Source of the DNA: Eubacteriales bacterium
GTDB lineage: Bacteria > Bacillota > Clostridia > Oscillospirales > RGIG5299
DNA length: 64,000 nt
Direction of reading: 5' to 3'
Assembly: GCA_045588575.1 (NCBI GenBank)
Contig: JAZNEJ010000008.1
Location: 108,060 to 172,059, forward strand
The translations under genes were made by a program, and so were the position numbers. The notes beneath the pieces were generated by a model. That model was not told the DNA's origin, did not search any database, and was given only the letters and a program-made list of their open reading frames with translations. This document shows positions 1 to 64,000 of the stretch, piece by piece; the stretch's first letter is position 1, and every line of letters begins with the position of its first letter.

Positions 1-756
1 CTTTTTGAAAAAAGCGACGCCGTATTTTTTGCGCTTCACGGCGGAATTGGCGAAAACGGCATAATGAAAGCTTTTGCCGAATGCATTGGCGCAAAAACGG
101 TGGGAAACAGCTCGAAATCAGAGCTTCTTTCAAGCGATAAGCATTTATCGAAACTTATTTTCAAAGAGTCGGGCATTAAAACGCCCGACTGGATTACTCT
201 GAAAAAAGACGCCGATATTCCCAAAGAGATAAATTTCCCCGTTTTTGTAAAGCCTTGTTCAAGCGGTTCAAGCGTGGGAATATCGCTTGCAAGAAACGAA
301 GCGGAATTTAAAAAAGCTTTAAGAAAAGCGTTTAAAGAGGAAGACACCGCCTTAATTGAAGAAAAAATTGAAGGCAGAGAATTTTCGGTTGGAGTTTTAT
401 TGAACGAAGCGCTTCCTCCGATTGAAATTAAACCCAAAAATGGCTTTTACGATTATAAAAACAAATATGAAAAAGGGAAAACCGAAGAAATTTGTCCGGC
501 ATACATAACGAAAGAGCTTGAAAAAGAGTTAAAAGCCGCCGCTTTAAAGGCGCACCGCTGTTTAGGCCTTACCGATATTTCACGCTCCGACTTTATAGTA
601 ACCGAGCAAAACGAAATATACTGTCTTGAAACCAACGCCATGCCCGGAATGACTCCTCTTTCGCTTTTTCCACAGGAAGCTAAGGCAATGGGTATAAGCT
701 ACGGAGAGGTTTGCAAGCGACTTGTTAAATCGGCGCTGAAAAAACAAACCGATTAA
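1..756 (+). CDS. ddl: D-alanine--D-alanine ligase (5' end outside window)
   Basis: Frame 1 is open from nt 1 (LFEKSDAVFFALHGGIGENG...), upstream of the listed ATG at 64. It shows an ATP-grasp Ddl pattern (FPVFVKP, EINAMPGMT-like C-terminus). Confidence 0.9.
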   Translation, partial: LFEKSDAVFFALHGGIGENGIMKAFAECIGAKTVGNSSKSELLSSDKHLSKLIFKESGIKTPDWITLKKDADIPKEINFPVFVKPCSSGSSVGISLARNEAEFKKALRKAFKEEDTALIEEKIEGREFSVGVLLNEALPPIEIKPKNGFYDYKNKYEKGKTEEICPAYITKELEKELKAAALKAHRCLGLTDISRSDFIVTEQNEIYCLETNAMPGMTPLSLFPQEAKAMGISYGEVCKRLVKSALKKQTD

Positions 757-807
757 AGTATTTTTTAATCATTTTTTGCCATACTAACGTTAAAAGGGGC
801 AAAAGAT

Positions 808-1191
808 ATGAAAAAAGATACTAAAAACAAAATTTTGGTGGCAATATCGGGACTGTTTACGGGGCTGATAAACGGATTTTTCGGTATGGGCGGCGGAATG
901 GTTGCCGTGCCCGTGCTTGAAAACACACCCGATGAAAAAGGTGAAAAGCTGAAAACCGACGTCGCTCACGCCACCTCGGTTTTTGCGGTAATGTTTCTTT
1001 CCGCCGTTTCGCTCGGATTTTATTTATTTAACGGCAAGGTTGATTTTGGTAACGCCTTACCTTATATTATAAGCGGCGCTCTCGGTGCGCCTATCGGGGC
1101 TTTTTTTCTAAAAAAAATCGACCCCGTATGGCTTAAAAGAATTTTCGGAGCAGTTATTATTTTTGCGGCAATAAGAATGTTTATGAGGTAA
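808..1191 (+). CDS. TauE/SafE (TSUP) family membrane protein, N-terminal 4-TM half
   Basis: 127 aa and hydrophobic, with a GxxxGxxGMGGG motif near the N-terminus. It ends at TAA 1189-1191, in the same frame as the next ORF. Confidence 0.7.
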   Translation: MKKDTKNKILVAISGLFTGLINGFFGMGGGMVAVPVLENTPDEKGEKLKTDVAHATSVFAVMFLSAVSLGFYLFNGKVDFGNALPYIISGALGAPIGAFFLKKIDPVWLKRIFGAVIIFAAIRMFMR

Positions 1192-1197
1192 AAAGCG

Positions 1198-1569
1198 GTG
1201 GAAATTTTAAAATATCTTGCGGGATTTCTCTCAGGCATTGCCGCTTCAATGGGACTCGGCGGCGGCTCAATCTTAATAATTTATCTCACTGCCTTTGCAA
1301 AAACGGCACCAAGTGAAGCGGCAATTACAAATCTTTTATTTTTCATACCCACGGCGATAATTGCGGTAATTCTTAATGCAAAAAACAAAAAGATAAACTT
1401 TAAAGTGGGCATAATGCTCACGCTCGGCGGTGTTTTGGGAGCACTAATCGGGGCGTTTTTGGCATCGGTTATAGGCGAAAGCGATATTATGTATAAAATT
1501 TTCGCAGGCCTTTTGCTTATTATGGGAATTAAAGATTTATTTTTCACAAAAAAGAAAGCATCCGAATAA
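1198..1569 (+). CDS. TauE/SafE (TSUP) family membrane protein, C-terminal 4-TM half
   Basis: 123 aa with a second GxxxGxxxSMGLGGGS motif. GTG start lies 2 codons after the in-frame TAA of the preceding ORF. Confidence 0.65.
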   Translation: MEILKYLAGFLSGIAASMGLGGGSILIIYLTAFAKTAPSEAAITNLLFFIPTAIIAVILNAKNKKINFKVGIMLTLGGVLGALIGAFLASVIGESDIMYKIFAGLLLIMGIKDLFFTKKKASE

Positions 1570-1587
1570 TTCGGATGCTTATTTTAT
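1558..1587. terminator. Hairpin terminator between convergent genes
   Basis: gcatccgaa-taa-ttcggatgc followed by a T-rich tract, located between the TauE half and the minus-strand RNHCP gene. Confidence 0.5.
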
Positions 1588-1994
1588 TCATTCATTGTTT
1601 TTTCGGCATTTTTAAGCTTTTCTTTTGAAAAGCGACTGCTCGAAAAAGGCTTGAGCGCAAGCGATAAAAGCTTCATTGGATTATCGTCGGCGGCAATGCG
1701 GTTTGAGCAAAGCTTTCCGCAGACTTTACAGCGGTGAATAATCGCCCACTCGTTATTTTTTCTAACCCAAACAGAAACCGGCTCCATAACGCCGTGGCAA
1801 TTCGATGCTCGGTCGCCGGGGGTGTTATCCAAATGCACGCTTGAAAGACAGTAGGGACAGTGGTTTCGGTGGTCGGTTCCCGCCGCCTCCGGCGTTACCG
1901 TTTTGCCGCAAACCTTGCAAACAAACGGGTCTAAACAGGCGTGATTTTTAAAATAGTTTTTCTTATAAAGACGCTGCTTATTTTCTCTATTCAT
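1584..1994 (-). CDS. RNHCP domain-containing zinc-ribbon protein
   Basis: Contains the literal HRNHCPYCLSSVH motif plus CKVCGK and CKVCGKLC Cys pairs. Confidence 0.7.
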   Translation of the reverse strand: MNRENKQRLYKKNYFKNHACLDPFVCKVCGKTVTPEAAGTDHRNHCPYCLSSVHLDNTPGDRASNCHGVMEPVSVWVRKNNEWAIIHRCKVCGKLCSNRIAADDNPMKLLSLALKPFSSSRFSKEKLKNAEKTMNE

Positions 1995-2346
1995 TATAAT
2001 ACCCCCTTAAAGAGCCGATACAGCCCGCCATATCGTTAAGCTCCTCGAGCTTTTCAATGGGAAAAGGAGGGTTTGCAAGAGGACGCGATGCAATTGAAAG
2101 AAGCTTTAACGGATTATCAAGCTCGTGCGTAGGCTCGCTTATAAGCTCGTTACACAGGCTGCATTTTTTAATAATCTCCCAGCTGTCGTCATCGTTAATT
2201 AAAACGGCAATAGCCTGAAGAGTGCCGCCGCATTCATAGCCCTCGCTGTCTTGCTCGTGAATTGAGGCTAAACAGTTTGTGCAGTGGCAAACGTTTTCGT
2301 TTAACTCCTTGCCGCAGCTTCGGCAGATTTTTTTGTTTTGCTCCAT
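1987..2346 (-). CDS. RNHCP-like zinc-ribbon protein (diverged paralogue)
   Basis: Same architecture as its neighbour (CRSCGK...CHCTNCLASIHEQD...CSLCNE...NPLKLLSIA). Overlaps the downstream paralogue by 8 nt. Confidence 0.55.
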   Translation of the reverse strand: MEQNKKICRSCGKELNENVCHCTNCLASIHEQDSEGYECGGTLQAIAVLINDDDSWEIIKKCSLCNELISEPTHELDNPLKLLSIASRPLANPPFPIEKLEELNDMAGCIGSLRGYYNE

Positions 2347-2496
2347 AACGTCCTCCGTAAATATACTGTTGGTATTATTTTACCATAAAAGCTCGGCTAT
2401 TTCAACGAAAAGATTGAAAAACAAAAAGCATTATGATATACTTAATAATATAATGTGAATAATATATAACACAGTTTGGTTTAAGAGGCAGTTTTT

Positions 2497-2967
2497 ATGG
2501 CGGAAAAAGAAGCGAGAAAAATAATAAGCGAAAACAGAAAAGCCTATCACGAATATTTCGTGCTCGAAAAATACGAGGCGGGAATTGAGCTTTTCGGCAC
2601 CGAGGTTAAATCGGTCAGACTCGGCAAGGTCAACTTCAAGGAGTGCTACGCCGATATAGACGCAGGTGAAATTTTCATTTTGGGAATGCACATCTCGCCC
2701 TATGAAAAAGGAAATATATTTAATAAAGACCCGTTAAGACCGAAAAAGCTTTTAATGCACAAAAGAGAAATTATGAAGCTTTACGGTCAGACAAAGCAGG
2801 AAGGATTAACCTTAATTCCTCTTTCGCTTTATTTTAAAAACGGAAAAATCAAGGTTGAGCTTGGTCTTTGCAAGGGTAAAAAGCTTTACGATAAGCGCGA
2901 AGCTGCCGCAAAAAGAGATGCTCAGCGTGAAATTGAAAAAACGATTAAGGAACAAAACAGATATTAA
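2497..2967 (+). CDS. smpB: SsrA-binding protein SmpB
   Basis: [29 protein letters not shown] and a basic C-terminal tail. Typical 156 aa. Confidence 0.95.
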
Positions 2968-2970
2968 AAA

Positions 2971-3007
2971 AAGACACTTTCATTTTTTGAAAGTGTCTTT
3001 AATTTTT
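2971..3007 (+). terminator. Rho-independent terminator after smpB
   Basis: aagacactttca-ttttt-tgaaagtgtctt followed by taattttt. Confidence 0.6.
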
Positions 3008-3010
3008 AGG

Positions 3011-3214
3011 TCAGCCGCTTATAAGGGTTGAAATAATATCCATAATTTTATCGTGGCAGCCGCCGCAACCGGTTGAGCAGTGAGTGAGCTCCTGAACGTG
3101 CTTGAATTCGGTTTCAACGTCTTCAAAACGGGCGTGGTCGTGAAGAGCCTTGTCAATATCGTTTAAAGATACCTGCATACAGTTGCAAATTATTTCATTT
3201 TCGGTGTAAGTCAT
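3011..3214 (-). CDS. BFD-like [2Fe-2S]-binding domain protein
   Basis: 67 aa with CNC...CSTGCGGC cysteine spacing typical of the bacterioferritin-associated-ferredoxin-like domain. Confidence 0.65.
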   Translation of the reverse strand: MTYTENEIICNCMQVSLNDIDKALHDHARFEDVETEFKHVQELTHCSTGCGGCHDKIMDIISTLISG

Positions 3215-3330
3215 AAAAATACCTTCTTATAATTTTTTTATTTATCTTATTATATCACATATAAAAAAAGGTTTCAAGAAAAATTATAAAAAGGACTTGA
3301 GATTTCTCAAGCCCTTTTATCAGGCTTAAA

Positions 3331-3756
3331 TCAGTCGTTAAATTCACGTTCCGATTTAGTTACGGTTCCGTCATTTGCATTTACGTCATAGGAATATTCA
3401 AACTTGAGCGTTTCAAACTCAACTTCCCAAACCAAAACGCCTCTTTCTCGGTCAAGCTCCACGTCAACGTCGAAGACGTCGGCTCTCTTTAATCCTGCCG
3501 CATTAAGCGCTGCGTTAAGAGCTTCTTCTCTCGTTATGAGAGCCGGAGCCTCGTTTGCGGGCGCGCTCGGCACAGATACCTCAACAGAGGGAGTATTTGG
3601 CGCGGGTGTTTGAAGTGTTTCGAGATTTTGATTTTCTGCCGCTACCGACGAAGTTTGCGTCGGTAAATTGGGATTAAATTCGTTTTTAAACGCTGTGCAG
3701 GCAGAAAGAGCAACAATCAACGAGAGTACGGTAACGAGTACCAATGTTTTTTTCAT
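3331..3756 (-). CDS. PepSY domain lipoprotein
   Basis: Signal peptide with lipobox LSAC, a low-complexity linker, and a C-terminal PepSY-like block (REEALNAALNAAGL...VWEVEF...YSYDVNANDG). Confidence 0.6.
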   Translation of the reverse strand: MKKTLVLVTVLSLIVALSACTAFKNEFNPNLPTQTSSVAAENQNLETLQTPAPNTPSVEVSVPSAPANEAPALITREEALNAALNAAGLKRADVFDVDVELDRERGVLVWEVEFETLKFEYSYDVNANDGTVTKSEREFND

Positions 3757-3828
3757 TGTCAGTTTCCTCCTGTATTTGTTTTTTTATTAAAAAAAGGGGC
3801 AAGCAATAACGCCGCCCCTTTTGTTTGC

Positions 3829-4371
3829 TTATTTATCGAAGTGTCTCTTAAGTAAGCCTTCGAAGCCTTTACCGTGACGGGCTTCGTCTTTGCACATTTC
3901 GTGAACGGTATCGTGAATTGCATCGTAGCCGAGCTCTTTTGCTCTGGTTGCGAGCTTCTTCTTGCCGTCGCAAGCGCCGTATTCAGCCTCGAAACGCATT
4001 CTGAGATTTTTCTCGGTGGAATCGGTGAGAACTTCGCCTAAAAGCTCTGCAAATTTTGCAGCGTGCTCTGCTTCTTCGAATGCATAGCGGCGATATGCCT
4101 CTGCAACGTCGGGATATCCTTCTCTGTCTGCCTGACGGGACATAGCAAGATACATACCTGCTTCGCAGCATTCGCCCTCGAAGTTTGCGCGAAGGCCTTT
4201 AACAACCTCTTCATCCAAGCCCTTTGCAACGCCGATTCTGTGTTCGTCTGCCCAAACTATTTCTGCTGCCATTTTTTCAAATTTTTCTGCGCTTGCTTTG
4301 CAGATGGGGCATTTCTCGGGAGCTTTCTCTCCTTCGTGAATGTATCCGCAAATTTTACATACCCATTTCAT
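3829..4371 (-). CDS. rbr: Reverse rubrerythrin (N-terminal rubredoxin domain + ferritin-like di-iron domain)
   Basis: [10 protein letters not shown]...CPICKA lies at the N-terminus, followed by ExxH di-iron motifs (EEAEHA, EARHG). I prefer the ATG at 4371 with AGGAAG 8 nt upstream over the listed TTG at 4377. Confidence 0.85.
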
Positions 4372-4406
4372 AGTCAAATCTTCCTTTTCTTATTATTATA
4401 ATTTTT

Positions 4407-4790
4407 TTAGTTTTTATCTTTACTGCATTTTTTGCAGGTTCCGAACGTTATAATATTAACTTTTTCAATTTCAGCGTCGGGAATTGCGCTTAAAACGCTT
4501 TCTTTAAGAGCCTTTTCAAAATCTATAAAAGCATCGAAAACGGTGTCGCAGTCGTTACATATAAAGTGGACGTGAGCCGAATTATCGCCGTCGAAATGCT
4601 CTATGCCTTTTGAATAAAAGCTTATTATATCGCCGTTTTTGCAAAGGCTTTGAAGGTTTCGGTAAACCGTTGCGAGTGAGATGTTGGGGCAAACCTCTTT
4701 AACGCTTTTATAAACCTCTGCGGCGGTAGGATGGTCTTTCCTTGCTTGTAAATCGGCAAGAACAAGCTCCTTTTGTACCGAGTAATTCAT
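4407..4790 (-). CDS. perR: Fur-family peroxide-type repressor (PerR-like)
   Basis: Winged-helix N-terminus (ATVYRNL), HF.C..C and C-terminal CKKC metal sites. Directly upstream of rubrerythrin. Confidence 0.75.
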   Translation of the reverse strand: MNYSVQKELVLADLQARKDHPTAAEVYKSVKEVCPNISLATVYRNLQSLCKNGDIISFYSKGIEHFDGDNSAHVHFICNDCDTVFDAFIDFEKALKESVLSAIPDAEIEKVNIITFGTCKKCSKDKN

Positions 4791-4817
4791 TGTGTTAATC
4801 AGCCTTTCAAAGAAAAG

Positions 4818-4832
4818 TGATAATCATTATCG
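4818..4832 (-). promoter_or_regulatory. Fur/PerR-box-like 7-1-7 palindrome
   Basis: TGATAATCATTATCG resembles the TGATAATnATTATCA consensus. It lies just downstream of the predicted -10 of the perR-rbr operon. Confidence 0.55.
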
Positions 4833-4839
4833 TATTTTT

Positions 4840-4868
4840 ATTATACACGGCTTTTTAAACTTTGTCAA
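4840..4868 (-). promoter_or_regulatory. Sigma-A-type promoter of perR-rbr
   Basis: On the minus strand: TTGACA, a 17-nt spacer ending in an extended-10 TG, then TATAAT. Confidence 0.5.
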
Positions 4869-4925
4869 GCGTTTTTTTAAAAAAATTAAAAATCCCTTAA
4901 AAAATTTTTAAGGGATTTTTTTGCA

Positions 4926-6434
4926 TTATTTAATTAAGCTTTCGCCATCCATAACCTCGGGCTTATCAATTGCGAGAATTTTCAAAACCGTGGGAGCAAT
5001 GTCGGCAAGTCTGCCCGTTTCTTTAAGCTCGCAGGGGTAGTTTACAACCGAGAAAGGAACGGAGTTTGTGGTGTGAGCGGTGAAAACCGATTTTTCATCG
5101 GCTTCGAGCATTTTTTCGGCGTTACCGTGGTCGGCGGTTATAACCATAATGCCGTTAACCGACATAACCGCATCGTAAACCTTTTTAACGCACTCGTCAA
5201 CTGCGATAACCGCTTTTTCGGCAGCCTCGTAAACACCGGTATGACCAACCATATCGCAGTTTGCGAAGTTTATTATAATAACGTCGTAGGAAAGGTTTTT
5301 AACCTTTTCGCAAACGATATCGCAAACCTCGTAGGCGCTCATTTCGGGCTTTAAGTCGTAGGTTGCAACGTCGGGAGAATCAATTAAAATTCTATCCTCG
5401 CCGCTGTAAATGGTTTCAACGCCGCCGTTTAAGAAGAAGGTAACGTGAGCGTATTTGGTATATTCGGCAATTCTTAACTGTGTAAGACCGTGTTGGCTCA
5501 AAACCGCGCCCAAGGGCATATCAAGCGACTGCGGCTCAAACGCAACCTTTACGTTGGGCATGGTTGCATCGTACTGAGTCATGCAAACGTAATAGAGATT
5601 TAAGCTTTCCTTCTCGAATTCGCTGAATTTGGGGTCAACGAAGGAGCGGGTAATTTCTCTTGCTCTGTCGGGACGGAAATTGAAGAATATTACAGAGTCG
5701 TTATTTTTAACGGTAGCGCCTTTTTCGCAAACGGTGGGAACTATAAATTCGTCGGTAACGTCGTTTTTATAAGACTCCTTGCAAACGTTTGCGGCAATTC
5801 CGTTAACGCCCTCGCCGTAAACCATAGCGTCGTAAACGCGCTTTACTCTTTCGTAGCGCTTTTCGCGGTCCATAGCGTAATATCTGCCCGAAATCGTGGC
5901 AATTTTGCCGATTTGCTTTTCGTCCATAACCTTAATAAGCTCTTCGACGTATTTTTCGCCCGAAGTGGGAGGAACGTCTCTTCCGTCCATAAAGCAATGA
6001 ACGAAAACATTGGAAATTCCGTTTCTTTTAGCAAGGTCTAAAAGAGCGTAAAGATGAGTGTTATGCGAGTGAACACCGCCATCGGAAAGAAGTCCCATAA
6101 GATGAAGGGCGGAATTATTCTTTTTGCAGTTTTCAACGGCGCCGAGCAAAACGGGATTTTCGAAGAAATTTCCGTCTTTAATAGCCTTTGAAATTCTGGT
6201 AAGCTCCTGATAAACTATTCTGCCTGCGCCTATATTGGTATGTCCTACCTCGCTGTTACCCATTTGACCTTCGGGAAGACCTACGTCCATACCCGAGGCT
6301 TCAATGTGCATGGTGGGGTTTTCGGCAAATATTTTAGAAATATTGGGAGTTGTTTTTTCGTTAACAGCGTTGCCCGCTCCTTTGGGAGCAAAGCCGAAGC
6401 CGTCGAGAATTGTAAGAACGAGAGGTCTTTTCAT
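4926..6434 (-). CDS. gpmI: 2,3-bisphosphoglycerate-independent phosphoglycerate mutase
   Basis: LTILDGFG...NSEVGHTNIGAGR...ITADHGNAE. 502 aa. Confidence 0.95.
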   Translation of the reverse strand: MKRPLVLTILDGFGFAPKGAGNAVNEKTTPNISKIFAENPTMHIEASGMDVGLPEGQMGNSEVGHTNIGAGRIVYQELTRISKAIKDGNFFENPVLLGAVENCKKNNSALHLMGLLSDGGVHSHNTHLYALLDLAKRNGISNVFVHCFMDGRDVPPTSGEKYVEELIKVMDEKQIGKIATISGRYYAMDREKRYERVKRVYDAMVYGEGVNGIAANVCKESYKNDVTDEFIVPTVCEKGATVKNNDSVIFFNFRPDRAREITRSFVDPKFSEFEKESLNLYYVCMTQYDATMPNVKVAFEPQSLDMPLGAVLSQHGLTQLRIAEYTKYAHVTFFLNGGVETIYSGEDRILIDSPDVATYDLKPEMSAYEVCDIVCEKVKNLSYDVIIINFANCDMVGHTGVYEAAEKAVIAVDECVKKVYDAVMSVNGIMVITADHGNAEKMLEADEKSVFTAHTTNSVPFSVVNYPCELKETGRLADIAPTVLKILAIDKPEVMDGESLIK

Positions 6435-6449
6435 TTAACGTTAATCCTT

Positions 6450-7202
6450 TCAGTCAGCTGCGGAAACGATGGTTGAGAAATCTGCGCTCTTAAGAGATGC
6501 GCCGCCTATAAGACCGCCGTCAACGTTGGGCTTGGCAAGAAGCTCTGCTGCGTTTTTAGCGTTCATGGAACCGCCGTACTGAATTGCAATTTTATTGGAA
6601 ACAGCCTTGCCGTAAAGCGATGCAATGCAGCTTCTGATAGAGCCGCAAGCCTCATCGGCCTGCTCGCTTGTTGCGGTTTTACCGGTGCCGATTGCCCAAA
6701 CGGGCTCGTAAGCAATTATGATTTTCTTTGCATCTTCGGCGGAAACGTCTTTAAATGCAATTTTGGTCTGACGCCATAAAACCTCGTTTGTAATGTTATC
6801 TTCTCTTTCGGAAAGAAGCTCGCCAACGCAAACAATAGGCTTTAAGCCTGCCGCCAAAGCCGCTTTGATTTTAAGGTTAACGGTTTGGTCGGTTTCACCG
6901 AAATACTGTCTTCTTTCGGAGTGTCCGATTATAACGTAGCTAACGCCGAGGTCAACGAGCATATCGGCAGAAATTTCGCCGGTGAAAGCGCCCGATTTTT
7001 CATAGTGAAGGTTTTCGGCGCCGATTTTTATATTGGTTCTTTTTGCAGCCTTAACAGCGGCGTAAAGGTCGGTGAAGGGAACGCAGGCAATAACGGTGCA
7101 TTTTGCGCCCTTAACGAGAGGAGCAAGCTCTTTAATGAAGCTTTCGGCCTCGCTTGCGGTTTTATTCATTTTCCAGTTACCTGCAATAATCTTTTTTCTC
7201 AT
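6450..7202 (-). CDS. tpiA: Triosephosphate isomerase
   Basis: IAGNWKMN, IIGHSERR and AYEPVWAIGTG motifs. Start taken at MRKKIIAGNWKMN (ATG 7202) rather than the upstream ATG at 7226. Confidence 0.95.
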   Translation of the reverse strand: MRKKIIAGNWKMNKTASEAESFIKELAPLVKGAKCTVIACVPFTDLYAAVKAAKRTNIKIGAENLHYEKSGAFTGEISADMLVDLGVSYVIIGHSERRQYFGETDQTVNLKIKAALAAGLKPIVCVGELLSEREDNITNEVLWRQTKIAFKDVSAEDAKKIIIAYEPVWAIGTGKTATSEQADEACGSIRSCIASLYGKAVSNKIAIQYGGSMNAKNAAELLAKPNVDGGLIGGASLKSADFSTIVSAAD

Positions 7203-7274
7203 TTTAATATTCCTTTCGTAATACATAGTATTCGGCTTACAAATAAAAATACTTGCAAGCCGAGCTTTTGATGA

Positions 7275-8462
7275 TTATTTATCGTTTAAGCAAGCAATTC
7301 CGGGAAGTTCAAGACCTTCGAGGAATTCGAGAGAAGCGCCGCCGCCGGTGGAGATATGAGTCATCTTATCTGCAAAGCCGAGCTTCTGAACAGCCGCTGC
7401 GGAGTCGCCGCCGCCGATGATTGAAACTGCGCCGCTTTCTGCAACTGCGGTTGCAACCGCAATGGTGCCGTTTGCAAAGTTTTTCCATTCGCTAACGCCC
7501 ATCGGTCCGTTCCAAACAACAGTGCCTGCGCCCTTAATTGCGTTTGCAAAAATTTCAGAGGTCTTGGGACCAATGTCAAGGCCCATCCAGCCGTCGTCGA
7601 TTTCATCGGAGGGAATTACCTTGAATTCGGAATTTTCGTTATATTCCTTTGCAATAACGTTGTCAACGGGAATTAAGAAGTTAACGCCCTTTTCTTTTGC
7701 CTTTGCCATAAGCTCTTTTGCAAGGTCGAGCTTATCTTCTTCGCAAAGAGATGAACCGATGTGATGTCCTTCTGCTTTTAAGAAGGTGTATGCCATACCG
7801 CCGCCGATGATGAGGGTATCTACCTTTTCGAGAAGGTTGGTGATAACGCCTATTTTATCGGAAACCTTTGCGCCGCCGAGAATAGCAACGAAGGGTCTTT
7901 TGGGATTGTTAAGAGCGTCGCCCATAATTTTAATTTCTTTGCGGATAAGGTAGCCGCAAACTGCGGGCAAATAATCTGCAACGCCTGCGGTTGAGGAGTG
8001 TGCTCTGTGAGCGGTGCCGAAAGCGTCGTTAACGTAAATTTCAGCAAGAGATGCGAGCTTTTTGGAGAATTCGGCATCGTTTTTCTCTTCTTCGCTGTGG
8101 AAACGAACGTTTTCAATGAGCATAACGTCGCCGTCTTTTAAAGCGGCAGCCTTTGCCTTTGCATCGTCGCCGACAACGTCGGAAGCCAAAGTAACCTCTT
8201 TACCGAGAAGCTCGGAAAGTCTTTTGGCAACGGGAGCGAGAGAATATTTCATATTGAATTCGCCCTTCGGTCTGCCCATGTGAGAGCAAAGAATGAGCTT
8301 TGCGCCGTGCTCACTTAAATATTTTATCGTAGGAAGCGCCTCAACGATTCTTTTATCGTCGGTGATAACGCCGTCTTTGAGCGGAACGTTAAAATCGCAA
8401 CGTGCGAGAACTCTTTTGCCGCAAACTTCGATGTCTTCAACTGTTTTCTTGTTGTAATTCAT
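7275..8462 (-). CDS. pgk: Phosphoglycerate kinase
   Basis: [16 protein letters not shown] and [14 protein letters not shown] motifs. 395 aa. Confidence 0.95.
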
Positions 8463-8493
8463 TTTACATTCTCCTTATATATGTTTTTAATAT

Positions 8494-8979
8494 TTAATAC
8501 TCTGTAAGCTCGCCTTCGGTTTCAAGCCCTTCGTAGTTTCTTTGGCGAAGCGCCTCGTATAAAACGATTGCAACCGAATTTGAAAGGTTTAAGCTCCTTA
8601 AAGTGTTTCGCATTGGAATTCTTAAAGTCTGACCGTAGTTTTCATTTAAAAGCCACTCGGGAAGTCCTTTTGTTTCTTTGCCGAAGATTATGTAAAAATC
8701 CTCGGGGAAATTTTGCTCCGAATGAGTTATTTTACCTTTGGTTGAAAGGAAAAATCTCGGCTTGCCTTCGGTTTTCTTTAAAAAATCATCGAGAGAATCG
8801 TAATAGGTTATATCGAGCTTATCCCAATAGTCAAGCCCTGCTCTTTTAAGCTTTTTATCGTCTATTTCAAAAGCGAGCGGTTTAACCAAGTGAAGTCTTG
8901 CGCCCGTGCAAGCGCAGCTTCTTGCAATGTTGCCCGTATTCTGCGGAATTTCGGGCTCAACGAGAACGATGTTAATCAT
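8494..8979 (-). CDS. trmL: tRNA (cytidine/uridine-2'-O-)-methyltransferase TrmL (SpoU family)
   Basis: IVLVEPEIPQNTGNIARSCA and LNLSNSVAIVLYEA (SPOUT knot motifs). 161 aa. Confidence 0.85.
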   Translation of the reverse strand: MINIVLVEPEIPQNTGNIARSCACTGARLHLVKPLAFEIDDKKLKRAGLDYWDKLDITYYDSLDDFLKKTEGKPRFFLSTKGKITHSEQNFPEDFYIIFGKETKGLPEWLLNENYGQTLRIPMRNTLRSLNLSNSVAIVLYEALRQRNYEGLETEGELTEY

Positions 8980-10358
8980 TAAAACTCAATCTTCTCTTCG
9001 ATATATTTCTTAAGGTCGGAAATTGCAATTCTTTCCTGCTCCATGGTATCTCTGTTACGAACGGTAACGGCGCCGTCGTTTTCGGTATCGAAGTCAACGG
9101 TGATGCAGAAGGGAGTTCCTATTTCGTCCTGTCTTCGGTAACGCTTGCCTATTGAGCCTGCTTCGTCGAATTCAACGTTGAAATATTTGGAAAGATTTGC
9201 GTAGATTTCGGTTGCCTTATCGGAAAGCTTTTTGGAAAGGGGTAAAATTGCCGCCTTAACGGGAGCAAGAGCGGGATGGAAATGCATAACGGTTCTTACG
9301 TCGCCCTTTTCTGCGTCAACAACCTCTTCGTCGTAAGCGTCGCAAACAACTGCGAGGAAGCTTCTTTCAACGCCCAAGCTCGGCTCGATAACGTAAGGAA
9401 CGTAGCGCTCGTTGGTTTCGGGGTCGAAATATGTCATATCCTTGCCGGAATGGTTCTGATGCTGAGTGAGGTCGTAATCGGTGCGGTCTGCAACGCCCCA
9501 AAGCTCGCCCCAGCCAAACGGGAAGAGGAATTCAAAGTCGGTGGTTGCTTTTGAATAGAAGCAAAGCTCGTCTTTATCGTGGTCGCGAAGACGTAAATTC
9601 TCTTCTTTAAGACCGATTGCAACTAACCAATCTCTGCAGAAGCTTCTCCAATAATCAAACCATTCAAGGTCAGTTCCGGGCTTGCAGAAGAATTCAAGCT
9701 CCATCTGTTCAAATTCACGAACACGGAAAATGAAGTTTCCGGGAGTGATTTCGTTTCTGAACGATTTACCTATTTGACCAATTCCGAAGGGAACCTTTCT
9801 TCTGGTGGTTCTCTGAACGGAGGGGAAGTTTACGAAAATGCCCTGCGCCGTTTCGGGACGGAGGTAAATTTCGCTTTTGCTGTCTTCGGTAACGCCTTGG
9901 AAGGTTTTGAACATAAGATTGAATTTTCTTATATCGGTGAAGTTTGCCTTGCCGCAAACGGGACAAACTATTCCGTTTTCTCTTATGTATTCAAGCATTT
10001 GCTCGTTAGACCAGCCTGCGCACATAACGCCGGCATCTTCAATGAGCTTATCGGCTCTGTGGCGCGAGTGGCATTCCTTACAGTCCATCAAAGGATCGGA
10101 GAATCCGCCAACGTGGCCCGATGCAACCCAAGTTTCGGGGTTCATTAAAATTGCGCAGTCAAGACCTACGTTATAAGGAGATTCCTGAACGAATTTCTTC
10201 CACCACGCCTTTTTAATGTTATTTTTAAGTTCAACACCCAAAGGGCCGTAATCCCAAGTGTTTGCAAGACCGCCGTATATTTCCGAGCCGGGATATACAA
10301 GACCTCTGCCTTTGCAAAGAGCAACGATTTTATCCATCTTTTTTTCTGTGTTTAACAT
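8979..10358 (-). CDS. glyQS: Glycine--tRNA ligase (alpha2 type)
   Basis: [40 protein letters not shown] and [10 protein letters not shown]. Exact start (M1 or M8) is uncertain. Confidence 0.95.
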
Positions 10359-10489
10359 AGCTATGCCTCTTATCTATAAATGTTTTTAATTGCAGTATAT
10401 AATATAAAGGGATTTGAAGCGTTTGTCAAGAGAATTACAAAAAATTAATGCTTTTTTGCAATTTTTTTGCAATTTTTTCAAAAAAACGT

Positions 10490-11227
10490 TCAGTTTTCCG
10501 AATATCTAACAATAGGCTGACGTTTATGCTCACTTCTTGAATGGTAGGAGTTTATTCTCTCTAAAGCCGCTTCGCTGCATTTGCCTTCTAAAATGAAGGA
10601 GTCGATTTCCGCATAGGAAACGCCCATTTCCTTTTCGTCGGTTTGTCCCTCGAAAAGTCCTGCCGAGGGCGCCTTTTCAATGATTGATGCAGGTGCGTTT
10701 AAATATCTCAAAAATTCGTAGACCTCTTTAACGGTGAGGTCGGAAATGGGATTAAAATCGCAAGCTCCGTCGCCCCATTTGGTAAAATAACCCATATAGT
10801 ATTCACTGCGATTGCTTGTGCCCGCAACGAGATAACCCTTGGTTTGCCCTATGGTGTAAAGCGTTGTCATTCTGAGTCGGGGCGCAATGTTTGCCTTTGC
10901 CTCGTGGCTCGGCTCACCAAGCTGTTCAAGAGCTTTAAGCTCGGCTGCCTTAACCGCGGTTAAATCTATTATAACGTTTTCAATTTTAAACTGCTCGGCA
11001 ACCGCCTTTCCGTCGTCGGCGTCGGTTGTGAAGTTAACTTTCGATTCGCAAGGCATTATAACTCCCAAAACGTTATCGGTCGCCATTTTGCAAAGAATGC
11101 CGACAAGCGCGCTGTCTTTTCCGCCGCTGTTTCCGAAAACAATGCCCTTCGCTCTGCTCTTTTCAAGCAGATTTTTAATGAAATTAACCCTTTTTTCAGT
11201 TTCGATTTTATAATCTCTCATCAACAA
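10490..11227 (-). CDS. nadE: Ammonia-dependent NAD+ synthetase
   Basis: FGNSGGKDSALV P-loop (SGGxDS) and FTKWGDGACD. Confidence 0.9.
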   Translation of the reverse strand: MLMRDYKIETEKRVNFIKNLLEKSRAKGIVFGNSGGKDSALVGILCKMATDNVLGVIMPCESKVNFTTDADDGKAVAEQFKIENVIIDLTAVKAAELKALEQLGEPSHEAKANIAPRLRMTTLYTIGQTKGYLVAGTSNRSEYYMGYFTKWGDGACDFNPISDLTVKEVYEFLRYLNAPASIIEKAPSAGLFEGQTDEKEMGVSYAEIDSFILEGKCSEAALERINSYHSRSEHKRQPIVRYSEN

Positions 11228-11332
11228 ACATCTCCGTAGCTTAATTGTCGTTAATATTTTAGCATATTAAAGGCATTAGGACAATATTTTTTTAAAAATT
11301 TGCGAAAAAATGCATTTTTTTTAAAAAATCAC

Positions 11333-11361
11333 TTGCAAAATTTTCTTATTTGTGTTATAGT
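11333..11361 (+). promoter_or_regulatory. Sigma-A-type promoter upstream of rpmG-secE-nusG
   Basis: TTGCAA, 17-nt spacer (ending TGt), TATAGT, ~85 nt upstream of rpmG. Confidence 0.4.
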
Positions 11362-11446
11362 GTTCGTACCTATCTTTTCGGATGGTTATTTTTTTGACCG
11401 CAAAAATACGGAAAGCATCAGGGAGGCCAGATTAGGAGGTGCCGAT

Positions 11447-11596
11447 ATGAGAGTTAAAATCACATTGGCTTGCACCGAGTGCAAGCAGAGAAACTTCGAC
11501 ACGATGAAGAACAAGAAAAATACTCCCGACAGAGTAGAACTTAAAAAGTATTGCCGCTTCTGCAAGAAGCATACCCTTCATCGCGAGACGAAGTAA
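11447..11596 (+). CDS. rpmG: 50S ribosomal protein L33
   Basis: [17 protein letters not shown]...[23 protein letters not shown] is upstream of the ATG at 11447, so the listed longer ORF is an upstream extension. Confidence 0.95.
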
Positions 11597-11610
11597 GGAG
11601 GAGAGTTTGA

Positions 11611-11859
11611 ATGGCAGAGAAAACCGCAGCTTCAAACAAAAAAAAGGGCCCGGGCTTTTTTCTGAGAATTAAAAACTATTTCAAAGAGCTCTTCTCGGAA
11701 ATAAAGAAAATCACTTGGCCCACGCCGAAGCAAATCTTAAAAAGCAGCTTAATTGTTCTTGCAGTCGTTGCCGTTGCGGCAATACTTCTTGCAGGACTTA
11801 ACTGGGTTTTAACTTGGGCTTTCAGTGCAATCATCGACTTGCTCCAGAGCATTAAATAA
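11611..11859 (+). CDS. secE: Preprotein translocase subunit SecE
   Basis: Small protein with EIKKITWPT and one C-terminal TM segment, in the conserved position between rpmG and nusG. Confidence 0.85.
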   Translation: MAEKTAASNKKKGPGFFLRIKNYFKELFSEIKKITWPTPKQILKSSLIVLAVVAVAAILLAGLNWVLTWAFSAIIDLLQSIK

Positions 11860-11874
11860 TCGGAGGATTGTCAG

Positions 11875-12396
11875 ATGGAAGCATTATGGTATGTTTTGCA
11901 CACATACTCAGGTTATGAAAACAAGGTTAAGCTGAGCATTGAAAAGCTTATCGAAAGCAAAAAGCTCGACGGAGCTTTCGTTGACGTGCGCGTTCCCACC
12001 GAAACCGTTGTTGAAACGAAAGAAAACGGAGAGCAAAAAGAAACCGAGCATAAAATTTATCCGTGTTACGTAATCATCAAAATGGTGCTTACTCCGGAAA
12101 GCTGGTATCTCGTTCGCAACATCAGAGGCGTTACGGGATTCGTAGGCCCCGGCTCGCGCCCCGTTCCGCTCACCGAAAAGGAAATTGCCGATATGGGAGT
12201 GGAAAAGAAGGTTGTAACCGTAAGCTACGCCGCAGGCGACAGCGTAAAGGTTTTAAACGGTCCGCTCGAAGGCTTTATCGGTGTTGTAGAATCGGTTGAT
12301 ATCGATTCCGACCTCGTTAAAGTAACGGTTTCTATGTTTGGCAGAGAAACACCCGTTGAACTTAAACTCAACGAAGTTGCTGCCATAGAAAAATAA
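11875..12396 (+). CDS. nusG: Transcription termination/antitermination factor NusG
   Basis: WYVLHTYSGYENKV (NGN domain) and a C-terminal KOW (GDSVKVLNGPLEGFIGVVE). Confidence 0.95.
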   Translation: MEALWYVLHTYSGYENKVKLSIEKLIESKKLDGAFVDVRVPTETVVETKENGEQKETEHKIYPCYVIIKMVLTPESWYLVRNIRGVTGFVGPGSRPVPLTEKEIADMGVEKKVVTVSYAAGDSVKVLNGPLEGFIGVVESVDIDSDLVKVTVSMFGRETPVELKLNEVAAIEK

Positions 12397-12516
12397 TTTT
12401 GTTATTAAAGCGAAAAATCGCGTTAATAATCCGGAAGCGGATGCTTCCGCAGTGGGAGAGAGGTCAAAGACCTTTCGCCGTTTACCACATTTGATATTAC
12501 AAGGAGGTGTAATTCA

Positions 12517-12942
12517 ATGGCACAGAAAATTACGGGATACATTAAATTGCAAATTCCCGCAGGAAAAGCTACTCCCGCACCGCCTGTTGGACCTGCACTC
12601 GGTCAGCACGGCGTTAACATCATGGCATTCACCAAGGAATTCAACGAAAGGACTAAGAACGACGTAGGTTTCATCATCCCCGTCGTCATCACTGTATATG
12701 CCGACCGTTCCTTCACTTTCGTTACAAAGACTCCGCCTGCTTCAGAGCTCATTAAAAAGGCTTGCAATATCGAGAGCGGTTCAGGTGTACCTAACAAGAA
12801 CAAGGTAGCATCTCTCACAAAAGCTCAAATTGAAGAAATTGCAAAAACCAAAATGCCCGACCTCACAGCAGCAGATTTGGAAGCCGCAGCAAGCATGATT
12901 GCAGGTACTGCAAGAAGCATGGGCGTAACAGTTAAGGACTAA
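12517..12942 (+). CDS. rplK: 50S ribosomal protein L11
   Basis: [30 protein letters not shown]. Confidence 0.97.
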
Positions 12943-13005
12943 CATTATAATCCGTGCGCGTGGGAGGATTTATCCGAACAACCACTATACAAGGAGAACA
13001 GTAAG

Positions 13006-13701
13006 ATGAAACGAGGAAAAAATTATCAGGAAAGCGCAAAGCTTGTTGAAAAAGCAAAGCTTTATGACGCCGCTGAAGGCGTAGCGCTTGCCGTTACAAC
13101 CGCGAAAGCGAAATTTGACGAAACCGTTGAAGTTCACGTCCGCTTGGGCGTTGACTCACGTCATGCCGACCAGCAGGTTAGAGGCACCATCGTGCTTCCC
13201 AACGGCACCGGCAAATCGGTTAAAGTTCTTGTTTTCGCAAAGGGAGCTAAAGCACAGGAAGCTATCGATGCCGGCGCAGATTACGTTGGCGCTGAAGAGC
13301 TCATTGCTAAGGTTACCGGCGAAAACTGGTTCGATTACGACGTTGTTGTTGCAACTCCCGACATGATGGGCGTTGTAGGTAGACTCGGTAAGGTTTACGG
13401 TCCCAAAGGCTTAATGCCCAACCCCAAAACCGGCACCGTAACTATGGATATTGCCAAAGCTCTTAAAGAAATTAAGGCAGGTAAAATCGAATACCGTTTA
13501 GACAAAACCAACATCATTCACTGCCCCATCGGAAAGGTATCTTTCGGCGCAGAGAAGCTTTTAGAAAACTTCAATGCTCTCTTGGGTGCAATCATTAAAG
13601 CAAAGCCCGCCGCAGCAAAAGGCACTTACATTAAGAGCTGTGTTGTTGCTTCAACCATGGGCCCCGGCGTGAAGATTAACTCTTCTAAGCTCGGTAACTA
13701 A
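13006..13701 (+). CDS. rplA: 50S ribosomal protein L1
   Basis: [14 protein letters not shown]...[13 protein letters not shown]...[13 protein letters not shown]. Confidence 0.97.
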
Positions 13702-13713
13702 GCTTAAATTAAA

Positions 13714-13738
13714 AGACCGCTTAAAGCGGTCTTTTTTT
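13714..13738 (+). terminator. Rho-independent terminator after rplA
   Basis: agaccgc-ttaa-gcggtct followed by tttttt. Confidence 0.65.
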
Positions 13739-13782
13739 GTTTCGAATTTGAAAAGGTTAAGCTCGTGCCTCGGAGATTTTTT

Positions 13783-14049
13783 CTTCCGCTCATGCTGCGG
13801 TGGCATTGCCCTCTTCCGCTCATGCCGCGGTGGCACGTCCTTTCTTATGTAGACGAAAAGAAAGGACGCAAAGATTCGTCTTTAAAGGGGGAATTTCGGT
13901 TTCCCCCTTAGTCGCCGATTTAAAAGAAAAGAGAAAAGCCGCCGAGAAAAAATCGGCGGCAATATTTATTAAATTTTAAAACAAATCTTCGGCGACTTTA
14001 ACCCCCTTAAACGAAAAGGGCTTACGCCCTTGACCGTGTTGGGTGTGAC
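13783..14049. repeat. Multi-hairpin intergenic repeat element, copy A
   Basis: Aligns by eye over ~265 nt with 22371-22632, with most positions identical. It contains four conserved stem-loops (cgtcctttctt/aagaaaggacg, gggggaa/ttccccc, gccgccga/tcggcggc, aagggc/gccctt). Strand of any transcript is unknown. Confidence 0.6.
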
Positions 14050-14061
14050 GAGTTTTTACAA

Positions 14062-14095
14062 ATAAAAAATCCGCTCGTTAAGAGCGGATTTTTAT
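14062..14095 (-). terminator. Rho-independent terminator after rpsU
   Basis: Minus strand: aatccgctct-taac-gagcggatt followed by ttttt. Confidence 0.6.
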
Positions 14096-14098
14096 TTC

Positions 14099-14275
14099 TT
14101 ACTTAAACTTGCGCTTTCTTGCAGCTTCGGACTTTTTCTTTCTTTTTACGCTGGGTTTTTCATAGTGTTCTCTTTTACGAAGCTCGGAGAGAGTGCCGTC
14201 TTTAGAGCAAGATTTCTTGAAGCGACGAAGAGCGCTATCTAAAGATTCCTTGTCTTTGAGATGAATTTCTGCCAT
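14099..14275 (-). CDS. rpsU: 30S ribosomal protein S21
   Basis: [21 protein letters not shown]...KRKFK. AGGAGG is upstream of the ATG at 14275, so the listed ORF start at 14305 is an extension. Confidence 0.95.
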
Positions 14276-14367
14276 ATTTGGTTTCCCTCCTTCCGAAAAT
14301 AACAAAAAGCGAAAAATAGCTTTTTATAGAACTACACAGTAAATTATAATGTGTAAATGCAAAAATG

Positions 14368-14895
14368 TCAAGATTTTTTTGCAAAAATAGTATATTTTTT
14401 TGTTTTTTCCAAAACAAAGGCGGCAACCAATCCGGTAACAGCGCCCGATAACGCCGAAACGAAAACGAGAAAAGGAAGATAGCTCAAAACGGCGGTATTA
14501 AAAAAGAAAAGCGAAACGGCAAACTGTCCTAAATTATGGAAAAACGCGCCTATAATGCTAACGCCCAAGGGTGAGATGATTTTTTTAAGAAAGACCGAGC
14601 TTAACGCCATTGCCGCAAACGCCAAAAGAGTTCCGCAAAGCGAGAACAAAAACGAAACGGGCGTGCCCGCAAATAAGGCGGTTATTAAAACCTTAATTAC
14701 CGAAACGAAAGCAGCGTCAATTATTCCCGTTTTATAAAGCGCAAAAAGGATTACCGCATTTGCAAGCCCCAATTTAAAGCCGAAAACGGGGACCGCTGCG
14801 GGAAGCATTGCATCGACAATGCTTAAAACGGCTGCCATTGCGCCCAAAAGCGCAATTAAGGCAATTCTTTTGGGATTGATTTTAGGTGAGGGCAT
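14368..14895 (-). CDS. Gx transporter family membrane protein (heptaprenyl-diphosphate-synthase-component-I-like fold)
   Basis: Polytopic membrane protein in the usual ApbE / NusG-II / Gx-transporter gene trio. ATG at 14895 has GAGGGGG 6 nt upstream, while the listed start at 14916 is TTG. Confidence 0.6.
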   Translation of the reverse strand: MPSPKINPKRIALIALLGAMAAVLSIVDAMLPAAVPVFGFKLGLANAVILFALYKTGIIDAAFVSVIKVLITALFAGTPVSFLFSLCGTLLAFAAMALSSVFLKKIISPLGVSIIGAFFHNLGQFAVSLFFFNTAVLSYLPFLVFVSALSGAVTGLVAAFVLEKTKKYTIFAKKS

Positions 14896-15244
14896 CAAAA
14901 TCCCCCTCTCCGCCAAGTGAGATAACTATTTTTTGCGGCAAACAAACTATTGAAGCGCCTGCTTTTGAAATTTTGCCTGTTTTTTCGCAAATTTTATCTT
15001 TACATTTGCTTTCCTTAACGTAAACCTCGCCTTTTTCAATGCAAACGGTTAAATGCCCGTCTATTTCAAATTCGCAGTTTTCCGAAACCGAAAGCGTCTT
15101 AACGGTAACGCCATCTTTAATTACGGCCACCGTTTTCGCATTTTTCGGCAAAACGAAAATGAAAAGAAAAAGAAAAAACGATATGAGAAGAACGCTTAAA
15201 AAAACCAAGCCATCTCCTATTTTTATAAAAGACGTTTTTTTCAT
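14882..15244 (-). CDS. NusG domain II-containing membrane-anchored protein
   Basis: N-terminal TM helix plus a small beta domain with a CKDKIC motif. Its position between apbE and the Gx transporter matches the known trio. Confidence 0.5.
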   Translation of the reverse strand: MKKTSFIKIGDGLVFLSVLLISFFLFLFIFVLPKNAKTVAVIKDGVTVKTLSVSENCEFEIDGHLTVCIEKGEVYVKESKCKDKICEKTGKISKAGASIVCLPQKIVISLGGEGDFDALT

Positions 15245-15251
15245 TTCAAAC

Positions 15252-16265
15252 TCAACCTTTAAGGAAATAATCGGTTTTTAAAACGGTGATTTTGCCTTTA
15301 AGCCCCGAGGTTACTATAATTTCACGGTTTTTGGTTATAAAAACCGCCTCGCAAAGCTTATTTTCATTTAAAAATTCAAGCGATGCCGCACTACCCATAA
15401 CGAAAAATGCGGTTGATAAAACGTCGGCATCTGCGCCGCACTCGCCTACAATGGTAACCGAAAGCAAATCGGTTTCGGGGGGCTTTCCCGTTTCGGGATT
15501 TAAAATATGGCAATATTCCTTGCCGTTTTCCTCAAAATAGCGCTCATAGCAGCCGGAGGTTACGTAAAATCCCTCGGTATCCTCCAAAATTGCAACCGAC
15601 TCGCTTTGCGAATAGGGAAGCCTTATTCCAACACGGTAGCTTTGTCCGTTTGCTTTTTTGCCCATAACGCAAACGTTACCGCCGAGATTGATAATTGCGG
15701 AGGTAACGCCCTCTGCGGTTAAAATTCTTTTAACCTCGTCCGATGCATAGCCCTTTGCAATTGCGGCAAGGTTAATTTTAATGCCGCCCGTTAAGGTAAC
15801 GTTTAAACCGTCTATAATTATTCTTCCGTTGTTTTTCTTTTGCATTTCGGCAGAAATTGCGCTTTGTTCGGGCACCTTGGGAGTGCTTTCAAAGCCCCAA
15901 AGCAAAATAACTCCGTAAAGTGAGATATCAAATGCAGGCAAAACCGCGCGCATATCTTCCGCTTTTTTAATGAGCATTGCGGTTTCGGGAGAAACAATAA
16001 CGGCTTCTCCGTTTGCACGGTTTAGCTTATAAATATCGGAGCCTTCTTTTGAAGGTGAAAAAAGGGAGTCTAACTCAAAAACCCTTTGCATTGCCTTGGT
16101 TGCGGCGTTACGTTTGCTTTTCGGCACGGTAATTGTCATATAAGTATCCATAGCGAAAAAGCTCTCGCTAACCGTAGGCTCTTGGCAGGACGAGAAAACA
16201 AGCAACGCCGAAATTAAAAGCACTAACGCCGTTATTAAAGAAACCGTTTTTTTCAAGTCCTTCAC
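15252..16265 (-). CDS. apbE: FAD:protein FMN transferase (ApbE family lipoprotein)
   Basis: Lipobox FSSC, AMDTYMTI, AIAKGYASD and INLGGNV ApbE motifs. Confidence 0.85.
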   Translation of the reverse strand: MKDLKKTVSLITALVLLISALLVFSSCQEPTVSESFFAMDTYMTITVPKSKRNAATKAMQRVFELDSLFSPSKEGSDIYKLNRANGEAVIVSPETAMLIKKAEDMRAVLPAFDISLYGVILLWGFESTPKVPEQSAISAEMQKKNNGRIIIDGLNVTLTGGIKINLAAIAKGYASDEVKRILTAEGVTSAIINLGGNVCVMGKKANGQSYRVGIRLPYSQSESVAILEDTEGFYVTSGCYERYFEENGKEYCHILNPETGKPPETDLLSVTIVGECGADADVLSTAFFVMGSAASLEFLNENKLCEAVFITKNREIIVTSGLKGKITVLKTDYFLKG

Positions 16266-16408
16266 CGCCTTTCATTTTATCTATTTTATCACAAAACTAA
16301 ATGAAAGAAAAGATAATTCTTAATTTTCCTTTATATCTTTGCCGAATTGTTGATTTTAACCATAAAATATGATATTATATAACCACAAAACATAAAGGAG
16401 AAAAGAAA

Positions 16409-16693
16409 ATGTTTACACATATAGTTTTTTACAGAGTGGAAAATCCCGAAGAAAATTTGCCTAAAATGAAGGAGCTTCTTTGCTCTCTTCCTGCAAAAAT
16501 AGAGGTTATCCGCTCCCTTAAATTCGGAATAGACGAGCTTAAAACTCCCCGTTCCGTTGACGGTTGTCTTTACGTTGAGTTTAATAGCGAGGCGGATTAT
16601 CATTATTACAAAGACCATCCCGAGCATTTAAAGGTTGCCGAATTTATAGGAAAAATTAAAAAAGAAGCCTACTCGGCAGATTTTAACGAATAA
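16409..16693 (+). CDS. Dabb (stress-responsive alpha/beta barrel) family protein
   Basis: 94 aa: MFTHIVFYRV...YHYYKDHPEHLKV. Confidence 0.8.
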   Translation: MFTHIVFYRVENPEENLPKMKELLCSLPAKIEVIRSLKFGIDELKTPRSVDGCLYVEFNSEADYHYYKDHPEHLKVAEFIGKIKKEAYSADFNE

Positions 16694-16705
16694 AAATAAA
16701 AACAA

Positions 16706-16729
16706 AAACTCCCGTTTGGGAGTTTTTTT
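16706..16729. terminator. Bidirectional hairpin terminator
   Basis: aaactccc-gttt-gggagttt flanked by A-run and T-run, between convergent genes. Confidence 0.55.
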
Positions 16730-17330
16730 ATTTTAAATAGTCTATCAGTCGGTTTGCGTTCATTCGTGGCGGCAAGCCCATCTTTTTGCAAAGCTCACGT
16801 CTTTTTTCGGCGCTTTTTTCCTCACCCGTAAGCCCCAATTCAAAAAGAAGCGCTTTGGTTACGGGAAAGGTTATTTTTTCTGCCGCATCACTTCCGAAAA
16901 GCTCGCAAACGGCGGTTTTAAAATCATCTTTTCGGTTAAACTCGCCTTCCGATTTTTCTTTGGGAACAGCGTTAATAAGGGCTTTTTCAATTGACGAAAC
17001 GGTGTTTCCCTCAACACCCAAAAGTCCTTCCTTGCCTGCCGTTTCTTTTCTTTTTTCTTTGCCCTTTTCGGCAGGCGGATATGCGTGAAAAACCTCGCCC
17101 TCGGTTACCGAATTTTCAATAAAGGTGCGGATTTTAAAGCCTGCGGAATCAGCATCGGTAAAAATTATTATGCCTCTTTCCACAGCCAATTTCCTTAAAA
17201 ACTCAACCGTTTCGGTATTTTTAAAAACGTTAAAGCCGCCGACGGACACTATAAGTGCGTCGGTTATTTTATCGAGCTTTATTTTATCGTATTTACCTTC
17301 AACGATAATTGCCTGAGTTATATGAAGCAT
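16728..17330 (-). CDS. rnmV: Toprim-domain ribonuclease M5-like protein
   Basis: IIVEGKYDKIKL and IIFTDADSAGFKIR Toprim motifs plus a C-terminal helical tail. 200 aa. Confidence 0.65.
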   Translation of the reverse strand: MLHITQAIIVEGKYDKIKLDKITDALIVSVGGFNVFKNTETVEFLRKLAVERGIIIFTDADSAGFKIRTFIENSVTEGEVFHAYPPAEKGKEKRKETAGKEGLLGVEGNTVSSIEKALINAVPKEKSEGEFNRKDDFKTAVCELFGSDAAEKITFPVTKALLFELGLTGEEKSAEKRRELCKKMGLPPRMNANRLIDYLK

Positions 17331-17386
17331 AAAAATCTCCGAGAACCTTTTTTATAATAATAGCATAAAAAAAGAAGAAAAACAAG
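17328..17386 (-). repeat. Duplicated promoter/RBS/start module, copy 1 (in front of rnmV-like gene)
   Basis: Minus strand cttgtttttc...tttttatgctattattataaaaaa...ggagatttttATG, nearly identical to 17618-17676. Confidence 0.6.
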
Positions 17387-17428
17387 AGCATCCGCGACGG
17401 ATTTGCCGAAGATGCCCTTAATTTACTC

Positions 17429-17620
17429 TTATTTCTTTTTAACAGTTTCGGGAATTTCAATTTCACCCTCTGCTTTTTCAAAATCTTTTATTTCTTTCCT
17501 TATTAAATAAAGAATTTCGCCGTTTGCAGAACGTCCGTAATATTTTGAAATATAGTGAAGCTTATAATGAAGCTCGGGGTCGACCTCTATTCCAAGATGC
17601 TTATTATTTTTATTTCTCAT
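17429..17620 (-). CDS. Small ribbon-helix-helix (Arc/CopG-like) protein
   Basis: 63 aa. HLGIEVDPELHYKLHYISKYYGRSANGEILYLIRKEI fits a beta-strand/helix/helix pattern. Has its own SD and promoter. Confidence 0.45.
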   Translation of the reverse strand: MRNKNNKHLGIEVDPELHYKLHYISKYYGRSANGEILYLIRKEIKDFEKAEGEIEIPETVKKK

Positions 17621-17676
17621 AAAAATCTCCTAATAAACTTTTTTATAATAATAGCATAAAAACAGGCGAAAAACAA
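17618..17676 (-). repeat. Duplicated promoter/RBS/start module, copy 2 (in front of RHH gene)
   Basis: See 17328-17386. Contains TTGTTT-N17-(TGc)TATTAT and GGAGA-N5-ATG. Confidence 0.6.
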
Positions 17677-17712
17677 GCCCTCTCCAACAGAAGAGGACTT
17701 GTTTGCTTTTTA

Positions 17713-19791
17713 TTATTCCTTATTCGCTTCGGCGATAACCGCTTCGCAAACCGATGCGGGCGCTTCTGAATAGCGCTCGAATTTGAAAACGAAGGAGGAG
17801 TTACCTTGCGACATTGAGCGAAGGTCAATTGCATAGCTCGTCATTTCAGCCATGGGAACCTCGGCTTCAACTATTTGCATGCTGTCTTCAATGGGAGTCA
17901 TACCCAAAATTCTGCCGCGGCGTTTGTTAATATCGCCTATAATATCGCCCATTATTGCGTCGGGCACCGAAACTTTAAGGTTGCCAATCGGCTCTAAAAT
18001 TACCGGCTTTGCCTGAGAAATACCCTCTTTAAACGCGATGTTTGCCGCAATTTTAAACGCCATTTCGGAGGAGTCGACGTCGTGATAAGAGCCGTCTACA
18101 AGCGTTGCCTTAACGCCAACGACGGGGTAACCTGCCAAAACGCCCTTTTGCATGGATTCTCTTAAACCCTTCTCAACTGCGGGGAAGAAGTTTTTGGGAA
18201 CTGCGCCGCCGAAAACCGATTCCTCAAAAACCATATCCTCAACGTCGGGATTGGGAGCAAACTCAATCCAAACGTCGCCGTATTGACCGTGGCCGCCCGA
18301 TTGCTTTTTGTGCTTACCTTGAACCTTAACCGTCTTTTTAATAGTTTCTCTGTATGCCACCTTGGGAGCTTCAAGTAAAACCTCAACGCCGAATTTATTC
18401 TTTAATTTAGAAACCAAAACGTCTATATGTGTTTCACCGAGAGCCGAAATAACCATCTGATGCGTTTCGGCGTTGTTTACAAACGAGAAGGTAAAATCTT
18501 CATCTTTAAGCTTTGCAAAGCCCGATGCAATTTTATCTTCCTCTCCCTTGTTTTTAGCAAGCACCGCAAGCGAATAGCAGGGGGCGGGATAGGAAATTTG
18601 ACGGTATTCAACCATATTGGCGCCGTCGCAAAGAGTGTCGCCCGTTTGGGTAACTCCAAGCTTGGTAACAATGCATATATCACCTGCAACCGCCTCGGCT
18701 GTTTCAACTTGCTTTTTGCCGCGAAGGAAGAAGAGCTTGCCTATCTTTTCGGCTTCGCCCGTGCGGAAATTTATCGCCGCCGTATCGGGCTTTAATTTTC
18801 CGGTTACTATTTTAATAAACGACATTTTGCCCACAAAAGCATCTACAACCGTTTTGAAAACGTAGCCCGAGAAGAGCTTTGAGGCATCGTAATCGGTCAT
18901 TTTTTCTTCTTTTTGCATATTTGCCGCACTTTCGGGCGTTTCAAGCGGCGAGGGGAAGAAGCCCGCAATTAAATCAAGCGCCGCCGCTATGCCGCAAAGA
19001 CTGAATGCCGAACCGCACAAAACGGGATAAAGCGAGCCTGTAACAAGCTCGTGGCAAAGGCCCGAAAGAGTTTCTTCATAGGTAAAAGGCTCGCCGCTGA
19101 AGAATTTTTCCATAAGCTCATCGGAAGCGCCTGCCGCAACCTCGTTAATGTCGTTAAGACATTTTTCCGCAAGAGCCTTTAAGTTTTCGGGAATGGGAAT
19201 TTCGCTTCTCTTGCCTTCCTTGGTGTCAACCGAATATGCCTTCATTTCAACTACGTTTATAATGCCTAAAAGCTTTCTGTCCTCAATAATGGGGATTTCG
19301 GTTGCAACAACGTGGTTACCGTATCTTTCACGAAGCGACGCCAAAACCTTAAAGAAATCGGCGTTTTCATCGTCTAATTTGTTTATAAAAAATGCGCGAG
19401 GCATTGAAATACGTTTTGTGAGCTTAAACGCTCTGTCGGTTGCAACGCCTATTCCGCTCTTGCCCGAAACGCAAATTAAAGCCGCCTCGGCAGCGCGAAT
19501 TCCCTGAACCGTTTCACCCTCGAAATCGAAATATCCGGGAGTATCTATTAAATTTATTTTTTTATCATTCCAGATTATAGGAAGAATTGATGCCGAAAGA
19601 GAACATTTTCTTTTAATTTCTTCGGAATCAAAGTCGGAAACGGTGTTACCGTCGGCAACTTTTCCCAATCTGTCGCTTGATTTCGACATAAAAAGCATTG
19701 CTTCCGCAACGGACGTTTTTCCCGCGCCGCCTGCTCCCAAAAGCACGACGTTACGAATTTTGTTTGTTTCTGAACAGTTCAAGATTGACAA
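17713..19791 (-). CDS. Elongation factor G family GTPase (EF-G2-like paralogue)
   Basis: 692 aa with G1 GAGGAGKTS, DTPGYFDF, NKLD and EF-G domain IV/V-like regions. It is not in an rpsL-rpsG-fusA-tuf context. Confidence 0.8.
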   Translation of the reverse strand: MSILNCSETNKIRNVVLLGAGGAGKTSVAEAMLFMSKSSDRLGKVADGNTVSDFDSEEIKRKCSLSASILPIIWNDKKINLIDTPGYFDFEGETVQGIRAAEAALICVSGKSGIGVATDRAFKLTKRISMPRAFFINKLDDENADFFKVLASLRERYGNHVVATEIPIIEDRKLLGIINVVEMKAYSVDTKEGKRSEIPIPENLKALAEKCLNDINEVAAGASDELMEKFFSGEPFTYEETLSGLCHELVTGSLYPVLCGSAFSLCGIAAALDLIAGFFPSPLETPESAANMQKEEKMTDYDASKLFSGYVFKTVVDAFVGKMSFIKIVTGKLKPDTAAINFRTGEAEKIGKLFFLRGKKQVETAEAVAGDICIVTKLGVTQTGDTLCDGANMVEYRQISYPAPCYSLAVLAKNKGEEDKIASGFAKLKDEDFTFSFVNNAETHQMVISALGETHIDVLVSKLKNKFGVEVLLEAPKVAYRETIKKTVKVQGKHKKQSGGHGQYGDVWIEFAPNPDVEDMVFEESVFGGAVPKNFFPAVEKGLRESMQKGVLAGYPVVGVKATLVDGSYHDVDSSEMAFKIAANIAFKEGISQAKPVILEPIGNLKVSVPDAIMGDIIGDINKRRGRILGMTPIEDSMQIVEAEVPMAEMTSYAIDLRSMSQGNSSFVFKFERYSEAPASVCEAVIAEANKE

Positions 19792-20025
19792 CTCCTTTGA
19801 ATATCTGTTTGCATAAAATTTGTGCAGTTGTTACAACAGAAATTAAAATTTGTAATTACATTATAGTATATTGCCAACAACTTTGCAAGTATTTTCACAG
19901 TTTTTTAAAAAATTTCGTTTCAAAAAGCACGCTTGAAAGGTTTTGAAAAACGAAAAACACTTGAAAATAAGAAAAAAATATTGTATAATGCATAAAACGG
20001 CTGAAAAGCTTTTAAGGGTAAAATT

Positions 20026-20787
20026 ATGGAAATTATAAGATTTGAAATTGAAAACAGCCGCTTTTTCGGCGTTATAAACGGAAACGAGGCGGAGGTAATT
20101 TCTTCTCCTTTTAACGAAGAAATCAGCTTTTTGGGCAAAAGCTTTCCGCTTGATAAAATTAAACTTCTTGCTCCCACCGAGCCCACAAAAATAGTTGCGG
20201 CGGGGCTTAACTACCAAAAGCACACCGAAGAGCTTAAAGAAAAATTTCCCGATGAACCCGTTTTCTTTATTAAGCCTTCAACAACGCTTAACAATCCGTT
20301 CGACGATATCCCTCTTTACAAAAACGCCGGCAGAACAGATTACGAGGGCGAGCTTGCCGTTGTAATTAAAAAGGAATGCCGAAACGTTTCGCCCGAAGAG
20401 GTTAAGGATTATATTTTGGGCTACACGATTTTAAACGACGTTACCGCCCGAACGCTTCAGAAAAAAGACGGGCAGTGGACCAGAGCCAAAGGATTTGACG
20501 GCTTTTGTCCCATCGGTCCGCATATTGAAACCGAGCTTAACACCGCCAATCTTTCTTTAAAAACCTATAAGGACGGCGTTTTGGTCCAAGACGGCAACAC
20601 CTGCGATATGATTTGGAGCGCCGAGCAGCTCGTTTCTTTTGCATCTTCGTTTTTAACGCTTCTTCCCGGCGACGTGGTTTCAACGGGAACTCCCTCGGGA
20701 ATTGGCGAAGCCAAAGACGGAGAAACGGTTGAAATTGAAATTGAGGGCATAGGCATTTTGAAAAACACATATAAATCGAAAGAGTGA
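20026..20787 (+). CDS. Fumarylacetoacetate hydrolase (FAH) family protein
   Basis: GLNYQKH...FFIKPSTT...DYEGELAVVI...PGDVVSTGTPSGIG. Confidence 0.85.
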   Translation: MEIIRFEIENSRFFGVINGNEAEVISSPFNEEISFLGKSFPLDKIKLLAPTEPTKIVAAGLNYQKHTEELKEKFPDEPVFFIKPSTTLNNPFDDIPLYKNAGRTDYEGELAVVIKKECRNVSPEEVKDYILGYTILNDVTARTLQKKDGQWTRAKGFDGFCPIGPHIETELNTANLSLKTYKDGVLVQDGNTCDMIWSAEQLVSFASSFLTLLPGDVVSTGTPSGIGEAKDGETVEIEIEGIGILKNTYKSKE

Positions 20788-21452
20788 AGCATTTGAAAAA
20801 AGCAGTAATATTCGACCTCGACGGAACTCTTCTCAACACGCTTGACGACCTCGCCGATTCAATGAACGAAAGTCTTAAAAGGCTCGGTTTTCCCACACAC
20901 GAAACCGATGCATATCGCATCTTCGTTGGCGACGGCGTTAAAATGCTTGCAAAAAGGGCTCTTCCCGAAGGTGAGAAAACCGACGAAAACTGCGAAAAGC
21001 TTTTAAAAATTTACGCCGAGGTTTACAAGGCAAATCAGCAAAACAAAACAAAGCCATACGAAGGCGTTGAAAGCGTTATAAAATCGCTTAAAGAGCTCGG
21101 CTTTGAGCTTTTCGTTTTATCGAACAAGCCCGATTTAAACACCAAGGAAATTGTAAAGCATTATTTCGGCGACGTTTTTAACGGCGTTTACGGGCAGGTT
21201 GAAGCTTTTCCGAAAAAGCCCGACCCTTCCTACGCTCTTCATATTCTTCAGATAAACGGCATAAAGCCCGAAAATACAATTTTCGTTGGCGATTCAAGTC
21301 CCGATATTTTAACGGCAAAGGCGGCAAAAACTCACTCGGTGGGCGTAAGCTGGGGTTTTCGAGGCGAAGCGGAGCTTAAAAACGCAGGTGCGGAAAAGAT
21401 TGTTAAAAGCTCGGAAGAGCTTTTGAAATACATAACTGACTTTGAGTTTTAA
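20784..21452 (+). CDS. HAD-family hydrolase (phosphoglycolate-phosphatase-like)
   Basis: VIFDLDGTLLNT, LSNK and FVGDSSPDILTAKAA HAD motifs I-IV. GTG start overlaps the FAH stop (GTGA). Confidence 0.85.
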   Translation: MKHLKKAVIFDLDGTLLNTLDDLADSMNESLKRLGFPTHETDAYRIFVGDGVKMLAKRALPEGEKTDENCEKLLKIYAEVYKANQQNKTKPYEGVESVIKSLKELGFELFVLSNKPDLNTKEIVKHYFGDVFNGVYGQVEAFPKKPDPSYALHILQINGIKPENTIFVGDSSPDILTAKAAKTHSVGVSWGFRGEAELKNAGAEKIVKSSEELLKYITDFEF

Positions 21453-21472
21453 TTCTGAAAGGAAACGTATTT

Positions 21473-22321
21473 ATGAAAAAAAGATGGTTAATTTCAGCAG
21501 ACAGCGGTATTGACTTACCCAAAGAAATAGTTGAAAAATTTGATATTCGCATTTCAAATATTTGGATTACTTTGGGCGAAGAAACAAGAAAAGACAACGA
21601 ATTTACTCAGGATGAGCTTTACGAATATGCAAACCGCACGGGAACGCTTCCCAAAACGGGTGCTTTATCTCCTTTGGTTTACGAGGAATGGTTTTCCTCT
21701 CTTTTAGAAGAGGCTGAAAGCGTAGTTCACATAAGCCTTTCTTCCGGAATTTCAAGCAGCAATCAAAACGCTGCGGTTGCGGCGGAAAGCATTGATAACG
21801 TTTTCGTAATCGACTCTCTTAACCTTTCAACCGGCTTCGGACATCTCGTTTATTACGCCGCAGAGCTTCTTGAAGGCGGAATGGAGGTTAAAGACGTCGT
21901 TAACGAAATTGAAAGAGTTAAGTCTCTTGTTGACACTTCTTTCGTTTTAGACAGTCTTGAATATATGAAGATGGGCGGCAGATGCAGCGCCGTTGCCGTT
22001 TTGGGCGCAAATCTTTTGAAATTAAAGCCCTGCATTGAGGTTAAAGACGGCAAGCTTGGAATGTGCAAAAAATACAGAGGTAAATTTGAAGACGTTTTAA
22101 TTTCTTACGTTGACGACCGTTTGGCAAATCTCGAAAATATCGACGACAAGAGAATTTTCGTAACTCACGCAGGCGTTGATAACGGACTCGAAGAAAAAAT
22201 CCGCGATTATGTTGCTTCAAAAGGCTTCTTTAAGGAAATTTTAATTTCCCGCGCAAGCTGCACCATCTCCACTCACTGCGGCAAAAACACCTTGGGAATT
22301 TTGTTTTTCCGTAAAAGTTAA
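21473..22321 (+). CDS. DegV family fatty-acid-binding protein
   Basis: 282 aa with PKTGALSP, SLSSGISSSNQNA and DSLEYMKMGGR. Confidence 0.9.
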   Translation: MKKRWLISADSGIDLPKEIVEKFDIRISNIWITLGEETRKDNEFTQDELYEYANRTGTLPKTGALSPLVYEEWFSSLLEEAESVVHISLSSGISSSNQNAAVAAESIDNVFVIDSLNLSTGFGHLVYYAAELLEGGMEVKDVVNEIERVKSLVDTSFVLDSLEYMKMGGRCSAVAVLGANLLKLKPCIEVKDGKLGMCKKYRGKFEDVLISYVDDRLANLENIDDKRIFVTHAGVDNGLEEKIRDYVASKGFFKEILISRASCTISTHCGKNTLGILFFRKS

Positions 22322-22338
22322 GTGATTTTAAATTAAAA

Positions 22339-22367
22339 GAGAGAACCGAAAAGTTCTCTCTTTTTTG
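22339..22367 (+). terminator. Rho-independent terminator after degV-family gene
   Basis: agagagaac-cgaaaa-gttctctct followed by ttttt. Confidence 0.65.
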
Positions 22368-22370
22368 TTA

Positions 22371-22632
22371 TTTTCCGCTCGTGCCGCGGGGGCATCTATA
22401 TCTTCCGCTCGTGCCGCGGGGCACGTCCTTTCTTGTGTAGACGAAAAGAAAGGACGCAAAGATTCGTCTTAAAGGGGGAATTTCAATTTCCCCCTTAATC
22501 GCCGATTTAAAAGAAATAACAAAGCCGCCGAGAAAAAATCGGCGGCAATATTTATTAAATTTTAAAATAAATCTTCGGCGACATTAACCCCCTTAAACGA
22601 CAAGGGCGTTGCCCTTGACCTGTTTTGTGTAA
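22371..22632. repeat. Multi-hairpin intergenic repeat element, copy B
   Basis: Collinear with 13783-14049. Differences are concentrated in hairpin loops (tttcggt vs tttcaat, ttac vs gtt). Confidence 0.6.
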
Positions 22633-22702
22633 AAACATTTCTTTGCCCGTGAGGTGTTGCGAGGTTGTTAGTTTTAATGAGTTGCTCGGGCACCAACGGG
22701 CT

Positions 22703-22750
22703 TCTTTCCGCTCGTGCCGCGGGGCACGTCCTTTCTTGTGTAGACGAAAA
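22703..22750. repeat. Extra partial unit of the repeat element 5' module
   Basis: ttctttccgctcgtgccgcggggcacgtcctttcttgtgtagacgaaaa repeats the 5' module at 22411-22456 almost exactly (one extra t in ttcttt vs tcttcc). It ends 8 nt from the spo0A stop. Confidence 0.5.
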
Positions 22751-22757
22751 CGCCGTT

Positions 22758-23522
22758 TTACACTGCAATTTGGCGTTTAAGTCTTAACTTATCTGCCAAA
22801 AGAGCAATAAATTCGCTGTTTGTGGGTTTGCCCTTGTTAACCGAAACAGTGTAGCCGAAAACCGACTGAAGCTTTTCTATATCGCCTCTTTCCCACGAAA
22901 CCTCAATTGCGTGGCGTATTGCTCTTTCAACTCTTGAAGGTGTGGTTTGGAATTTTTTCGCGATGGCAGGATATAAAATTTTTGTTACCGCGTGCATAAC
23001 CTCGGGGTTTTCAATAGACATAATAATTGCGCTTCTTATGTAATAATAGCCTTTTATATGAGCGGGAATACCGAGGTCTAAAATATAATCGGTAACCTCC
23101 TTTTCAATTTCGTGCATAAGTCCGCTGTCTATCTCCTCACTCTTTTGGCTTCCGCCTGCAAGACGCTTAATTCTGTCGCAAAGAGTATCGGCGTCAAACG
23201 GTTTTAAAAGATAGTAACCCACGCCGAGAGCATTCGATTCTTTCATAAGATAATCGCTTGAAAGCTTGGTTGCAATTACGAAAACGGTTTTCGGCGAGAG
23301 ATTTCTCTCCTTCACTCGCTTTATAACTCCAATTCCGTCAATTCCCGAAAGCAAAATGTCGGTTACCACAATATCGGGCTTTTCACTTCTTATAATGTTT
23401 AAACCTTCCTCACCGTTTCCCGTTGTTCCTACAATTTCAAATCCTCTTCTGTTCAACTCCATCGCCATTGAATGACGGAATGACGTGCTGTCATCCAACA
23501 GCAAAATTCGTGTTTTTAACAT
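22758..23522 (-). CDS. spo0A: Sporulation master regulator Spo0A
   Basis: Receiver domain (LLLDDS...[14 protein letters not shown]) plus the diagnostic Spo0A C-domain ([15 protein letters not shown]...[31 protein letters not shown]). Confidence 0.95.
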
Positions 23523-23598
23523 AGGTTAATCTCTCTTTCGTTAGGTTTTTTGAGGGGGCTTAATATATTTTACCATAAATTGCCAATTTATCAATAAA

Positions 23599-23613
23599 AC
23601 TGTAAAAAACAGT
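23599..23613. promoter_or_regulatory. Palindrome ACTGT-N5-ACAGT (candidate operator)
   Basis: actgtaaaaaacagt, in the divergent spo0A / paralogue-1 intergenic region. Shares aaaactgtaaa with the next palindrome. Confidence 0.3.
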
Positions 23614-23656
23614 CAAAAAAGAAATTTAACAAAAAAACAAGGTATATGCTGGAAAA

Positions 23657-23677
23657 AACTGTAAATATTTTACAGTT
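23657..23677. promoter_or_regulatory. Perfect 9-3-9 palindrome AACTGTAAA-TAT-TTTACAGTT (candidate operator)
   Basis: Read directly from the sequence. No cognate regulator is assigned. Confidence 0.35.
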
Positions 23678-23772
23678 TAAAAAAATAAAATGTAATGTTA
23701 ACGACATAACGGCAAAATATTAAAATTTTTTTAAACAAATAAAATTTTATTGTTTAAAAAGGCAAATTTTTA

Positions 23773-23801
23773 TTGCAAATAGCAAATATGTGTGTTATAA
23801 T
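23773..23801 (+). promoter_or_regulatory. Sigma-A-type extended -10 promoter of paralogue 1
   Basis: TTGCAA, 17-nt spacer ending TGt, TATAAT. Confidence 0.55.
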
Positions 23802-23845
23802 TTTAATAATAACATTATAATGCCTTTGTTACGGAGGAATTAAAA

Positions 23846-25987
23846 ATGGCAAAGAAAATAATTTCACTTTTGCTTTGCGTAATACTTTTACTTGGAGTTG
23901 CGAGCCTTTTTTCTGCCTGCAATATTCAAATGGTTGGCAGAACCTACTACATAAGCTCTTCAACAGGTAATGATGCAAACGACGCAAAAACCGAAAATAC
24001 CGCTTGGAAAACCTTTGCAAACCTTAAAAACACCGTTTTAAAAGAGGGCGACAGGGTTTTATTAAAACGAGGCGACGAATGGAACGAGCGTCTTGAAATT
24101 TACGGCGGCGGAAGCGAGGCTCACAGAGCTTTGGTTTCTTCCTACGGCGATAAATCTGCGCCCAAGCCCATAGTCCGTCTTAACAACGGCATAAACGATA
24201 TCTGCATGCTCGTTTCCGACGTGCGTTACGATGCTAACGCTCAAAATCAGGTTAACAACTGTTCAAACCTTACGATTGAGGAGCTCGACCTTAGAAGTGC
24301 ATACCTCGGCATTTATTTCAGAACTCTCGTTTATCACTGCAACAACTTAACCGTTAGAAACGTTGATATTTCTGAAATTTGGTGCGATGAGGTTTTAAGC
24401 AAAATGTCATCTGCCAACGGCGGCGGCCCAACCACCGACGCTTATTATGCAGGTCTTCCCAAAGCAAATCTTCCTTTGGTTACTATAAACCCCGACGCTC
24501 CCTATGATACTCCCCAAAAGGTAAGCTCGGTTCAAGCTACCGGCGGCGGCGCAAACGAATGGCTTATTGCAAGCGCAGTTTTGTTCACGGGCGGCTGGAC
24601 TAACCTTGAATTCGGAAATATCATTATGAATAACGCCGTTAACGGTCTTGAACTTATTGCCTCCTACGACATTTGGGTTCACGACGTAGTTGCGGCAGGC
24701 GGTCTTCCTTTCCGCTCACAGCAGTGCCACGATGTTACTCTTGAAAGAGTTCGTTGCTTGCAAACTCACGAAACGTACACCTTCTGGGGCGGCATTACCG
24801 GAAGCTATTTCGGCGCAACCACCAGAGCTCTTTTAAAAGACAGTGAAATGTCATACGTTTGGAGAAACGGCGAAAACGACGGTTGCGGACTCGACTACGA
24901 AACTCAGTGTTGGAGCGTTGCCACCCAAAACAGCGTTTTCCATCATAACGATTCGGGCTCTCTTTTAATTATGGAACTTCCCGAAACCAACCTGCACGAA
25001 AACGTAAGCTTTGATTATAACCTTTGCTATAACAATATCAGAGACGCCAAGAGCGACACCTATAACTACGAAGTTTTAATGAGAAACCACGGCACAAACA
25101 ACATCTCTATTTCCTATAACGATTTCTTTACCCGCGCATCTAACGGTTGGGGTCAGATTTACTACATCGGCTGCAAGGAAGACAAAGTTGCCGCTTCAAC
25201 GATTAAAGAAGGCAATAATCAAAATTCGGTTAACAATTACCGCACCCGTTTCGCTTTCAACAGCAGCAGCAACGAGGGTTGGTCGTTATATAACGGTCTC
25301 GGCGCATACGGAATTGAAGACGGCGTTTTGAAAATTGTTACAAACGCAAACAAAACGGGCGCAGTCGTTCTTAATAACCGCATCAACGGTCTTTGCTATA
25401 AGAAGATGTTCTTCAAGGTTACAAACGACGTTAAGGGAACCCTTCAGGTTCAATACACTCTTCCCGACGGAACAGTTGAAAAGAGCGAAGCAGTCAAGAT
25501 TAACGGTGCAGGCGACTATATTGTTTCACTTCCCGAAAATCTTGCTTCAATAATCGACGACGTTGCAATAATCTTTACTTCGAATAAAGCAAACCAGCAG
25601 CTTCACATTGATTACGCTCAGTTTATTCTCGATATGAACGCAACCGCTAAAAAGGCGGGCAACAATGCTATTGACATAACCTTCGGCGGCACCTCTACCC
25701 CCTTTATTTCCGATAGCATTAACACCTCTAATATTGCAATTAACGGCTACACCGTTTCCGGCATTAACAAAACCTCCTACAACACCGTTAGAGTAACGGT
25801 TAACGAAGCGGTTTCCGACCTTACCAATTTAAGCGTTACCGCAGATGCCGAGCTTTTCATTCCCTATTTTGCCGATATTATTAACGGTCTTGACTGCGAC
25901 AGAACTGCCGCGCAGGACGCATCGCTTCTCGGCGGAGCCGTTCAGTCTTTTTACTATAACGGTTCTCTTACCCTTATTTGTAAATAA
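23846..25987 (+). CDS. Beta-helix-like surface lipoprotein, paralogue 1 (713 aa)
   Basis: Signal peptide plus lipobox (LFSAC). YYISSSTGNDANDAKTENTAWKTF...EGDRVLLKRGDEWNE resembles the N-terminal cap of pectate-lyase-fold proteins. Conserved GENDGCGLDYETQCW and FHHNDSGSLLIME blocks. The C-terminal ~230 aa look like a beta-sandwich plus an Ig-like module. Family shared with five downstream genes. Confidence 0.7.
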   Translation: MAKKIISLLLCVILLLGVASLFSACNIQMVGRTYYISSSTGNDANDAKTENTAWKTFANLKNTVLKEGDRVLLKRGDEWNERLEIYGGGSEAHRALVSSYGDKSAPKPIVRLNNGINDICMLVSDVRYDANAQNQVNNCSNLTIEELDLRSAYLGIYFRTLVYHCNNLTVRNVDISEIWCDEVLSKMSSANGGGPTTDAYYAGLPKANLPLVTINPDAPYDTPQKVSSVQATGGGANEWLIASAVLFTGGWTNLEFGNIIMNNAVNGLELIASYDIWVHDVVAAGGLPFRSQQCHDVTLERVRCLQTHETYTFWGGITGSYFGATTRALLKDSEMSYVWRNGENDGCGLDYETQCWSVATQNSVFHHNDSGSLLIMELPETNLHENVSFDYNLCYNNIRDAKSDTYNYEVLMRNHGTNNISISYNDFFTRASNGWGQIYYIGCKEDKVAASTIKEGNNQNSVNNYRTRFAFNSSSNEGWSLYNGLGAYGIEDGVLKIVTNANKTGAVVLNNRINGLCYKKMFFKVTNDVKGTLQVQYTLPDGTVEKSEAVKINGAGDYIVSLPENLASIIDDVAIIFTSNKANQQLHIDYAQFILDMNATAKKAGNNAIDITFGGTSTPFISDSINTSNIAINGYTVSGINKTSYNTVRVTVNEAVSDLTNLSVTADAELFIPYFADIINGLDCDRTAAQDASLLGGAVQSFYYNGSLTLICK

Positions 25988-25997
25988 TTTTAATTTA

Positions 25998-26024
25998 AGC
26001 CCCGAGAGTTTCTCGGGGCTTTTT
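25998..26024 (+). terminator. Rho-independent terminator of paralogue 1
   Basis: agccccgaga-gtt-tctcggggct followed by tttt. Confidence 0.7.
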
Positions 26025-26025
26025 A

Positions 26026-26054
26026 TTGCTTTTTGCTTGCTTTTATGTTAAAAT
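26026..26054 (+). promoter_or_regulatory. Sigma-A-type extended -10 promoter of AEC permease gene
   Basis: TTGCTT (abutting the terminator T-tail), 17-nt spacer ending TGt, TAAAAT. Confidence 0.5.
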
Positions 26055-26084
26055 TATTGCAGTTTAACGAAAAAGGAAAAAATT

Positions 26085-27029
26085 ATGATTGTAGACGTCT
26101 CTGTTGTTTCAAATATGGTTGCAATGCTGTTTGTTGTGCTTTTAATCGGCTTCGGCGCAAAAAAGCTTAACTGGGTAACAGACGTAACCTCAAAACAAAT
26201 ATCAAATCTTCTTATCAAGGTGGCGCAGCCTTTTTTAATTATAAGCTCGCTTTTAAAGCTCGATTATTCGGAAGAAAGGCTTTTAAGCGGCGGAATTATT
26301 TTTATAATAGGCGTTACCGTTCACGGCATCCTCTCGCTTTTTGCCTTTTTGGCAACGCGCCCTTTAAAAAAAGACGATAAAAGAAAAATTTGCGAATTTG
26401 CTTTAATTTTCGCAAACTGCGGATTTTTGGGATATCCCTTAATGGAAGCGGCAATGGGCCCCGAAGGTCTTTTCTATGCAAGCATTTACGTTTTAACCTT
26501 TAATATCTACGCTTGGACTTGGGGAATGTTCATTTTGGGCAAGGGCAGAGATGACGTTAAAATTAAGCCGAAAAATATGATTTTGAATTTCGGCACAATT
26601 CCTTGCCTTATAGGAATGGTTTTATACGTCGTTCAGCTCCCCGTCCCCGATTTTATGGTTAGCGCAATGAGCTCTATGGGCTCGGTTTGCACGCCTCTTT
26701 CTGTTTTCCTTTGCGGAATTTTGCTTGCGAAAATCCCCTTTAAAAAAATGTTTACGAGAATATCGGTTTACTACGTTGCCCTCTTAAAGCTCGTGATTTT
26801 CCCCGTTATTATAACTCTTATTGCAAAGCTTTGTGGTCTTTCGGAAACTATGATTTACGTTTCCGCAATAATGACCTCGCTCCCCACCGCAACCAATACC
26901 GCAATGTTTGCCGAAATGTATGATATTGAGCCCGAATATGCCGCTCAAACCGTTGGCACGTCAACTGCGCTTTGCGTTTTAACGGTGCCGTTCGTTGTTT
27001 TCCTCGCAGGGCTTATCGTGCAATTATAA
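26085..27029 (+). CDS. AEC (auxin efflux carrier) family permease
   Basis: 314 aa with ~10 TM segments. The N-terminus LLIGFGAKK...ISNLLIKVAQPFLI is typical of the AEC/membrane-transport family. Confidence 0.75.
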   Translation: MIVDVSVVSNMVAMLFVVLLIGFGAKKLNWVTDVTSKQISNLLIKVAQPFLIISSLLKLDYSEERLLSGGIIFIIGVTVHGILSLFAFLATRPLKKDDKRKICEFALIFANCGFLGYPLMEAAMGPEGLFYASIYVLTFNIYAWTWGMFILGKGRDDVKIKPKNMILNFGTIPCLIGMVLYVVQLPVPDFMVSAMSSMGSVCTPLSVFLCGILLAKIPFKKMFTRISVYYVALLKLVIFPVIITLIAKLCGLSETMIYVSAIMTSLPTATNTAMFAEMYDIEPEYAAQTVGTSTALCVLTVPFVVFLAGLIVQL

Positions 27030-27094
27030 TTTTAAAAAACCCGAATTTTTTGGGTTTTTTCTTTTTTAAACGGGTAAACTTAACAAAATAGGAG

Positions 27095-27123
27095 TTGTTT
27101 TAAAATAATGGCAATGCTATAAT
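27095..27123 (+). promoter_or_regulatory. Sigma-A-type extended -10 promoter of the AraC-GRE gene
   Basis: TTGTTT, 17-nt spacer ending TGc, TATAAT. Confidence 0.5.
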
Positions 27124-27142
27124 TTATGTGAGAGGTGGAAAA

Positions 27143-29776
27143 ATGTTTAACGTTTTAAAATATATACACGAAAACATTACAAGCAAGCTTACCGTAGAAG
27201 ACGTTGCAAATATTTTCGGCTATTCAAAATGGCATTTTTGCAAAAAATTCCACGAATACACAGGCCTTACCTTTGCCGAATATATAAGATATTACCGCAC
27301 ACGTCTTGCCTCAATAGATATTTTGCAGGGCAAAAAGGTAGTTGACGTTGCCACAAATTACGGCTACGATACCGCGGGAGGCTTTAACAAGGCGTTTTTG
27401 AAGGAATACGGCTGTTATCCCACCGAATATAAAAAGCAGGTAAAAGAAAGCTTGCTTTATTACGAATTGAGGAGAAAAAATATGTTTAGACTATCTAACC
27501 GTTGCGCTTATTTAAGAGAAGAAATTGTTAATTCAAAGAAACAAATGCGCTACTATGGCTTTCAGCGCTCCGTTTATGCCGCTCTTGCCACCGAAAAAGC
27601 GGCTAAAGAGGGCGTGGGCAGTCTTTCCGAAATTTACAGCGTTGCCGGCATTGAGGCAACTCTTAACCGCTTTACTCCTTATATTTATCCTCACGAGCTT
27701 ATAACGGGCTTTAACTTTGCCGACGGTATTTACGATTTTGCCCCGTTTGATAAAAACGAGCATTACGAAATGCTTAAAGATAACGGCATTTCCGACGAAG
27801 ATATAGAAGCCTATTTTAAAACAGACTCCTATTTTAAATGCTGGGCATGTTTAAATGAAAATTTCCCTCCCAATCTTCCCGGCCCCGCTCCCCGCACCGA
27901 GCGTGAAGAAGCCGCTCTTAAAGACCTTTCCTCAACCTGCTGGTGTATGACGGGCAACCACACCGTTATTGGCTATCAAAAGGTTTTGGAGCTTGGCTTT
28001 GAGGGAATTTATAAAGAAATTGAAAAATATGAAGAAATTAACGGAAGCTCCGATTTTTATAACTCTGCAAAACGCGTTTGCAAGGCGGCTATGCAAATCG
28101 GTGAAAAATATGCCGCAAAAGCCCGTGAACTTCTCGAAAGCAACGCTCCCGAATACGAGGCCGACGATTTGAATTTTATTATCTCAACCTGCTCACAAGT
28201 TCCCCGTTTTCCCGCAACTAGCTTTAAAGAGGCAATTCAATCGCTTTGGTTTGCCCATATAATCAACACATGGGAAGACGGCATTAACGCAAACTCGCTC
28301 GGAAGGCTCGACCAGATTCTTTACCCTTATTATATTGCTGATATTGAAAAGGGCGTTTTAACCAAGGAAGAAGCCTTCGAGCTTATTTGCTTACTCTGGT
28401 TAAAGCTTTACCGTGATTACGACGTTCAGCAGTCCTGCGTGGGAGGCACAAATCCCGACGGAACGAGCGCCGTTAACGAGCTTTCTTATATGATGCTCGA
28501 TGCAACCGAGGCTTTGGATTTTGTTCGCTGTCTTTCGGTCCGCTATTCCAAAAATACCGAAAAAGATTTCATAAAGCGTGCTCTCGAGGTTGTCGGGCAC
28601 GTTCAAAAGGGCGTTCCCTTCTTCTTTAACGACGACGTTATGATTCCCGCTTTACAAAGCGTCGGCATTTCAAGAGAAGACGCCTTCGATTACACTCAGA
28701 TAGGCTGCGTTGAAACGGTAATTCCGGGAAAATCGAATCCTCACGCCGTAACCGCAAGAGCAAACCTCTTAAAAGCAGTTGAATACACTTTTGCAAACGG
28801 AAAAAGCATGCGTTTTCCCGAGCTTGCTCCCGGTGAAAAAACGGGTGAGCTTTCGAAATTTAAAAGCTATGAGGATTTCTACGCCGCAGTTTTAAAGCAA
28901 ATAGACTGCATTTTGGAAAACTCCTGCTCGCTTGCAAAAAAGGCAAGAGATGCATCCGTTGCATTTAAACCCTATAAATCCATTTTAACCGAGGGTTGTC
29001 TGGAAAAAGGCAGAGATTTTAACGATTACGGCGCAAAATACGATTATTACCAAATGGCGCTTATGGGAATTCCCAATCTTGCCGATTCGCTTGCATCCGT
29101 TAAAAAATTTGTTTACGATACCCGCAAATACACCCTTAACGAAATGAAGGAAATTTTGGAAAATAACTTCCCCGATGAAAGCGTAAGGCAGGAATTTATA
29201 AACAAAGCTCCCAAATTCGGTAACGATATAGACGACGTAGACCTTATTGCTGCGGCGGTAACCGAACACGCCTGCGATAAGTTAATTGAGCTTTCAAAAA
29301 AATATTCAATGAGCTTCCACGCTCAGCCCTTTACTTACGTTTGGTTGGTTGAGCACGGTTCTACTTGCGCGGCAAGTCCCGACGGAAGAAAAATGGCGGA
29401 AAACATTGCATACAGCGTTTCACCAATGCAAGGAAGAGATTTTAGCGGTCTTACCTCTCTTTTAAACTCCATTGCAAAGCTCCCCACAACCAAAACTCCG
29501 GGAACCGCCTCTGCAATAGTTGAGGTAGACCCCAAGCTTTATACCGACAGAAATATAGGTATGCTCACCGAAATTTTTCTTGCAAGCAGTAAAAAAGGTT
29601 TGGCAAACGTTCAGTTTAACACCGTTGACGCCGAAACGCTTATAGATGCGAAAAACCATCCCGAAAAATATAACAATCTTGCCGTCAGAGTTTCGGGATT
29701 CAGCCAAAAATTTAACCTTTTGGGTCCCGATTTACAAGACCATATTATCGGAAGGACGAAACACAAATGCCTTTAA
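27143..29776 (+). CDS. Glycyl radical enzyme (eliminase/dehydratase-type, GCVE active site) with in-frame N-terminal AraC/MarA-type HTH domain
   Basis: The first ~105 aa form a two-HTH AraC DNA-binding domain (LTVEDVANIFGYSKWHFCKKF...ATNYGYDTAGGFNKAFLKEYGCYPTEYKK). The remainder is PFL-like: QIGCVET (Cys 28706-28708, Glu 28712-28714) and glycyl motif AVRVSGFS (Gly 29696-29698). ATG at 27143 has GAGAGGTGG upstream, while the listed GTG at 27128 is unlikely. An internal GAGGAG-N7-ATG lies at 27469-27484. Confidence 0.85.
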   Translation: MFNVLKYIHENITSKLTVEDVANIFGYSKWHFCKKFHEYTGLTFAEYIRYYRTRLASIDILQGKKVVDVATNYGYDTAGGFNKAFLKEYGCYPTEYKKQVKESLLYYELRRKNMFRLSNRCAYLREEIVNSKKQMRYYGFQRSVYAALATEKAAKEGVGSLSEIYSVAGIEATLNRFTPYIYPHELITGFNFADGIYDFAPFDKNEHYEMLKDNGISDEDIEAYFKTDSYFKCWACLNENFPPNLPGPAPRTEREEAALKDLSSTCWCMTGNHTVIGYQKVLELGFEGIYKEIEKYEEINGSSDFYNSAKRVCKAAMQIGEKYAAKARELLESNAPEYEADDLNFIISTCSQVPRFPATSFKEAIQSLWFAHIINTWEDGINANSLGRLDQILYPYYIADIEKGVLTKEEAFELICLLWLKLYRDYDVQQSCVGGTNPDGTSAVNELSYMMLDATEALDFVRCLSVRYSKNTEKDFIKRALEVVGHVQKGVPFFFNDDVMIPALQSVGISREDAFDYTQIGCVETVIPGKSNPHAVTARANLLKAVEYTFANGKSMRFPELAPGEKTGELSKFKSYEDFYAAVLKQIDCILENSCSLAKKARDASVAFKPYKSILTEGCLEKGRDFNDYGAKYDYYQMALMGIPNLADSLASVKKFVYDTRKYTLNEMKEILENNFPDESVRQEFINKAPKFGNDIDDVDLIAAAVTEHACDKLIELSKKYSMSFHAQPFTYVWLVEHGSTCAASPDGRKMAENIAYSVSPMQGRDFSGLTSLLNSIAKLPTTKTPGTASAIVEVDPKLYTDRNIGMLTEIFLASSKKGLANVQFNTVDAETLIDAKNHPEKYNNLAVRVSGFSQKFNLLGPDLQDHIIGRTKHKCL

Positions 29777-30681
29777 AAGCAATAATTTCAAATATTGCCC
29801 TCTGCTCGCTTCACGACGGCGACGGCGTCAGAGCCGTTGTTTATTTTAAAGGTTGCGGTCTTAACTGCAAGTGGTGCCACAATCCCGAAACAAATTCAAA
29901 AAAACCCGAAATTATTTACACTCCCGTAAAATGCATTTGCTGCGGCAGATGCATTGAGGTTTGTCCCTCCTGCCATATTATTAAAGACGGAAAAATGGAG
30001 TTTTTAAGAAAAAACTGCACCGGTTGCGGAAAATGCTTTGAGGCTTGCCCCACAGGCGCTCTTTCGCTTTGCGGCGAATATAAAACCGTTTCCGACGTTT
30101 TTAATTTCGTTATGAAGGATGCCCACTACTACGAGGCAACGGGCGGCGGCGTAACGCTTTCGGGCGGTGAATGTCTGCTTTGGTCGGATTTTTGTGCGGA
30201 GCTTTTAAAAAAATGCAAAGAAAACGGAATTAACACCGCAGTTGAAACGGCTCTTTTCGTCGATTGGCTTAAAATTCAAAAGGTTATTCCGTATGTCGAC
30301 CTTTTTTACGCCGATTTAAAAATTCCGAATTCAAAAAAGCACGAAAAATATACGGGAAGCGGAAACGAGTTAATTATTGAGAATATGCAAAAATTAACAA
30401 AAGAAGCAAAAAGAGTTATTATTCGCATTCCGCTTATTCCCACGGTAAACGACGGCAACGAAGATATTAAAGGCTTTGCCGAAATTATCAAAACGCTTGA
30501 AAAAATTGAGGGCATTGAGGTTTTAAAATATAATAATCTTGCGGAATCGAAATATAACGGAGTCGGAAAAAGCTTTTATTCCTTTGCAAAGGAAAGTCAG
30601 TCGGACGAGGAAATAAAAGAATTTTGCAGAAAGTTAAAAGCGGAGCTTGCTGATAAGATAAACGTTTTTTTTGAAAAATAA
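29767..30681 (+). CDS. Glycyl-radical enzyme activating protein (radical SAM, two auxiliary 4Fe-4S motifs)
   Basis: CGLNCKWCHNPE (CX3CX2C) followed by CICCGRCIEVCP and CTGCGKCFEACP. The 10-nt overlap with the GRE stop suggests translational coupling. Confidence 0.9.
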   Translation: MPLKAIISNIALCSLHDGDGVRAVVYFKGCGLNCKWCHNPETNSKKPEIIYTPVKCICCGRCIEVCPSCHIIKDGKMEFLRKNCTGCGKCFEACPTGALSLCGEYKTVSDVFNFVMKDAHYYEATGGGVTLSGGECLLWSDFCAELLKKCKENGINTAVETALFVDWLKIQKVIPYVDLFYADLKIPNSKKHEKYTGSGNELIIENMQKLTKEAKRVIIRIPLIPTVNDGNEDIKGFAEIIKTLEKIEGIEVLKYNNLAESKYNGVGKSFYSFAKESQSDEEIKEFCRKLKAELADKINVFFEK

Positions 30682-30688
30682 ATTCTAG

Positions 30689-30717
30689 TTGTCATTAAAT
30701 AAGAAATATTGTAAAAT
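30689..30717 (+). promoter_or_regulatory. Sigma-A-type promoter of paralogue 2
   Basis: TTGTCA, 17-nt spacer, TAAAAT. Confidence 0.45.
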
Positions 30718-30750
30718 AAAATTAACACCTTATTTTTTGGAGGAATTAAG

Positions 30751-32850
30751 ATGGCGAAGAAAATAATTTCAATTTTACTTTGTGTTGTTATGCTTGCAGG
30801 TCTTATGAGCTTTTTCTCTTCCTGTAACTTTCAAACCGTTGGAAGAACCTATTACATAAGCTCTTCAACCGGTAACGACGATAATGATGCAAAAACAGAA
30901 GGCTCCGCTTGGAAAACTCTTAAAAATCTCAAAAACACAATTTTGCAAGAGGGCGACAGAATTTTATTAAAGCGCGGCGACGAATGGAACGAGCGTTTAG
31001 AAATTTACGGCGGCGGAAGCGAGGAGCATAAAGCTCTCGTTTCTTCCTACGGCAATCCCCTTGACCCCAAGCCGATAATTCGCCTTAATAACGGTCTTGA
31101 CGATATTTGTTTGCTTTATTCCGACCTTCGTTACGACCCTCAGCAAAAAAATATGGCAAACGAAATGGGCAACATTATCATTGAAGAGCTCGACCTTCGT
31201 AACGCTTATCTCGGCATTTATATAAGAAATATTTTTTACAGCGCAAAGAACTTAACTGTAAGAAACGTTGATATTTCCGAGATTTACTGCGATGAAGCCG
31301 AAAGTAAATTCACTTGGGCGGGCGGTGGTCCCGAAATGGTTGAATATTACGGTAAGATGGCGAAAGGAAATCTTCCCAAGGTTAACAAAAACACCGGCAT
31401 TGTAACCGAAACGGGCGGCGGCGGAAGCGAATGGGCTCTTTCAAGCGCGGTTTTAACAAACGGCGGCTGGGAAAACGTTGAATTTTCAAATATCATTATG
31501 AATAATGCAGGTCCCATTGGTCTTGTTGCCTTTAAAAACGTTTATATGCACGATATTACCGTTGCAGGCGGCGCAATTTTTAAAAGCGAGCATTGCACCG
31601 ACGTTAAAATTGAAAGATGCCGCTCTCTTGAAGGCAACAAAAAATACAGCTTCTACGGCGGCACAACGGGAAGCTACGTTGGCACCTCCAGCAATTTCCT
31701 TGCTCAAAACATTGAAATTTCTTACATTTATAATCACGGTGAAAACGACGGTTGCGGCATTGATTATGAAACTCAGTGCTGGAATGCGGCTATTAAGGAT
31801 TCCGTTTTCCACCACAACGATTCGGGTTCCCTTTTAATTATGGCTCTTCCCGAATATGCTCTCCACGAAAACGTTTCTTTCGACCACAATCTTTGCTACG
31901 ATAATATAAGAAATCCCAAAAACGGCATTTATAATTGGGAAATTTTAATGAGCAATATCGGCAAGGATAATCTCTCCATTTCTTATAACGATTTCTTCAC
32001 ACGCGCAAGAACGAAATGGGGTCCCGTTTTGTATATAGGCTGTAACGAGGCTCCCCAATCTCCCACCACCACGAAAATTGATAATAACGAAAGCCGTCTT
32101 GATAACTACCGCACCCGTTTTAGCTTTAACAAAGACGGAAACGGCGAGGGCTTTGCCGCTCACACCGGCACTTTTACCGTTGCAAACGGTGTTGGTAAAA
32201 TAACCGCCAAAGATAAACTCGGCGCTATTGTTTTAAACAACCCCATCAACGCCTTTTGTTATAAAAAGATGCTCTTTAACGTTTCAAACGATGCAAAAGG
32301 CACTCTTCAGGTTCAGTATGCTCTTGCCGACGGCACCGTTAAAAAGAGCGAAAAGGTAAATCTTAACGGCGCAGGCGGTTATATTGTTAATCTCGGTGAA
32401 AACATATCTTCCGCCATTTACGATATCGTTGTAATTTACACTCCTTCAAGCTCAAACGGCTCGGTTGAGTTCGATTTCATTCAGTTTATGGTTGATATTG
32501 ATGCCTCGGCAAGAAAGTCGGGCAACAAAACCATTGACGTAACCTTCACGGGCGACAGCGTTCCCTTTATTGAAACCAATCCTCAGGTAAAATCAATCGC
32601 CCTTTCGGGCTATACGGTTAACGCCGTTGAAAAAATCAACTACAACACCGTTAGAGTAACGGTTAACGAAAACGTCGGTAATCTTAAAAATCTTAAAGTT
32701 ACCGCAAAGGCAGACCTTTTCATTGCATATTTTGCCGATATTATTAAAGGTCTTGATTGCGACAGAACCGCCGCCGACGATGCGGCTCTTCTCGGTTGTC
32801 AAACTCAACACTACTTCTATAACGGAAGCATTAGCTTAACCTGTAAATAA
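30751..32850 (+). CDS. Beta-helix-like surface lipoprotein, paralogue 2 (699 aa)
   Basis: Signal peptide plus lipobox FFSSC, with the same conserved blocks as paralogue 1. N- and C-terminal thirds are nearly identical to paralogue 4, and the middle is unique. Confidence 0.7.
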   Translation: MAKKIISILLCVVMLAGLMSFFSSCNFQTVGRTYYISSSTGNDDNDAKTEGSAWKTLKNLKNTILQEGDRILLKRGDEWNERLEIYGGGSEEHKALVSSYGNPLDPKPIIRLNNGLDDICLLYSDLRYDPQQKNMANEMGNIIIEELDLRNAYLGIYIRNIFYSAKNLTVRNVDISEIYCDEAESKFTWAGGGPEMVEYYGKMAKGNLPKVNKNTGIVTETGGGGSEWALSSAVLTNGGWENVEFSNIIMNNAGPIGLVAFKNVYMHDITVAGGAIFKSEHCTDVKIERCRSLEGNKKYSFYGGTTGSYVGTSSNFLAQNIEISYIYNHGENDGCGIDYETQCWNAAIKDSVFHHNDSGSLLIMALPEYALHENVSFDHNLCYDNIRNPKNGIYNWEILMSNIGKDNLSISYNDFFTRARTKWGPVLYIGCNEAPQSPTTTKIDNNESRLDNYRTRFSFNKDGNGEGFAAHTGTFTVANGVGKITAKDKLGAIVLNNPINAFCYKKMLFNVSNDAKGTLQVQYALADGTVKKSEKVNLNGAGGYIVNLGENISSAIYDIVVIYTPSSSNGSVEFDFIQFMVDIDASARKSGNKTIDVTFTGDSVPFIETNPQVKSIALSGYTVNAVEKINYNTVRVTVNENVGNLKNLKVTAKADLFIAYFADIIKGLDCDRTAADDAALLGCQTQHYFYNGSISLTCK

Positions 32851-32859
32851 ATTTTAAAA

Positions 32860-32884
32860 AACCCGAGTTTTTTCGGGTTTTTTA
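32860..32884 (+). terminator. Rho-independent terminator of paralogue 2
   Basis: aacccg-agtttttt-cgggtt followed by a T-run. The stem is short. Confidence 0.55.
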
Positions 32885-32913
32885 TTGCTTTTTTAAATCG
32901 GTTATGCTATTAT
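32885..32913 (+). promoter_or_regulatory. Sigma-A-type extended -10 promoter of paralogue 3
   Basis: TTGCTT, 17-nt spacer ending TGc, TATTAT. Confidence 0.55.
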
Positions 32914-32982
32914 TAAAACAATGGCAAAAGCCACTAAAATAAAACGAAAGAAAGCAACCCGAAAGTTTTGGAGGAATGCAAA

Positions 32983-35076
32983 ATGGCAACGAAAAAAATA
33001 GGCAACACCTATTACATCAGCTGGTCTGAAGGTAACGACTCAAACAGCGGCAAAAGCAAAAACGCTCCCTGGAAAAGCTTTAAAAAAATTAATGCCAAGG
33101 TTTTAAAGCCGGGCGATAAGGTTTTATTAAAAAGAGGCGATATTTGGCACGAGCGTTTGGAAATTTACGGCGGCGGCTCGGAAGAAAACAACGTTTTGGT
33201 TTCGGCATACGGCGATAAAAACGCACCCAAGCCTCGAATTCAGCTTTCAAACGGAATGGACGACATTTGCGTTTTGGTTTCCGACGTAAGATATAATAAA
33301 AGCGGTAAAAATCAAATTCACGAATGCTCAAACCTCATAATCGAAGAACTCGACCTTCGCAACACCTATCTCGGCATTTATTTCAGACTTAAATTCTTAA
33401 AGAGCAAAAACTTAATCGTCAGAAACATCTACTTCCACGATATTTTCTGCGATGAAACTCTTAAGTCTATGGCAACCAAATACGGCGGCTGCGTAGAAGA
33501 GATGAACAGACAAGGCGCAAGAATTAAAGGAAATCTTGCCATTGTTAATCTCGAAAAGAGAAGAGCCGTTGCCCCCACGGGAGCAGCAGCCGAATATCTT
33601 CTTGCCTGCGCGGTTATCTTTAACGGCGGCTACTCAAACGTTGAGCTTTACAATTTAACTCTTTATAACGTTTACGTTGGCATTGAGCTTATTGCGGTTA
33701 AAGACGTTTTCCTTCACGATATGGTTTCTTCCGGCAACTGCTCGTTCCGTTTGCAGCTTTGTGAAAACGTTAGAGTTGAAAGATGCCGTATGCTTTCAAG
33801 CGGCGTAGACTACACCTTCTTCGGCGGCACCTGCGGTTCCTATTTTGCAGATTCCGACCATAACCTCATTAAAAACAACGAGCTTTCCTACACATATAAC
33901 TTAGGCGAAAACGACGGCTGCGCGCTCGACTTCGAATACCGTTGCGGCCACACCACCATTGAAAACAACGTATTCCATCACAACGATTCGGGCTCAATGC
34001 TCTTTATGGGACTTCAGGAGGGCCAGCGCCATAACAACGTTGTTGTTGAAAACAACCTTTCTTACGCCAACATAAGAAACCCCAAAAATCAGCAGTATAA
34101 TTTTGAATTTTTATGCGACGTTTTGGGCTTTGATAACACCGAGGAAACCGTGCGTCTTGCAGGAAACACAATGTTTACAAGAGAAATTTCCAACGGCCAC
34201 CGCACCTTCTTCTTCGGAAGCCTCGAAGAACAATATAAAATCTTGCGTCTTTGCGACGGCGGCTCTTCCACCCCCAACAGCTATCCTCGCCTTCACGCAA
34301 AAAACAACAAGAATAACCTCAAAAACTACCACAACCGTCTTGCATTCTTAAAAGATTACGATAACTTAAACCTTCTCCCCGAAAAAACCATGGTAAACGT
34401 TGAAGACGGCGTTTTAACCCTTTACCCCAGAAACGGCGTTGCCAAAACGGTTTTAACCACCCCCATCAACGGCTTCTGCTACACCAAGGCAAGACTTGTT
34501 GTTAATAACGATGCAAAGGGCGACCTTGCAATTAGCTACACTCTTTCCGACGGCACCCTCGTAATGCTCGACGATATTAAAATAAGAGGTGCGGGCGAAT
34601 ATATTGTAACTCTTGCCGATGAAGCAATTTGCTCGATAATCCGCAACTTCACCATCGTCTTCAAGCCCTCGAGAGGCAACACTCCCCTTGAAATTTCAAT
34701 GTTCGAATTCTTGCCCGACTTAAACGGAAGCGCAAACAAGGCGGGAGATAACGAAATAGATGTAACCTTCGGCGGCGTTTCATTCCCGATGATTGCTTTT
34801 TATCCTCAGGCAGAGGATATTGAAATTGAAGGCTACACCGTTAAGGGAATTGAAAAGCTCAGCCACAACACTTTAAGAGTAACGGTAGCCGAAAAGGTTG
34901 GCTCGCTTAAAGACGTTAAAGTAACGGCAAAGGCAGCATTATTCCTTGAATATTTCAAGGACCTTCTTAACGGTCTTGACTGCGAACGCTCAATTTCCGA
35001 CGATTCAGCTCTTGCAGGCGTTGCCACCGATAAAACGAGCTACTACAACGGCGCTCTTATCTTCAATTGTAAATAA
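32983..35076 (+). CDS. Beta-helix-like protein, paralogue 3, without signal peptide (predicted cytoplasmic, 697 aa)
   Basis: ATG at 32983 has GGAGGA 7 nt upstream, the same SD geometry as its siblings. The product starts MATKKIGNTYYIS, which is MAKKI + GRTYYIS of the siblings with the hydrophobic core and lipobox missing. It is the most diverged member. Confidence 0.7.
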   Translation: MATKKIGNTYYISWSEGNDSNSGKSKNAPWKSFKKINAKVLKPGDKVLLKRGDIWHERLEIYGGGSEENNVLVSAYGDKNAPKPRIQLSNGMDDICVLVSDVRYNKSGKNQIHECSNLIIEELDLRNTYLGIYFRLKFLKSKNLIVRNIYFHDIFCDETLKSMATKYGGCVEEMNRQGARIKGNLAIVNLEKRRAVAPTGAAAEYLLACAVIFNGGYSNVELYNLTLYNVYVGIELIAVKDVFLHDMVSSGNCSFRLQLCENVRVERCRMLSSGVDYTFFGGTCGSYFADSDHNLIKNNELSYTYNLGENDGCALDFEYRCGHTTIENNVFHHNDSGSMLFMGLQEGQRHNNVVVENNLSYANIRNPKNQQYNFEFLCDVLGFDNTEETVRLAGNTMFTREISNGHRTFFFGSLEEQYKILRLCDGGSSTPNSYPRLHAKNNKNNLKNYHNRLAFLKDYDNLNLLPEKTMVNVEDGVLTLYPRNGVAKTVLTTPINGFCYTKARLVVNNDAKGDLAISYTLSDGTLVMLDDIKIRGAGEYIVTLADEAICSIIRNFTIVFKPSRGNTPLEISMFEFLPDLNGSANKAGDNEIDVTFGGVSFPMIAFYPQAEDIEIEGYTVKGIEKLSHNTLRVTVAEKVGSLKDVKVTAKAALFLEYFKDLLNGLDCERSISDDSALAGVATDKTSYYNGALIFNCK

Positions 35077-35090
35077 ATTTAAACATTTTA

Positions 35091-35119
35091 AAAAACCCGA
35101 TTTTTTTCGGGTTTTTTTA
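35091..35119 (+). terminator. Rho-independent terminator of paralogue 3
   Basis: aaaacccga-ttttttt-cgggtttt followed by a T-run. Confidence 0.55.
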
Positions 35120-35148
35120 TTGCTTTTTTTAAATCTATATGTTATATT
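35120..35148 (+). promoter_or_regulatory. Sigma-A-type extended -10 promoter of paralogue 4
   Basis: TTGCTT, 17-nt spacer ending TGt, TATATT. Confidence 0.55.
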
Positions 35149-35189
35149 TATATAGGATTAAATCCGCAAAGAATACGGAGGAAAGAAAA

Positions 35190-37283
35190 ATGGCAAAGAA
35201 GATAATTTCAATTTTACTTTGCGTTGTTATGCTTGCAGGCGTTATGAGCTTTTTATCGGCTTGTAATTTCCAAACCGTTGGAAGAACCTATTACATAAGC
35301 TCTTCAACCGGTAACGACGATAACGATGCAAAAACAGAAGGCTCTGCTTGGAAAACCTTTAAAAACCTCAAAACAACCGTTTTAAAGGAAGGCGACAGAG
35401 TTTTACTCAAAAGAGGCGACGAATGGAACGAGCGCCTTGAAATCTACGGCGGCGGCTCGAAAGAGCACATGGCTTTGGTTTCGGCATACGGCGATAAAAA
35501 CGCGCCCAGACCTCGCATTAAACTTAACAACACAATCGACGATATATGCGTTTTGGTTTCCGACGTTCACTACGAAAAAGACCAGAAAAATATGGTTAAC
35601 GAAATTTCCAACCTTATCATCGAGGAGCTCGATATAAGAAACGCTTATCTCGGCATTTATTTCAGAACCTTGTTCTTCACACACAAAAACCTTATTGTAA
35701 GAAATCTTGAAATTTCTGAAATTTGGGCAGAGGGCGTTTCGAGTCCCACCGGCGGAAGCGCAGTAACCGACGCTGCAATTGCCGCTCAACCCAAAGGAAA
35801 TCTTCCCAAGGTTAACAAAAACACCGGTCTTGTAACCGAAACGGGCGGCGGCGCTAACGAATGGCTCCTTGCAAGCGCAGTTTTATTCACGGGCGGATGG
35901 GAAAACGTTGAATTCGGAAATCTCCGCTTTAACAATGCCGTTAACGGCCTCGAGCTTATAGTTATGAAGGACGTTTGGGTTCACGATATAATTTCCGCAG
36001 GCGGTCTTGTTTTCCGTTCACAGCACTCCGAAAACGTTAAGGTTGAAAGATGCCGCTTGCTTTCCACTCACGAAGAATTCACCTTCTGGGGCGGTATGAC
36101 CGGAAGCTATCTCGGCACTGCTACCAATAACGTTGTAACCAACAACGAGTTCTCTTACTGTTACAGAAACGGCCAGAACGACGGCTGCGGTCTTGACTAT
36201 GAAACTCAGTGCTGGGATACCAAGGTTGAATACAACGTATTCCACCACAACGATTCGGGCTCGCTTTTAATTATGGAGCTTCCCGATTACGGCGTTCACG
36301 ATAACATAACTTTCGACCACAACCTTTGTTACAACAACATAAGAGACCCCAAAACCACAACTTACAACTACGAAGTTTTAATGAGAAACCACGGCACCAA
36401 CAATATTTCAATTTCCTATAACGATTTCTTCACTCCCGCAAGAACAAAATGGGGCATTGTTGATTACATTGGCTGCAATGAAGACAGAGTTGCCGCTTCA
36501 ACCATTCAGGTTGGCAACAACGAAAAAACCGTTGACGATTACCGCACCCGTTTTAGCTTTAACAAAGACGGCTTCGGCGAGGGATTTGCCGCTCACACCG
36601 GCTCGTTCACCGTTGCAAACGGCGTTGGTAAAATAACCGCCAAGGATAAGCTCGGCGCTATTGTTTTAAACAATCCCATCAACGGCTTCTGCTACAAGAA
36701 GATGCTCTTTAACGTTGCAAACGATGCAAAAGGCACTCTTCAGGTTCAGTATTCTCTTTCCGACGGCACCGTTAAAAAGAGTGAAAAGGTAAATCTTAAC
36801 GGCGCAGGCGGCTACATTGTAAATCTCGGTGAGGATATCAATTCCGCACTTTACAACATCGTTGTAATTTACACTCCCTCAAGCTCAAACGGCTCGGTTG
36901 AATTCGATTTCATTCAGTTTATGATTGATATGGATGCAACCGCAAGAAAGTCGGGTAACAAAACCATCGACGTAACCTTTGTTGGCGATAGCGTTCCCTT
37001 TGTTTCCGATAAAGCAACCGCAAAGCACATCTCCATTAACGGCTACACCGTAACCAAAATGGAAAAGGTAAACTACAACACCGTTAGAGTAACGGTTAAC
37101 GAAAACGTCGGTAACGTTAAAAATCTTAAAGTTACCGCACAGGCAGGTCTCTTTATAGACTATTTTGCCGATATCATTAAAGGTCTTGATTGCGACAGAA
37201 CCGCCGCAGACGATGCAGCTCTTCTCGGTTGCCAAACTCAAGCCTACTATTATAGCGGCGCACTTGCTTTCACCTGCAAATAA
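35190..37283 (+). CDS. Beta-helix-like surface lipoprotein, paralogue 4 (697 aa)
   Basis: MAKKIISILLCVVMLAGVMSFLSAC lipoprotein signal, with GGAGGA upstream of the ATG at 35190. The listed ORF start at 35139 is an upstream extension. Confidence 0.7.
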   Translation: MAKKIISILLCVVMLAGVMSFLSACNFQTVGRTYYISSSTGNDDNDAKTEGSAWKTFKNLKTTVLKEGDRVLLKRGDEWNERLEIYGGGSKEHMALVSAYGDKNAPRPRIKLNNTIDDICVLVSDVHYEKDQKNMVNEISNLIIEELDIRNAYLGIYFRTLFFTHKNLIVRNLEISEIWAEGVSSPTGGSAVTDAAIAAQPKGNLPKVNKNTGLVTETGGGANEWLLASAVLFTGGWENVEFGNLRFNNAVNGLELIVMKDVWVHDIISAGGLVFRSQHSENVKVERCRLLSTHEEFTFWGGMTGSYLGTATNNVVTNNEFSYCYRNGQNDGCGLDYETQCWDTKVEYNVFHHNDSGSLLIMELPDYGVHDNITFDHNLCYNNIRDPKTTTYNYEVLMRNHGTNNISISYNDFFTPARTKWGIVDYIGCNEDRVAASTIQVGNNEKTVDDYRTRFSFNKDGFGEGFAAHTGSFTVANGVGKITAKDKLGAIVLNNPINGFCYKKMLFNVANDAKGTLQVQYSLSDGTVKKSEKVNLNGAGGYIVNLGEDINSALYNIVVIYTPSSSNGSVEFDFIQFMIDMDATARKSGNKTIDVTFVGDSVPFVSDKATAKHISINGYTVTKMEKVNYNTVRVTVNENVGNVKNLKVTAQAGLFIDYFADIIKGLDCDRTAADDAALLGCQTQAYYYSGALAFTCK

Positions 37284-37292
37284 TAAAACCCA

Positions 37293-37320
37293 AAGCCCCG
37301 AGTTTTTCGGGGCTTTTTTT
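37293..37320 (+). terminator. Rho-independent terminator of paralogue 4
   Basis: aagccccga-gttt-ttcggggctt followed by tttttt. Confidence 0.7.
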
Positions 37321-37321
37321 G

Positions 37322-37350
37322 TTGCAATTCATATTTTTTTATGTTATTAT
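37322..37350 (+). promoter_or_regulatory. Sigma-A-type extended -10 promoter of paralogue 5
   Basis: TTGCAA, 17-nt spacer ending TGt, TATTAT. Confidence 0.55.
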
Positions 37351-37392
37351 AAGTATATATTCTTAATCCAATAGAATTAGAGGGATTTCAAA

Positions 37393-39522
37393 ATGCTGAA
37401 AAAGATAATTTCAATTTTGCTTTGCGTTATAATTTTATTCGGCTTAACGAGCTTTTTTTCTTCTTGCAGCGTTAAACTCGGAAGAAGCTACTACATAAGC
37501 TCTTCAACCGGCAACGACGCAAACGATGCCAAAACCGAAAAAACCGCTTGGAAAAGCTTTGAAAATCTTAAAGACGTGGTTCTTCAGCCCGGCGATAAGG
37601 TTTTATTAAAGCGTGGCGACGAATGGAACGAGCGCTTGGAAATCTACGGCGGCGGAAGCACGAAATGCAGAGCTTTGGTTTCCTCTTACGGCGATATATC
37701 TAAGCCAAAGCCCATAATCCGTCTTAATAACACCATAAACGATATTTGCGTTTTGGTTGCCGACGTTCGATATGATGAAAATCAGCAGAATATGTTTAAC
37801 GAGATTTCCAATCTCACCATTGAAAATTTAGACGTTCGCAACGCATATCTCGGAATTTATATCAGAACTCTCAAATACTACTGCAAAAATTTAACCATTC
37901 AAAATTGCGATATTTCTAACATCTGGGCAGAAGAAATTTTAGAAACCAACTCAAGCGGCTATAAATGCGTGCTTAATTACTCCATTCCCGGAAGCCTTGG
38001 CGAAAGATACGCCACAATGGCAAAAGGAAATCTTCCTTATTGGAACAGGCAAACAAACGAAGTATTGCCCACCGGCGGCGGTGCAATCGGTGATGAAGCT
38101 TGGTTCCTTGCCAGCGCAGTATTATTCACGGGCGGCTGGACTAACGTTGAAATAGGCAATATAGTTATGAACAACAATATGAACGGTCTTGAGCTCATTG
38201 CCTCGAAGGATATTTGGGTGCACGACGTTATTGCCGCAGGCAGTCTTACCTTCCGCTCACAGCATTGCACCAACGTTACCATTGAAAGAACCCGTTGCTT
38301 GCAAACTCATCAGGAAATTACCTTCTGGGGCGGCATTACGGGAAGCTATTTCGGCACCACCACAAACGGTATTTTCAAAAACAGCGAGATTTCTTACGTT
38401 TGGAGAAACGGTGAAAACGACGGCTGCGCCATAGACTACGAAACTCAGTGTTGGGATTGCAAAATTGAAAACAACGCCTTCCATCATAACGATTCGGGCT
38501 CGCTTTTAATTATGGAGCTTCCCGCAACTGCAACTCATTCTAACGTTACCTTCAACTCCAATCTTTGTTACGATAACATAAGAGACCCCAAAAGCGGCAT
38601 TTATAACTGGGAAGTTTTTATGAAAAACAACGGCAGAGATAATATATCAATCTCCTATAACGATTTCTTCACGCCGTTCAGAACCAAATGGGGCATTCCC
38701 GGATATATAGGTTGTAATGAAGACAGATTTGCCGCAACCACAATTAAAGACGGTAACGTTGAAAAGGATACCGACGATTACCGCACTCGTTTTTCCTTTA
38801 ACAAAGACGGAAATACGGAAGGCTGGAAAATTCTTAACGGAAGCTTCACCGTGGCAAACGGCATTGGTAAGTTAACGGCGAAAAACAAGCTTGCCGCAAT
38901 GGTTTTAGATATTCCCGTTAACGGCTTTTGCTATAAAGAGCTTCTTTTTAAGGTTACCAATAACGCAAAGGGAATGCTTCAGCTTCAATATGCAAACTCC
39001 GACGGAACTATTATAAGAACCGAAAAGGTAGCGGTAAACGGCGCAGGGGAATATTCCGTTTCTCTCGGAAAAGACATCTATTCCGTTTTGAAAAACGTTA
39101 CGGTTTTATTCACTCCCGTTGAGCCTAACGGAAGCTTGGAGCTTGACTACGCTCAGTTTATTCTCGATATGAGTGCCTCGGCAAAAAAATCGGGAACAAG
39201 AACCATCGACGTAACCTTTACGGGTGAATCGTTCCCCGTTATAAGCGATTATTTGCAAGCAAGCTATTTAACGGTTAACGGCTATACGGTTAACAAAATT
39301 GAAAAAATAAATTACAACACTGTCAGAGTAACCGTTAACAAAAACGTGGGTAATTTAAGCAACCTGAAAATTACCGCAAAAGCAGAGCTTTTCATTCCTT
39401 ACTTTGCCGATATCATTAAAGGGCTTGACTGCGACAGAACCGCCGCAGACGATGCAGCTCTTCTCGGTTGCTCCGCTCAAAGCTACTACTATAACGGAAG
39501 CATTTCCTTAACCTGTAAATAA
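37393..39522 (+). CDS. Beta-helix-like surface lipoprotein, paralogue 5 (709 aa)
   Basis: MLKKIISILLCVIILFGLTSFFSSC lipoprotein signal and the family blocks (GENDGCAIDYETQCW, FHHNDSGSLLIME). Confidence 0.7.
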   Translation: MLKKIISILLCVIILFGLTSFFSSCSVKLGRSYYISSSTGNDANDAKTEKTAWKSFENLKDVVLQPGDKVLLKRGDEWNERLEIYGGGSTKCRALVSSYGDISKPKPIIRLNNTINDICVLVADVRYDENQQNMFNEISNLTIENLDVRNAYLGIYIRTLKYYCKNLTIQNCDISNIWAEEILETNSSGYKCVLNYSIPGSLGERYATMAKGNLPYWNRQTNEVLPTGGGAIGDEAWFLASAVLFTGGWTNVEIGNIVMNNNMNGLELIASKDIWVHDVIAAGSLTFRSQHCTNVTIERTRCLQTHQEITFWGGITGSYFGTTTNGIFKNSEISYVWRNGENDGCAIDYETQCWDCKIENNAFHHNDSGSLLIMELPATATHSNVTFNSNLCYDNIRDPKSGIYNWEVFMKNNGRDNISISYNDFFTPFRTKWGIPGYIGCNEDRFAATTIKDGNVEKDTDDYRTRFSFNKDGNTEGWKILNGSFTVANGIGKLTAKNKLAAMVLDIPVNGFCYKELLFKVTNNAKGMLQLQYANSDGTIIRTEKVAVNGAGEYSVSLGKDIYSVLKNVTVLFTPVEPNGSLELDYAQFILDMSASAKKSGTRTIDVTFTGESFPVISDYLQASYLTVNGYTVNKIEKINYNTVRVTVNKNVGNLSNLKITAKAELFIPYFADIIKGLDCDRTAADDAALLGCSAQSYYYNGSISLTCK

Positions 39523-39538
39523 AATAAAAAAAGTAAAA

Positions 39539-39565
39539 AAGCCCCGAATTTTCGGGGCTTTTTTA
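39539..39565 (+). terminator. Rho-independent terminator of paralogue 5
   Basis: aagccccgaa-tt-ttcggggctt followed by tttt. Confidence 0.7.
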
Positions 39566-39594
39566 TTGCAATAAAACAAAATATATGCTAATAT
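39566..39594 (+). promoter_or_regulatory. Sigma-A-type extended -10 promoter of paralogue 6
   Basis: TTGCAA, 17-nt spacer ending TGc, TAATAT. Confidence 0.55.
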
Positions 39595-39625
39595 ATATTT
39601 ACCCTTGAAATGCGAGGTAAAAATT

Positions 39626-41806
39626 ATGAAAAAAATTATATCTCTTTTAATTTGTCTTGTCCTTTTATTTGGAATTACGGGCGTTTTATCTTCTTGCGTG
39701 ATTGAAGAAGTTTCACAGCCCGAGCTTGAGGAAGAGCCTTTTTCTCCTGTTGGCAGAGTCTATTACATAAGCTCTTCAACGGGCGACGACTCAAACGACG
39801 CTTTAACAAAGGAAACCGCATGGAAAAGCTTTAAAAACCTTAAAAACGTTGTTTTAACGGCAGGCGACAGAGTTTTACTCAAAAGAGGCGACGAATGGAA
39901 CGAGCGCTTGGAAATTTACGGCGGCGGAAGTGAAGAACACAGAGCAATTGTTTCCTCTTACGGATATAAAAACGAACCCAAGCCGAGAATTAAGCTAAAT
40001 AACACCATAGACGATATCTGCGTGCTTGTTTCCGACGTAAGATACGATGAAAACCTCGCAAACGTAGCCAACCGTTGCGATAACCTTATAATTGAAAATT
40101 TGGATATACGCAATGCTTACCTCGGCATTTATTTCAGAACTCTTCTTTATTATAACGTTAACTTAACCGTTAGAAATCTTGAAATTTCTGAAATCTGGGC
40201 AGAGGGCGTTTCGCAGGATATGAGCTTAAGCGGCGCAAAAGACGCTTATTGGGCAGGTCTTGTTAAAGCAAACCTTCCCACCTACAAAATAGATAAAGAA
40301 ATAGAATCCGATGATATCGGCGATAAGATAATTTCCGTTACCGAAACGGGCGGCGGCGCTAACGAATGGCTTCTTCCCAGCGCAGTATTGTTTACGGGCG
40401 GCTGGACCAACGTTGAATTCGGCAATATTATTATGAATAATGCAATGAACGGCCTTGAGCTTATTGCATCAAAGGATATTTGGGTACACGACGTTATTGC
40501 AACAGGCGGAACTCTTTTCCGTTCACAGCACTGCACCAACCTTAAAGTTGAAAGAAGCCGCTTACTTTCCACCAACGAAAGATTCTCCTTCTGGGGCGGT
40601 ATGACAGGCTCGTATCTCGGTACCACCAAGGATAGCATTATAATGAATAACGAGCTTTCCTATTGTTTAAGAAACGGCGCGGGCGACGGCTGCGGTATGG
40701 ATTACGAAACTCAGTGCTGGAACACCAAGGTTGACTATAACGTTTTCCACCATAACGATTCGGGCTCGCTCTTAATTATGGAGCTTCACAGAAACGATAA
40801 AAGAGAGGACCTTGGTTTTCATCAAGACATTACCTTTAACTATAACCTTTCCTACAATAATCTCAGAGATATTAAAACCCAACAGTATAGCTACGAGGTT
40901 TTAATGAGAAACCACGGCACCAACAATATTTCAATTTCCTATAACGATTTCTATACTCCCTATAGAACAAAGTGGGGATTAACAAACTACATCGGCTGTA
41001 ACGAAGATAGAGTTGCCGCTTCAACGATTAAAGAAGGCAACAATCAAAATTCGGTTAACAATTATCGCACACGCTTCTCCTTTAACAAAGACGGAAACGG
41101 CGAAGGCTTTAAGGCTCACACCGGCACCTTTACCGTTGCAAACGGCGTTGGTAAAATTGAATCGAAGGGAAATGTCGGCGCAATTTATTTATCAATTCCC
41201 CAAAACGGCTTCTGCTACAAAAACGTTTTGGTAAGCGTTTCAAATAATGCAAAGGGCTCGCTTTATTTCCAATACTCCCTCTCCGACGGAACCGTTATGC
41301 AAAGCGAGCAAGTTAAAATTAACGGCAAGGGTAACTACATTGTTTCTCTTGGCGACGACATAAAGTCGTCTCTTTACGATATTGCTCTTGTTTTCCTTCC
41401 CTCGCAGTCGGGCGGAGTTATTGAAATGGATTACATTCAGTTCCTTCTCGATATTACCGCATCGGCAAAGAAAATAGATGATAACACCATTGAAATTGCC
41501 TTTGGCGGCGATTCCGTTCCCTTCGTTTCCGATAACCTTAACAAAAACTATATTAACGTTGGCGGCTACACCGTTACCGCTATTGAAAAATATAACTACA
41601 ACACAATAAGAGTAACGGTTAACGAAAAGGTTGGTAATCTTAAAAACCTTAAAATTGCAACAAGCGCAAACCTCTTCGTGCGCTACTTTGCCGATATCAT
41701 TAAAGGGCTTGACTGCGACAGAACCGCCGCAGACGATGCAGCTCTTCTCGGTTGCCAAGCTCAAAGCTACTACTATAACGGAAGCATTTCCTTGGCTTGT
41801 AAATAA
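39626..41806 (+). CDS. Beta-helix-like surface lipoprotein, paralogue 6 (726 aa) with acidic post-lipobox linker
   Basis: MKKIISLLICLVLLFGITGVLSSC, then VIEEVSQPELEEEPFSPVG before the conserved RVYYISSSTGDD. ATG at 39626. Confidence 0.7.
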   Translation: MKKIISLLICLVLLFGITGVLSSCVIEEVSQPELEEEPFSPVGRVYYISSSTGDDSNDALTKETAWKSFKNLKNVVLTAGDRVLLKRGDEWNERLEIYGGGSEEHRAIVSSYGYKNEPKPRIKLNNTIDDICVLVSDVRYDENLANVANRCDNLIIENLDIRNAYLGIYFRTLLYYNVNLTVRNLEISEIWAEGVSQDMSLSGAKDAYWAGLVKANLPTYKIDKEIESDDIGDKIISVTETGGGANEWLLPSAVLFTGGWTNVEFGNIIMNNAMNGLELIASKDIWVHDVIATGGTLFRSQHCTNLKVERSRLLSTNERFSFWGGMTGSYLGTTKDSIIMNNELSYCLRNGAGDGCGMDYETQCWNTKVDYNVFHHNDSGSLLIMELHRNDKREDLGFHQDITFNYNLSYNNLRDIKTQQYSYEVLMRNHGTNNISISYNDFYTPYRTKWGLTNYIGCNEDRVAASTIKEGNNQNSVNNYRTRFSFNKDGNGEGFKAHTGTFTVANGVGKIESKGNVGAIYLSIPQNGFCYKNVLVSVSNNAKGSLYFQYSLSDGTVMQSEQVKINGKGNYIVSLGDDIKSSLYDIALVFLPSQSGGVIEMDYIQFLLDITASAKKIDDNTIEIAFGGDSVPFVSDNLNKNYINVGGYTVTAIEKYNYNTIRVTVNEKVGNLKNLKIATSANLFVRYFADIIKGLDCDRTAADDAALLGCQAQSYYYNGSISLACK

Positions 41807-41820
41807 AATAATAAAAGCCC

Positions 41821-42010
41821 CGAATTTGGCGAGCCTGCCACGGAGCAGGTCGCCAGCTATGATCGCCTTCGGCGAGTTTAGAGTTATGATTGCCTTCGGC
41901 AAGTTATGATGCACCCTCGGTGCAGCTTGAAGTAGCAAGGCGATCATATCATAACGTTTGCAGAGCAAACCCATAACGGCGAGCGTAAGCGAACCTCATA
42001 ACTTATAACT
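41821..42010 (+). other. Cluster of short hairpins (UUCG-type loops) with TTATGAT/ATCATAA inverted repeats
   Basis: cgcc-ttcg-gcg, ttgcc-ttcg-gcaa, tgcacc-ctcg-gtgca and gtttgc-agag-caaac. tatgatcgcc (41858-41867) is the exact reverse complement of ggcgatcata (41939-41948). No coding potential is evident. Strand assigned only from loop identity. Confidence 0.4.
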
Positions 42011-42054
42011 GAAAATAGCTTTTGTATCCACCAATGCAGTGCTTGTCAAGAAAA

Positions 42055-42087
42055 AAGGACAGAGAATGTAAAACACTCTCTGTCCTT
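42055..42087 (-). terminator. Rho-independent terminator of the minus-strand amidohydrolase operon
   Basis: Minus strand: aaggacagaga-gtgttttacat-tctctgtcctt followed by tttttt. Confidence 0.6.
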
Positions 42088-42150
42088 TTCCTATCGGTTT
42101 GAGTATATTGCTCTACGGCAAACTCCTTTTGGATGGCTTTTTCTTTTTCA

Positions 42151-43272
42151 TTAAAAAACCTTTTTACCTTGAATATAAGCGGCGGTGCAAGAAGTCATAA
42201 CGTCAAGCGGGTCGCCGTTAAAAATTGCAATATCGGCATCCATGCCCGCTTTTAAATAGCCTTTTTCACTTAACTCACTAAGCTCGGCGGCTGTTGAGGT
42301 CATTGCCTTATAGGCAGAAATGCGGTCAAGTCCGTTTTTAACCGAAACGGCAGCCGAAAGAGCAAGATATTGAATGGGAATTACGGGATGGTCGGTTATT
42401 ACGGCGCATTTAACGCCCTCTTTATCTAAAATGCCTATCGTTTCGGGCGAAAGACTTTCAAGCTCGGGCTTTGAACGGTCGCAAATAATGGGGCCGCATA
42501 GCACGGGAACGTTATTTTTGGAAAGATATTCTTTAATTTTTGCCGCATCGGTTCCGTGAACTATAACGAGGCGGAAATTAAATTCCTTTGAAAGCTTAAC
42601 TGCGGTTAAAATGTCCTCCGCCTTGTGAGCGTGAGCAAAAACGGGCATTTCGCCGCTTAAAACCTTGCAAACGGCTTCAAGCTTTATATCGAAGGCGGGA
42701 GATTTTCCGTCTTTTTTTGCTTTTTCCTCGGCATAGTTTTCAGCCTTTATAAAAAGCTCTCTGAGAAGTGCGGCGGTTGCCATTCGGGTTTGAGGGCCTT
42801 TGTTTTTATAGCAGCTTTTCGGATTTTCGCCAAATGCAATTTTAAGACCTGCGTTTTGTTTATAAAGCCTTGTTTCAAGCTCGCCCGCCGTGTGAAAAGC
42901 CGCATAAATTCCCCCTGCCGCATTTGCGCTTCCGGGGCCCGTTAAAACGGTGGTAATTCCTGCGGAAATTGCTTCCTCAAAGCATTTATCGAAAATCTTT
43001 ACACCGTCGGAGCCGAAAAGATGAGGAGTTAACGGGTCGGTTGCCTCGTTTCCGTCGTCGTTTTCAAAACCGCTTGCGTTCCCCCACATTCCCAAATGAG
43101 AGTGGGCGTCGATTAAACCGGGGAAAACGAAGCTGCCCGAAAGGTCGGTAAAATCCTGCTTGTTAAAATCAGACATTTTTCCAACCTCGGTTATTTTTCC
43201 GTTTTCAAAAGAAACAAAGCCGTTTTCAATTATTTTTTCGCCGTCAAAAATTTTTGCATTGATTAAATTCAT
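42151..43272 (-). CDS. Metal-dependent amidohydrolase family protein
   Basis: PGLIDAHSHLGMW (HxH), later VFAHAH and ITDHP motifs. 373 aa. Confidence 0.8.
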   Translation of the reverse strand: MNLINAKIFDGEKIIENGFVSFENGKITEVGKMSDFNKQDFTDLSGSFVFPGLIDAHSHLGMWGNASGFENDDGNEATDPLTPHLFGSDGVKIFDKCFEEAISAGITTVLTGPGSANAAGGIYAAFHTAGELETRLYKQNAGLKIAFGENPKSCYKNKGPQTRMATAALLRELFIKAENYAEEKAKKDGKSPAFDIKLEAVCKVLSGEMPVFAHAHKAEDILTAVKLSKEFNFRLVIVHGTDAAKIKEYLSKNNVPVLCGPIICDRSKPELESLSPETIGILDKEGVKCAVITDHPVIPIQYLALSAAVSVKNGLDRISAYKAMTSTAAELSELSEKGYLKAGMDADIAIFNGDPLDVMTSCTAAYIQGKKVF

Positions 43273-43275
43273 TTT

Positions 43276-44184
43276 TTATGCGTCCTTTTGCTTTAAATAA
43301 TTTATTGCGGAATTTGCCGCCGATGCGCCGTCGCCTATTGCCGTTACAATTTGACGGCAGTTTTTCTTAACCGAGTCGCCTGCCGCAAATAAACCGCACG
43401 CCGAGGTAACACCCTCTCGGTCGGCAATAATATATCCGTTTTCATCGGTTATTTTAAATTCTTCTAAAAGCTCGGTTTTCGGATTTGCTCCGATTGCAAT
43501 GAAAACGCCGTCGGCAGCGTAAGATTTAACGCCTTGATTAGTTTTAATTAAAACCTCGTTAACCGACTTTTCTCCCTTTATTTCAAAAAGCTCGGCGCCG
43601 GTTATGAAATTAAGGTTTTCAACTTTTTTTGCGGCGTTTAAAACCGCATTTTCGGCACGGAATTCATCTCTTCTGTGAACCAGAAAAACCTCTTTGCAAA
43701 GAGAGGCAAGATAAAGCGCATCTTCAACCGCGGTGTTTCCGCCGCCAATTACAAAAACGGTTTTGCCTTTGTAAAATCCGCCGTCGCAAAGCGCGCAATA
43801 GGAAACGCCTCTGCCCGAAAATTCCGCCTCGCCCTTAACGCCAAGCATTTTTTTCTCGGTGCCTGCCGCAAAAATAACGGCATCGGCTTTCATTTCGTCC
43901 TTATTCGTTTTAACGGTAAAGCCGTTTTCTGTTTTTGTAAGAGATAAGACCTCTCGGTTAACCGTCTTTACGCCTGCTTTTACCGCCTGCGCCCGAATTT
44001 TTTCCGAAAGCTCAAACCCCGAAACAAGCTCAAAGCCGGGATAATTTTCAATTTCAAAAGTTTCGGTAATTTTTCCGCCGTAAAAAGCTTTTTCAAAAAC
44101 GGTAACGTCTACGGCGGCTCTTGCAAGATAAAGCGCCGCGGTAAGACCTGCCGGTCCGCCGCCTATTACTATTGCGTTTTTCAT
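43276..44184 (-). CDS. trxB: Thioredoxin-disulfide reductase
   Basis: IVIGGGPAGLTAALYLARA, redox CALCDG, GGGNTAVEDALYL and HRRDEFRA. Confidence 0.75.
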   Translation of the reverse strand: MKNAIVIGGGPAGLTAALYLARAAVDVTVFEKAFYGGKITETFEIENYPGFELVSGFELSEKIRAQAVKAGVKTVNREVLSLTKTENGFTVKTNKDEMKADAVIFAAGTEKKMLGVKGEAEFSGRGVSYCALCDGGFYKGKTVFVIGGGNTAVEDALYLASLCKEVFLVHRRDEFRAENAVLNAAKKVENLNFITGAELFEIKGEKSVNEVLIKTNQGVKSYAADGVFIAIGANPKTELLEEFKITDENGYIIADREGVTSACGLFAAGDSVKKNCRQIVTAIGDGASAANSAINYLKQKDA

Positions 44185-44195
44185 AAAATCAACTC

Positions 44196-45920
44196 CTATT
44201 TCACCCGTTTTCCTCTTAAAACAGGATTAAAAAGCTCATCCGAACGCTTTGCCAAGCTGCTTTTTCCAATAAAATTTTTAACGCTTTTGGCAATTAAGTT
44301 GCTCGGAATTTGCGATAATGAATTATCTATAACCGCCGTTAAAAATCTTTTGTTTGGAATTTCAGCCATCTTCAAGGTGATTTTTCCGTCATCTTTAAAA
44401 ATAAACGACATCGTTCTTGCATTTGAAAGCTCCAAAAACGAAAGCCTTAACTTTAAAACCGTTTCGTTTTTTCTGTTTTTATAAAAATCTCCTCTTATTG
44501 CCGTTTGAAAGCTTTCGTTAAAATAGTTAAATTCAGAAATTCTTTTTCTTTTAAAGCCAACGGGGAAGCTGTGGCTTATTCCGCCTTCGGAAAAAGTTAT
44601 TATAAAAACGTATTTCTTAACAGAAAAGGAAACGCCCGTTATGCCTTTCGTGTAGTTGCTCCTTAAAAGCGAAAGGGTTAGCGGCATTAAGCCCACCGAA
44701 GACGCCTTTCCCTCGTTTAGCTCGAAGCAAGCGCCGTTTAATGCTCTTGCCTCACGGGGCAAATCTATTAAAGTGAATTTTTCGTTTTTAAGACTTTTAA
44801 TATCTTTTTTAAGCTTAATTTCGCAAGTTAAGCTTTTCTTTTTTTCAATAGAATGCCCGAAAAAGCGGTTTGCAATAGCGTAAAACGGACCTTGCTGAAA
44901 CGTTTCGGCATTAGATGCGTTTGAAACGATTATAATATTATTTTCGGGGTAGGCGAGCATATTTTGCCCGAACATTCCGTTAAAAAGAAAGCTTTTAACG
45001 CTTTTGCCAACCCAAATATGATATCCGTATGCAAAATCGCCGTTTCCCTTAGGAAACATTTTCGGCGTTATTGCCTCTTTAATATAGCTTTCGGGAATTA
45101 GCTGCTCGCCGTTATATTTTCCGCCGTTTAAAACGAGTATGCCTATTTTTGCCATATCCTCCGGAAGCATATAAAGTCCCCAGCCGCCCATTTCAATATT
45201 TTTGCGGCACTTTTCCCAATAGAAATCGGTAATGCCAAGCGGCGAAAACAAACGCTTTGAAAGGAATTCGGAAATGCTCGTTTCGGTTATTTTTTTAACG
45301 AGCGCCGAAAGCACGAAGCTGTTCATGCTGTTGTAATCGAAGCTTTTTCCCGCAGGAAATTTTGAAGCCGATTCGAAAAAAGCGTTTAAAAAATCTTCTT
45401 CCGTTGCTGCGCCGAGCTCGTTAAAAACAACACCGCTTGACATAGTTAAAAGATGCCTTACCGTTAAATTCGGGCGGGTAATTCTTCCCAAAAACGAAAG
45501 CTCGGAAGCAAAAAAATCGCTAACCTTATCGTCGAGCGAAAGCTTTTTATCCCCTATTAAAATGCCAATTGCAAGCGAAACTATGCTTTTGCATTCCGAA
45601 TGGGTAACACGCCACGTATTAAGCGAATAATCGCCCCATTCGGCACCGGCAATAACAGCGCCGTCTTTAACAATCATAACCGAGTGCATATCAAGCTCGG
45701 GATTTTTGTTAAGCTCATCTAAAAACTCCGAAATAATTTGCGGAGAAACGTAGGCTGCCGAGGGCGTTTTTCGGGGAAGAGGAGAGATTTTTTCCGAAGC
45801 CTTAAACTTCGGCTTTTGCGGCCTGAACGGAAAAATAGGCTCGATAGGATTTTCAACGTCTAAAATACGGGAAAGAAGCTTTATTGTATTCGTTTGAAAC
45901 GTTATATCCGTAAAAATCAT
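44196..45920 (-). CDS. Serine hydrolase / beta-lactamase-family protein with C-terminal extension
   Basis: SECK (SxxK) near aa 108 and a class-C-like fold pattern (YNSMNSF). 574 aa. The C-terminal ~200 aa are unassigned. Confidence 0.6.
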   Translation of the reverse strand: MIFTDITFQTNTIKLLSRILDVENPIEPIFPFRPQKPKFKASEKISPLPRKTPSAAYVSPQIISEFLDELNKNPELDMHSVMIVKDGAVIAGAEWGDYSLNTWRVTHSECKSIVSLAIGILIGDKKLSLDDKVSDFFASELSFLGRITRPNLTVRHLLTMSSGVVFNELGAATEEDFLNAFFESASKFPAGKSFDYNSMNSFVLSALVKKITETSISEFLSKRLFSPLGITDFYWEKCRKNIEMGGWGLYMLPEDMAKIGILVLNGGKYNGEQLIPESYIKEAITPKMFPKGNGDFAYGYHIWVGKSVKSFLFNGMFGQNMLAYPENNIIIVSNASNAETFQQGPFYAIANRFFGHSIEKKKSLTCEIKLKKDIKSLKNEKFTLIDLPREARALNGACFELNEGKASSVGLMPLTLSLLRSNYTKGITGVSFSVKKYVFIITFSEGGISHSFPVGFKRKRISEFNYFNESFQTAIRGDFYKNRKNETVLKLRLSFLELSNARTMSFIFKDDGKITLKMAEIPNKRFLTAVIDNSLSQIPSNLIAKSVKNFIGKSSLAKRSDELFNPVLRGKRVK

Positions 45921-45958
45921 CTCCTTTTTTAATTGTTAACCGTTTTTAATAATTAAAA

Positions 45959-47158
45959 TCACAAAAGCTTTGCAATTTCCTCGCCGACAATTTGAGAACC
46001 GGTGATAATTTGCTCATCAGACGGAGTTGAATAATTAAGACGGAACGCCGAAACGGGAAGATTGGGGTTTGCCGCAAAGGCAACGCCGGGGACTATTGCA
46101 ACGTATCTCTTTAAAAGATTGTTTGCAAGAGCCAAAACGTCAAATCCTTCGGGAAGCTCTGCCCACATAAACAAACCGCCGTCGGGGTCGGTGTAGCTTA
46201 CCTTATCGGCAATTTTTGCAGATGAAGCAATAAGGCCGTCTCTCATAAGAGCGCATTTTTTGCGGTAAAGAGCCTGAATTTTTGCAATGTGCGCATCTAA
46301 ATCATATTTTTCAATATATTTATCGGCAAGAATTTGGAAAAATTGGTTTGTATGTACGTCAGAAACCTGCTTGGCAACGGTTAGCTTTGAAATTACCTGC
46401 TTGTTTGCCGAAACAAATCCCAAGCGGATGCCTGCCGAAAGAATTTTCGAAAAAGAACCGCAATAAATAACTCTGCCTTCGGTATCGAGCGACTTAATTG
46501 TGGCAACGTCCTCACCCTTAAAGCGAAGCTCACCGTAGGGGTTATCTTCAAGAATTATTATATTATATTTGCAAGCAAGACGGTAAATTTCCTTTCTTCT
46601 CTCAAGAGAAAGAGTTTTTCCCGTGGGGTTGTGGAAGGTGGGAATGGTGTATAAGAATTTAACGTTTTTCTCGGTTTTTAAAGCTTCTTCCAAGCTTTCG
46701 ATTATAATACCCTCGCTATCGGTTTTAACTCCTTTTAAATTTACGTTATAGGAGCGGAATGCGTTAAGCGCACCGATAAAAGACGGGTCCTCGCACAAAA
46801 CGGTGTCGTGCTCGTTACACAAAACTTTGCAGGTAAGCTCAATGCCCTGCTGACCGCCCGAGCAAACCATAACATCGTCGTCTTGTGAAACGCTGTTGAA
46901 TTTGGTTATAAGACGCTCTTTAATTTTTTCTCTCAAAGGAGTGTAGCCCTCGGTTATTCCGTATTGAAGCGCCGATGACGGCATTGTTTCAAAAATTTCG
47001 GAGGCAATTAACTTCATTTCCGAAACGGGAAAAGATTCGGGCGCGGGGTTTCCTGCCGAAAAGGCTATCATTTTAGGGTCGGAGCCGTATTTTAAAATTT
47101 CTCTTATTGCGCTTGGCTTTAAACCCGAAATTCTTTCTGAAAAAACGTAATCCATCAT
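45959..47158 (-). CDS. PLP-dependent aminotransferase (class I/II)
   Basis: SAGNPAPESFP and GSFSKILSAGIRLGF (PLP lysine). ATG at 47158 has AAGGAG upstream and an ATGA overlap with the rsmA stop. Confidence 0.8.
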   Translation of the reverse strand: MMDYVFSERISGLKPSAIREILKYGSDPKMIAFSAGNPAPESFPVSEMKLIASEIFETMPSSALQYGITEGYTPLREKIKERLITKFNSVSQDDDVMVCSGGQQGIELTCKVLCNEHDTVLCEDPSFIGALNAFRSYNVNLKGVKTDSEGIIIESLEEALKTEKNVKFLYTIPTFHNPTGKTLSLERRKEIYRLACKYNIIILEDNPYGELRFKGEDVATIKSLDTEGRVIYCGSFSKILSAGIRLGFVSANKQVISKLTVAKQVSDVHTNQFFQILADKYIEKYDLDAHIAKIQALYRKKCALMRDGLIASSAKIADKVSYTDPDGGLFMWAELPEGFDVLALANNLLKRYVAIVPGVAFAANPNLPVSAFRLNYSTPSDEQIITGSQIVGEEIAKLL

Positions 47159-48024
47159 TTTGTCTCCTTTAAATCTGTTAAAAATCCGCAAATTGCGGCA
47201 AAATTTTCAAGTGTTAGCTTTTCGCCTCTGACGTCGCTTCGAAGACCTGCAAACTCAATTGCTTTTGCAATTTCTTGCTTTGAAAAAGCGGAAAATCGGT
47301 TTGAAAGCGAGTTTAAAAGCTGTTTTCTTCTTTGGCCGAATGCCGCCGAAATAATTTCGAAAAAGAATTTTTCATCTTTAACCGAAACTCTCGGTTTTGG
47401 AAGAAGCTCAAGCGAAATAACCGAGGACGTTACCTTTGGCTGCGGAATAAATGCCGAGGGCGGAACGTCGAAAAGCTTTTTGGCATTGGCTCGGTATGAA
47501 ACGGCGGCGGTAATTGCGCCGCAATCCTCACTTCCGCATTTTGCGGTGAGCCTTAAAGCAACCTCCTTTTGCACCATAACTGTAATGGACGCAATATCGG
47601 CGTTTGATTCCAAAAGCGAGGTTATAACGGGTGTGGTTATGTAATAAGGCAAATTTGCGGCAACGTTAACCGGTCCGCCGCCAAATTGCTCCTTTATAAG
47701 CTCGTTTATATTTATTTTTAAAATATCGGTGTTTAAAACGGTAACGTTTTCACAGTCGGCAAGCGTTTCCTCTAAAACGGGAATAACGGCTCTGTCTATT
47801 TCAACCGAAACTACCTTTTGATAGCATTTTGAAAGCTCGCGTGTTAAAACGCCAAAGCCGGGACCAACCTCAATAACGTTTTTAACGCCGTTTGATGCCG
47901 ATTTTTCTGCCGTTTGATAAACCACGCTTTCATCGGTTAAGAAATTTTGGCCGAGTGATTTTGAAAACCTGAATCCGTAAGCGGCGGCAAGCCGCTTTAT
48001 TTCGTTTATATCGGTAAGCTTCAT
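47155..48024 (-). CDS. rsmA: 16S rRNA (adenine1518/1519-N6)-dimethyltransferase
   Basis: FSKSLGQNFL, EVGPGFGVLT and ANLPYYITTP. Start taken at MKLTDINE (48024). Confidence 0.9.
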   Translation of the reverse strand: MKLTDINEIKRLAAAYGFRFSKSLGQNFLTDESVVYQTAEKSASNGVKNVIEVGPGFGVLTRELSKCYQKVVSVEIDRAVIPVLEETLADCENVTVLNTDILKININELIKEQFGGGPVNVAANLPYYITTPVITSLLESNADIASITVMVQKEVALRLTAKCGSEDCGAITAAVSYRANAKKLFDVPPSAFIPQPKVTSSVISLELLPKPRVSVKDEKFFFEIISAAFGQRRKQLLNSLSNRFSAFSKQEIAKAIEFAGLRSDVRGEKLTLENFAAICGFLTDLKETK

Positions 48025-48025
48025 A

Positions 48026-49555
48026 TTATCTGTTCCAATACTTTCTGTCGAGACTGCGATATTGAAGCGCTTCGGCAATATCGCTTTTTAAAACGCCGTT
48101 ATGACCGTTTAAATCTGAAACGGTGAGCGCAATTTTTAAAATTTTATCGTAAGAACGGGCTGTTAGGGCAAGCTTTTCGAAAACGGTTTTTAAAAAATCC
48201 TCGGTTTCCTTATCGAGCCTTGCCGCTTCGTGAAGAATTTGCCCCGAAAGATTTGCGTTTGAAAAAACTCCTGCCGCCGTTAAACGTTCTTTTCCTCTTT
48301 CTCTTGCTTCAATTACTCTTTTTCGAATTTCTGCCGAGCTTTCGGCTCTTGAAAGCGAGGAAAGCTCCTCAAATTCGGGCGCAGGCACCTCAACGTGAAG
48401 GTCTAGGCGGTCTAAAAGCGGCCCTGAAATTTTTTGCAAATAATTAGAAACGGATGAAGAAGAGCAAACGCATTTTTTGGTGGGATGCCCAAAATATCCG
48501 CATCGGCACGGATTCATTGCCGCAACTATTAAAATATCGGATGGGTAGGTAACCGTTACCGCCGCTCTTGAAACGGTTATTTTTCTATCCTCTAACGGTT
48601 GACGGAGCGATTCCAAGCTCGATTTTTGAAACTCGGGAAGCTCATCTAAAAACAAAACGCCGTTATGCGCAAGCGAAATTTCACCGGGACGCGGCACCGA
48701 GCCACCGCCCGTTAAGCCTGCCGTTGTTGCAGTGTGATGCGGTGAACGGAACGGTCTTTCGGTTATAATGGGCATTTTGGGGCTTAAAAGCCCCGCAACC
48801 GAATAAATTTTAGTGGTTTCGAGCGATTCCTCATAGCTTATTGGCGGCAAAATCGTGGGAAGCCTTTTTGCAAGCATACTTTTGCCCGAGCCGGGAGGGC
48901 CGATAAGCAACACGTTATGTCCGCCCACGGCGGCAATTTCCATTGCCCTTTTAGCCATATTCTGACCTTTAACGTCGGCAAAGTCGAGCCCTGCGTTTTC
49001 AGAGAAGGTGGGCATAAACGGTTGATGAACTATTTTTTTAAGCGGTTTTTTTCCCGAAACGTGAGAAACAACCTCTTTAACCGTTTCGGCACCGAGTGCG
49101 TTGGTTTCTTTAACGGCAGACGCCTCAAAAGCGTTTATTGCGGGAACTATAATTTCGTCAAATCCCAGTTCCTTTGCGGAAATAACCGAAGGAAGCACGC
49201 CCTTGGTTTTGCAAAGCTCGCCGTTTAACGAAAGCTCTCCCAAAACGGCGGTTTTTTCGCTTGCCTTCGCGCCCTGACCGCTTGCGATTATAAGCGCAAG
49301 ACAAATTGCAAGGTCAAACGCCGAGCCTTCCTTTCGAAGATAAGCCGGCGCCAAATTAACGGTTATTTTCCCTTCGGGGAAGAAATAGCCGCTGTTTATC
49401 ATAGCAAAACGCACCCGTTCTTTAGATTCCTTAACGGTTGCGTCGGGCAATCCGACTATATCGAAGGATGATTTCCCTTCGGTGAAGTCGGCCTCTATTT
49501 TTACTTTATGACCGTTTATGCCGGTTAGACCAACAGACCATACGGTTGCATACAT
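48026..49555 (-). CDS. comM: YifB/ComM family Mg-chelatase-like AAA+ ATPase
   Basis: LIGPPGSGKSMLAKRLP, GVLFLDELPEF and an N-terminal Lon-protease-like domain. 509 aa. Confidence 0.9.
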   Translation of the reverse strand: MYATVWSVGLTGINGHKVKIEADFTEGKSSFDIVGLPDATVKESKERVRFAMINSGYFFPEGKITVNLAPAYLRKEGSAFDLAICLALIIASGQGAKASEKTAVLGELSLNGELCKTKGVLPSVISAKELGFDEIIVPAINAFEASAVKETNALGAETVKEVVSHVSGKKPLKKIVHQPFMPTFSENAGLDFADVKGQNMAKRAMEIAAVGGHNVLLIGPPGSGKSMLAKRLPTILPPISYEESLETTKIYSVAGLLSPKMPIITERPFRSPHHTATTAGLTGGGSVPRPGEISLAHNGVLFLDELPEFQKSSLESLRQPLEDRKITVSRAAVTVTYPSDILIVAAMNPCRCGYFGHPTKKCVCSSSSVSNYLQKISGPLLDRLDLHVEVPAPEFEELSSLSRAESSAEIRKRVIEARERGKERLTAAGVFSNANLSGQILHEAARLDKETEDFLKTVFEKLALTARSYDKILKIALTVSDLNGHNGVLKSDIAEALQYRSLDRKYWNR

Positions 49556-49580
49556 AATAAAACGACCTTTTTAAACAAAA

Positions 49581-50078
49581 TCAGTAGCCGAATTTTGAGC
49601 CGAGAGAATCGTCTTTGTAAATCCAATCTCTAACGTCAACAACGCTGTATTCGTCCTGCGTGTTTCTTATAACGACCTTGGTAATGCCCGCATTGATTAT
49701 AAGACGCTTGCACATTGCGCAAGAGCTTGCGTTTTCAACGAGCTCGCCCGTTTTTGCATCTCTGCCAACGAGATAAAGCGTTGCGCCGAGCATTTCTTCT
49801 CTGGATGCGGCGATTATTGCGTTTGCTTCAGCGTGAACCGAGCGGCAAAGCTCGTATCTTTCGCCTCTTGCAACGTTTAATTTTTCACGAATGCACTCAC
49901 CGAGGTCTATGCAGTTTTTTCTGCCTCTGGGAGCGCCGGTGTAGCCGGTTGAAATAATGCTATCGTTTTTAACGATTATTGCGCCGAAGTTTCTGCGAAG
50001 ACAAGTGCCTCTTTCAAGCACCGTTTCGGCAATGTCGAGATAGTAGTTTTCTTTGTCGCGTCTTTCCAAAATGAACAC
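49581..50078 (-). CDS. comEB: dCMP deaminase family protein (ComEB-like)
   Basis: HAEANAI and CAMCKRLI zinc-binding motifs. 165 aa. Confidence 0.8.
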   Translation of the reverse strand: MFILERRDKENYYLDIAETVLERGTCLRRNFGAIIVKNDSIISTGYTGAPRGRKNCIDLGECIREKLNVARGERYELCRSVHAEANAIIAASREEMLGATLYLVGRDAKTGELVENASSCAMCKRLIINAGITKVVIRNTQDEYSVVDVRDWIYKDDSLGSKFGY

Positions 50079-50094
50079 GTCCTTTTCTTTATTT

Positions 50095-51219
50095 TTATAT
50101 TAAATCCGAATGTAAAACCGTAACTTCACCGTTTAAGGTGATGCGGAAAACGCCGTAACGAGAGCTGTTCTCTCCTTGTTGCTCAACGGTGAGCCAAATA
50201 TATTTTTTATCGGCATCAAACGATAAAACCTTTAAATTTTCATAGCCCTGAAGAGAATAGAAGCTGTTAAGCGCTCCGTTTTTTAAGTTAACCTTTCCTA
50301 TTGCAAGATTTCCCTCGGAAAGAATTAAGCCGTAAACGTTATTTGAGCAAACTGCGGCACGACTAAGCTCAACCGAATATTCGTTATTATCGCGCGAGTT
50401 TATGAGCTTAACCTTAACTTCTGTGTCTTTAAACAGCATAACGCCGTTTTCTTTAAAGAAATTAACACCCAAAACCTTCTTTTCGGGCTCGTTTTCAAAA
50501 ATAAGCGTTATTTCCTGCTTGGCTATATCGTAGCAGTAAAGCTTATCGGCTTTTAAAGCGTAAATGCAGCCCTTTGCAAAATAAAGCTCCGAAACGGGAT
50601 TTCTATCGTTATAAATCAAGGTAACCAAGCTATCGTTTTTGCCGTTTAAATCGCACTTTTTAAGCTGTGAAGGATTGTTTTCGTCTACGTAATAAATTAA
50701 GCCGTTTGCAATTACCGCGGCGTTTACACCCTCTTTAACAAGCTGCTTGTTTTTGGAATCCGAAAGGGTAAAATCACTTTTATAAAGCGTTGCGTTTGAA
50801 ATATAGTAAATTTCATTTCCGAAAAGAGCAAACGGTATGGGCTTGCCCTCTTTTAAATAAAGCGAGCCTTGGGTTTCCTCGGTTGCGAGATTATATGAAA
50901 CGAAATTAACGCCCGAATTATAAAATACGTTATCGCCTATTGCCTTGGGAGAAACGGAAAAATTTGCATTTTTCGGCGCAAGCTCTCCAAAAAGGAAAAC
51001 GAAAAAGCCCAAAAGAGCAAAAACCGAAACGATTGCAAGCGTTAAAAAAAGCTTGAATTTCTTATTTTGAGGCGCTTGATTAACCTCTTCGTTAATCACC
51101 GTTTCGTTTTCGGGCTTAATAACCTCATCAGGCGGCAAAAGAGCCGTTGTTTCGGTTCCGCAATGCGAGCACACAACGTCGAATTCTTTTAACTCTTTTC
51201 CGCATTTAGCGCATTTCAT
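50095..51219 (-). CDS. Zinc-ribbon, single-pass membrane protein with repeat-rich (DUF5050-like beta-propeller?) ectodomain
   Basis: MKCAKCGK...CSHCG, a TM helix (LFLTLAIVSVFALLGFFVFLF), and repeated Y-rich beta-strand units. ATG at 51219 has GGAGGA 7 nt upstream. Confidence 0.45.
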   Translation of the reverse strand: MKCAKCGKELKEFDVVCSHCGTETTALLPPDEVIKPENETVINEEVNQAPQNKKFKLFLTLAIVSVFALLGFFVFLFGELAPKNANFSVSPKAIGDNVFYNSGVNFVSYNLATEETQGSLYLKEGKPIPFALFGNEIYYISNATLYKSDFTLSDSKNKQLVKEGVNAAVIANGLIYYVDENNPSQLKKCDLNGKNDSLVTLIYNDRNPVSELYFAKGCIYALKADKLYCYDIAKQEITLIFENEPEKKVLGVNFFKENGVMLFKDTEVKVKLINSRDNNEYSVELSRAAVCSNNVYGLILSEGNLAIGKVNLKNGALNSFYSLQGYENLKVLSFDADKKYIWLTVEQQGENSSRYGVFRITLNGEVTVLHSDLI

Positions 51220-51352
51220 TTTAAAATCCTCCAAAAAAACTTATATATATTTATTATACAATACACCTAAATATAAATCAAGAAAAAAACTTAAAATCGC
51301 AAAAAAGAGCAACATAACATAAAATAATAATAAAACAATCGGAGGAAGATAT

Positions 51353-52033
51353 ATGACAACGGTTTTGGTATATAACAATGCAACCAGCAGAATTGAAAGA
51401 TATTACAAGGAAGAAAACGAGCCTATGCCCTACACCTCAAACCGCTATTTAACGGTGGGTGAATTCAGGGGAAGCTCAAAGGCAAGAATAATTTGGACCG
51501 ACAGACGTTATATGGAAACCTTTAACGCTTTCAGGCGCTATTACGGCAAAATTATTCCCGTGGGTTACGCTTTCAAAAGAATTTGGGAGGGCGGCCACGG
51601 AAAGCAAAGCCAACACTATGCGGGCGGCTCGTTTGACTGCGGTCAAACGTTAAGTGCCGCGGCGCGACGTCAGCTTTGGAACGCCGCCAAAAATTTCGGC
51701 AGATGGAGTTACGTTGAGCCGCAAAGCTTAACGCCGAGCTGGGTACATTTTGATAAGCGTCTTTCACCGCCCGCCTGCTCTACCGGCGGATATATAAGAG
51801 TTTCCTACGGCTCACGGGGAGTTTACGTACTTATTTTGCAAGACGCTCTTAACGCCTTGGGCTTTACCGGCAGCGGCTTAGACGGCATTTTCGGACAAAG
51901 AACGCTTAACGCTTTAAGAAGCTTTCAGCGCCAAAACGGTCTTGCGGTTGACGGCATTTGCGGCTGTCAGAGCTGGCGAAGCATTACAAATCAGGTTGTG
52001 GGAATTGGCAAAACCCCAACCGTTATAGACTAG
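51353..52033 (+). CDS. Peptidase M15-like domain protein with C-terminal peptidoglycan-binding domain
   Basis: SQHYAGGSFD...WVHFD resembles the SxHxxGxAxD...H.D zinc site of M15 peptidases. The C-terminal LDGIFGQRTLNALRSFQRQNGLAVDGICG is a PG_binding_1 motif. Confidence 0.6.
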   Translation: MTTVLVYNNATSRIERYYKEENEPMPYTSNRYLTVGEFRGSSKARIIWTDRRYMETFNAFRRYYGKIIPVGYAFKRIWEGGHGKQSQHYAGGSFDCGQTLSAAARRQLWNAAKNFGRWSYVEPQSLTPSWVHFDKRLSPPACSTGGYIRVSYGSRGVYVLILQDALNALGFTGSGLDGIFGQRTLNALRSFQRQNGLAVDGICGCQSWRSITNQVVGIGKTPTVID

Positions 52034-52117
52034 CCCCATATATTTTCGGCACGCTTTTCTTTAAAAAGAAGAGGCACAAGCCCAAAGGGCTTGTGCCTTA
52101 ATAATTTAAAAATAAAA

Positions 52118-52753
52118 TTATTTCGTGCCGAAAATTCTGTCGCCTGCATCGCCAAGACCGGGGACTATGTAGCCGTGGTCGTTTAAGCAATCATCGATAT
52201 CGGCGCAGTAAAGCTGAATGTCGGGGTGGTCGCCGATTAAGCGCTCAATGCCCTCGGGAGCTGCGAGAATACAAAGGAACTTAATTTTCTTTGCACCGTA
52301 GTTTTTAAGGAACTGAACGGCAGCCGATGCGCTTCCGCCCGTTGCAAGCATGGGGTCTAAAAGCAAAACGTCTCTTTCCGCAATGTCGGAAGGAAGCTTG
52401 CAGTAATATTCAACGGGAGCGAGCGATTCGGGGTCGCGGTAAAGGCCTATATGTCCTACCTTTGCCGAGGGAATGAGGCCTATGAGTGAATCGGTCATTC
52501 CGAGACCTGCTCTTAAAATGGGAACGAGAGCAAGCTTTTTGCCCGAAAGAACCTTGGCGTGCTTTATTCCAACGGGAGTTTCAACGTCCTTATCGGCAAG
52601 AGCCAAATCTCTGGTTGCTTCGTAGCCCAAAAGAAGAGAAATTTCGCCGATAAGCTCTCTGAATTCTTTAACGCTTGTGTCTTTATTTCTTAAAATTGCA
52701 AGCTTGTGCTGTACCAACGGGTGTTTTACGTGCATTACGTTTTTCATTTCCAT
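52118..52753 (-). CDS. upp: Uracil phosphoribosyltransferase
   Basis: [21 protein letters not shown] and [18 protein letters not shown]. Confidence 0.95.
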
Positions 52754-52776
52754 TTTACATTACCTCTTAACAATTT

Positions 52777-53214
52777 TTATTTTTCTTCGTAATCGGAAAT
52801 CATATCAATTCTCTTTTGATGTCTGCCGCCCTCGAAGGGAGTATCTAAGAAGAGGTCGACCATATCGCATGCAAGACCGGGGCCAACAACTCTGCCGCCC
52901 ATGCAAAGAACGTTTGCATCGTTATGCATTCTGGTAAATCTTGCGGAGAAGGTGTCTGAACAGCAAGCCGCTCTAACGCCCTTAACCTTATTTGCTGCCA
53001 TTGAAATACCAATGCCGGTTCCGCAAACCAAAATGCCAAGCTCGCATTCGCCTTTTGCAACCGCTTCGCCTACTTTAAATCCGTAGGTGGGGTAATCAAC
53101 CGATGCCTCTGAAAGAGTTCCGTAGTCCTTGTATTCGATGTTTCTTTCATCGAGATGCTTTTTAATTGCTTCTTTTAAAGTAAATCCGCCGTGGTCGCTG
53201 CCTATTGCTATCAT
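52777..53214 (-). CDS. rpiB: Ribose-5-phosphate isomerase B
   Basis: IAIGSDHGGF, GILVCGTGIGISMAANK and HNDANVLCMG. Confidence 0.93.
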   Translation of the reverse strand: MIAIGSDHGGFTLKEAIKKHLDERNIEYKDYGTLSEASVDYPTYGFKVGEAVAKGECELGILVCGTGIGISMAANKVKGVRAACCSDTFSARFTRMHNDANVLCMGGRVVGPGLACDMVDLFLDTPFEGGRHQKRIDMISDYEEK

Positions 53215-53258
53215 TTTTCATTGCTCCTTTTTATATTTTTATACTCATTGTATAATTT

Positions 53259-53972
53259 TTAATATTTTGCGTGCTCCGCCTGTTTTCTTTCAAGGTCAAG
53301 CTGCGCCTGCTCCGCCTGTGAAAGACCTAAATAAAACGGCGCGAGGCTTTCGGCGGGAATCGCCGTTTTTGTTGCCGCAATTCTGCAAACGTTTTCGGCA
53401 TCGGTAAAAAGATTTTCCGAAAGAATAAAAACGTTTGAAAATTCGGGCTTGTTTTCTTTTACGAGATTATAAAATTCCTCGGCGCCTTCGCCCGTAACCG
53501 CTATTTTAAGCGAAGTGCCAATTCTTTCTAAAATTTCCTCGTAACCGTAAAGAGAGTCCTCCCAAAGCTTGCCTGCGCCGCCGTAGAAATCAAAAAGCGA
53601 GCAGTAAAAGCGTTTGTTTCGGGCGCTCATAACCGATAACACCAAATCGTGCGATTTTCTTGCGTTATAAGCCGCCGCAGTAATTGAAGAAACGCCGCAA
53701 GTGAGAATGTTTTTAGGCATTGCAAGACCTTTAACAACCGAAACGCCGATTCTAACGCCCGTAAACGAGCCCGGACCTGCGGTAACGCCTATTACCGAAA
53801 TATCGTCAAGAGTGAGCTTTGCTTCTTTTAACACCTCGTCGATAAGCGGCATAAGGGTTTCGGCGTGCCCCTTCGAGCTTGTGTTCATTTTTTTAGAAAG
53901 AGTAATATCGTAAACCTCGTCGTAAACTGCGGCCGAAACGGTTTTGCCTGCCGCATCTATTCCTAAAATCAT
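53259..53972 (-). CDS. tsaB: tRNA t6A biosynthesis protein TsaB
   Basis: ILGIDAAG and GPGSFTGVRIGVS, upstream-adjacent to tsaE. Confidence 0.85.
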   Translation of the reverse strand: MILGIDAAGKTVSAAVYDEVYDITLSKKMNTSSKGHAETLMPLIDEVLKEAKLTLDDISVIGVTAGPGSFTGVRIGVSVVKGLAMPKNILTCGVSSITAAAYNARKSHDLVLSVMSARNKRFYCSLFDFYGGAGKLWEDSLYGYEEILERIGTSLKIAVTGEGAEEFYNLVKENKPEFSNVFILSENLFTDAENVCRIAATKTAIPAESLAPFYLGLSQAEQAQLDLERKQAEHAKY

Positions 53973-54421
53973 TTTTCTTTCCCCTTTCTTATTATAACAG
54001 TCCTCTCGTTGCCGTTTCCCGAAATTTCAACGGAAATTGCCTTTTCGGGAATTGCAAACGGAATGTTTTCCGACCATTCCGCCGCAATAATTGAATTTTC
54101 AGCGTCAACGTCGTAAAATCCTGTCATGTAAAGCTCGTTTTCACTGCTTATTCTGTAAAAATCGCAGTGCCAAACGGGAATTTCACATTCGTAAATATTT
54201 ATTATTGAAAAGGTTGGACTGGTAACGAGCGGCGTTTTATCCTCGCCGCCGTATTTTTCGAAAATTCCTTTAACAAGTCCTCTTGCAAAAACCGTTTTGC
54301 CCGCACCGAGATTTCCTTTAAAGGCAATAAAATCGCCTTTTTTTATTTCTCCGCTTAAAACAAGCTGTTTTGCAATATTTTCGGTTTCAAGCGGAGTTTT
54401 CGTTTTGAAAATATATTCCAT
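53969..54421 (-). CDS. tsaE: tRNA t6A biosynthesis ATPase TsaE
   Basis: GNLGAGKTVFARGL, SPTFSIIN and HCDFYR. Confidence 0.9.
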   Translation of the reverse strand: MEYIFKTKTPLETENIAKQLVLSGEIKKGDFIAFKGNLGAGKTVFARGLVKGIFEKYGGEDKTPLVTSPTFSIINIYECEIPVWHCDFYRISSENELYMTGFYDVDAENSIIAAEWSENIPFAIPEKAISVEISGNGNERTVIIRKGKEK

Positions 54422-56103
54422 TAAAAGAGTCCCGTAATAGTGCCGTCCTCGGCTATGTCTATTTTTTCCGCAGCGGGAACTTTGGGAAGACCGGGCATTG
54501 TCATAATATCGCCGGTTAAAACAACGAGGAATCTTGCTCCGGAAAGAATTTTAATTCTCTTAACGTTTATTTTAAAGCCTTTAGGTCTGCCGAGCTTTTT
54601 CATATCGTCGGTGAGTGAATATTGGGTTTTTGCAACGCAAATGTAGAAATCTTCAAAGCCGAGCTCTTTAATTTCAGCAAGATTTTTCTTTGCCTCGGCA
54701 TCAAAAACAACGCCGTCGGCACCGTAAACTCTTTTTGCAAGCTTTTCAATTTTAACCTCTGCGGGCTCGTCAAGCTCGTAGGGATGGCAAAGCTTTTCAA
54801 TTTCAGTGTTTTCGCAAACCTCGCAAACTCTTTTTGCAAGCTCAATGCCGCCCTCGCCGCCTTTGGTGAATACCTCGGCAACTGCGAAGGGAACGTTTTC
54901 TTCCTTACATATATCGGCTACTGCCTGAATTTCGGCATCGGTATCGCTGTAAAAACGGTTAATTGCTATAACGGGAGTTACGCCGTATGCCTTAATATTT
55001 GCAATATGTGCGCGAAGGTTTTCGGCACCTGCTTTAAGAGCCTCAACGTTTTCGAGGGTGAGATTTTCCTTTGCAATTCCGCCGTTATATTTAAACGAAC
55101 GGCAGGTTGCAACGATAACGACGGTATCGGGTTTAAGGTCGGCAATGCGGCACTTAATATCGAGGAATTTTTCTGCGCCGAGGTCGGAGCCGAAGCCTGC
55201 CTCGGTAATGCAGTATTCACCGAGCTTTAACGCCGTTTTCGTGGCCGTAACGGAGTTACAGCCGTGCGCAATGTTCGCAAACGGACCGCCGTGAACGAAA
55301 GCGGGCACGTTTTCAAGCGTTTGAACGAGATTGGGCAAAAGCGCATCTTTTAAAAGAAGCGTCATTGCGCCCTCGGCCTTTAGGTCGCCGGCGAAAACGG
55401 GCTTGCCCTGATAGTTATATGCAACTAAAATAGAAGCAAGGCGCTTTTTCAAATCTTTAATATCGGAAGAAAGGCACAAAATTGCCATAATTTCCGATGC
55501 AACGGTAATTGAGAAATGCTCTTCTCTGGGCATTCCGTTAACCTTGCCGCCAAGACCGACTATAACGTTGCGAAGCGCTCTGTCGTTTAAGTCTAAAACT
55601 CTGGGGAAAACAATTCTTCTGGGGTCTATTCCAAGCTCATTACCCTGAGTTAAATGGTTATCGAGCATTGCGGAAAGAAGATTGTTTGCCGCAGTAATTG
55701 CATGCATATCTCCGGTAAAGTGAAGGTTGATGTCTTCCATAGGCACAACCTGCGAATAACCGCCGCCTGCCGCGCCGCCTTTAACTCCGAAAACGGGGCC
55801 GAGAGAGGGCTCGCGAAGAGCCAAAACAGATTTTTTACCAATCTTTTTAAGAGCCTGAGCCAAGCCAACCGAAACGGTGGTTTTGCCCTCGCCTGCGGGG
55901 GTGGGGTTAACGGCAGTTACCAAAACGAGCTTGCCGTTTTTCTTATCTTTAAGTCTTTCACAAGCTTCAAGGCTTACTTTTGCTTTGTATTTTCCGTAGG
56001 GAATAAGCTCATCATCGGTTATTTCAAGTTGTTTTGCAATTTCGGTGATGGGAAGCATTTTCGCGCTCTGCGCAATTTCGATGTCAGTCAACATAATTTT
56101 CAT
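54421..56103 (-). CDS. fhs: Formate--tetrahydrofolate ligase
   Basis: [36 protein letters not shown] and [10 protein letters not shown]. Start M1 (56103) versus M4 (56094) is unresolved. Confidence 0.95.
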
Positions 56104-56878
56104 TTTCCTTTCTAAACTTTATTGCCAAAAGCTCATTTTCGGCAATCGTATCGGTTGCAACCATAAGCTTTTTGTTTTCTTTTAATACTTTTTTGGCAAC
56201 GTTATATTTTTTGGGATGCTCTATTTTAATTTCAAAATCTTCTCCAACCTGATTAAAGGTTAAAACGTCTTTATGTGTTAAAACAAGCTCCTTTAACGTT
56301 GCAACGAAAAGAGCGGATTCGTCGATAAAAAATTCTTTATTTTTGTGAAGCTTTTCGGGCTCGCCGTTTAAAACGTCTATATATTCTTTTGAAAGAGTAA
56401 GGTTTTTTCTAACCACTTTAAGAACAAAGTTTTCTTCGTTTTCCGAAATTTCGGAATAAAGAGCGCCGCCGTTTTCAAACATTGCGGCATAAGATAACGT
56501 CATAAACACCGTTTCGGTGAATTGAAGCCTATCGCAAACAATTTCCGCAAAGCATTCTTTAAGGTCAATTTTATAGGTAAACCCAATCTTTTTTATCTCC
56601 GAGCATTTAACAGCCTCGCCGAAAAGCTCCTCGAAAAAGGTCGTGCAATTAAGAGAAGTGGGGAAAAAGCCCAAAATTCCGCGAAAAACCGCGCTTCTGA
56701 AGGTAAATCTTTTAATAACTGCCTTGCAGGCGTTTAATTTTTCTTTCAGCTCCGATTTTTCGGCTTCCGTTTGAGCATCTTTAATTTTTTCCGAAATGCT
56801 TTCCATTATGCTAACCGAGGAATTAAGAAAAGCGTCTTCCGCTTGGCCGAAAAGAACAGTTGATATACTTTTTTTCAT
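56084..56878 (-). CDS. Hypothetical protein (co-transcribed partner of Spo0A-C-like gene)
   Basis: 264 aa with no motif I can name. A 4-nt overlap with the upstream gene and a 20-nt overlap with fhs imply one transcription unit. Confidence 0.4.
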
Positions 56879-57564
56879 ATTAAATCCTCTCTTGCTTCTT
56901 TCAAAACGCCGTAAATAAATTCCGAAAGCTCGGGAACTTCTTCATTTTTCTTTTTGTAGAAATCTCTGACCTCGGCTCTGGCACTGCTTTCAACGGCAGC
57001 GGAAGTGGTATGAAGAGATTTTGCGGCGTTTAAATAAACGTCGGTTATATAAGGCTTTTCCCTGCATTCCGAAACAATGCAAATAACCTTAACCAAAAAT
57101 ATAAAGCCCGAATGCTTCGGATTAAACCCTCTTTTAAAGAGAATTTCGGAAACCTTTTCAAATGATACCTTGGGATAATAACGTGATTTAACTCGCTCGT
57201 TTTTAATTTCTCTAACCGATTTTTCAAGGTCGGAAGCCTTATATGGCGCTATAATAACGCCGCTCGCCTCCGATTCCGTTAAACGGTTTAATGCAATTTC
57301 ACTTCTCGAATGGGATATTACAATTATATCAGCATTGGGATATTTTTCTTTAATCGCCTTGCAGCTTTCGGCGGCATCAAGAGCCAAATAATCGGTTGAA
57401 ATTATAAAAATATCGGGTTTAAATTCCAACTCCCCGTTAAACTCCGAGGGCTTTTTCAAAAACGAGCCTATAAGGCTCAAATTCGAGCTTTTATTAACAA
57501 TTTCTTCGGTTTCTTTAAGAAAAAAAGAGTTATTACATACTATAACGGTATTATATATAGACAT
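56875..57564 (-). CDS. Spo0A-C-domain-like protein with degenerate receiver domain
   Basis: The N-terminus has a receiver-like alternation, but VCNNS replaces the acidic DD pair. The C-terminus aligns by eye with the Spo0A DNA-binding domain (GFNPKHSGFIFLVKVI ~ [27 protein letters not shown] ~ [11 protein letters not shown]). Confidence 0.5.
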   Translation of the reverse strand: MSIYNTVIVCNNSFFLKETEEIVNKSSNLSLIGSFLKKPSEFNGELEFKPDIFIISTDYLALDAAESCKAIKEKYPNADIIVISHSRSEIALNRLTESEASGVIIAPYKASDLEKSVREIKNERVKSRYYPKVSFEKVSEILFKRGFNPKHSGFIFLVKVICIVSECREKPYITDVYLNAAKSLHTTSAAVESSARAEVRDFYKKKNEEVPELSEFIYGVLKEAREDLI

Positions 57565-57630
57565 AAATTTACTCCTTCTCTTAAAATACTACAATTATTA
57601 TATCAAATTTATCTTAATTTTACAATGGTT

Positions 57631-58359
57631 TTAACTTCTTTTTTCGGTTTGAATATAAACTATTTCTTTAACCTTAAAGCCGATAGATTTATAAATTTTA
57701 CCCGCTTTTTCGTCAAAATAAGTTATAAGCGAAGTTTTGCCCGCTTTTTTAAGGCAGCTTGCGGCGTGCAAAACGATTTTCGAAGCATAACCTCTGTTTC
57801 TTGCAAGCTTTGAGGTGGCAACCGCGCCTATTAAAGCGCCGCTTTCGCCTTCGCCCAAAACGGCGGCGGTTGAAAGAGCGTTATTTTCGTCTTTTATAAT
57901 ATAAGTTTTAAGTCCGAGCTTTGCTCGCTCAAACGAGGTTACGTAATATTCGTCCTTTTCGGGCAAAACGAAGCCCACCGACGTTAAAAGATTGTAGCAA
58001 AGGTCGTAATCTCTGCCCGTTGCTTCCAAAATCATCTCTTTTTCGGTTTCTTCTTCGCCTTCAAATTCGCAAATGAAAAGCTTTTCCATATCTTCAAAAA
58101 GCTTTTCTTCCGAAACCGTTTCTTTAATTTTAAGCGCCTTTAAAAATTCGGTTATTTCCGCTTTTTCGTCTTCGCTCGGCGTTTTTTCAAAAATAAGGTA
58201 TGCCGAGGGAAATTTAACCGAGATAAGCGAAACCGTTTCACCTTTTTCGTTGAAAACCGAATAGAGTGTTCCTAACCCGAAATTAAAATAAATTGCCTTT
58301 ATTCCTTTTTTTGAAATGAGATTTTTTTCAAAATCCGAAGGAGCCACAGCCGAAATCAT
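57631..58359 (-). CDS. GNAT family N-acetyltransferase
   Basis: C-terminal IGAVATSKLARNRGYASKIV...AGKIYKSIGF (acetyl-CoA binding motif A). Confidence 0.7.
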   Translation of the reverse strand: MISAVAPSDFEKNLISKKGIKAIYFNFGLGTLYSVFNEKGETVSLISVKFPSAYLIFEKTPSEDEKAEITEFLKALKIKETVSEEKLFEDMEKLFICEFEGEEETEKEMILEATGRDYDLCYNLLTSVGFVLPEKDEYYVTSFERAKLGLKTYIIKDENNALSTAAVLGEGESGALIGAVATSKLARNRGYASKIVLHAASCLKKAGKTSLITYFDEKAGKIYKSIGFKVKEIVYIQTEKRS

Positions 58360-58361
58360 TT

Positions 58362-59354
58362 TTAACCCTCAATAAAAGCCTTAACCGTTTTAAAAACGGC
58401 AACGGCGTCGTTAAGGTCAACCGTTTCGGCGGGAGTGTGAATGTTTCTCACAGGGACTGCAATTGCGCCCGTTTTTGCGCCGCCCTTGGTGTATTGAAGT
58501 GCCGCCGCATCGGTTGATGCGTAATCTTTAATGTCTGCCTGAGCTAAAACCTCTGCTTTTTTTGCGGCTTCAAAAAGCTCGCCCACAAGCTCGGAGTTGC
58601 AAATTATGCCGGCATCGGCAATTCTTATGCCCGCACCCTTTGAAAGCTCGGTTCCTTTTCTCTTTGCGCCAGGCAGAGCGCCCGATGAAGAAACGTCAAT
58701 TGCAAGACAAATATCGGGTTCAATATCGAAGCCGACTGTTTTTGCGCCTCTTAAACCAACCTCTTCCTCAACGGTGAAGCAAAAATAAAGCTCGTAATCA
58801 CTTTTTTTAACGCTTTTAATAAGCTCGAAAAGAATAACGCATCCGAGCTTATTATCAATTGCACGGGAGGTCATTTTTTCGCCCATTAAAGCCGCCGTTG
58901 TTTCGGGTGCGCCCGCAGTTAAGGGAGGCAAAATTTTCTCCGCATCACACTTGTTTCCTGCGCCGACGTCTATATAAAGGTCGGTTATTTTAAGCTCGTC
59001 GAGCTTTGCGTTTTGTTCGGGAGCAATAACGCCCGTTACACCGTTTGCAAAGCTGACTCTGCGGTAGATAAGACCTTTTAAGTTAACTCCGCCGAGTGCG
59101 GAAAAGCGAATAAATCCGTTTTCCTCCGCATAAAGCGAAATTATGCCTATTTCGTCGGCGTGCGCCGTTATTAAAAGCTTTTTTGCGCCCGAATTTTCTT
59201 TTTTGCAAACGAGATTTCCGCGTTTATCGAAATAAACCTCGTCGCAAAACGGCTCGGCTTTTTCTTTGTAATAGTTTAAAAGATTTTTTTCAAAGCCCGA
59301 GGGCGCTAATATTTCAAGCGTTTTTTCAAACTCGTTAAACAATGCTTTAATCAT
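58362..59354 (-). CDS. M42 family metallopeptidase (paralogue 1 of 3)
   Basis: ITAHADEIG, SRAIDNKLG and FTVEEEVGLRGA. Confidence 0.85.
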   Translation of the reverse strand: MIKALFNEFEKTLEILAPSGFEKNLLNYYKEKAEPFCDEVYFDKRGNLVCKKENSGAKKLLITAHADEIGIISLYAEENGFIRFSALGGVNLKGLIYRRVSFANGVTGVIAPEQNAKLDELKITDLYIDVGAGNKCDAEKILPPLTAGAPETTAALMGEKMTSRAIDNKLGCVILFELIKSVKKSDYELYFCFTVEEEVGLRGAKTVGFDIEPDICLAIDVSSSGALPGAKRKGTELSKGAGIRIADAGIICNSELVGELFEAAKKAEVLAQADIKDYASTDAAALQYTKGGAKTGAIAVPVRNIHTPAETVDLNDAVAVFKTVKAFIEG

Positions 59355-59356
59355 GG

Positions 59357-60325
59357 TTAAATCCTTTCGTTTAAGGCTTCTATTGCCTTTATAAGTGATG
59401 AAATATCGTTTTCATCGGCAATTCCGAGCGGTGTGTTTGCATTTTTAACGGGAAGCGAAAGGGTTAAAACCGCCGCTCCGCCATTAGATGCCGCAATTTC
59501 GCCCGCACCGTTTGCATCACCCTTTTGAAGCAAAAGCTGATAAGGTATTTTTTCTTCTTCAAACACCTCTTTTGCTTTAACGAAAAGCTCTGCATCGGAA
59601 AATGCGGTTTGAGTAAATCGGGTTAAAGCAATACCGCCGCCCATTTTCAGTTCGTTTTCGGCGCAGGCAAAATCAAGATAAACCGCAATATCGGGTTTTA
59701 AATAAAACGCCGCCGTTTTAGAGCCTAAAAAGCCCGTTTTTTCACATACCGCAAAAACGAAAAAGGTGTTGTATTTCGGTTTTTTCTTAATTATCTCAAT
59801 TAAAGCGTAAACGCTTGCTCTCGTTTCAACCGATTTTGCAAAAATTTTGTTTCCCTCTTTAAAAAATGCGGGAGCAAAGCAAACGGGAGCGCCCTCGCAA
59901 AGCTCCTTTTCGGCGGAACGAAGGTTTTCAAAGCCGAAATCAACCGATAATTCCTCGGTTTTTAAAAGCCTTTTTTTGTCTTCCTCGCTTGAAAGATGAA
60001 CGGGAATTTGACTTATAACGCCGAGCCTTCCGTTTGCCGAAACCTTTTTACCGAAAAGCGATTCGGGCGCAGTTTTTCCCACTGCCGTAAGACGCGCGTT
60101 TCCGTTTTCGTCAAAACCCGAAATTAAAAATCCGTTTTCATCAAGCGGCGCAAAAAAGCAAACGGTTTTTTCGCGGCTTTCGCCCGAAACGAAAGCAGCC
60201 AAATCGCCCGAGGGCAAAATTTTAATTTCGGCATAGTCTTTAATTTCGTTTATAATCGTTTCTTTAATTTGAGCCTCAAAGCCCGAAACACCCGAGGAGA
60301 TGCAAAGATTTTTTAAAAGCTCCAT
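59357..60325 (-). CDS. M42 family peptidase-like protein (paralogue 2 of 3, diverged)
   Basis: Same length and layout, but the metal motifs are weakened (FAPLDENG, VETRAS, FAVCEKTGFLGS). Confidence 0.65.
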   Translation of the reverse strand: MELLKNLCISSGVSGFEAQIKETIINEIKDYAEIKILPSGDLAAFVSGESREKTVCFFAPLDENGFLISGFDENGNARLTAVGKTAPESLFGKKVSANGRLGVISQIPVHLSSEEDKKRLLKTEELSVDFGFENLRSAEKELCEGAPVCFAPAFFKEGNKIFAKSVETRASVYALIEIIKKKPKYNTFFVFAVCEKTGFLGSKTAAFYLKPDIAVYLDFACAENELKMGGGIALTRFTQTAFSDAELFVKAKEVFEEEKIPYQLLLQKGDANGAGEIAASNGGAAVLTLSLPVKNANTPLGIADENDISSLIKAIEALNERI

Positions 60326-60329
60326 AATA

Positions 60330-61310
60330 TCACCTCAAAAAGCGAAGCGCCGCATTAAAGGCGGCCTCTATATCGAGCTTATTGCAAAGCTCAACCGCAG
60401 TGTGCATACTTTTTATGGGCACCGATATAAGCGCAGTTTTAACGCCTGCTTCACAGCTTGAAATCAAATCGGCATCGGTTCCCGTTTTGCCGCCCATAAC
60501 CTCTTTGGTGTGAGGAATTTCGTTTTCAATGCAAAGCTTAATTATATTTTGAGTCATCTCGTTATTCAAAACGGGCGAAACGCCGATTGCCGCACCGCTT
60601 CCCAAAGGCTTTGCCTTTCTTTCGGAAACGCCCTCCGATAAGGCAAAGGTTACGTCGAAAACGATGGCAGAGGAAATATTTTCGTTATGGCAAACCGTTT
60701 TAGCGCCTCGGCATCCCGCCTCCTCCTCGGAGGTGAATGCAAAAATATAGCTTCTGTTCGGATTATTTTCTTTTGAAAGCGCTTCAATTAACATAAGCGA
60801 AATCAAACAGCCTATTCGGTTGTCAAGGGCGCTAGCCGTTATTTTGTTTTCCGAAAGCAGTGTAAATTCTCTTTCGTATAAAACGGGCGCGCCTATTTTA
60901 ACCTGATTTGTAAGCTCGTCTTCGCTTAATCCCGTATAAATTAAAAGCTCCTCGCTTGTCAATGCCGCTTCGGCGTCTTTCTTTTTAAGGGCGGTGGCAG
61001 AAATTTTTCGGCTGCCCAAAATTTTAAGAGGAGAACCGATAACGGTGCGAATATCTGCGCCAAAGGGCGAAATAACCTTAATGTTTTCGCCGCAAATCTC
61101 GCTTACCGACATATTAACCTCGTCGTAATGCGAGGCTATTAAAATTTTTTCTTCACCGTTTCCAACACGGGCAACAACGCTTCCGCCTTTTGAAACGGAA
61201 ACGTCATCGGCATATTCTTTTATAAGCGAAACAAGCTTTTCCTTATCGCCCTCATGAGAGGTGGGAAGATACATTTCGCAAAGGCGCTTTAAAACGTTAG
61301 TTATTTCCAT
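60330..61310 (-). CDS. M42 family metallopeptidase (paralogue 3 of 3)
   Basis: IASHYDEV, ASALDNRIG and FTSEEEAGCRGA. Confidence 0.8.
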   Translation of the reverse strand: MEITNVLKRLCEMYLPTSHEGDKEKLVSLIKEYADDVSVSKGGSVVARVGNGEEKILIASHYDEVNMSVSEICGENIKVISPFGADIRTVIGSPLKILGSRKISATALKKKDAEAALTSEELLIYTGLSEDELTNQVKIGAPVLYEREFTLLSENKITASALDNRIGCLISLMLIEALSKENNPNRSYIFAFTSEEEAGCRGAKTVCHNENISSAIVFDVTFALSEGVSERKAKPLGSGAAIGVSPVLNNEMTQNIIKLCIENEIPHTKEVMGGKTGTDADLISSCEAGVKTALISVPIKSMHTAVELCNKLDIEAAFNAALRFLR

Positions 61311-61322
61311 TTATTTTTCCTT

Positions 61323-62660
61323 TCAAAGAGCGTTTACAAGCTCGCAAAAGCGATTTCCTCTCTCCTCGAAATTTTTAAACTTATCAAAGCTTGCCGATGC
61401 GGGCGAAAGCATAACCACGTCGCCCTTTTCGGCTCTTTCAAAAGCCGCTTTAACGGTTTGGTCAAATTCCTCGCAAACGATAATTTCCATATCTTTTTTT
61501 GCCGAAATTACCGCATTTTTAATTTTTTCGGCGGTATCACCCGTTAAAACAAGCGTTTTAACTCTTTCGGCAACGGTTTTTCCAAAATCGGTGTAATCCA
61601 AATGCTTATCGTAGCCGCCTGCGATTAAAATGATTTTTTTATCAAACGACAACAGTCCCGCCGTTGAGCGCGAGGGGCTGGTGCCTATTGAATCGTTATA
61701 AAACGAAACGCCGTTAACCTCTCTTATAAACTCAATTCGGTGCCTTACTCCGCCAAAATTTTGCGCAACCTTTTTAACGGTTTCTTTTGAAACGTCGCCG
61801 TAAACCGCCGCAATTGCCGCCATATAGTTTTCAACGTTATGCTCGCCGGGAATTTTGATATCTTTTTTATCTAAAATAAACTCGTCTTTAAAATAAATTT
61901 TTCCGTTTTCCTCAAAAACGCCGTCTTTCGAGGCGCCTTTTTTTGAAAAATATATTACCTCGCCCTTTGCCTCGCTCTTAAAGCCGTTGGTTATTTCGTT
62001 ATCGAAATTCAAAATTACCTTATCCGCCTTATTTTGATAAAGGAATATGTTCTTTTTAGCCTCGATATATTCTTCGAAATCCTTATGCTTATCGAGATGG
62101 TTGGGCGCCAAATTTGTTACCACCGAAACGGCGGGACTTTTTTTCATTGTGTGAAGCTGAAAGCTCGAAAGCTCCAAAACAACGAGGTCGTCTTTATTCA
62201 TTTCAAAGGCTTTATGGCAAAGGGGTGTGCCTATATTTCCGCCGAGCCACACCTTTTTGCCCTCGGTTTTCAGCATTTCGCTTATCAGAGTTGTGGTGGT
62301 GGTTTTGCCGTCGGAGCCGGTTACCGCAATAATTTTTGCGGGACAAAGCTCAAAAAGCATTTCTATTTCACTCGTAAGATATGCGCCTCTTTTAACCGCT
62401 TTTTCAATGCCTTTTTCGTCAAAACGCATTCCGGGCGAGCGGAAAAGAATATCTTCGTCTATATTTTCAAGATATTTTTCACCCAAAACAACTCGGTCGG
62501 GGGTTATTCCGTCGGGTAGCGTTAATTTTTCGTTTTTATCTCTTACGGTTATAATGCCCCCGAAGCTTTTTAACCAGCTTATAAGCGGAAGATTGCTCAC
62601 TCCCGCTCCCAAAATTGCTATTTTTTTATTTGCAACAAATCGGCGAAATTCTGATTCGGT
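61323..62660 (-). CDS. murD: UDP-N-acetylmuramoylalanine--D-glutamate ligase
   Basis: AILGAGVSN and VTGSDGKTTTTTL. ATG at 62660 has GGGAGAG 9 nt upstream, so the listed longer ORF runs into the upstream gene. Confidence 0.9.
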   Translation of the reverse strand, partial: TESEFRRFVANKKIAILGAGVSNLPLISWLKSFGGIITVRDKNEKLTLPDGITPDRVVLGEKYLENIDEDILFRSPGMRFDEKGIEKAVKRGAYLTSEIEMLFELCPAKIIAVTGSDGKTTTTTLISEMLKTEGKKVWLGGNIGTPLCHKAFEMNKDDLVVLELSSFQLHTMKKSPAVSVVTNLAPNHLDKHKDFEEYIEAKKNIFLYQNKADKVILNFDNEITNGFKSEAKGEVIYFSKKGASKDGVFEENGKIYFKDEFILDKKDIKIPGEHNVENYMAAIAAVYGDVSKETVKKVAQNFGGVRHRIEFIREVNGVSFYNDSIGTSPSRSTAGLLSFDKKIILIAGGYDKHLDYTDFGKTVAERVKTLVLTGDTAEKIKNAVISAKKDMEIIVCEEFDQTVKAAFERAEKGDVVMLSPASASFDKFKNFEERGNRFCELVNAL

Positions 62661-63630
62661 CATTATCTTCATCTCTCCCAATAGGCACAATGCGCGAAAG
62701 CGCACCGTATTTTGCCTCAATATATTTAAGATTTTTCTTTTTTTGCCCCAAAGCCATTGAAAGCTCGTTCGGACAAACCTCAAAAACGGGGTTTCTCGTT
62801 TGTTTTTTTTGCATTATCGCATCTATTTTTTTGCGGTAAATTTCCGAATAAACAAGCTCACCGAAGGCAGCGTGATACGGTCCTGCCACTATACTTTCGG
62901 GCGAGATATCGGAATGAAGCCCCATTCGAATTACCTTAATTCCGTTTTCGTTAAAAAGCTCATACATCTCGGCAGTTAAATCCACTGCCGTTTCGAGCGA
63001 ATAAGGCGTAAATTTACCTTCGTTATAAAGTGTTTCAAGCTTGGTGTTTTTTATTACGAGCGTTGGATAAATTCTAACGCCAAACGGCTTTATTTCTAAA
63101 ATTTTTCTTGCCGTTTCAAGCGTTTTTTCGGGTGTATCGAGCGGTAACCCCGGCATAAATTGAAGAATAAGCCTGATTCCCGCCTCTTTAAGAAGACGGC
63201 TCGCCTTAACCGTATCTTCCGCAGTATGCCCTCTTTCCGAAGCCGCCAAAATTTCATCGTCCATACTCTGTGCGCCGAGCTCTAAATCGGTTACGTTATA
63301 TTTTTTTAAAATTTCAATAATTTCCTCATCAACTGCATCGGGCCTTGTGGATGCTCTTATTCCCGTTATTTCGCCGTAAGCCAAAAACTCGTTTGCAACC
63401 TTTAAATATTCAACCATAAGGTCTTTTTCTATTGCGGTAAAGCTTCCGCCGAAAAATGCAATTTCCGCTTTTTTGCCTTTTAACCCCTTAACCGCTTTTT
63501 TCAAGATTTCTCTAACCTCGCTTGGCGTGGGGGCTTTGCCTTTGCCCGAAATTTTCACCTGATTGCAAAAAACGCAGGTGTGCGGACAGGCAAGATGCGG
63601 AATGAAAATTCCAATGTTTGCGTGTTTCAC
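62626..63630 (-). CDS. Radical SAM protein (ELP3/HemN-like, function unassigned)
   Basis: CPHTCVFCNQ (CX3CX2C) near the N-terminus and TIM-barrel-like spacing. Downstream of rnc. Confidence 0.7.
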   Translation of the reverse strand: MKHANIGIFIPHLACPHTCVFCNQVKISGKGKAPTPSEVREILKKAVKGLKGKKAEIAFFGGSFTAIEKDLMVEYLKVANEFLAYGEITGIRASTRPDAVDEEIIEILKKYNVTDLELGAQSMDDEILAASERGHTAEDTVKASRLLKEAGIRLILQFMPGLPLDTPEKTLETARKILEIKPFGVRIYPTLVIKNTKLETLYNEGKFTPYSLETAVDLTAEMYELFNENGIKVIRMGLHSDISPESIVAGPYHAAFGELVYSEIYRKKIDAIMQKKQTRNPVFEVCPNELSMALGQKKKNLKYIEAKYGALSRIVPIGRDEDNDRIRISPICCK

Positions 63631-64000
63631 AGTCCCATAAGGGCAAGAGCGTCCCTTGCCGCCTCCTGTTCAGCTTCCTTTTTGCTTCGGCCTTTTCCTT
63701 TTCCTATAACGTTGCTGTTAAGCCATACCTCGCAAAAGAAGGTGCGGTCATGCGCGGGGCCTTCCTCGCCTACCATTCGGTAGCTTAACATTTCGCCCTT
63801 GTTTTGCTGAATAATTTCCTGCAAAACTGTTTTGCAATCTTTATTTACCTTGCCTTTAACGGCGTCGTCAACGTATTTTTCCAAAAAAGGAAGCACGAAG
63901 CTTTGCGCTTCGTTCATTCCGCCGTCGAGATATATTGCGGCAATAAGTGCCTCGAAGGCATCGGCAGTTTGAGCGTCTTTTTTGCGATTGCTCTGAAATT
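63627..64000 (-). CDS. rnc: Ribonuclease III (5' end outside window)
   Basis: The frame stays open to the window edge (…DAFEALIAAIYLDGG…). The C-terminal dsRBD reads EEGPAHDRTFFCEVWLN...GKGKGRSKKEAEQEAARDAL. Confidence 0.9.
   Translation of the reverse strand, partial: FQSNRKKDAQTADAFEALIAAIYLDGGMNEAQSFVLPFLEKYVDDAVKGKVNKDCKTVLQEIIQQNKGEMLSYRMVGEEGPAHDRTFFCEVWLNSNVIGKGKGRSKKEAEQEAARDALALMGL

Follow-up and report, generated by a model that had tools for sequence, protein, structure and literature searches.

Nine co-oriented genes, all on the plus strand, occupy positions 23846 to 41806 of the window, the 64-kb stretch of DNA that was analyzed. The first-pass annotation had described nine co-oriented genes over approximately 18 kb, and all nine open reading frames were found on that strand at the coordinates it gave. 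The gene set consists of six paralogues (par1 to par6), an AEC permease, a glycyl radical enzyme (GRE) fused to an AraC-type helix-turn-helix (HTH) domain, and a GRE activase. Housekeeping genes surround the locus in the window, and there is no phage context. The features referred to below are:

22758-23522, minus strand: spo0A (response regulator receiver plus Spo0A_C; Pfam PF08769, E 1.5e-43)
23846-25987, plus strand: paralogue 1 (par1), lipoprotein; GH136-like beta-helix, CBM-like beta-sandwich and Ig-like domains
24878-24880, plus strand: par1 putative acid/base D345
24899-24901, plus strand: par1 putative nucleophile E352
25997-26021, plus strand: intrinsic terminator after par1 (11-bp stem, 7 GC pairs, T-run)
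26085-27029, plus strand: AEC-family (Mem_trans) permease (Pfam Mem_trans PF03547, E 2e-35)
27034-27060, plus strand: terminator-like hairpin after the permease (12-bp stem, only 3 GC pairs, T-run)
27080-27104, plus strand: putative operator of the fused HTH, TTAACAAAATAGGAGTTGTTTTAAA, which fits the family motif cGCAAttTTGGAGTaGAaaT
27128-29776, plus strand: HTH-GRE fusion (HTH_18, HTH_AraC, PFL-like and Gly_radical domains)
29767-30681, plus strand: GRE activase (radical SAM; TIGR02494, 320.7 bits, cutoff 174)
30751-32850, plus strand: paralogue 2 (par2), lipoprotein; own terminator at 32855-32884
32968-35076, plus strand: paralogue 3 (par3), without signal peptide; terminator at 35090-35117; PF13229, E 2e-5
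35139-37283, plus strand: paralogue 4 (par4), lipoprotein; terminator at 37292-37316
37393-39522, plus strand: paralogue 5 (par5), lipoprotein; bidirectional terminator at 39534-39565
39605-41806, plus strand: paralogue 6 (par6), lipoprotein; truncated unit terminator behind it, next hairpin at 42053-42089

The GRE most likely starts at the ATG at 27143, in agreement with the 877-aa database entry P0025, and alignment of the sequences MAKKIIS and MKKIIS places the most likely starts of par4 and par6 at 35190 and 39626, respectively. The activase-to-par2 junction was found again in an independent ENA contig (L166, 97% DNA identity), which excludes an assembly artefact.

Repeat families recur every 2.2-2.28 kb along the paralogues, and the 2.2-kb tandem unit takes in the terminator and promoter. 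The exception is the distance of 6.9 kb from unit 1 to unit 2, where a 4.6-kb permease/GRE/activase segment splits the array. Terminators were found behind par1, par2, par3, par4 and par5, and a terminator-like hairpin behind the AEC gene; par6 uses a shared terminator. The par1 terminator (folding energy -23.8 kcal/mol, z -4.8) opens a terminator-promoter spacer (25993-26056) that belongs to repeat family D12, and one copy of this family precedes the AEC gene. The hairpin behind the permease (-11 kcal/mol, z -1.5) is no better than shuffled sequence. The AEC permease, which scored 99.5 bits against TIGR00946 (below the cutoff of 246), forms a transcription unit by itself, flanked by terminators and preceded by a spacer promoter of the paralogue type. 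Most of the nine genes are transcribed as units in their own right, each with a terminator of its own. Hairpin and folding-energy scans found no terminator between the activase and par2. Because the insertion lies inside the array, the genes are co-oriented and this terminator is lacking, transcriptional coupling of GRE, activase and par2 is possible, and transcripts of the GRE-activase unit may read through into par2.

The paralogues are a small and diversified family. par2 to par6 are 45-64% identical to par1, and the full-length family has 244 members among 1.84 billion representatives at E<=1e-30, approximately 30 of them near full length. In a tree, par1, par2, par4, par5 and par6 form a lineage-specific clade with the spo0A-adjacent orthologues as its sister clade, and par3 represents an older subtype together with P0008, to which it is 64% identical. 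The segment that varies most among the copies is a loop (par1 aa 181-233), where pairs of copies are 18-34% identical and differ by indels. The first-pass annotation had noted a lipoprotein signal peptide missing from one member, a shared N-terminal block, and the blocks GENDGCG(L/I)DYE and FHHNDSGSLLIM. All of these blocks are present, and a signal peptide with a lipobox-like ...(S/A)(A/S)C end was found in five of the six paralogues, par3 having none. Five copies are predicted to be exported and lipid-anchored at the cell surface, with par3 lacking the signal peptide.

Two AlphaFold models and a fold search agree with the C-terminal beta-sandwich plus Ig-like region proposed earlier; the fold-search matches to this region were CBM29, CBM86, CBM16, CBM11, CBM32 and a MAM-Ig module. 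The N-terminal segment had been likened to the cap and first rungs of glycan-active beta-helix enzymes, and the AF2 model (pLDDT 89.5) has a right-handed beta-helix fold for which the top five Foldseek matches were all GH136 lacto-N-biosidases (E 1e-11 to 1e-9). Phage tailspike depolymerases and PL6 lyases formed a second tier (E 4e-9 to 1e-4); they have the beta-helix in common with the paralogues and scored lower than GH136, with no common sequence motif. By sequence, GH136 enzymes were the only PDB relatives (7v6m, E 1.9e-26; 7v6i, 6kqs, 5gqc and 24mr), and the NCBIfam model LnbX matches the paralogue N-terminus. A plain HMM search of PDB sequences with the central catalytic region alone did not retrieve GH136. 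Profile-profile alignment of the paralogues with bona fide and near GH136 sequences covered 542 columns (probability 99.95%, E 3.9e-38) and paired D345 with the acid/base Asp and E352 with the nucleophile Asp of GH136. The catalytic residues of ErLnb136, D568 and D575, are likewise seven residues apart (PMC7335108), and the LnbX chain positions D382 and D389 sit in DGQAWDAD. The motifs form a graded series (DGQPWDAD, DGQGFDVD, DGQAFDFE, DGCGFDFE, DGCGLDYE), and the GH136 motif DGxxxDx[D/E] is kept in the paralogues with the acid/base Asp conserved and Glu at the nucleophile position. Residues D345, G346, D350, E352, N368, L374 and M376 (par1 numbering) were invariant in 18 family members with identities as low as 22%.

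The GENDGCGLDYE block, previously suspected to be catalytic, thus aligns with the GH136 catalytic pair. It had also been stated that no classical CAZyme could be recognized at the locus; the paralogues themselves are distant GH136-type relatives. From the profile-profile alignment and the motif position, we infer that they are glycosidases that probably work by a retaining mechanism, in which D345 would serve as general acid/base and E352 would be the nucleophile. GH136, represented by LnbX (Bifidobacterium longum), ErLnb136 (Eubacterium ramulus), BsaX and TnX (PDB 5gqc, 6kqs, 7v6i and 7v6m), is the best match by sequence, profile and fold. In both groups the catalytic domain is a right-handed beta-helix with a closely similar cap and initial rungs at its N-terminus (YY(I/V)SSxxGxDxNxGxSxxxPxK(T/S)...PGDxVLLxRG), and a DGxxxDx(D/E) rung that carries two carboxylates at a spacing of seven residues precedes a conserved ...N...(I/L)M rung. 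However, identity is only approximately 13-14% across the structure alignment, the nucleophile position holds Glu rather than Asp, and the paralogues have no helical partner domain or gene of the GH136I/LnbY type. Unlike GH136 enzymes, the paralogues are lipoprotein-anchored, and their C-terminal modules (CBM-like sandwich, Ig-like module and Cys-containing tail) are also different.

The GRE fusion has an AraC/MarA-type HTH at aa 8-107, a Cys loop GCVE (C527 and E529) and a glycyl motif RVSGF (G857). G857, C527, E529 and H278 were invariant in 16 aligned members. The activase, whose gene shares 10 nt with the end of the GRE gene, has a CX3CX2C motif and two ferredoxin-like clusters. Database searches with the HTH-GRE gave 711 matches, with PF12833 in 120 of the 120 matches listed, and there were 452 loci in GTDB species genomes. 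The activase was the sole conserved neighbor, which tblastn located at 68 of 80 loci and clustering at 63; loci without it were mostly interrupted by contig ends. HTH-GRE and activase are a widespread, uncharacterized two-gene module.

Judged by its CXE Cys loop, the GRE would be of the 1,2-eliminase/isomerase type. We compared it with B12-independent glycerol dehydratase (GDH, 1r8w), propanediol dehydratase (PDH, 5i2a), HypD (6vxc), CutC and YbiW/PflD (8id7/8id0). It has the PFL-like barrel, the RVSGF motif, the G-C-V-E loop with the general-base Glu, and the His equivalent to GDH H164, and, as with these enzymes, the adjoining gene encodes a radical SAM activase that has additional ferredoxin clusters. 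In contrast, the GDH/PDH substrate-binding residues are altered (H281 to N387, S282 to A388, D447 to V541), there is an N-terminal AraC-type DNA-binding domain, and there are no microcompartment genes. No equivalog model reached its threshold (best HypD, 332 bits; cutoff 1100), and the enzyme fell outside every characterized isofunctional cluster. HTH-less orthologues (50-63% identity) sit in catabolic operons with GH78, GH106, GH28, GH38, GH92, GH3, aldolases and sugar isomerases. Because these are glycoside-hydrolase operons, a sugar-derived substrate is plausible, and the substrate is probably a small sugar-derived metabolite.

The GRE promoter has an extended -10 element (TGCTATAAT, 27115-27123). 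The putative operator overlaps the -35 position, its GGAGT beginning 27 nt upstream of TATAAT (27118-27123). With a PWM score of 19.1 at 27080, it was the sole site above the shuffle range in the 64-kb window, and the same scan found no such site at the paralogue or AEC promoters. The ~20-bp element was present at >=17 bits upstream of 47 of 54 fused genes, compared to none of 17 HTH-less genes. It is conserved in other species, and 53 of the 57 strong matches in 1.14 Mb were located at an HTH-GRE promoter. Because the element lies at the gene's own -35 region and tracks the presence of the HTH, the pattern suggests autoregulation by a DNA-binding HTH-GRE. Class II MarA/SoxS sites overlap the -35 region, and the marbox is the reference for comparison. 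In the putative site, which also overlaps -35, the two conserved half-elements (GCAA...GGAGT) are spaced by roughly one helical turn, but the site's sequence is unlike the marbox. Like Rob, the fusion has an N-terminal double-HTH AraC-type domain and a large C-terminal domain; here, in contrast to MarA/SoxS/Rob, the C-terminal part makes up an entire radical enzyme. Trigger enzymes, which also serve as transcription factors, are a further point of comparison. In a 2026 GRE review (PMC13450708), the words helix-turn-helix, AraC, DNA-binding and fused are all absent.

We counted linkage in a genome collection that excluded the window's own genome. A GRE, activase or AEC gene was found within 10 kb of paralogue relatives at 0 of 78 loci, and a paralogue or AEC gene at 0 of 80 loci of GRE relatives. 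One MAG (JAZQKU, SGB_816) has both families, on different contigs. The closest paralogue orthologues are single genes adjoining spo0A, without a GRE, as in L001, L008, L009 and L010 (Spo0A 72-78% identical). par1 likewise adjoins spo0A, which is the conserved divergent neighbor of the ancestral paralogue.

These counts bear on the single pathway that the first-pass annotation had proposed, in which surface beta-helix enzymes free a small glycan product, the AEC permease imports it, and the GRE dehydrates or cleaves it. The genes are physically interleaved and co-oriented, the AEC gene follows a paralogue-type promoter, no terminator separates activase and par2, contig L166 repeats the arrangement in a second sample, and the operons of HTH-less orthologues point to a sugar-derived substrate. 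A lineage-specific pathway is nevertheless unlikely, given the absence of co-localization at all 78 and 80 loci, the separate contigs in the one MAG, the single spo0A-adjacent orthologues without a GRE, the terminators of the paralogues and permease, and the restriction of the operator to the GRE promoter. In addition, AEC carriers are not known sugar importers. GRE/paralogue co-occurrence elsewhere had been set beforehand as a refutation test, and its absence counts against a single system.

Two other readings concern the parts. That the paralogues are non-catalytic adhesins or antigenically diversified lipoproteins, whose beta-helix and CBM-like module only bind, would account for five lipoprotein copies with a hypervariable aa 181-233 segment; phage tailspikes are among their structural neighbors, and no Pfam or NCBIfam model assigns an activity. 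We consider this improbable because D345, D350, E352 and N368 are invariant in all 18 members, par3 included, and a copy without signal peptide (par3, P0008 type) makes a poor adhesin. The HTH-GRE could also be mainly a transcription factor with a degenerate GRE domain that senses a ligand or oxygen, in line with its resemblance to Rob-type one-component regulators and its lack of a conserved pathway partner or transporter. The invariant G857, thiyl Cys527, Glu529 and H278, the dedicated activase kept directly downstream at 68 of 80 loci, and the catabolic operons of HTH-less orthologues make this improbable too.

The 18-kb stretch is probably a composite of two independent elements, and the paralogue array and the radical-enzyme cassette look like neighbors by accident rather than one pathway. 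In this composite, six ~2.2-kb units, each with promoter, gene and intrinsic terminator, would have grown from one gene beside spo0A, each encoding a putative distant GH136-type beta-helix glycosidase followed by the CBM-like and Ig-like modules. Since the copies differ most in the par1 aa 181-233 loop, the array most likely supplies related surface glycosidases with differing glycan specificities. The 4.6-kb segment would have been inserted after unit 1, carrying the AEC permease as its own unit and a self-contained HTH-GRE/activase module. The MarA/Rob-like AraC domain predicted at the GRE N-terminus most likely binds the conserved ~20-bp site across the -35 region of its own promoter, and we propose that the enzyme thereby controls its own synthesis. 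With a sugar-derived GRE substrate, a loose metabolic tie to glycan degradation would be plausible.

The nine plus-strand open reading frames between 23846 and 41806 lie where the first-pass annotation had placed them: a gene for one beta-helix-like protein (par1), a permease, a glycyl radical enzyme (GRE), its activase, and five paralogues of par1 (par2 to par6). Its identification of the three non-paralogue products as an AEC permease, an HTH-fused GRE (HTH-GRE) and a GRE activase was confirmed with Pfam and NCBIfam, the fused N-terminal domain being a double HTH of the AraC type. The permease matched AEC/Mem_trans (PF03547, E 2e-35; 122.5 bits against a gathering cutoff of 25.7) and reached no NCBIfam equivalog. 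The activase scored 320.7 bits with TIGR02494, above the cutoff, and has the CX3CX2C motif. Par1 is 45-64% identical to the other paralogues. Five of the six have a signal peptide ending in a lipobox-like Cys and par3 has none, in agreement with the lipoprotein signal, absent in one member, that had been proposed; the conserved blocks that had been quoted are also present. D345, G346, D350, E352, N368, L374 and M376 (par1 numbering) are invariant in an 18-member alignment reaching down to 22% identity. The activase-to-par2 junction recurs at 97% DNA identity in an independent metagenome contig (L166), and the arrangement is therefore not an assembly artifact.

Positions 20000-45000 were scanned with Rfam for a riboswitch or leader pointing to a ligand, and none was found; just two matches came up, both below threshold and both on terminator-like hairpins. 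A 244-aa open reading frame antisense to par6 (41240-41974, minus strand), without a Pfam match, is most likely spurious. Elsewhere on the minus strand of the window are a second, divergent Spo0A_C-domain protein (56875-57564, E 2e-8), besides the bona fide spo0A at 22758-23522, and three tandem M42 glutamyl-aminopeptidase paralogues (58362-61310), another local gene expansion.

Sequence and fold comparisons point to the paralogues as distant relatives of the GH136 glycosidases. An AlphaFold2 model of par1 (pLDDT 89.5, pTM 0.89) consists of a beta-helix followed by all-beta modules, and a Foldseek search with this model returned GH136 structures at ranks 1-5 (E 1.4e-11 to 1.5e-9), bearing out the right-handed beta-helix that the sequence had suggested. 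Phage tailspike and capsule depolymerases, PL6 lyases and GH110 followed at lower ranks. Searched against the PDB, the family profile found only GH136, in five entries (7v6m at E 1.9e-26, 7v6i, 6kqs, 5gqc and 24mr), and the N-terminal 90-135 residues matched GH136 entries by HMM at E 1.9e-26 to 3.8e-17. The NCBIfam model for the lacto-N-biosidase LnbX matched aa 28-118, at 43-55 bits against a cutoff of 2500. Profile-profile alignment of the family with a GH136-type set gave a probability of 99.95% and E 3.9e-38 over 542 columns. The central catalytic region alone had no GH136 match by plain HMM against the PDB, its only matches being GH110 8pvs (E 0.037) and noise. For this reason we regard membership in the GH136-type beta-helix glycosidases, as judged from sequence comparison, as distant, and the catalytic assignment had to rest on the profile-profile alignment and a series of motifs. 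A phage or depolymerase origin was considered and rejected: tailspikes rank below the GH136 matches, and the surroundings of the array in the window are housekeeping genes. The full-length family is rare. There were 24 matches in a word-indexed search of 5.8 billion proteins, and of 1.84 billion representatives searched, 244 matched at E ≤ 1e-30, about 30 of them near full length.

In the lacto-N-biosidase ErLnb136, the acid/base D568 and the nucleophile D575 form the catalytic pair, at a spacing of seven residues (PMC7335108). In a bona fide GH136 gene from another locus (L085, E 1.4e-161 to LnbX), the pair lies within DGQ(P/A)WDAD, and a motif DG...D.[DE] sits at the matching position in beta-helix relatives that form a graded series: DGQPWDAD, DGQGFDVD, DGQAFDFE, DGVGFDFE, DGCGFDFE and, in the window, DGCGLDYE. 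The profile-profile alignment puts D345 on the acid/base Asp of GH136 and E352 on the nucleophile Asp. On this evidence, the suggestion that the block GENDGCG(L/I)DYE could be catalytic appears well founded. The acid/base Asp, the spacing and the position in the rung are kept, whereas the putative nucleophile is an invariant Glu where GH136 has Asp, the same kind of residue and not the same residue. The profile-profile comparison places the other block that had been singled out as possibly catalytic, FHHNDSGSLLIM, on the conserved GH136 rung that comes next.

Unlike GH136 enzymes with the helical GH136I/LnbY partner domain, the paralogues have none, and their beta-helix starts straight after the lipobox. 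We found no LnbY-type partner among the three non-paralogue genes of the array. Because the bona fide GH136 gene in L085 also has no obvious candidate beside it, the partner may not be universal. The last 252 residues, modeled separately, matched CBM29, CBM86, CBM16, CBM11 and CBM32 (with a target TM of roughly 0.5-0.6 across some 130 residues), with a MAM-Ig module as the top fold match, which agrees with the C-terminal beta-sandwich plus Ig-like region of the first-pass annotation. The last 40 or so codons of each paralogue (for example, 25865-25984) encode a very conserved Cys-containing tail, GLDCDRTAADDAALLGC..YYYNGS..L.CK, at 85% pairwise identity; AlphaFold modeled this tail poorly when the C-terminal region was predicted alone.

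The array is a tandem duplication interrupted by the GRE segment. Repeat analysis detected six copies that recur every 2.16-2.28 kb, except that 6.9 kb separate copies 1 and 2. The intergenic spacer is part of the duplicated unit and contains, in order, a hairpin terminator, TTATTGC(T/A)TTTT and an extended -10-like sequence, TATG(C/T)TA(T/A)(T/A)AT.

Features of the array and of the interrupting segment (window positions, plus strand)
24386-24544: hypervariable segment in the beta-helix, par1 aa 181-233; equivalents in par2, par4, par5 and par6
25993-26056: spacer copy (repeat analysis)
32852-32915: spacer copy (repeat analysis)
35087-35150: spacer copy (repeat analysis)
39533-39596: spacer copy (repeat analysis)
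26085-30681: interrupting segment of 4.6 kb with permease (26085-27029), HTH-GRE (27128-29776) and activase (29767-30681), just after the first spacer
27080-27104: putative operator element before the GRE gene, 19.1 bits, its sole occurrence in the window

Terminator-like hairpins directly follow par1, the permease gene, par2, par3, par4 and par5, whereas par6 relies on a shared hairpin farther downstream; none was found in the gap between the activase gene and par2. Folding was checked for two of these hairpins. That of par1 folds at -23.8 kcal/mol (z -4.8), and that of the permease gene, with 3 GC pairs only, at -11 kcal/mol (z -1.5), no better than shuffled sequence. Since the spacer with its terminator and promoter belongs to the unit, and hairpins follow the genes, the array reads as a string of monocistronic units. 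Past par6, at 41817-41905, the unit terminator is reduced to its left arm (AAAGCCCCGAA), beyond which lie two 24-nt direct repeats, AGCTATGATCGCCTTCGGCGAGTT and AGTTATGATTGCCTTCGGCAAGTT, possibly a scar at the array end.

In a distance tree, par1, par2, par4, par5 and par6 form one lineage-specific clade. Par3 pairs with a database protein of the same subtype (P0008, 64%), which also has no signal peptide and for which an exact-sequence look-up found no record. The nearest outside orthologues form a sister clade at 43-51% identity, from four MAGs of uncultured Clostridia/Eubacteriales, one of them from sheep colon. In the three MAGs with upstream sequence, and in a metagenome locus (L001), a single orthologue stands divergent from an adjoining spo0A, as par1 does here, and no GRE is near it. 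The fourth MAG contributes 4.8 kb only, with no spo0A on it. In L001, a GH4 gene lies downstream of the orthologue. Among the five in-paralogues, pairwise identity is highest in the N-terminal cap and the C-terminal tail (80-87%). It is lowest in aa 181-233 (18-34%, versus 60-87% elsewhere), an indel-rich segment and a candidate specificity loop. We did not use dN/dS on the in-paralogues because synonymous sites are saturated at 58-72% amino-acid identity.

The GRE of the window (database entry P0025), whose exact sequence likewise gave no record on look-up, belongs to the GRE superfamily, with matches to PFL-like (PF02901, E 2.6e-124) and Gly_radical (PF01228, E 1.1e-21) and a cognate radical SAM activase. 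It has the glycyl motif RVSGF, with G857, and a Cys loop G-C-V-E, with C527 and E529, a type of loop typical of 1,2-eliminases and of newer GRE isomerases (classes as in PMC13450708). Compared with glycerol dehydratase (GDH), the equivalent of H164 is kept, whereas the substrate-binding residues of glycerol and propanediol dehydratases (H281, S282 and D447 in GDH) are replaced by N387, A388 and V541. None of the curated equivalogs (GDH, PDH, HypD, CutC, HpsG/HpfG, IslA, YbiW/PflD and decarboxylases) was reached, with scores 3- to 5-fold below cutoff; the best was HypD, at 332 bits against 1100. The best PDB match scored 315 bits, versus 2030 for the protein against itself. Since no equivalog was reached and the substrate-binding positions are changed, we assign the enzyme to an uncharacterized GRE subfamily.

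The fused N-terminus (aa 13-104) matched HTH_18 (PF12833, 63.9 bits, gathering cutoff 33.6) and HTH_AraC (PF00165, 47.6 bits, gathering cutoff 26.6), with RamA, SoxS and Rob as best NCBIfam and PDB matches. The subfamily had 711 matches, and the HTH domain was present in all 120 of the matches listed, at 60-71% identity. Among species-representative genomes there were 452 loci of the subfamily, nearly all in uncultured gut or rumen Clostridia. In the searchable literature we found nothing relevant on a GRE fused to an AraC, HTH or other DNA-binding domain, an absence that is no proof of novelty, and a word check of a 2026 GRE review (PMC13450708) gave no mention of such a fusion.

The upstream regions of the fused genes, otherwise unalignable, have one element in common, cGCAAttTTGGAGTaGAaaT. 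Its GGAGT starts 27 nt upstream of the -10 sequence TATAAT, so that the element overlaps the -35 position. A weight matrix built from 39 instances (23 bits) gave 57 matches scoring 17 bits or more across the fetched loci (1.14 Mb in all). Of these, 53 fell at an HTH-GRE promoter, and three more preceded an unannotated lipoprotein gene directly before the HTH-GRE. The element was found at 47 of 54 fused genes at this threshold and at 51 of 54 at 13 bits or more, including a dozen genes outside the training set, and at none of 17 HTH-less orthologues. The next best score in the window was 10.9, within the range of shuffled sequence, and the promoters of the paralogues and the permease gene had no match. 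The simplest reading is that the HTH-GRE is autoregulated by its fused domain, which we infer to bind DNA. The three lipoproteins, from three genomes (L113:8447-9998, L118:1439-3210 and L154:843-2613), are 492-565 aa long, have no Pfam match and resemble a solute-binding protein.

At the 80 best GRE loci, the activase gene was directly downstream in 68 by tblastn and in 63 by clustering, and no other conserved neighbor was found. The next commonest (AraC regulators, SpoIVB, GH28, GH106, GH38, GH78, Spo0A and PGM) each occurred at 9 loci or fewer. Approximately 16-17 of the 80 loci have an HTH-less GRE. Such orthologues (50-63% identity) are found in L122, L125, L129, L148, L153, L157, L160 and L164, with the GRE at about 10001-12300 in most. 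Many are in long co-directional operons with GH78 and GH106 rhamnosidases, GH28, GH38, GH92 and GH3, together with genes for RpiB, a class II (FucA/RhaD-type) aldolase, FBP aldolase and D-lyxose isomerase, and a heparinase II/III-like lyase. This operon context hints at a sugar-derived GRE substrate, and at nothing more precise; glycoside hydrolases near the fused GREs are sporadic, and the hint is drawn only from the co-directional operons of the HTH-less orthologues. Three loci (L098, L099 and L101) have tandem GREs, with a second GRE-core gene some 3-4 kb upstream of the HTH-GRE, itself at 10001. A spo0A gene, its product 38-46% identical to that of the window, is within a few kb of the module in four other genomes (L096, L103, L114 and L145), and seven loci have SpoIVB immediately upstream of the GRE. 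The HTH-GRE module may therefore have landed repeatedly in the spo0A neighborhood.

The first-pass annotation had proposed a single system of depolymerases, permease and GRE, and had named beforehand the outcomes that would count against it. On two points the results went its way, the paralogues being beta-helices and the GRE lying outside the characterized isofunctional clusters. The third of the named outcomes did come about, GRE and paralogues not being co-localized elsewhere: none of 78 loci of paralogue relatives had, within 10 kb, a homologue of the GRE, the activase or the AEC permease, none of 80 loci of GRE relatives had a paralogue or AEC homologue, and MAG JAZQKU has both families, on different contigs. 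One pathway, from glycan release at the surface through the permease to the GRE, would fit the missing terminator between the activase gene and par2, the position of the permease gene behind a paralogue-type promoter, and the sugar context of the HTH-less orthologues. Yet with no co-localization elsewhere, hairpins after the individual genes and a predicted operator present only at the GRE promoter, rather than a shared regulatory site, we consider this pathway unlikely, and the evidence does not support a new multi-gene system. The same observations are best explained if the adjacency is fortuitous, the outcome of an insertion into a tandem array.

A reading that joins insertion with function also seems improbable to us. 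It holds that the HTH-GRE is a new trigger enzyme and that its insertion into the array created a nascent pathway in this lineage. The AraC domain may bind GCAA-N4-GGAGT at its own promoter, and substrate occupancy or the radical (oxygen-sensitive) state may control this binding. With transcription reading through into par2, and with the permease gene behind a promoter of the paralogue type, a surface-released sugar derivative may then be delivered to radical chemistry.

For the separate parts we propose the following mechanisms. By analogy with GH136, the paralogues would be surface-anchored retaining glycosidases in which E352 attacks the anomeric carbon and D345 serves as acid/base, with the CBM-like module holding the glycan and the variable loop at aa 181-233 setting specificity; par3 may work in the cytoplasm on imported oligosaccharides. 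Known GRE chemistry suggests that the activase would place the radical on G857, that C527 would take a hydrogen from a hydroxylated substrate, and that E529 would deprotonate the adjacent OH, driving C-O (or C-N) cleavage. The N-terminal domain would bind the putative site overlapping the -35 position and tune transcription of its own gene.

Every part falls within a kind already described: the paralogues with the GH136-type beta-helix glycosidases, the GRE and its activase with the GRE eliminases or isomerases, the fused domain with the AraC-type DNA-binding domains and the permease with the AEC carriers. Two are clear variants, one a GH136-like lipoprotein clade with a putative Glu nucleophile, no partner and a six-fold expansion, and the other the fusion of a GRE with a DNA-binding domain, together with a putative operator that is conserved. 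To our knowledge, the only described members of GH136 are lacto-N-biosidases from bacteria of the infant gut or associated with mucin. A small, very divergent GH136-like clade, expanded on the surface of a gut Clostridia species, would widen the chemistry and substrate range of the family, and it offers a natural specificity series for study. The locus is also a warning for genome mining, as insertion into a tandem array can give tight, co-oriented interleaving without shared function. The interest of the stretch lies mainly in the HTH-GRE, a module of hundreds of uncultured gut Clostridia species that seems absent from the current GRE literature. In looking for a new GRE substrate, the range of candidates is reduced by the sugar operons in which HTH-less orthologues lie, and a radical enzyme with its own transcription factor and a clearly predicted operator makes the regulatory mechanism directly testable.

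Follow-up and report, generated by a model that had tools for sequence, protein, structure and literature searches.

The window, i.e. the whole 64-kb stretch of DNA that was analysed, carries on its forward strand an unbroken open reading frame (27143-29776) which extends from an ATG at 27143 to a TAA stop codon at 29774-29776 and encodes a protein of 877 aa, designated here as HTH-GRE. Pfam analysis assigned four domains to this protein, all above the curated cut-offs, namely HTH_AraC (residues 8-49, 47.6 bits; cut-off 26.6), HTH_18 (residues 22-99, 63.9 bits; cut-off 33.6), PFL-like (PF02901; residues 126-731, 416.7 bits) and Gly_radical (PF01228; residues 758-858, 77.8 bits). An earlier note on this DNA had proposed an in-frame fusion of a helix-turn-helix (HTH) regulator domain with a glycyl radical enzyme (GRE), with a Shine-Dalgarno (SD) sequence and an ATG at the junction, and this was confirmed to the base for the reading frame, the GAGGAG and the ATG. 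No stop or frameshift, which the note had named as evidence against a fusion, is present in the sequence between 27440 and 27482; the GRE length of ∼775 aa given there had to be corrected to 764 aa, counted from Met114. The start of the long form (27130-27145) consists of GAGAGGTGG located 4 nt 5′ of the ATG at 27143, and the N-termini of homologues (M/V-[FY]-x-V-L-K-Y-I-H, aligned as MxxVLKYIHE) agree with this start; a GTG at 27128 was ruled out, as both the homologue N-termini and the SD fit the ATG. The HTH-GRE transcription unit is delimited on its 5′ side by the intrinsic terminator of the upstream Mem_trans gene, a 12-pair stem followed by a T-run (27034-27060). At the other end, the ATG of a gene for a radical-SAM GRE-activating enzyme (29767-30681, same strand) overlaps the stop codon of the GRE by 10 nt.

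Pfam, alignment, AF2 modelling and dN/dS analysis together delimited a MarA/SoxS/Rob-type DNA-binding domain with two HTH motifs at residues 1-104 (27143-27454). In phmmer searches residues 3-100 aligned to RamA (3e-14), SoxS, Rob and MarA over the full domain length, and the AF2 model contained seven helices (residues 2-10, 18-24, 29-40, 44-61, 66-72, 78-89 and 93-113; pLDDT 84-92), the Pfam scores, the end-to-end alignment and the predicted seven-helix fold all placing the domain in the AraC/XylS family. Recognition helix 1 spans approximately residues 29-40, including W30, C33 and K34 (codon 27242-27244), and its GYSKWHF sequence is almost the same in MarA, Rob and RamA; recognition helix 2 spans approximately residues 78-89. 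However, the domain stayed below the NCBIfam equivalog cut-offs for ramA_TF (63.2 versus 180), SoxS (58.2 versus 174), RobA (56.3 versus 380) and MarA (38.3 versus 250), and by these measures it is a MarA-type fold with a subgroup-like helix 1, yet no orthologue of MarA, SoxS, Rob or RamA. Judging from dN/dS values of 0.067 for the HTH domain versus 0.052 for the GRE core, the lowest in the protein, both halves are under purifying selection, which is strong in the HTH domain. The low dN/dS, the MarA-like recognition helix and the AF2 fold led us to count the HTH domain as functional. Helix 7, predicted to be continuous over residues 93-113 up to Met114 (27419-27481), serves as connector to the GRE body and contains the invariant residues Y106, Y107 and E108.

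The GRE body (27482-29776) was classified as eliminase/dehydratase type by Pfam, PDB sequence matches and Foldseek. Its barrel and Gly_radical domains, RVxG[FWY] loop, catalytic cysteine and adjacent activase identify it as a member of the PFL-like superfamily. The radical glycine Gly852 (29696-29698) sits in the motif RVSGFSQ (R849-V-S-G852-F), and the cysteine loop GCVET (G521-C522-V-E524) contributes Cys522 (28706-28708) and Glu524 (28712-28714); His273 is encoded at 27959-27961. Glycerol dehydratase 1r8w was matched at 6.5e-93 in the PDB sequence search, and Foldseek aligned GRE structures at TM 0.73-0.82, with ∼0.81 for 1,2-propanediol and glycerol dehydratases. Among the eliminases compared (glycerol/propanediol dehydratase, HypD, CutC, sulfopropanediol dehydratase and PflD/YbiW), no characterised subfamily was reached at the NCBIfam cut-offs, the best score being that of TIGR01774 (406.8 versus 678.2), with HypD at 332 versus 1100 and CutC at 301 versus 1050.

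The activase, with Pfam Radical_SAM, Fer4_12 and Fer4 domains, exceeded the TIGR02494 cut-off (320.7 versus 174.35), and such a gene adjoins the GRE in 44 of 51 fused and 13 of 18 stand-alone loci; in the seven main-clade fused loci where it does not, RVSGFSQ, GCVET and His273 are still invariant. Neither Gly852 nor Cys522 varied among 32 close homologues and 10 distant ones; His273 was invariant as well, and Glu524 nearly so. From these invariant residues, and from the adjacent activase passing TIGR02494, we infer that the GRE body is catalytically competent in the clade of the window. The residues aligned to H281, S282 and D447 of glycerol dehydratase, read from the PDB-match alignment, are Asn, Ala and Val, and the predicted substrate is therefore probably neither glycerol nor propanediol; an attempt at a positive substrate assignment from the active-site residues yielded this negative alone.

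The earlier note had suggested a database search for proteins combining the HTH_18, PFL-like and Gly_radical domains, and this search revealed the fusion, continuous and of the same length, in more than 120 protein clusters from NCBI, ENA, JGI and Logan assemblies; the best 120 clusters (60-71% identity) all carried the three domains. At the level of species, 56 of 80 loci were fused, contrary to the possibility considered in the note that orthologous loci always have separate regulator and GRE genes, and none of the related loci had a split version in which a cognate HTH gene with its own stop codon is separated by an intergenic region. Deep clades with 38-42% identity were likewise fused. 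About 18 stand-alone orthologues have lost the HTH domain, and a neighbour-joining tree placed them at about 8-10 positions within the fused clade. On these sequence comparisons, the fusion is ancient and of a single origin, and has been lost about 8-10 times. Four deep fused sequences (P0124, P0126, P0127 and P0129) have degenerate RVxG contexts and adjoin glycoside hydrolase or cohesin-dockerin genes, with no activase within 4 kb. Members of the HTH-GRE family are widespread among Clostridia of the human and ruminant gut.

Within codons L109-R110-R111 lies the internal SD GAGGAG (27469-27474), separated by the 7-nt spacer AAAAAAT from the in-frame ATG of Met114 (27482-27484), the predicted start of a short GRE-only isoform. 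SD-like pentamers preceding an ATG are expected at ∼2% of codon positions, and one found in a lone sequence would not be significant; across the family, however, a strict SD preceded the junction ATG in 35 of 53 fused loci versus 3 of 906 other in-frame ATGs (Fisher p = 4e-47). The junction codon was ATG in 50 of 53 fused loci, the window included, and Met114 was invariant in 32/32 aligned homologues. AGG made up 45% of arginine codons at the junction versus 9% elsewhere, i.e. five-fold above the gene average. AGGAG was kept across shifts of the peptide register (ERRK, EKRR, DRRSK), and in four loci (L041, L043, L049 and L068) the motif was retained in a different codon frame (GAG GAG AGA), so that SD and ATG are conserved beyond coding constraint, as expected of a dual-isoform gene. 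In most of the stand-alone orthologues the start codon is the homologue of the junction ATG, and three of these orthologues (L042, L052 and L054) start at it while retaining remnants of the HTH C-terminus. The internal SD and ATG pointed out in the earlier note are hence conserved at the nucleotide level and are the actual start of most HTH-less orthologues. The mRNA at the junction is weakly structured relative to the rest of the gene (z = +1.33), which is mostly explained by low GC content. As deep fused clades lack Met114, the two-isoform feature would be clade-specific.

Upstream of the gene, an asymmetric 20-nt element with the consensus CGCAATTTTGGAGTAG was found at 27082-27101, where the window copy reads AACAAAATAGGAGTTGTTTT (family consensus CGCAATTTTGGAGTAGATTT). 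This candidate operator scored 19.8 bits with a position weight matrix (PWM), and no other match in the 64-kb window reached 17 bits. Nearly every fusion gene has a homologous element on its 5′ side (53 genes), in which positions 3-5, 12 and 16 are invariant, and of the 60 matches of at least 17 bits in the 1.2 Mb scanned, 54 lie directly upstream of HTH-GRE starts, the PWM having been trained on the very upstream regions that it scores. It was absent from all 18 stand-alone orthologues in the PWM scan, which may in part be a by-product of joint deletions of promoter and HTH. Operator positions 14-19 form a −35-like hexamer TTGTTT (27095-27100) located 17 nt upstream of the −10 hexamer of an extended −10 element TGcTATAAT (27115-27123); a TATAAT-like hexamer occurs at a fixed distance in the 53 loci, 29 of which also have the extended −10 TG, and operator G16 and the −10 hexamer are 20 nt apart throughout the family. 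The information content of the operator reaches 1.87 bits per position, exceeding that of the −10 hexamer, and the spacer between them is unconserved. Family comparison thus shows that the promoter of the fusion gene has a conserved asymmetric element of 16-20 bp directly beside, or overlapping, its −35 position, and that this element occurs together with the HTH domain. A promoter-like match was also noted inside the HTH coding region (27342-27370); its −10 is weak, and the match coincides with conserved codons.

Operator position 15 covaried with HTH residue 34 (contingency table 18/2 versus 2/23), and among 519 variable protein columns residue 34 ranked first for correlation with this position. 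Sixteen of 20 nearest-relative pairs co-changed, versus 2 of 22 controls, and four did not; phylogenetic dependence is only partly removed in this comparison. Residue 34 aligns to R46 of MarA, which we take to be a base-contacting residue. In the deep-clade sequence P0124, diverged recognition helices are accompanied by a correspondingly diverged element with the same geometry, and in locus L027 the element stays at the operon promoter despite a gene inserted between it and HTH-GRE. The asymmetry, the fixed distance to the −10 hexamer and the covariation with residue 34 make the element a candidate AraC-type site; an asymmetric site is as expected for a monomeric protein with two HTH motifs. 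An initial reading in which helix 1 contacts CGCAA, based on its resemblance to the GCAC half of the marbox, was dropped, as the covariation points to helix 1 on the GTWG half.

The earlier note had further suggested that the fusion might control the surrounding paralogue genes, and had proposed eight promoters of the locus as probes for binding; control of these genes found no support. The neighbours are GH136-like lipoproteins of ∼700 aa rather than GRE paralogues, each with its own terminator, and scanning the entire window with the PWM at a threshold of 10 bits detected, besides the HTH-GRE promoter, a single intragenic 13-bit match at 58584. Neither the GH136-like lipoprotein genes nor the Mem_trans gene recurred next to any of the 80 related loci, and all-against-all clustering of the ORFs within 7 kb recovered the activase as the only gene present in more than eight loci. 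The conserved unit, as judged by synteny, is HTH-GRE plus activase only, and the predicted target is the promoter of the fusion gene itself. No further conserved regulon member emerged, extra sites being confined to L027, L032/L070 and L074. The operator-preceded lipoprotein genes of L027 and L032 were too weak a basis for a regulon, sharing no mutual similarity (BLASTP E = 0.16); the L032 lipoprotein resembles family-1 ABC solute-binding proteins, whereas that of L027 does not. A metagenome-wide scan for operator plus −10 returned 21 exact matches, four of which precede HTH-GRE; the other 17, in unrelated contexts, are consistent with chance or SD-like matches.

Overall, these data are best explained, and in our judgement probably so, by an autoregulated bifunctional enzyme-regulator made in two isoforms. 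A MarA/Rob-like monomeric DNA-binding domain would be joined by a continuous helix to a competent eliminase-type GRE and co-transcribed with its activase, forming a self-contained two-gene unit. The long isoform would bind the candidate operator through both recognition helices, helix 1 reading the promoter-proximal GTWG half and helix 2 the distal CRCAA half, and would thereby autoregulate the HTH-GRE-activase operon. Class II MarA/SoxS/Rob promoters, taken as an analogy, tip the balance slightly towards activation; on the other hand, the near-consensus extended −10 suggests that the promoter may need no activator, and on that ground repression is equally plausible. Initiation at Met114 would yield the GRE-only isoform, so that most of the enzyme could be produced in a form devoid of the DNA-binding domain, and mixed GRE dimers could assemble from short and long chains. 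More speculatively, substrate occupancy or the activation state of the GRE body might be relayed through the rigid connector and modulate DNA binding. The one indirect hint at such a relay is the predicted rigid helical connector with its invariant residues. This would be trigger-enzyme behaviour, and the architecture predicted, a single conserved polypeptide with both a DNA-binding and a catalytic domain, is that of a trigger enzyme.

Several other explanations were weighed against the autoregulated enzyme-regulator. Adjacent genes for an AraC-type regulator and a GRE could have been joined artefactually by a missed stop or frameshift, and a few related MAG loci (L019, L031, L060 and L062) do contain frameshifts or an in-frame stop; this explanation is refuted by the same continuous architecture in the more than 120 independent clusters of four assembly sources and in 56 species-level genomes, with a separate cognate HTH gene in no locus. 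Alternatively, an obligate fusion of ∼100 kDa might be the only product, the SD-like sequence and Met114 being kept as a structural ERRK/Met in the connector helix or for ribosome pausing that aids HTH folding before the GRE emerges. Y106, Y107, E108 and Met114, invariant as amino acids on or beside the predicted continuous helix, would fit such a role, as would the deep clades that are fused without Met114 and the attribution of the weak junction structure to low GC content. The survival of AGGAG through register shifts and a change of codon frame, the excess of AGG, the near-absence of SD-like pentamers before other in-frame ATGs and the use of the junction ATG with the same SD by most HTH-less orthologues, including those with HTH remnants, speak for initiation, and we consider the obligate fusion unlikely.

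It is slightly less likely still that the GRE of the long form acts mainly as a sensor, i.e. that the protein amounts to a regulator of the Rob type equipped with a giant ligand-binding domain, with catalysis left to the short isoform or absent altogether. The four activase-less deep sequences with degenerate RVxG contexts and glycan-related neighbours, as well as the seven main-clade loci without adjacent activase, would suit such a sensor, but the catalytic motifs are invariant in the clade of the window even at those seven loci, the start of the activase gene overlaps the stop codon of the GRE, and dN/dS is lower in the GRE core than anywhere else in the protein. Least probable among the explanations still standing is that the upstream element is no target of the fused HTH, that it is instead an atypical core-promoter element, or is bound by another, unlinked regulator, and happens to be passed on together with the gene's 5′ end, while the HTH binds elsewhere or has a non-DNA role. 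Its overlap with the −35 hexamer, its co-absence with an HTH whose deletion would also remove the promoter, and the 17 exact matches in unrelated metagenomic contexts could be accounted for in this way. However, the −35 hexamer is preceded by the CRCAA-N4-GGAG part, which matches no sigma-factor consensus element known to us, and the site is asymmetric, in contrast to the palindromic sites of dimeric global regulators. In addition, the best correlate of position 15 is a residue of recognition helix 1, and in P0124 helices and element have diverged together with unchanged geometry.

A further extension of the autoregulated enzyme-regulator, possible but doubtful in our view, is a radical-enzyme transcription factor in which the substrate or glycyl-radical state, reflecting anaerobic activation, switches the MarA-like domain at its own promoter via helix 7, the short isoform titrates the long one through mixed dimers, and the GRE body of the deepest clades has lost its activase and turned into a pure ligand sensor that controls glycan-utilisation genes. 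If this were true, the family would document an enzyme-to-sensor transition within one lineage.

With Rob, MarA, SoxS and RamA the fusion shares an N-terminal two-HTH domain of ∼100 aa that aligns end to end, with the nearly identical GYSKWH of helix 1, and with class II mar/sox/rob promoters an asymmetric site of ∼20 bp predicted beside or overlapping the −35. The order of an N-terminal DNA-binding domain followed by a larger domain is that of Rob, although the larger domain is a 764-aa radical enzyme in place of the ∼170-aa GyrI-like ligand-binding domain of Rob. The second recognition helix (GGFNKAF) differs, the second half-site is unlike the marbox, equivalog scores are far below cut-off, and the host belongs to a Gram-positive gut Clostridia lineage. 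PutA, BirA and NadR are trigger enzymes, or bifunctional enzyme-repressors, which likewise combine a DNA-binding and a catalytic domain in one polypeptide and target the promoter of their own operon, as is predicted for HTH-GRE; HTH-GRE differs in its enzyme class and in its AraC-type DNA-binding fold. We know of no conserved internal start for an enzyme-only isoform in PutA or BirA. Such in-frame starts, with a spaced SD inside the coding region and a complete domain as the short product, give rise to the long and short isoforms of CheA-L/S, ClpB and IF2; in HTH-GRE the short form would lack a DNA-binding domain, and the isoforms would thus differ in regulatory capacity.

Glycerol and 1,2-propanediol dehydratases (1r8w, 5i2a/5i2g, 9rco) share with the GRE body the fold (TM about 0.81), the glycine loop, the GCVE cysteine loop with its general-base glutamate, a histidine equivalent to H164 of glycerol dehydratase and a dedicated radical-SAM activase encoded downstream, but identity is only 27-30% and the TIGR01774 score 407 versus 678 bits. 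None of the solved GRE matches listed (764-871 aa) is long enough to include an N-terminal HTH such as that of HTH-GRE. A full-text literature search found no paper describing HTH-GRE, in line with the earlier note, whose author had not seen such a fusion described for GREs.

GREs belong to the most abundant enzyme families in the gut microbiome; the majority of their clusters lack an assigned function, and separate regulators are usually credited with controlling them. In the HTH-GRE family the regulator appears to be built into the radical enzyme itself. The precise predicted operator, the putative specificity pair of K/R34 with T/G15 and the probable two-isoform expression constitute a compact, testable model of a bacterial enzyme that signals its state to the promoter from which it is expressed, and the pair of promoter and regulator could be used in reporter screens for the substrate. 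The repeated loss of the HTH domain and the activase-less deep clades may furthermore provide a natural series on the rise of trigger enzymes and their decay to pure enzymes or sensors.

The gene occupies a single open reading frame on the plus strand, from the ATG at 27143 to the TAA at 29774–29776, and encodes 877 aa, in which Pfam detected HTH_AraC and HTH_18 (residues 8–99), PFL-like (residues 126–731) and Gly_radical (residues 758–858), all above the gathering thresholds. The ATG at 27143, which is preceded by GAGAGGTGG, is the true 5' start of HTH-GRE, as all homologues begin with M/V-[FY]-x-V-L-K-Y-I-H; a GTG at 27128 was ruled out on the same grounds. Between the two halves, an internal Shine–Dalgarno (SD) sequence, GAGGAG (27469–27474, plus strand), is followed after a 7 nt spacer by an in-frame ATG (27482–27484, plus strand) corresponding to Met114. 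The description of the ORF, its domains, the SD sequence and the ATG in the earlier note was exact upon re-checking.

The HTH domain aligned end to end with RamA, SoxS, Rob and MarA, and its first recognition helix (GYSKWHF-CKKF) is near-identical to that of MarA (GYSKWHL-QRMF), with W30, C33 and K34 aligned to W42, Q45 and R46 of MarA respectively. The dN/dS values were 0.067 for the HTH, 0.052 for the GRE core and 0.12 for the GRE N-terminal region, and both halves look functional. All seven helices of the MarA fold were present in the AlphaFold2 model of the whole protein (pLDDT 84, pTM 0.80). As helix 7 runs unbroken from residue 93 to 113, ending directly before Met114 (the first GRE helix spans 119–131), and bears the invariant residues Y106, Y107 and E108, the model suggests that the link between HTH and GRE is rigid and not flexible.

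The earlier note had called for a database search for proteins combining HTH_18, PFL-like and Gly_radical, and the combination was found to be conserved. Among 5.8 billion clustered proteins, 712 matched the HTH-GRE protein at E ≤ 1e-10, and all of the best 120 of these 712, the first being the window's own protein, carried the three domains, with 60–71% identity to the query and lengths of 836–919 aa. These 120 originated from NCBI, ENA, JGI and Logan assemblies and bear generic names only; the few that were named, from Clostridia, Ruminococcaceae or Christensenellales MAGs, were entered as 'helix-turn-helix domain-containing protein' or 'pyruvate formate lyase family protein'. When GTDB species were scanned with one genome each, 80 related loci emerged, nearly all of them in MAGs of Clostridia from the gut or rumen. 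Using HMMs built from each half of the protein, HTH and GRE were found in one ORF in 56 of the 80, while about 18 encoded a stand-alone GRE starting at or near the Met114 equivalent, and none of the 80 had a cognate HTH split off as a gene of its own. The fusion is old and widespread, and it is virtually certain to be genuine. Four copies are broken, by an in-frame stop about 24 codons past the Met114 equivalent in one (L031:1189–1191) and by frameshifts in other MAG copies (L019, L060 and L062), reflecting either assembly errors or pseudogenization.

Further fused clusters, at 38–42% identity, came to light when 1.84 billion representatives at 50% identity were searched exhaustively; they are represented by P0124 (loci L081/L082), P0126 (L084), P0127 (L083) and P0129 (L085–L087), whose domain content was confirmed by Pfam. 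When a neighbour-joining tree was built on the GRE domain, all fused proteins fell into one clade with the stand-alone P0125 and P0130 as outgroups, and stand-alone forms were nested at about 8–10 positions within it, which indicates a single gain of the HTH followed by many losses. In three stand-alone loci (L042, L052 and L054), pieces of the HTH C-terminus survive ahead of the start and document this secondary loss directly.

The internal SD and ATG noted earlier at the junction are likewise conserved. A strict SD sequence (AGGAG or GGAGG with a spacer of 4–12 nt) precedes the junction ATG in 35 of 53 fused loci, and a loose one in 47, versus only 3 of 906 other in-frame ATGs of the same genes (Fisher p = 4e-47 for the strict form). 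Within the 24 nt leading up to the junction ATG, 45% of the arginine codons are AGG, versus 9% elsewhere. Since the SD pentamer is kept across register changes of the peptide (ERRK, EKRR, DRRSK), and even in another codon frame (GAG GAG AGA) in four loci (L041, L043, L049 and L068), selection acts on the nucleotides of the junction and not on the peptide alone. Met114 is invariant in 32 of 32 aligned homologues. Most stand-alone orthologues start at the equivalent ATG, usually with an SD sequence 6–10 nt upstream, and those that have lost the HTH completely carry stop codons ahead of it. The junction is also the least structured segment of the mRNA (z = +1.33), largely due to its low GC content. 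We consider it likely that the internal start is used. As Met114 is absent from the deep fused clades, the two-isoform feature would be confined to the clade of the window. A promoter-like match, TTGACG-17-TACGAT, lies within the HTH coding region (27342–27370, plus strand), some 110 nt ahead of the internal ATG, and could in principle be the source of a GRE-only transcript.

By sequence and fold, the GRE body is nearest to the B12-independent glycerol and 1,2-propanediol dehydratases. It retains the radical Gly852 (RVSGFSQ), the thiyl Cys522, the general-base Glu524 (GCVE) and His273, the latter aligned to H164 of glycerol dehydratase (GDH). It scored under every NCBIfam equivalog cut-off as well as under the PFL2-3 subfamily cut-off. 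Where GDH has H281, S282 and D447, the alignment as read by eye gives Asn, Ala and Val, so that the substrate is probably other than glycerol or propanediol. The gene at 29767–30681 (plus strand), which overlaps the GRE stop codon by 10 nt, scored 320.7 against TIGR02494 (cut-off 174) and by this match is a bona fide GRE activase. Among ORFs near the related genes, the activase is the sole conserved neighbour of the GRE, being adjacent in 44 of 51 fused and 13 of 18 stand-alone loci; canonical catalytic motifs are kept in the loci where it is not adjacent. Six fused loci (e.g. L045:15833–17980, minus strand) and none of the stand-alone loci contain a second, different GRE of about 709 aa within 7 kb of HTH-GRE.

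The main new finding is a conserved candidate operator in the gene's own promoter, which emerged when the sequences preceding the fusion genes were aligned by eye and was then refined with a position weight matrix (PWM) to the consensus CGCAATTTTGGAGTAGATTT. In the window, the PWM places it at 27082–27101 (plus strand), with a strong terminator just upstream (27034–27060) and an extended −10 element, TGcTATAAT, at 27115–27123 (plus strand) ahead of the ATG at 27143. Positions C3, A4, A12 and G16 are invariant in 53 of 53 loci and A5, G11 and T14 are found in 52; the conserved positions hold 1.76–1.87 bits versus 0.9–1.4 bits for the −10 hexamer, and the 13 nt spacer between the two holds 0.05–0.6 bits. 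As G16 lies exactly 20 nt before the TATAAT-like hexamer (with an extended −10 TG in 29 of 53 loci), operator positions 14–19 (TWGWWW) take the place of the −35 hexamer, and CRCAA-N4-GGAG falls at about −46 to −34. The motif is 41–47 nt from the start codon in most loci.

Over 1.2 Mb searched on both strands, 54 of 60 PWM matches of at least 17 bits immediately preceded an HTH-GRE start. Ahead of the 18 stand-alone orthologues the score reached 13.3 at most and was mostly below 7, with the caveat that a 5' deletion of the HTH would tend to take the promoter too. In L027, where a lipoprotein gene is inserted before HTH-GRE, operator and promoter are found 1.55 kb upstream, ahead of the inserted gene, and a diverged version of 14 bits with the same geometry is present at the deep-clade P0124 locus. 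Extra copies (L027:8449–8468, L032:1441–1460, L070:845–864 and L074:9352–9371) lie upstream of other genes just upstream of HTH-GRE, encoding a 492-aa lipoprotein in L027, a 565-aa family-1 ABC solute-binding lipoprotein behind the second copy in L032/L070 and a 162-aa membrane-anchored protein in L074; the spacing to the −10 box is kept in L027 and L032/L070. These genes are possible lineage-specific regulon members.

The operator is asymmetric, which fits a monomeric two-HTH protein and not the palindromic sites of dimeric global regulators. Independent evidence tying operator to HTH comes from covariation: with K or R at residue 34, operator position 15 is T or G (18 of 20 loci), and with S, T, D, E, A or V it is A (23 of 25 loci; Fisher p = 3.5e-8). 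Residue 34 ranks first of 519 variable protein columns for association with position 15, and the window, with K34 and T15, obeys the rule. When nearest relatives were matched on the GRE part alone, 16 of 20 pairs differing in residue-34 class also differed at position 15, versus 2 of 22 same-class pairs. This covariation suggests that the promoter-proximal GTWG half is the target of helix 1 and the distal CRCAA half that of helix 2, in which case the bulky GRE would be on the upstream side of the operator.

The earlier note had proposed that the HTH controls the surrounding paralogue genes, and it is in these targets, not in the fusion and the dual start, that its interpretation did not hold. 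The paralogues are six tandem lipoproteins of about 700 aa (23846–25987, 30751–32850, 32968–35076, 35139–37283, 37393–39522 and 39605–41806, all plus strand), the other five being 46–64% identical to the first. A PWM scan of the window found no operator at any of the six, most have a strong terminator of their own behind them, and neither they nor the Mem_trans gene occur in any of the 80 related loci. The predicted target is instead HTH-GRE's own promoter. No terminator was found between the activase and the lipoprotein gene at 30751, so read-through into the latter is possible in this genome specifically; that gene has a promoter-like site of its own (30689–30717). None of the six matched Pfam, and over the first ~90 aa they resemble GH136 lacto-N-biosidases (LnbX; PDB 7v6m, 5gqc); they may be surface glycosidases, acting on glycans of the host or of milk, that expanded in this particular lineage. 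The terminator separates the HTH-GRE promoter from the gene directly before it, which encodes an auxin-efflux-carrier/Mem_trans family permease (26085–27029, plus strand), an unlikely substrate transporter as it is not conserved beside homologues. Spo0A lies a few kb from HTH-GRE in the window (22758–23522, minus strand) and in L012, L018, L028 and L062, and a protease-like ORF, possibly SpoIVB judging from its sequence, recurs nearby in seven loci; conservation of chromosomal position seems a better description of this than any obvious functional link.

We propose that the long isoform, from the ATG at 27143, would bind the operator abutting or overlapping the −35 region of its own promoter and so autoregulate the HTH-GRE–activase operon, and that the internal start would supply GRE without the DNA-binding domain. 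Binding of the operator by the HTH, and with it autoregulation, is in our judgement probable. The position of the operator and analogy to the family favour class II-type activation; however, the near-consensus extended −10 may make the promoter work unaided, and repression would then be equally natural. As GREs are generally dimers, long/short heterodimers are conceivable, which would tune the number of HTH domains per dimer. That the state of the enzyme, substrate or radical, gates DNA binding we infer only tentatively, regarding it as somewhat doubtful; the predicted rigid connector with its invariant residues is compatible with a relay of enzyme state to the HTH.

By its domains HTH-GRE belongs to the AraC/XylS family and, by domain, motifs and activase, to the GRE superfamily; at NCBIfam equivalog cut-offs it is an orthologue of no named regulator or characterized GRE. 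Rob likewise joins an N-terminal MarA-like domain to a C-terminal effector domain, and PutA and BirA are trigger enzymes as HTH-GRE would be. Fusions between an enzyme and a transcription factor are already known as a concept, and what appears new is the GRE as partner enzyme class, the candidate operator and the conserved dual start. A full-text literature search found no description of HTH-GRE, and no solved GRE structure among the matches listed (764–871 aa) is long enough for an N-terminal HTH extension. A different unusual GRE fusion, P0142 (912 aa, from the representative library), has at its N-terminus a domain of F5/8 type C (discoidin, carbohydrate-binding), followed by a full enzyme with PFL-like and Gly_radical.

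The deep fused representatives P0124, P0126, P0127 and P0129 still have the catalytic Gly and Cys, with degenerate Gly-loop contexts (QVFG, NVSG, NIYG and AVSG), and no activase was found within 4 kb at their loci. The P0124 and P0126 loci adjoin cohesin-dockerin or rhamnosidase-like glycoside hydrolase genes. Only as a lead, from four representatives, these clades may be turning into regulators alone, with a sensor domain derived from the GRE, in which the GRE body may serve as the sensor of a glycan-locus regulator.
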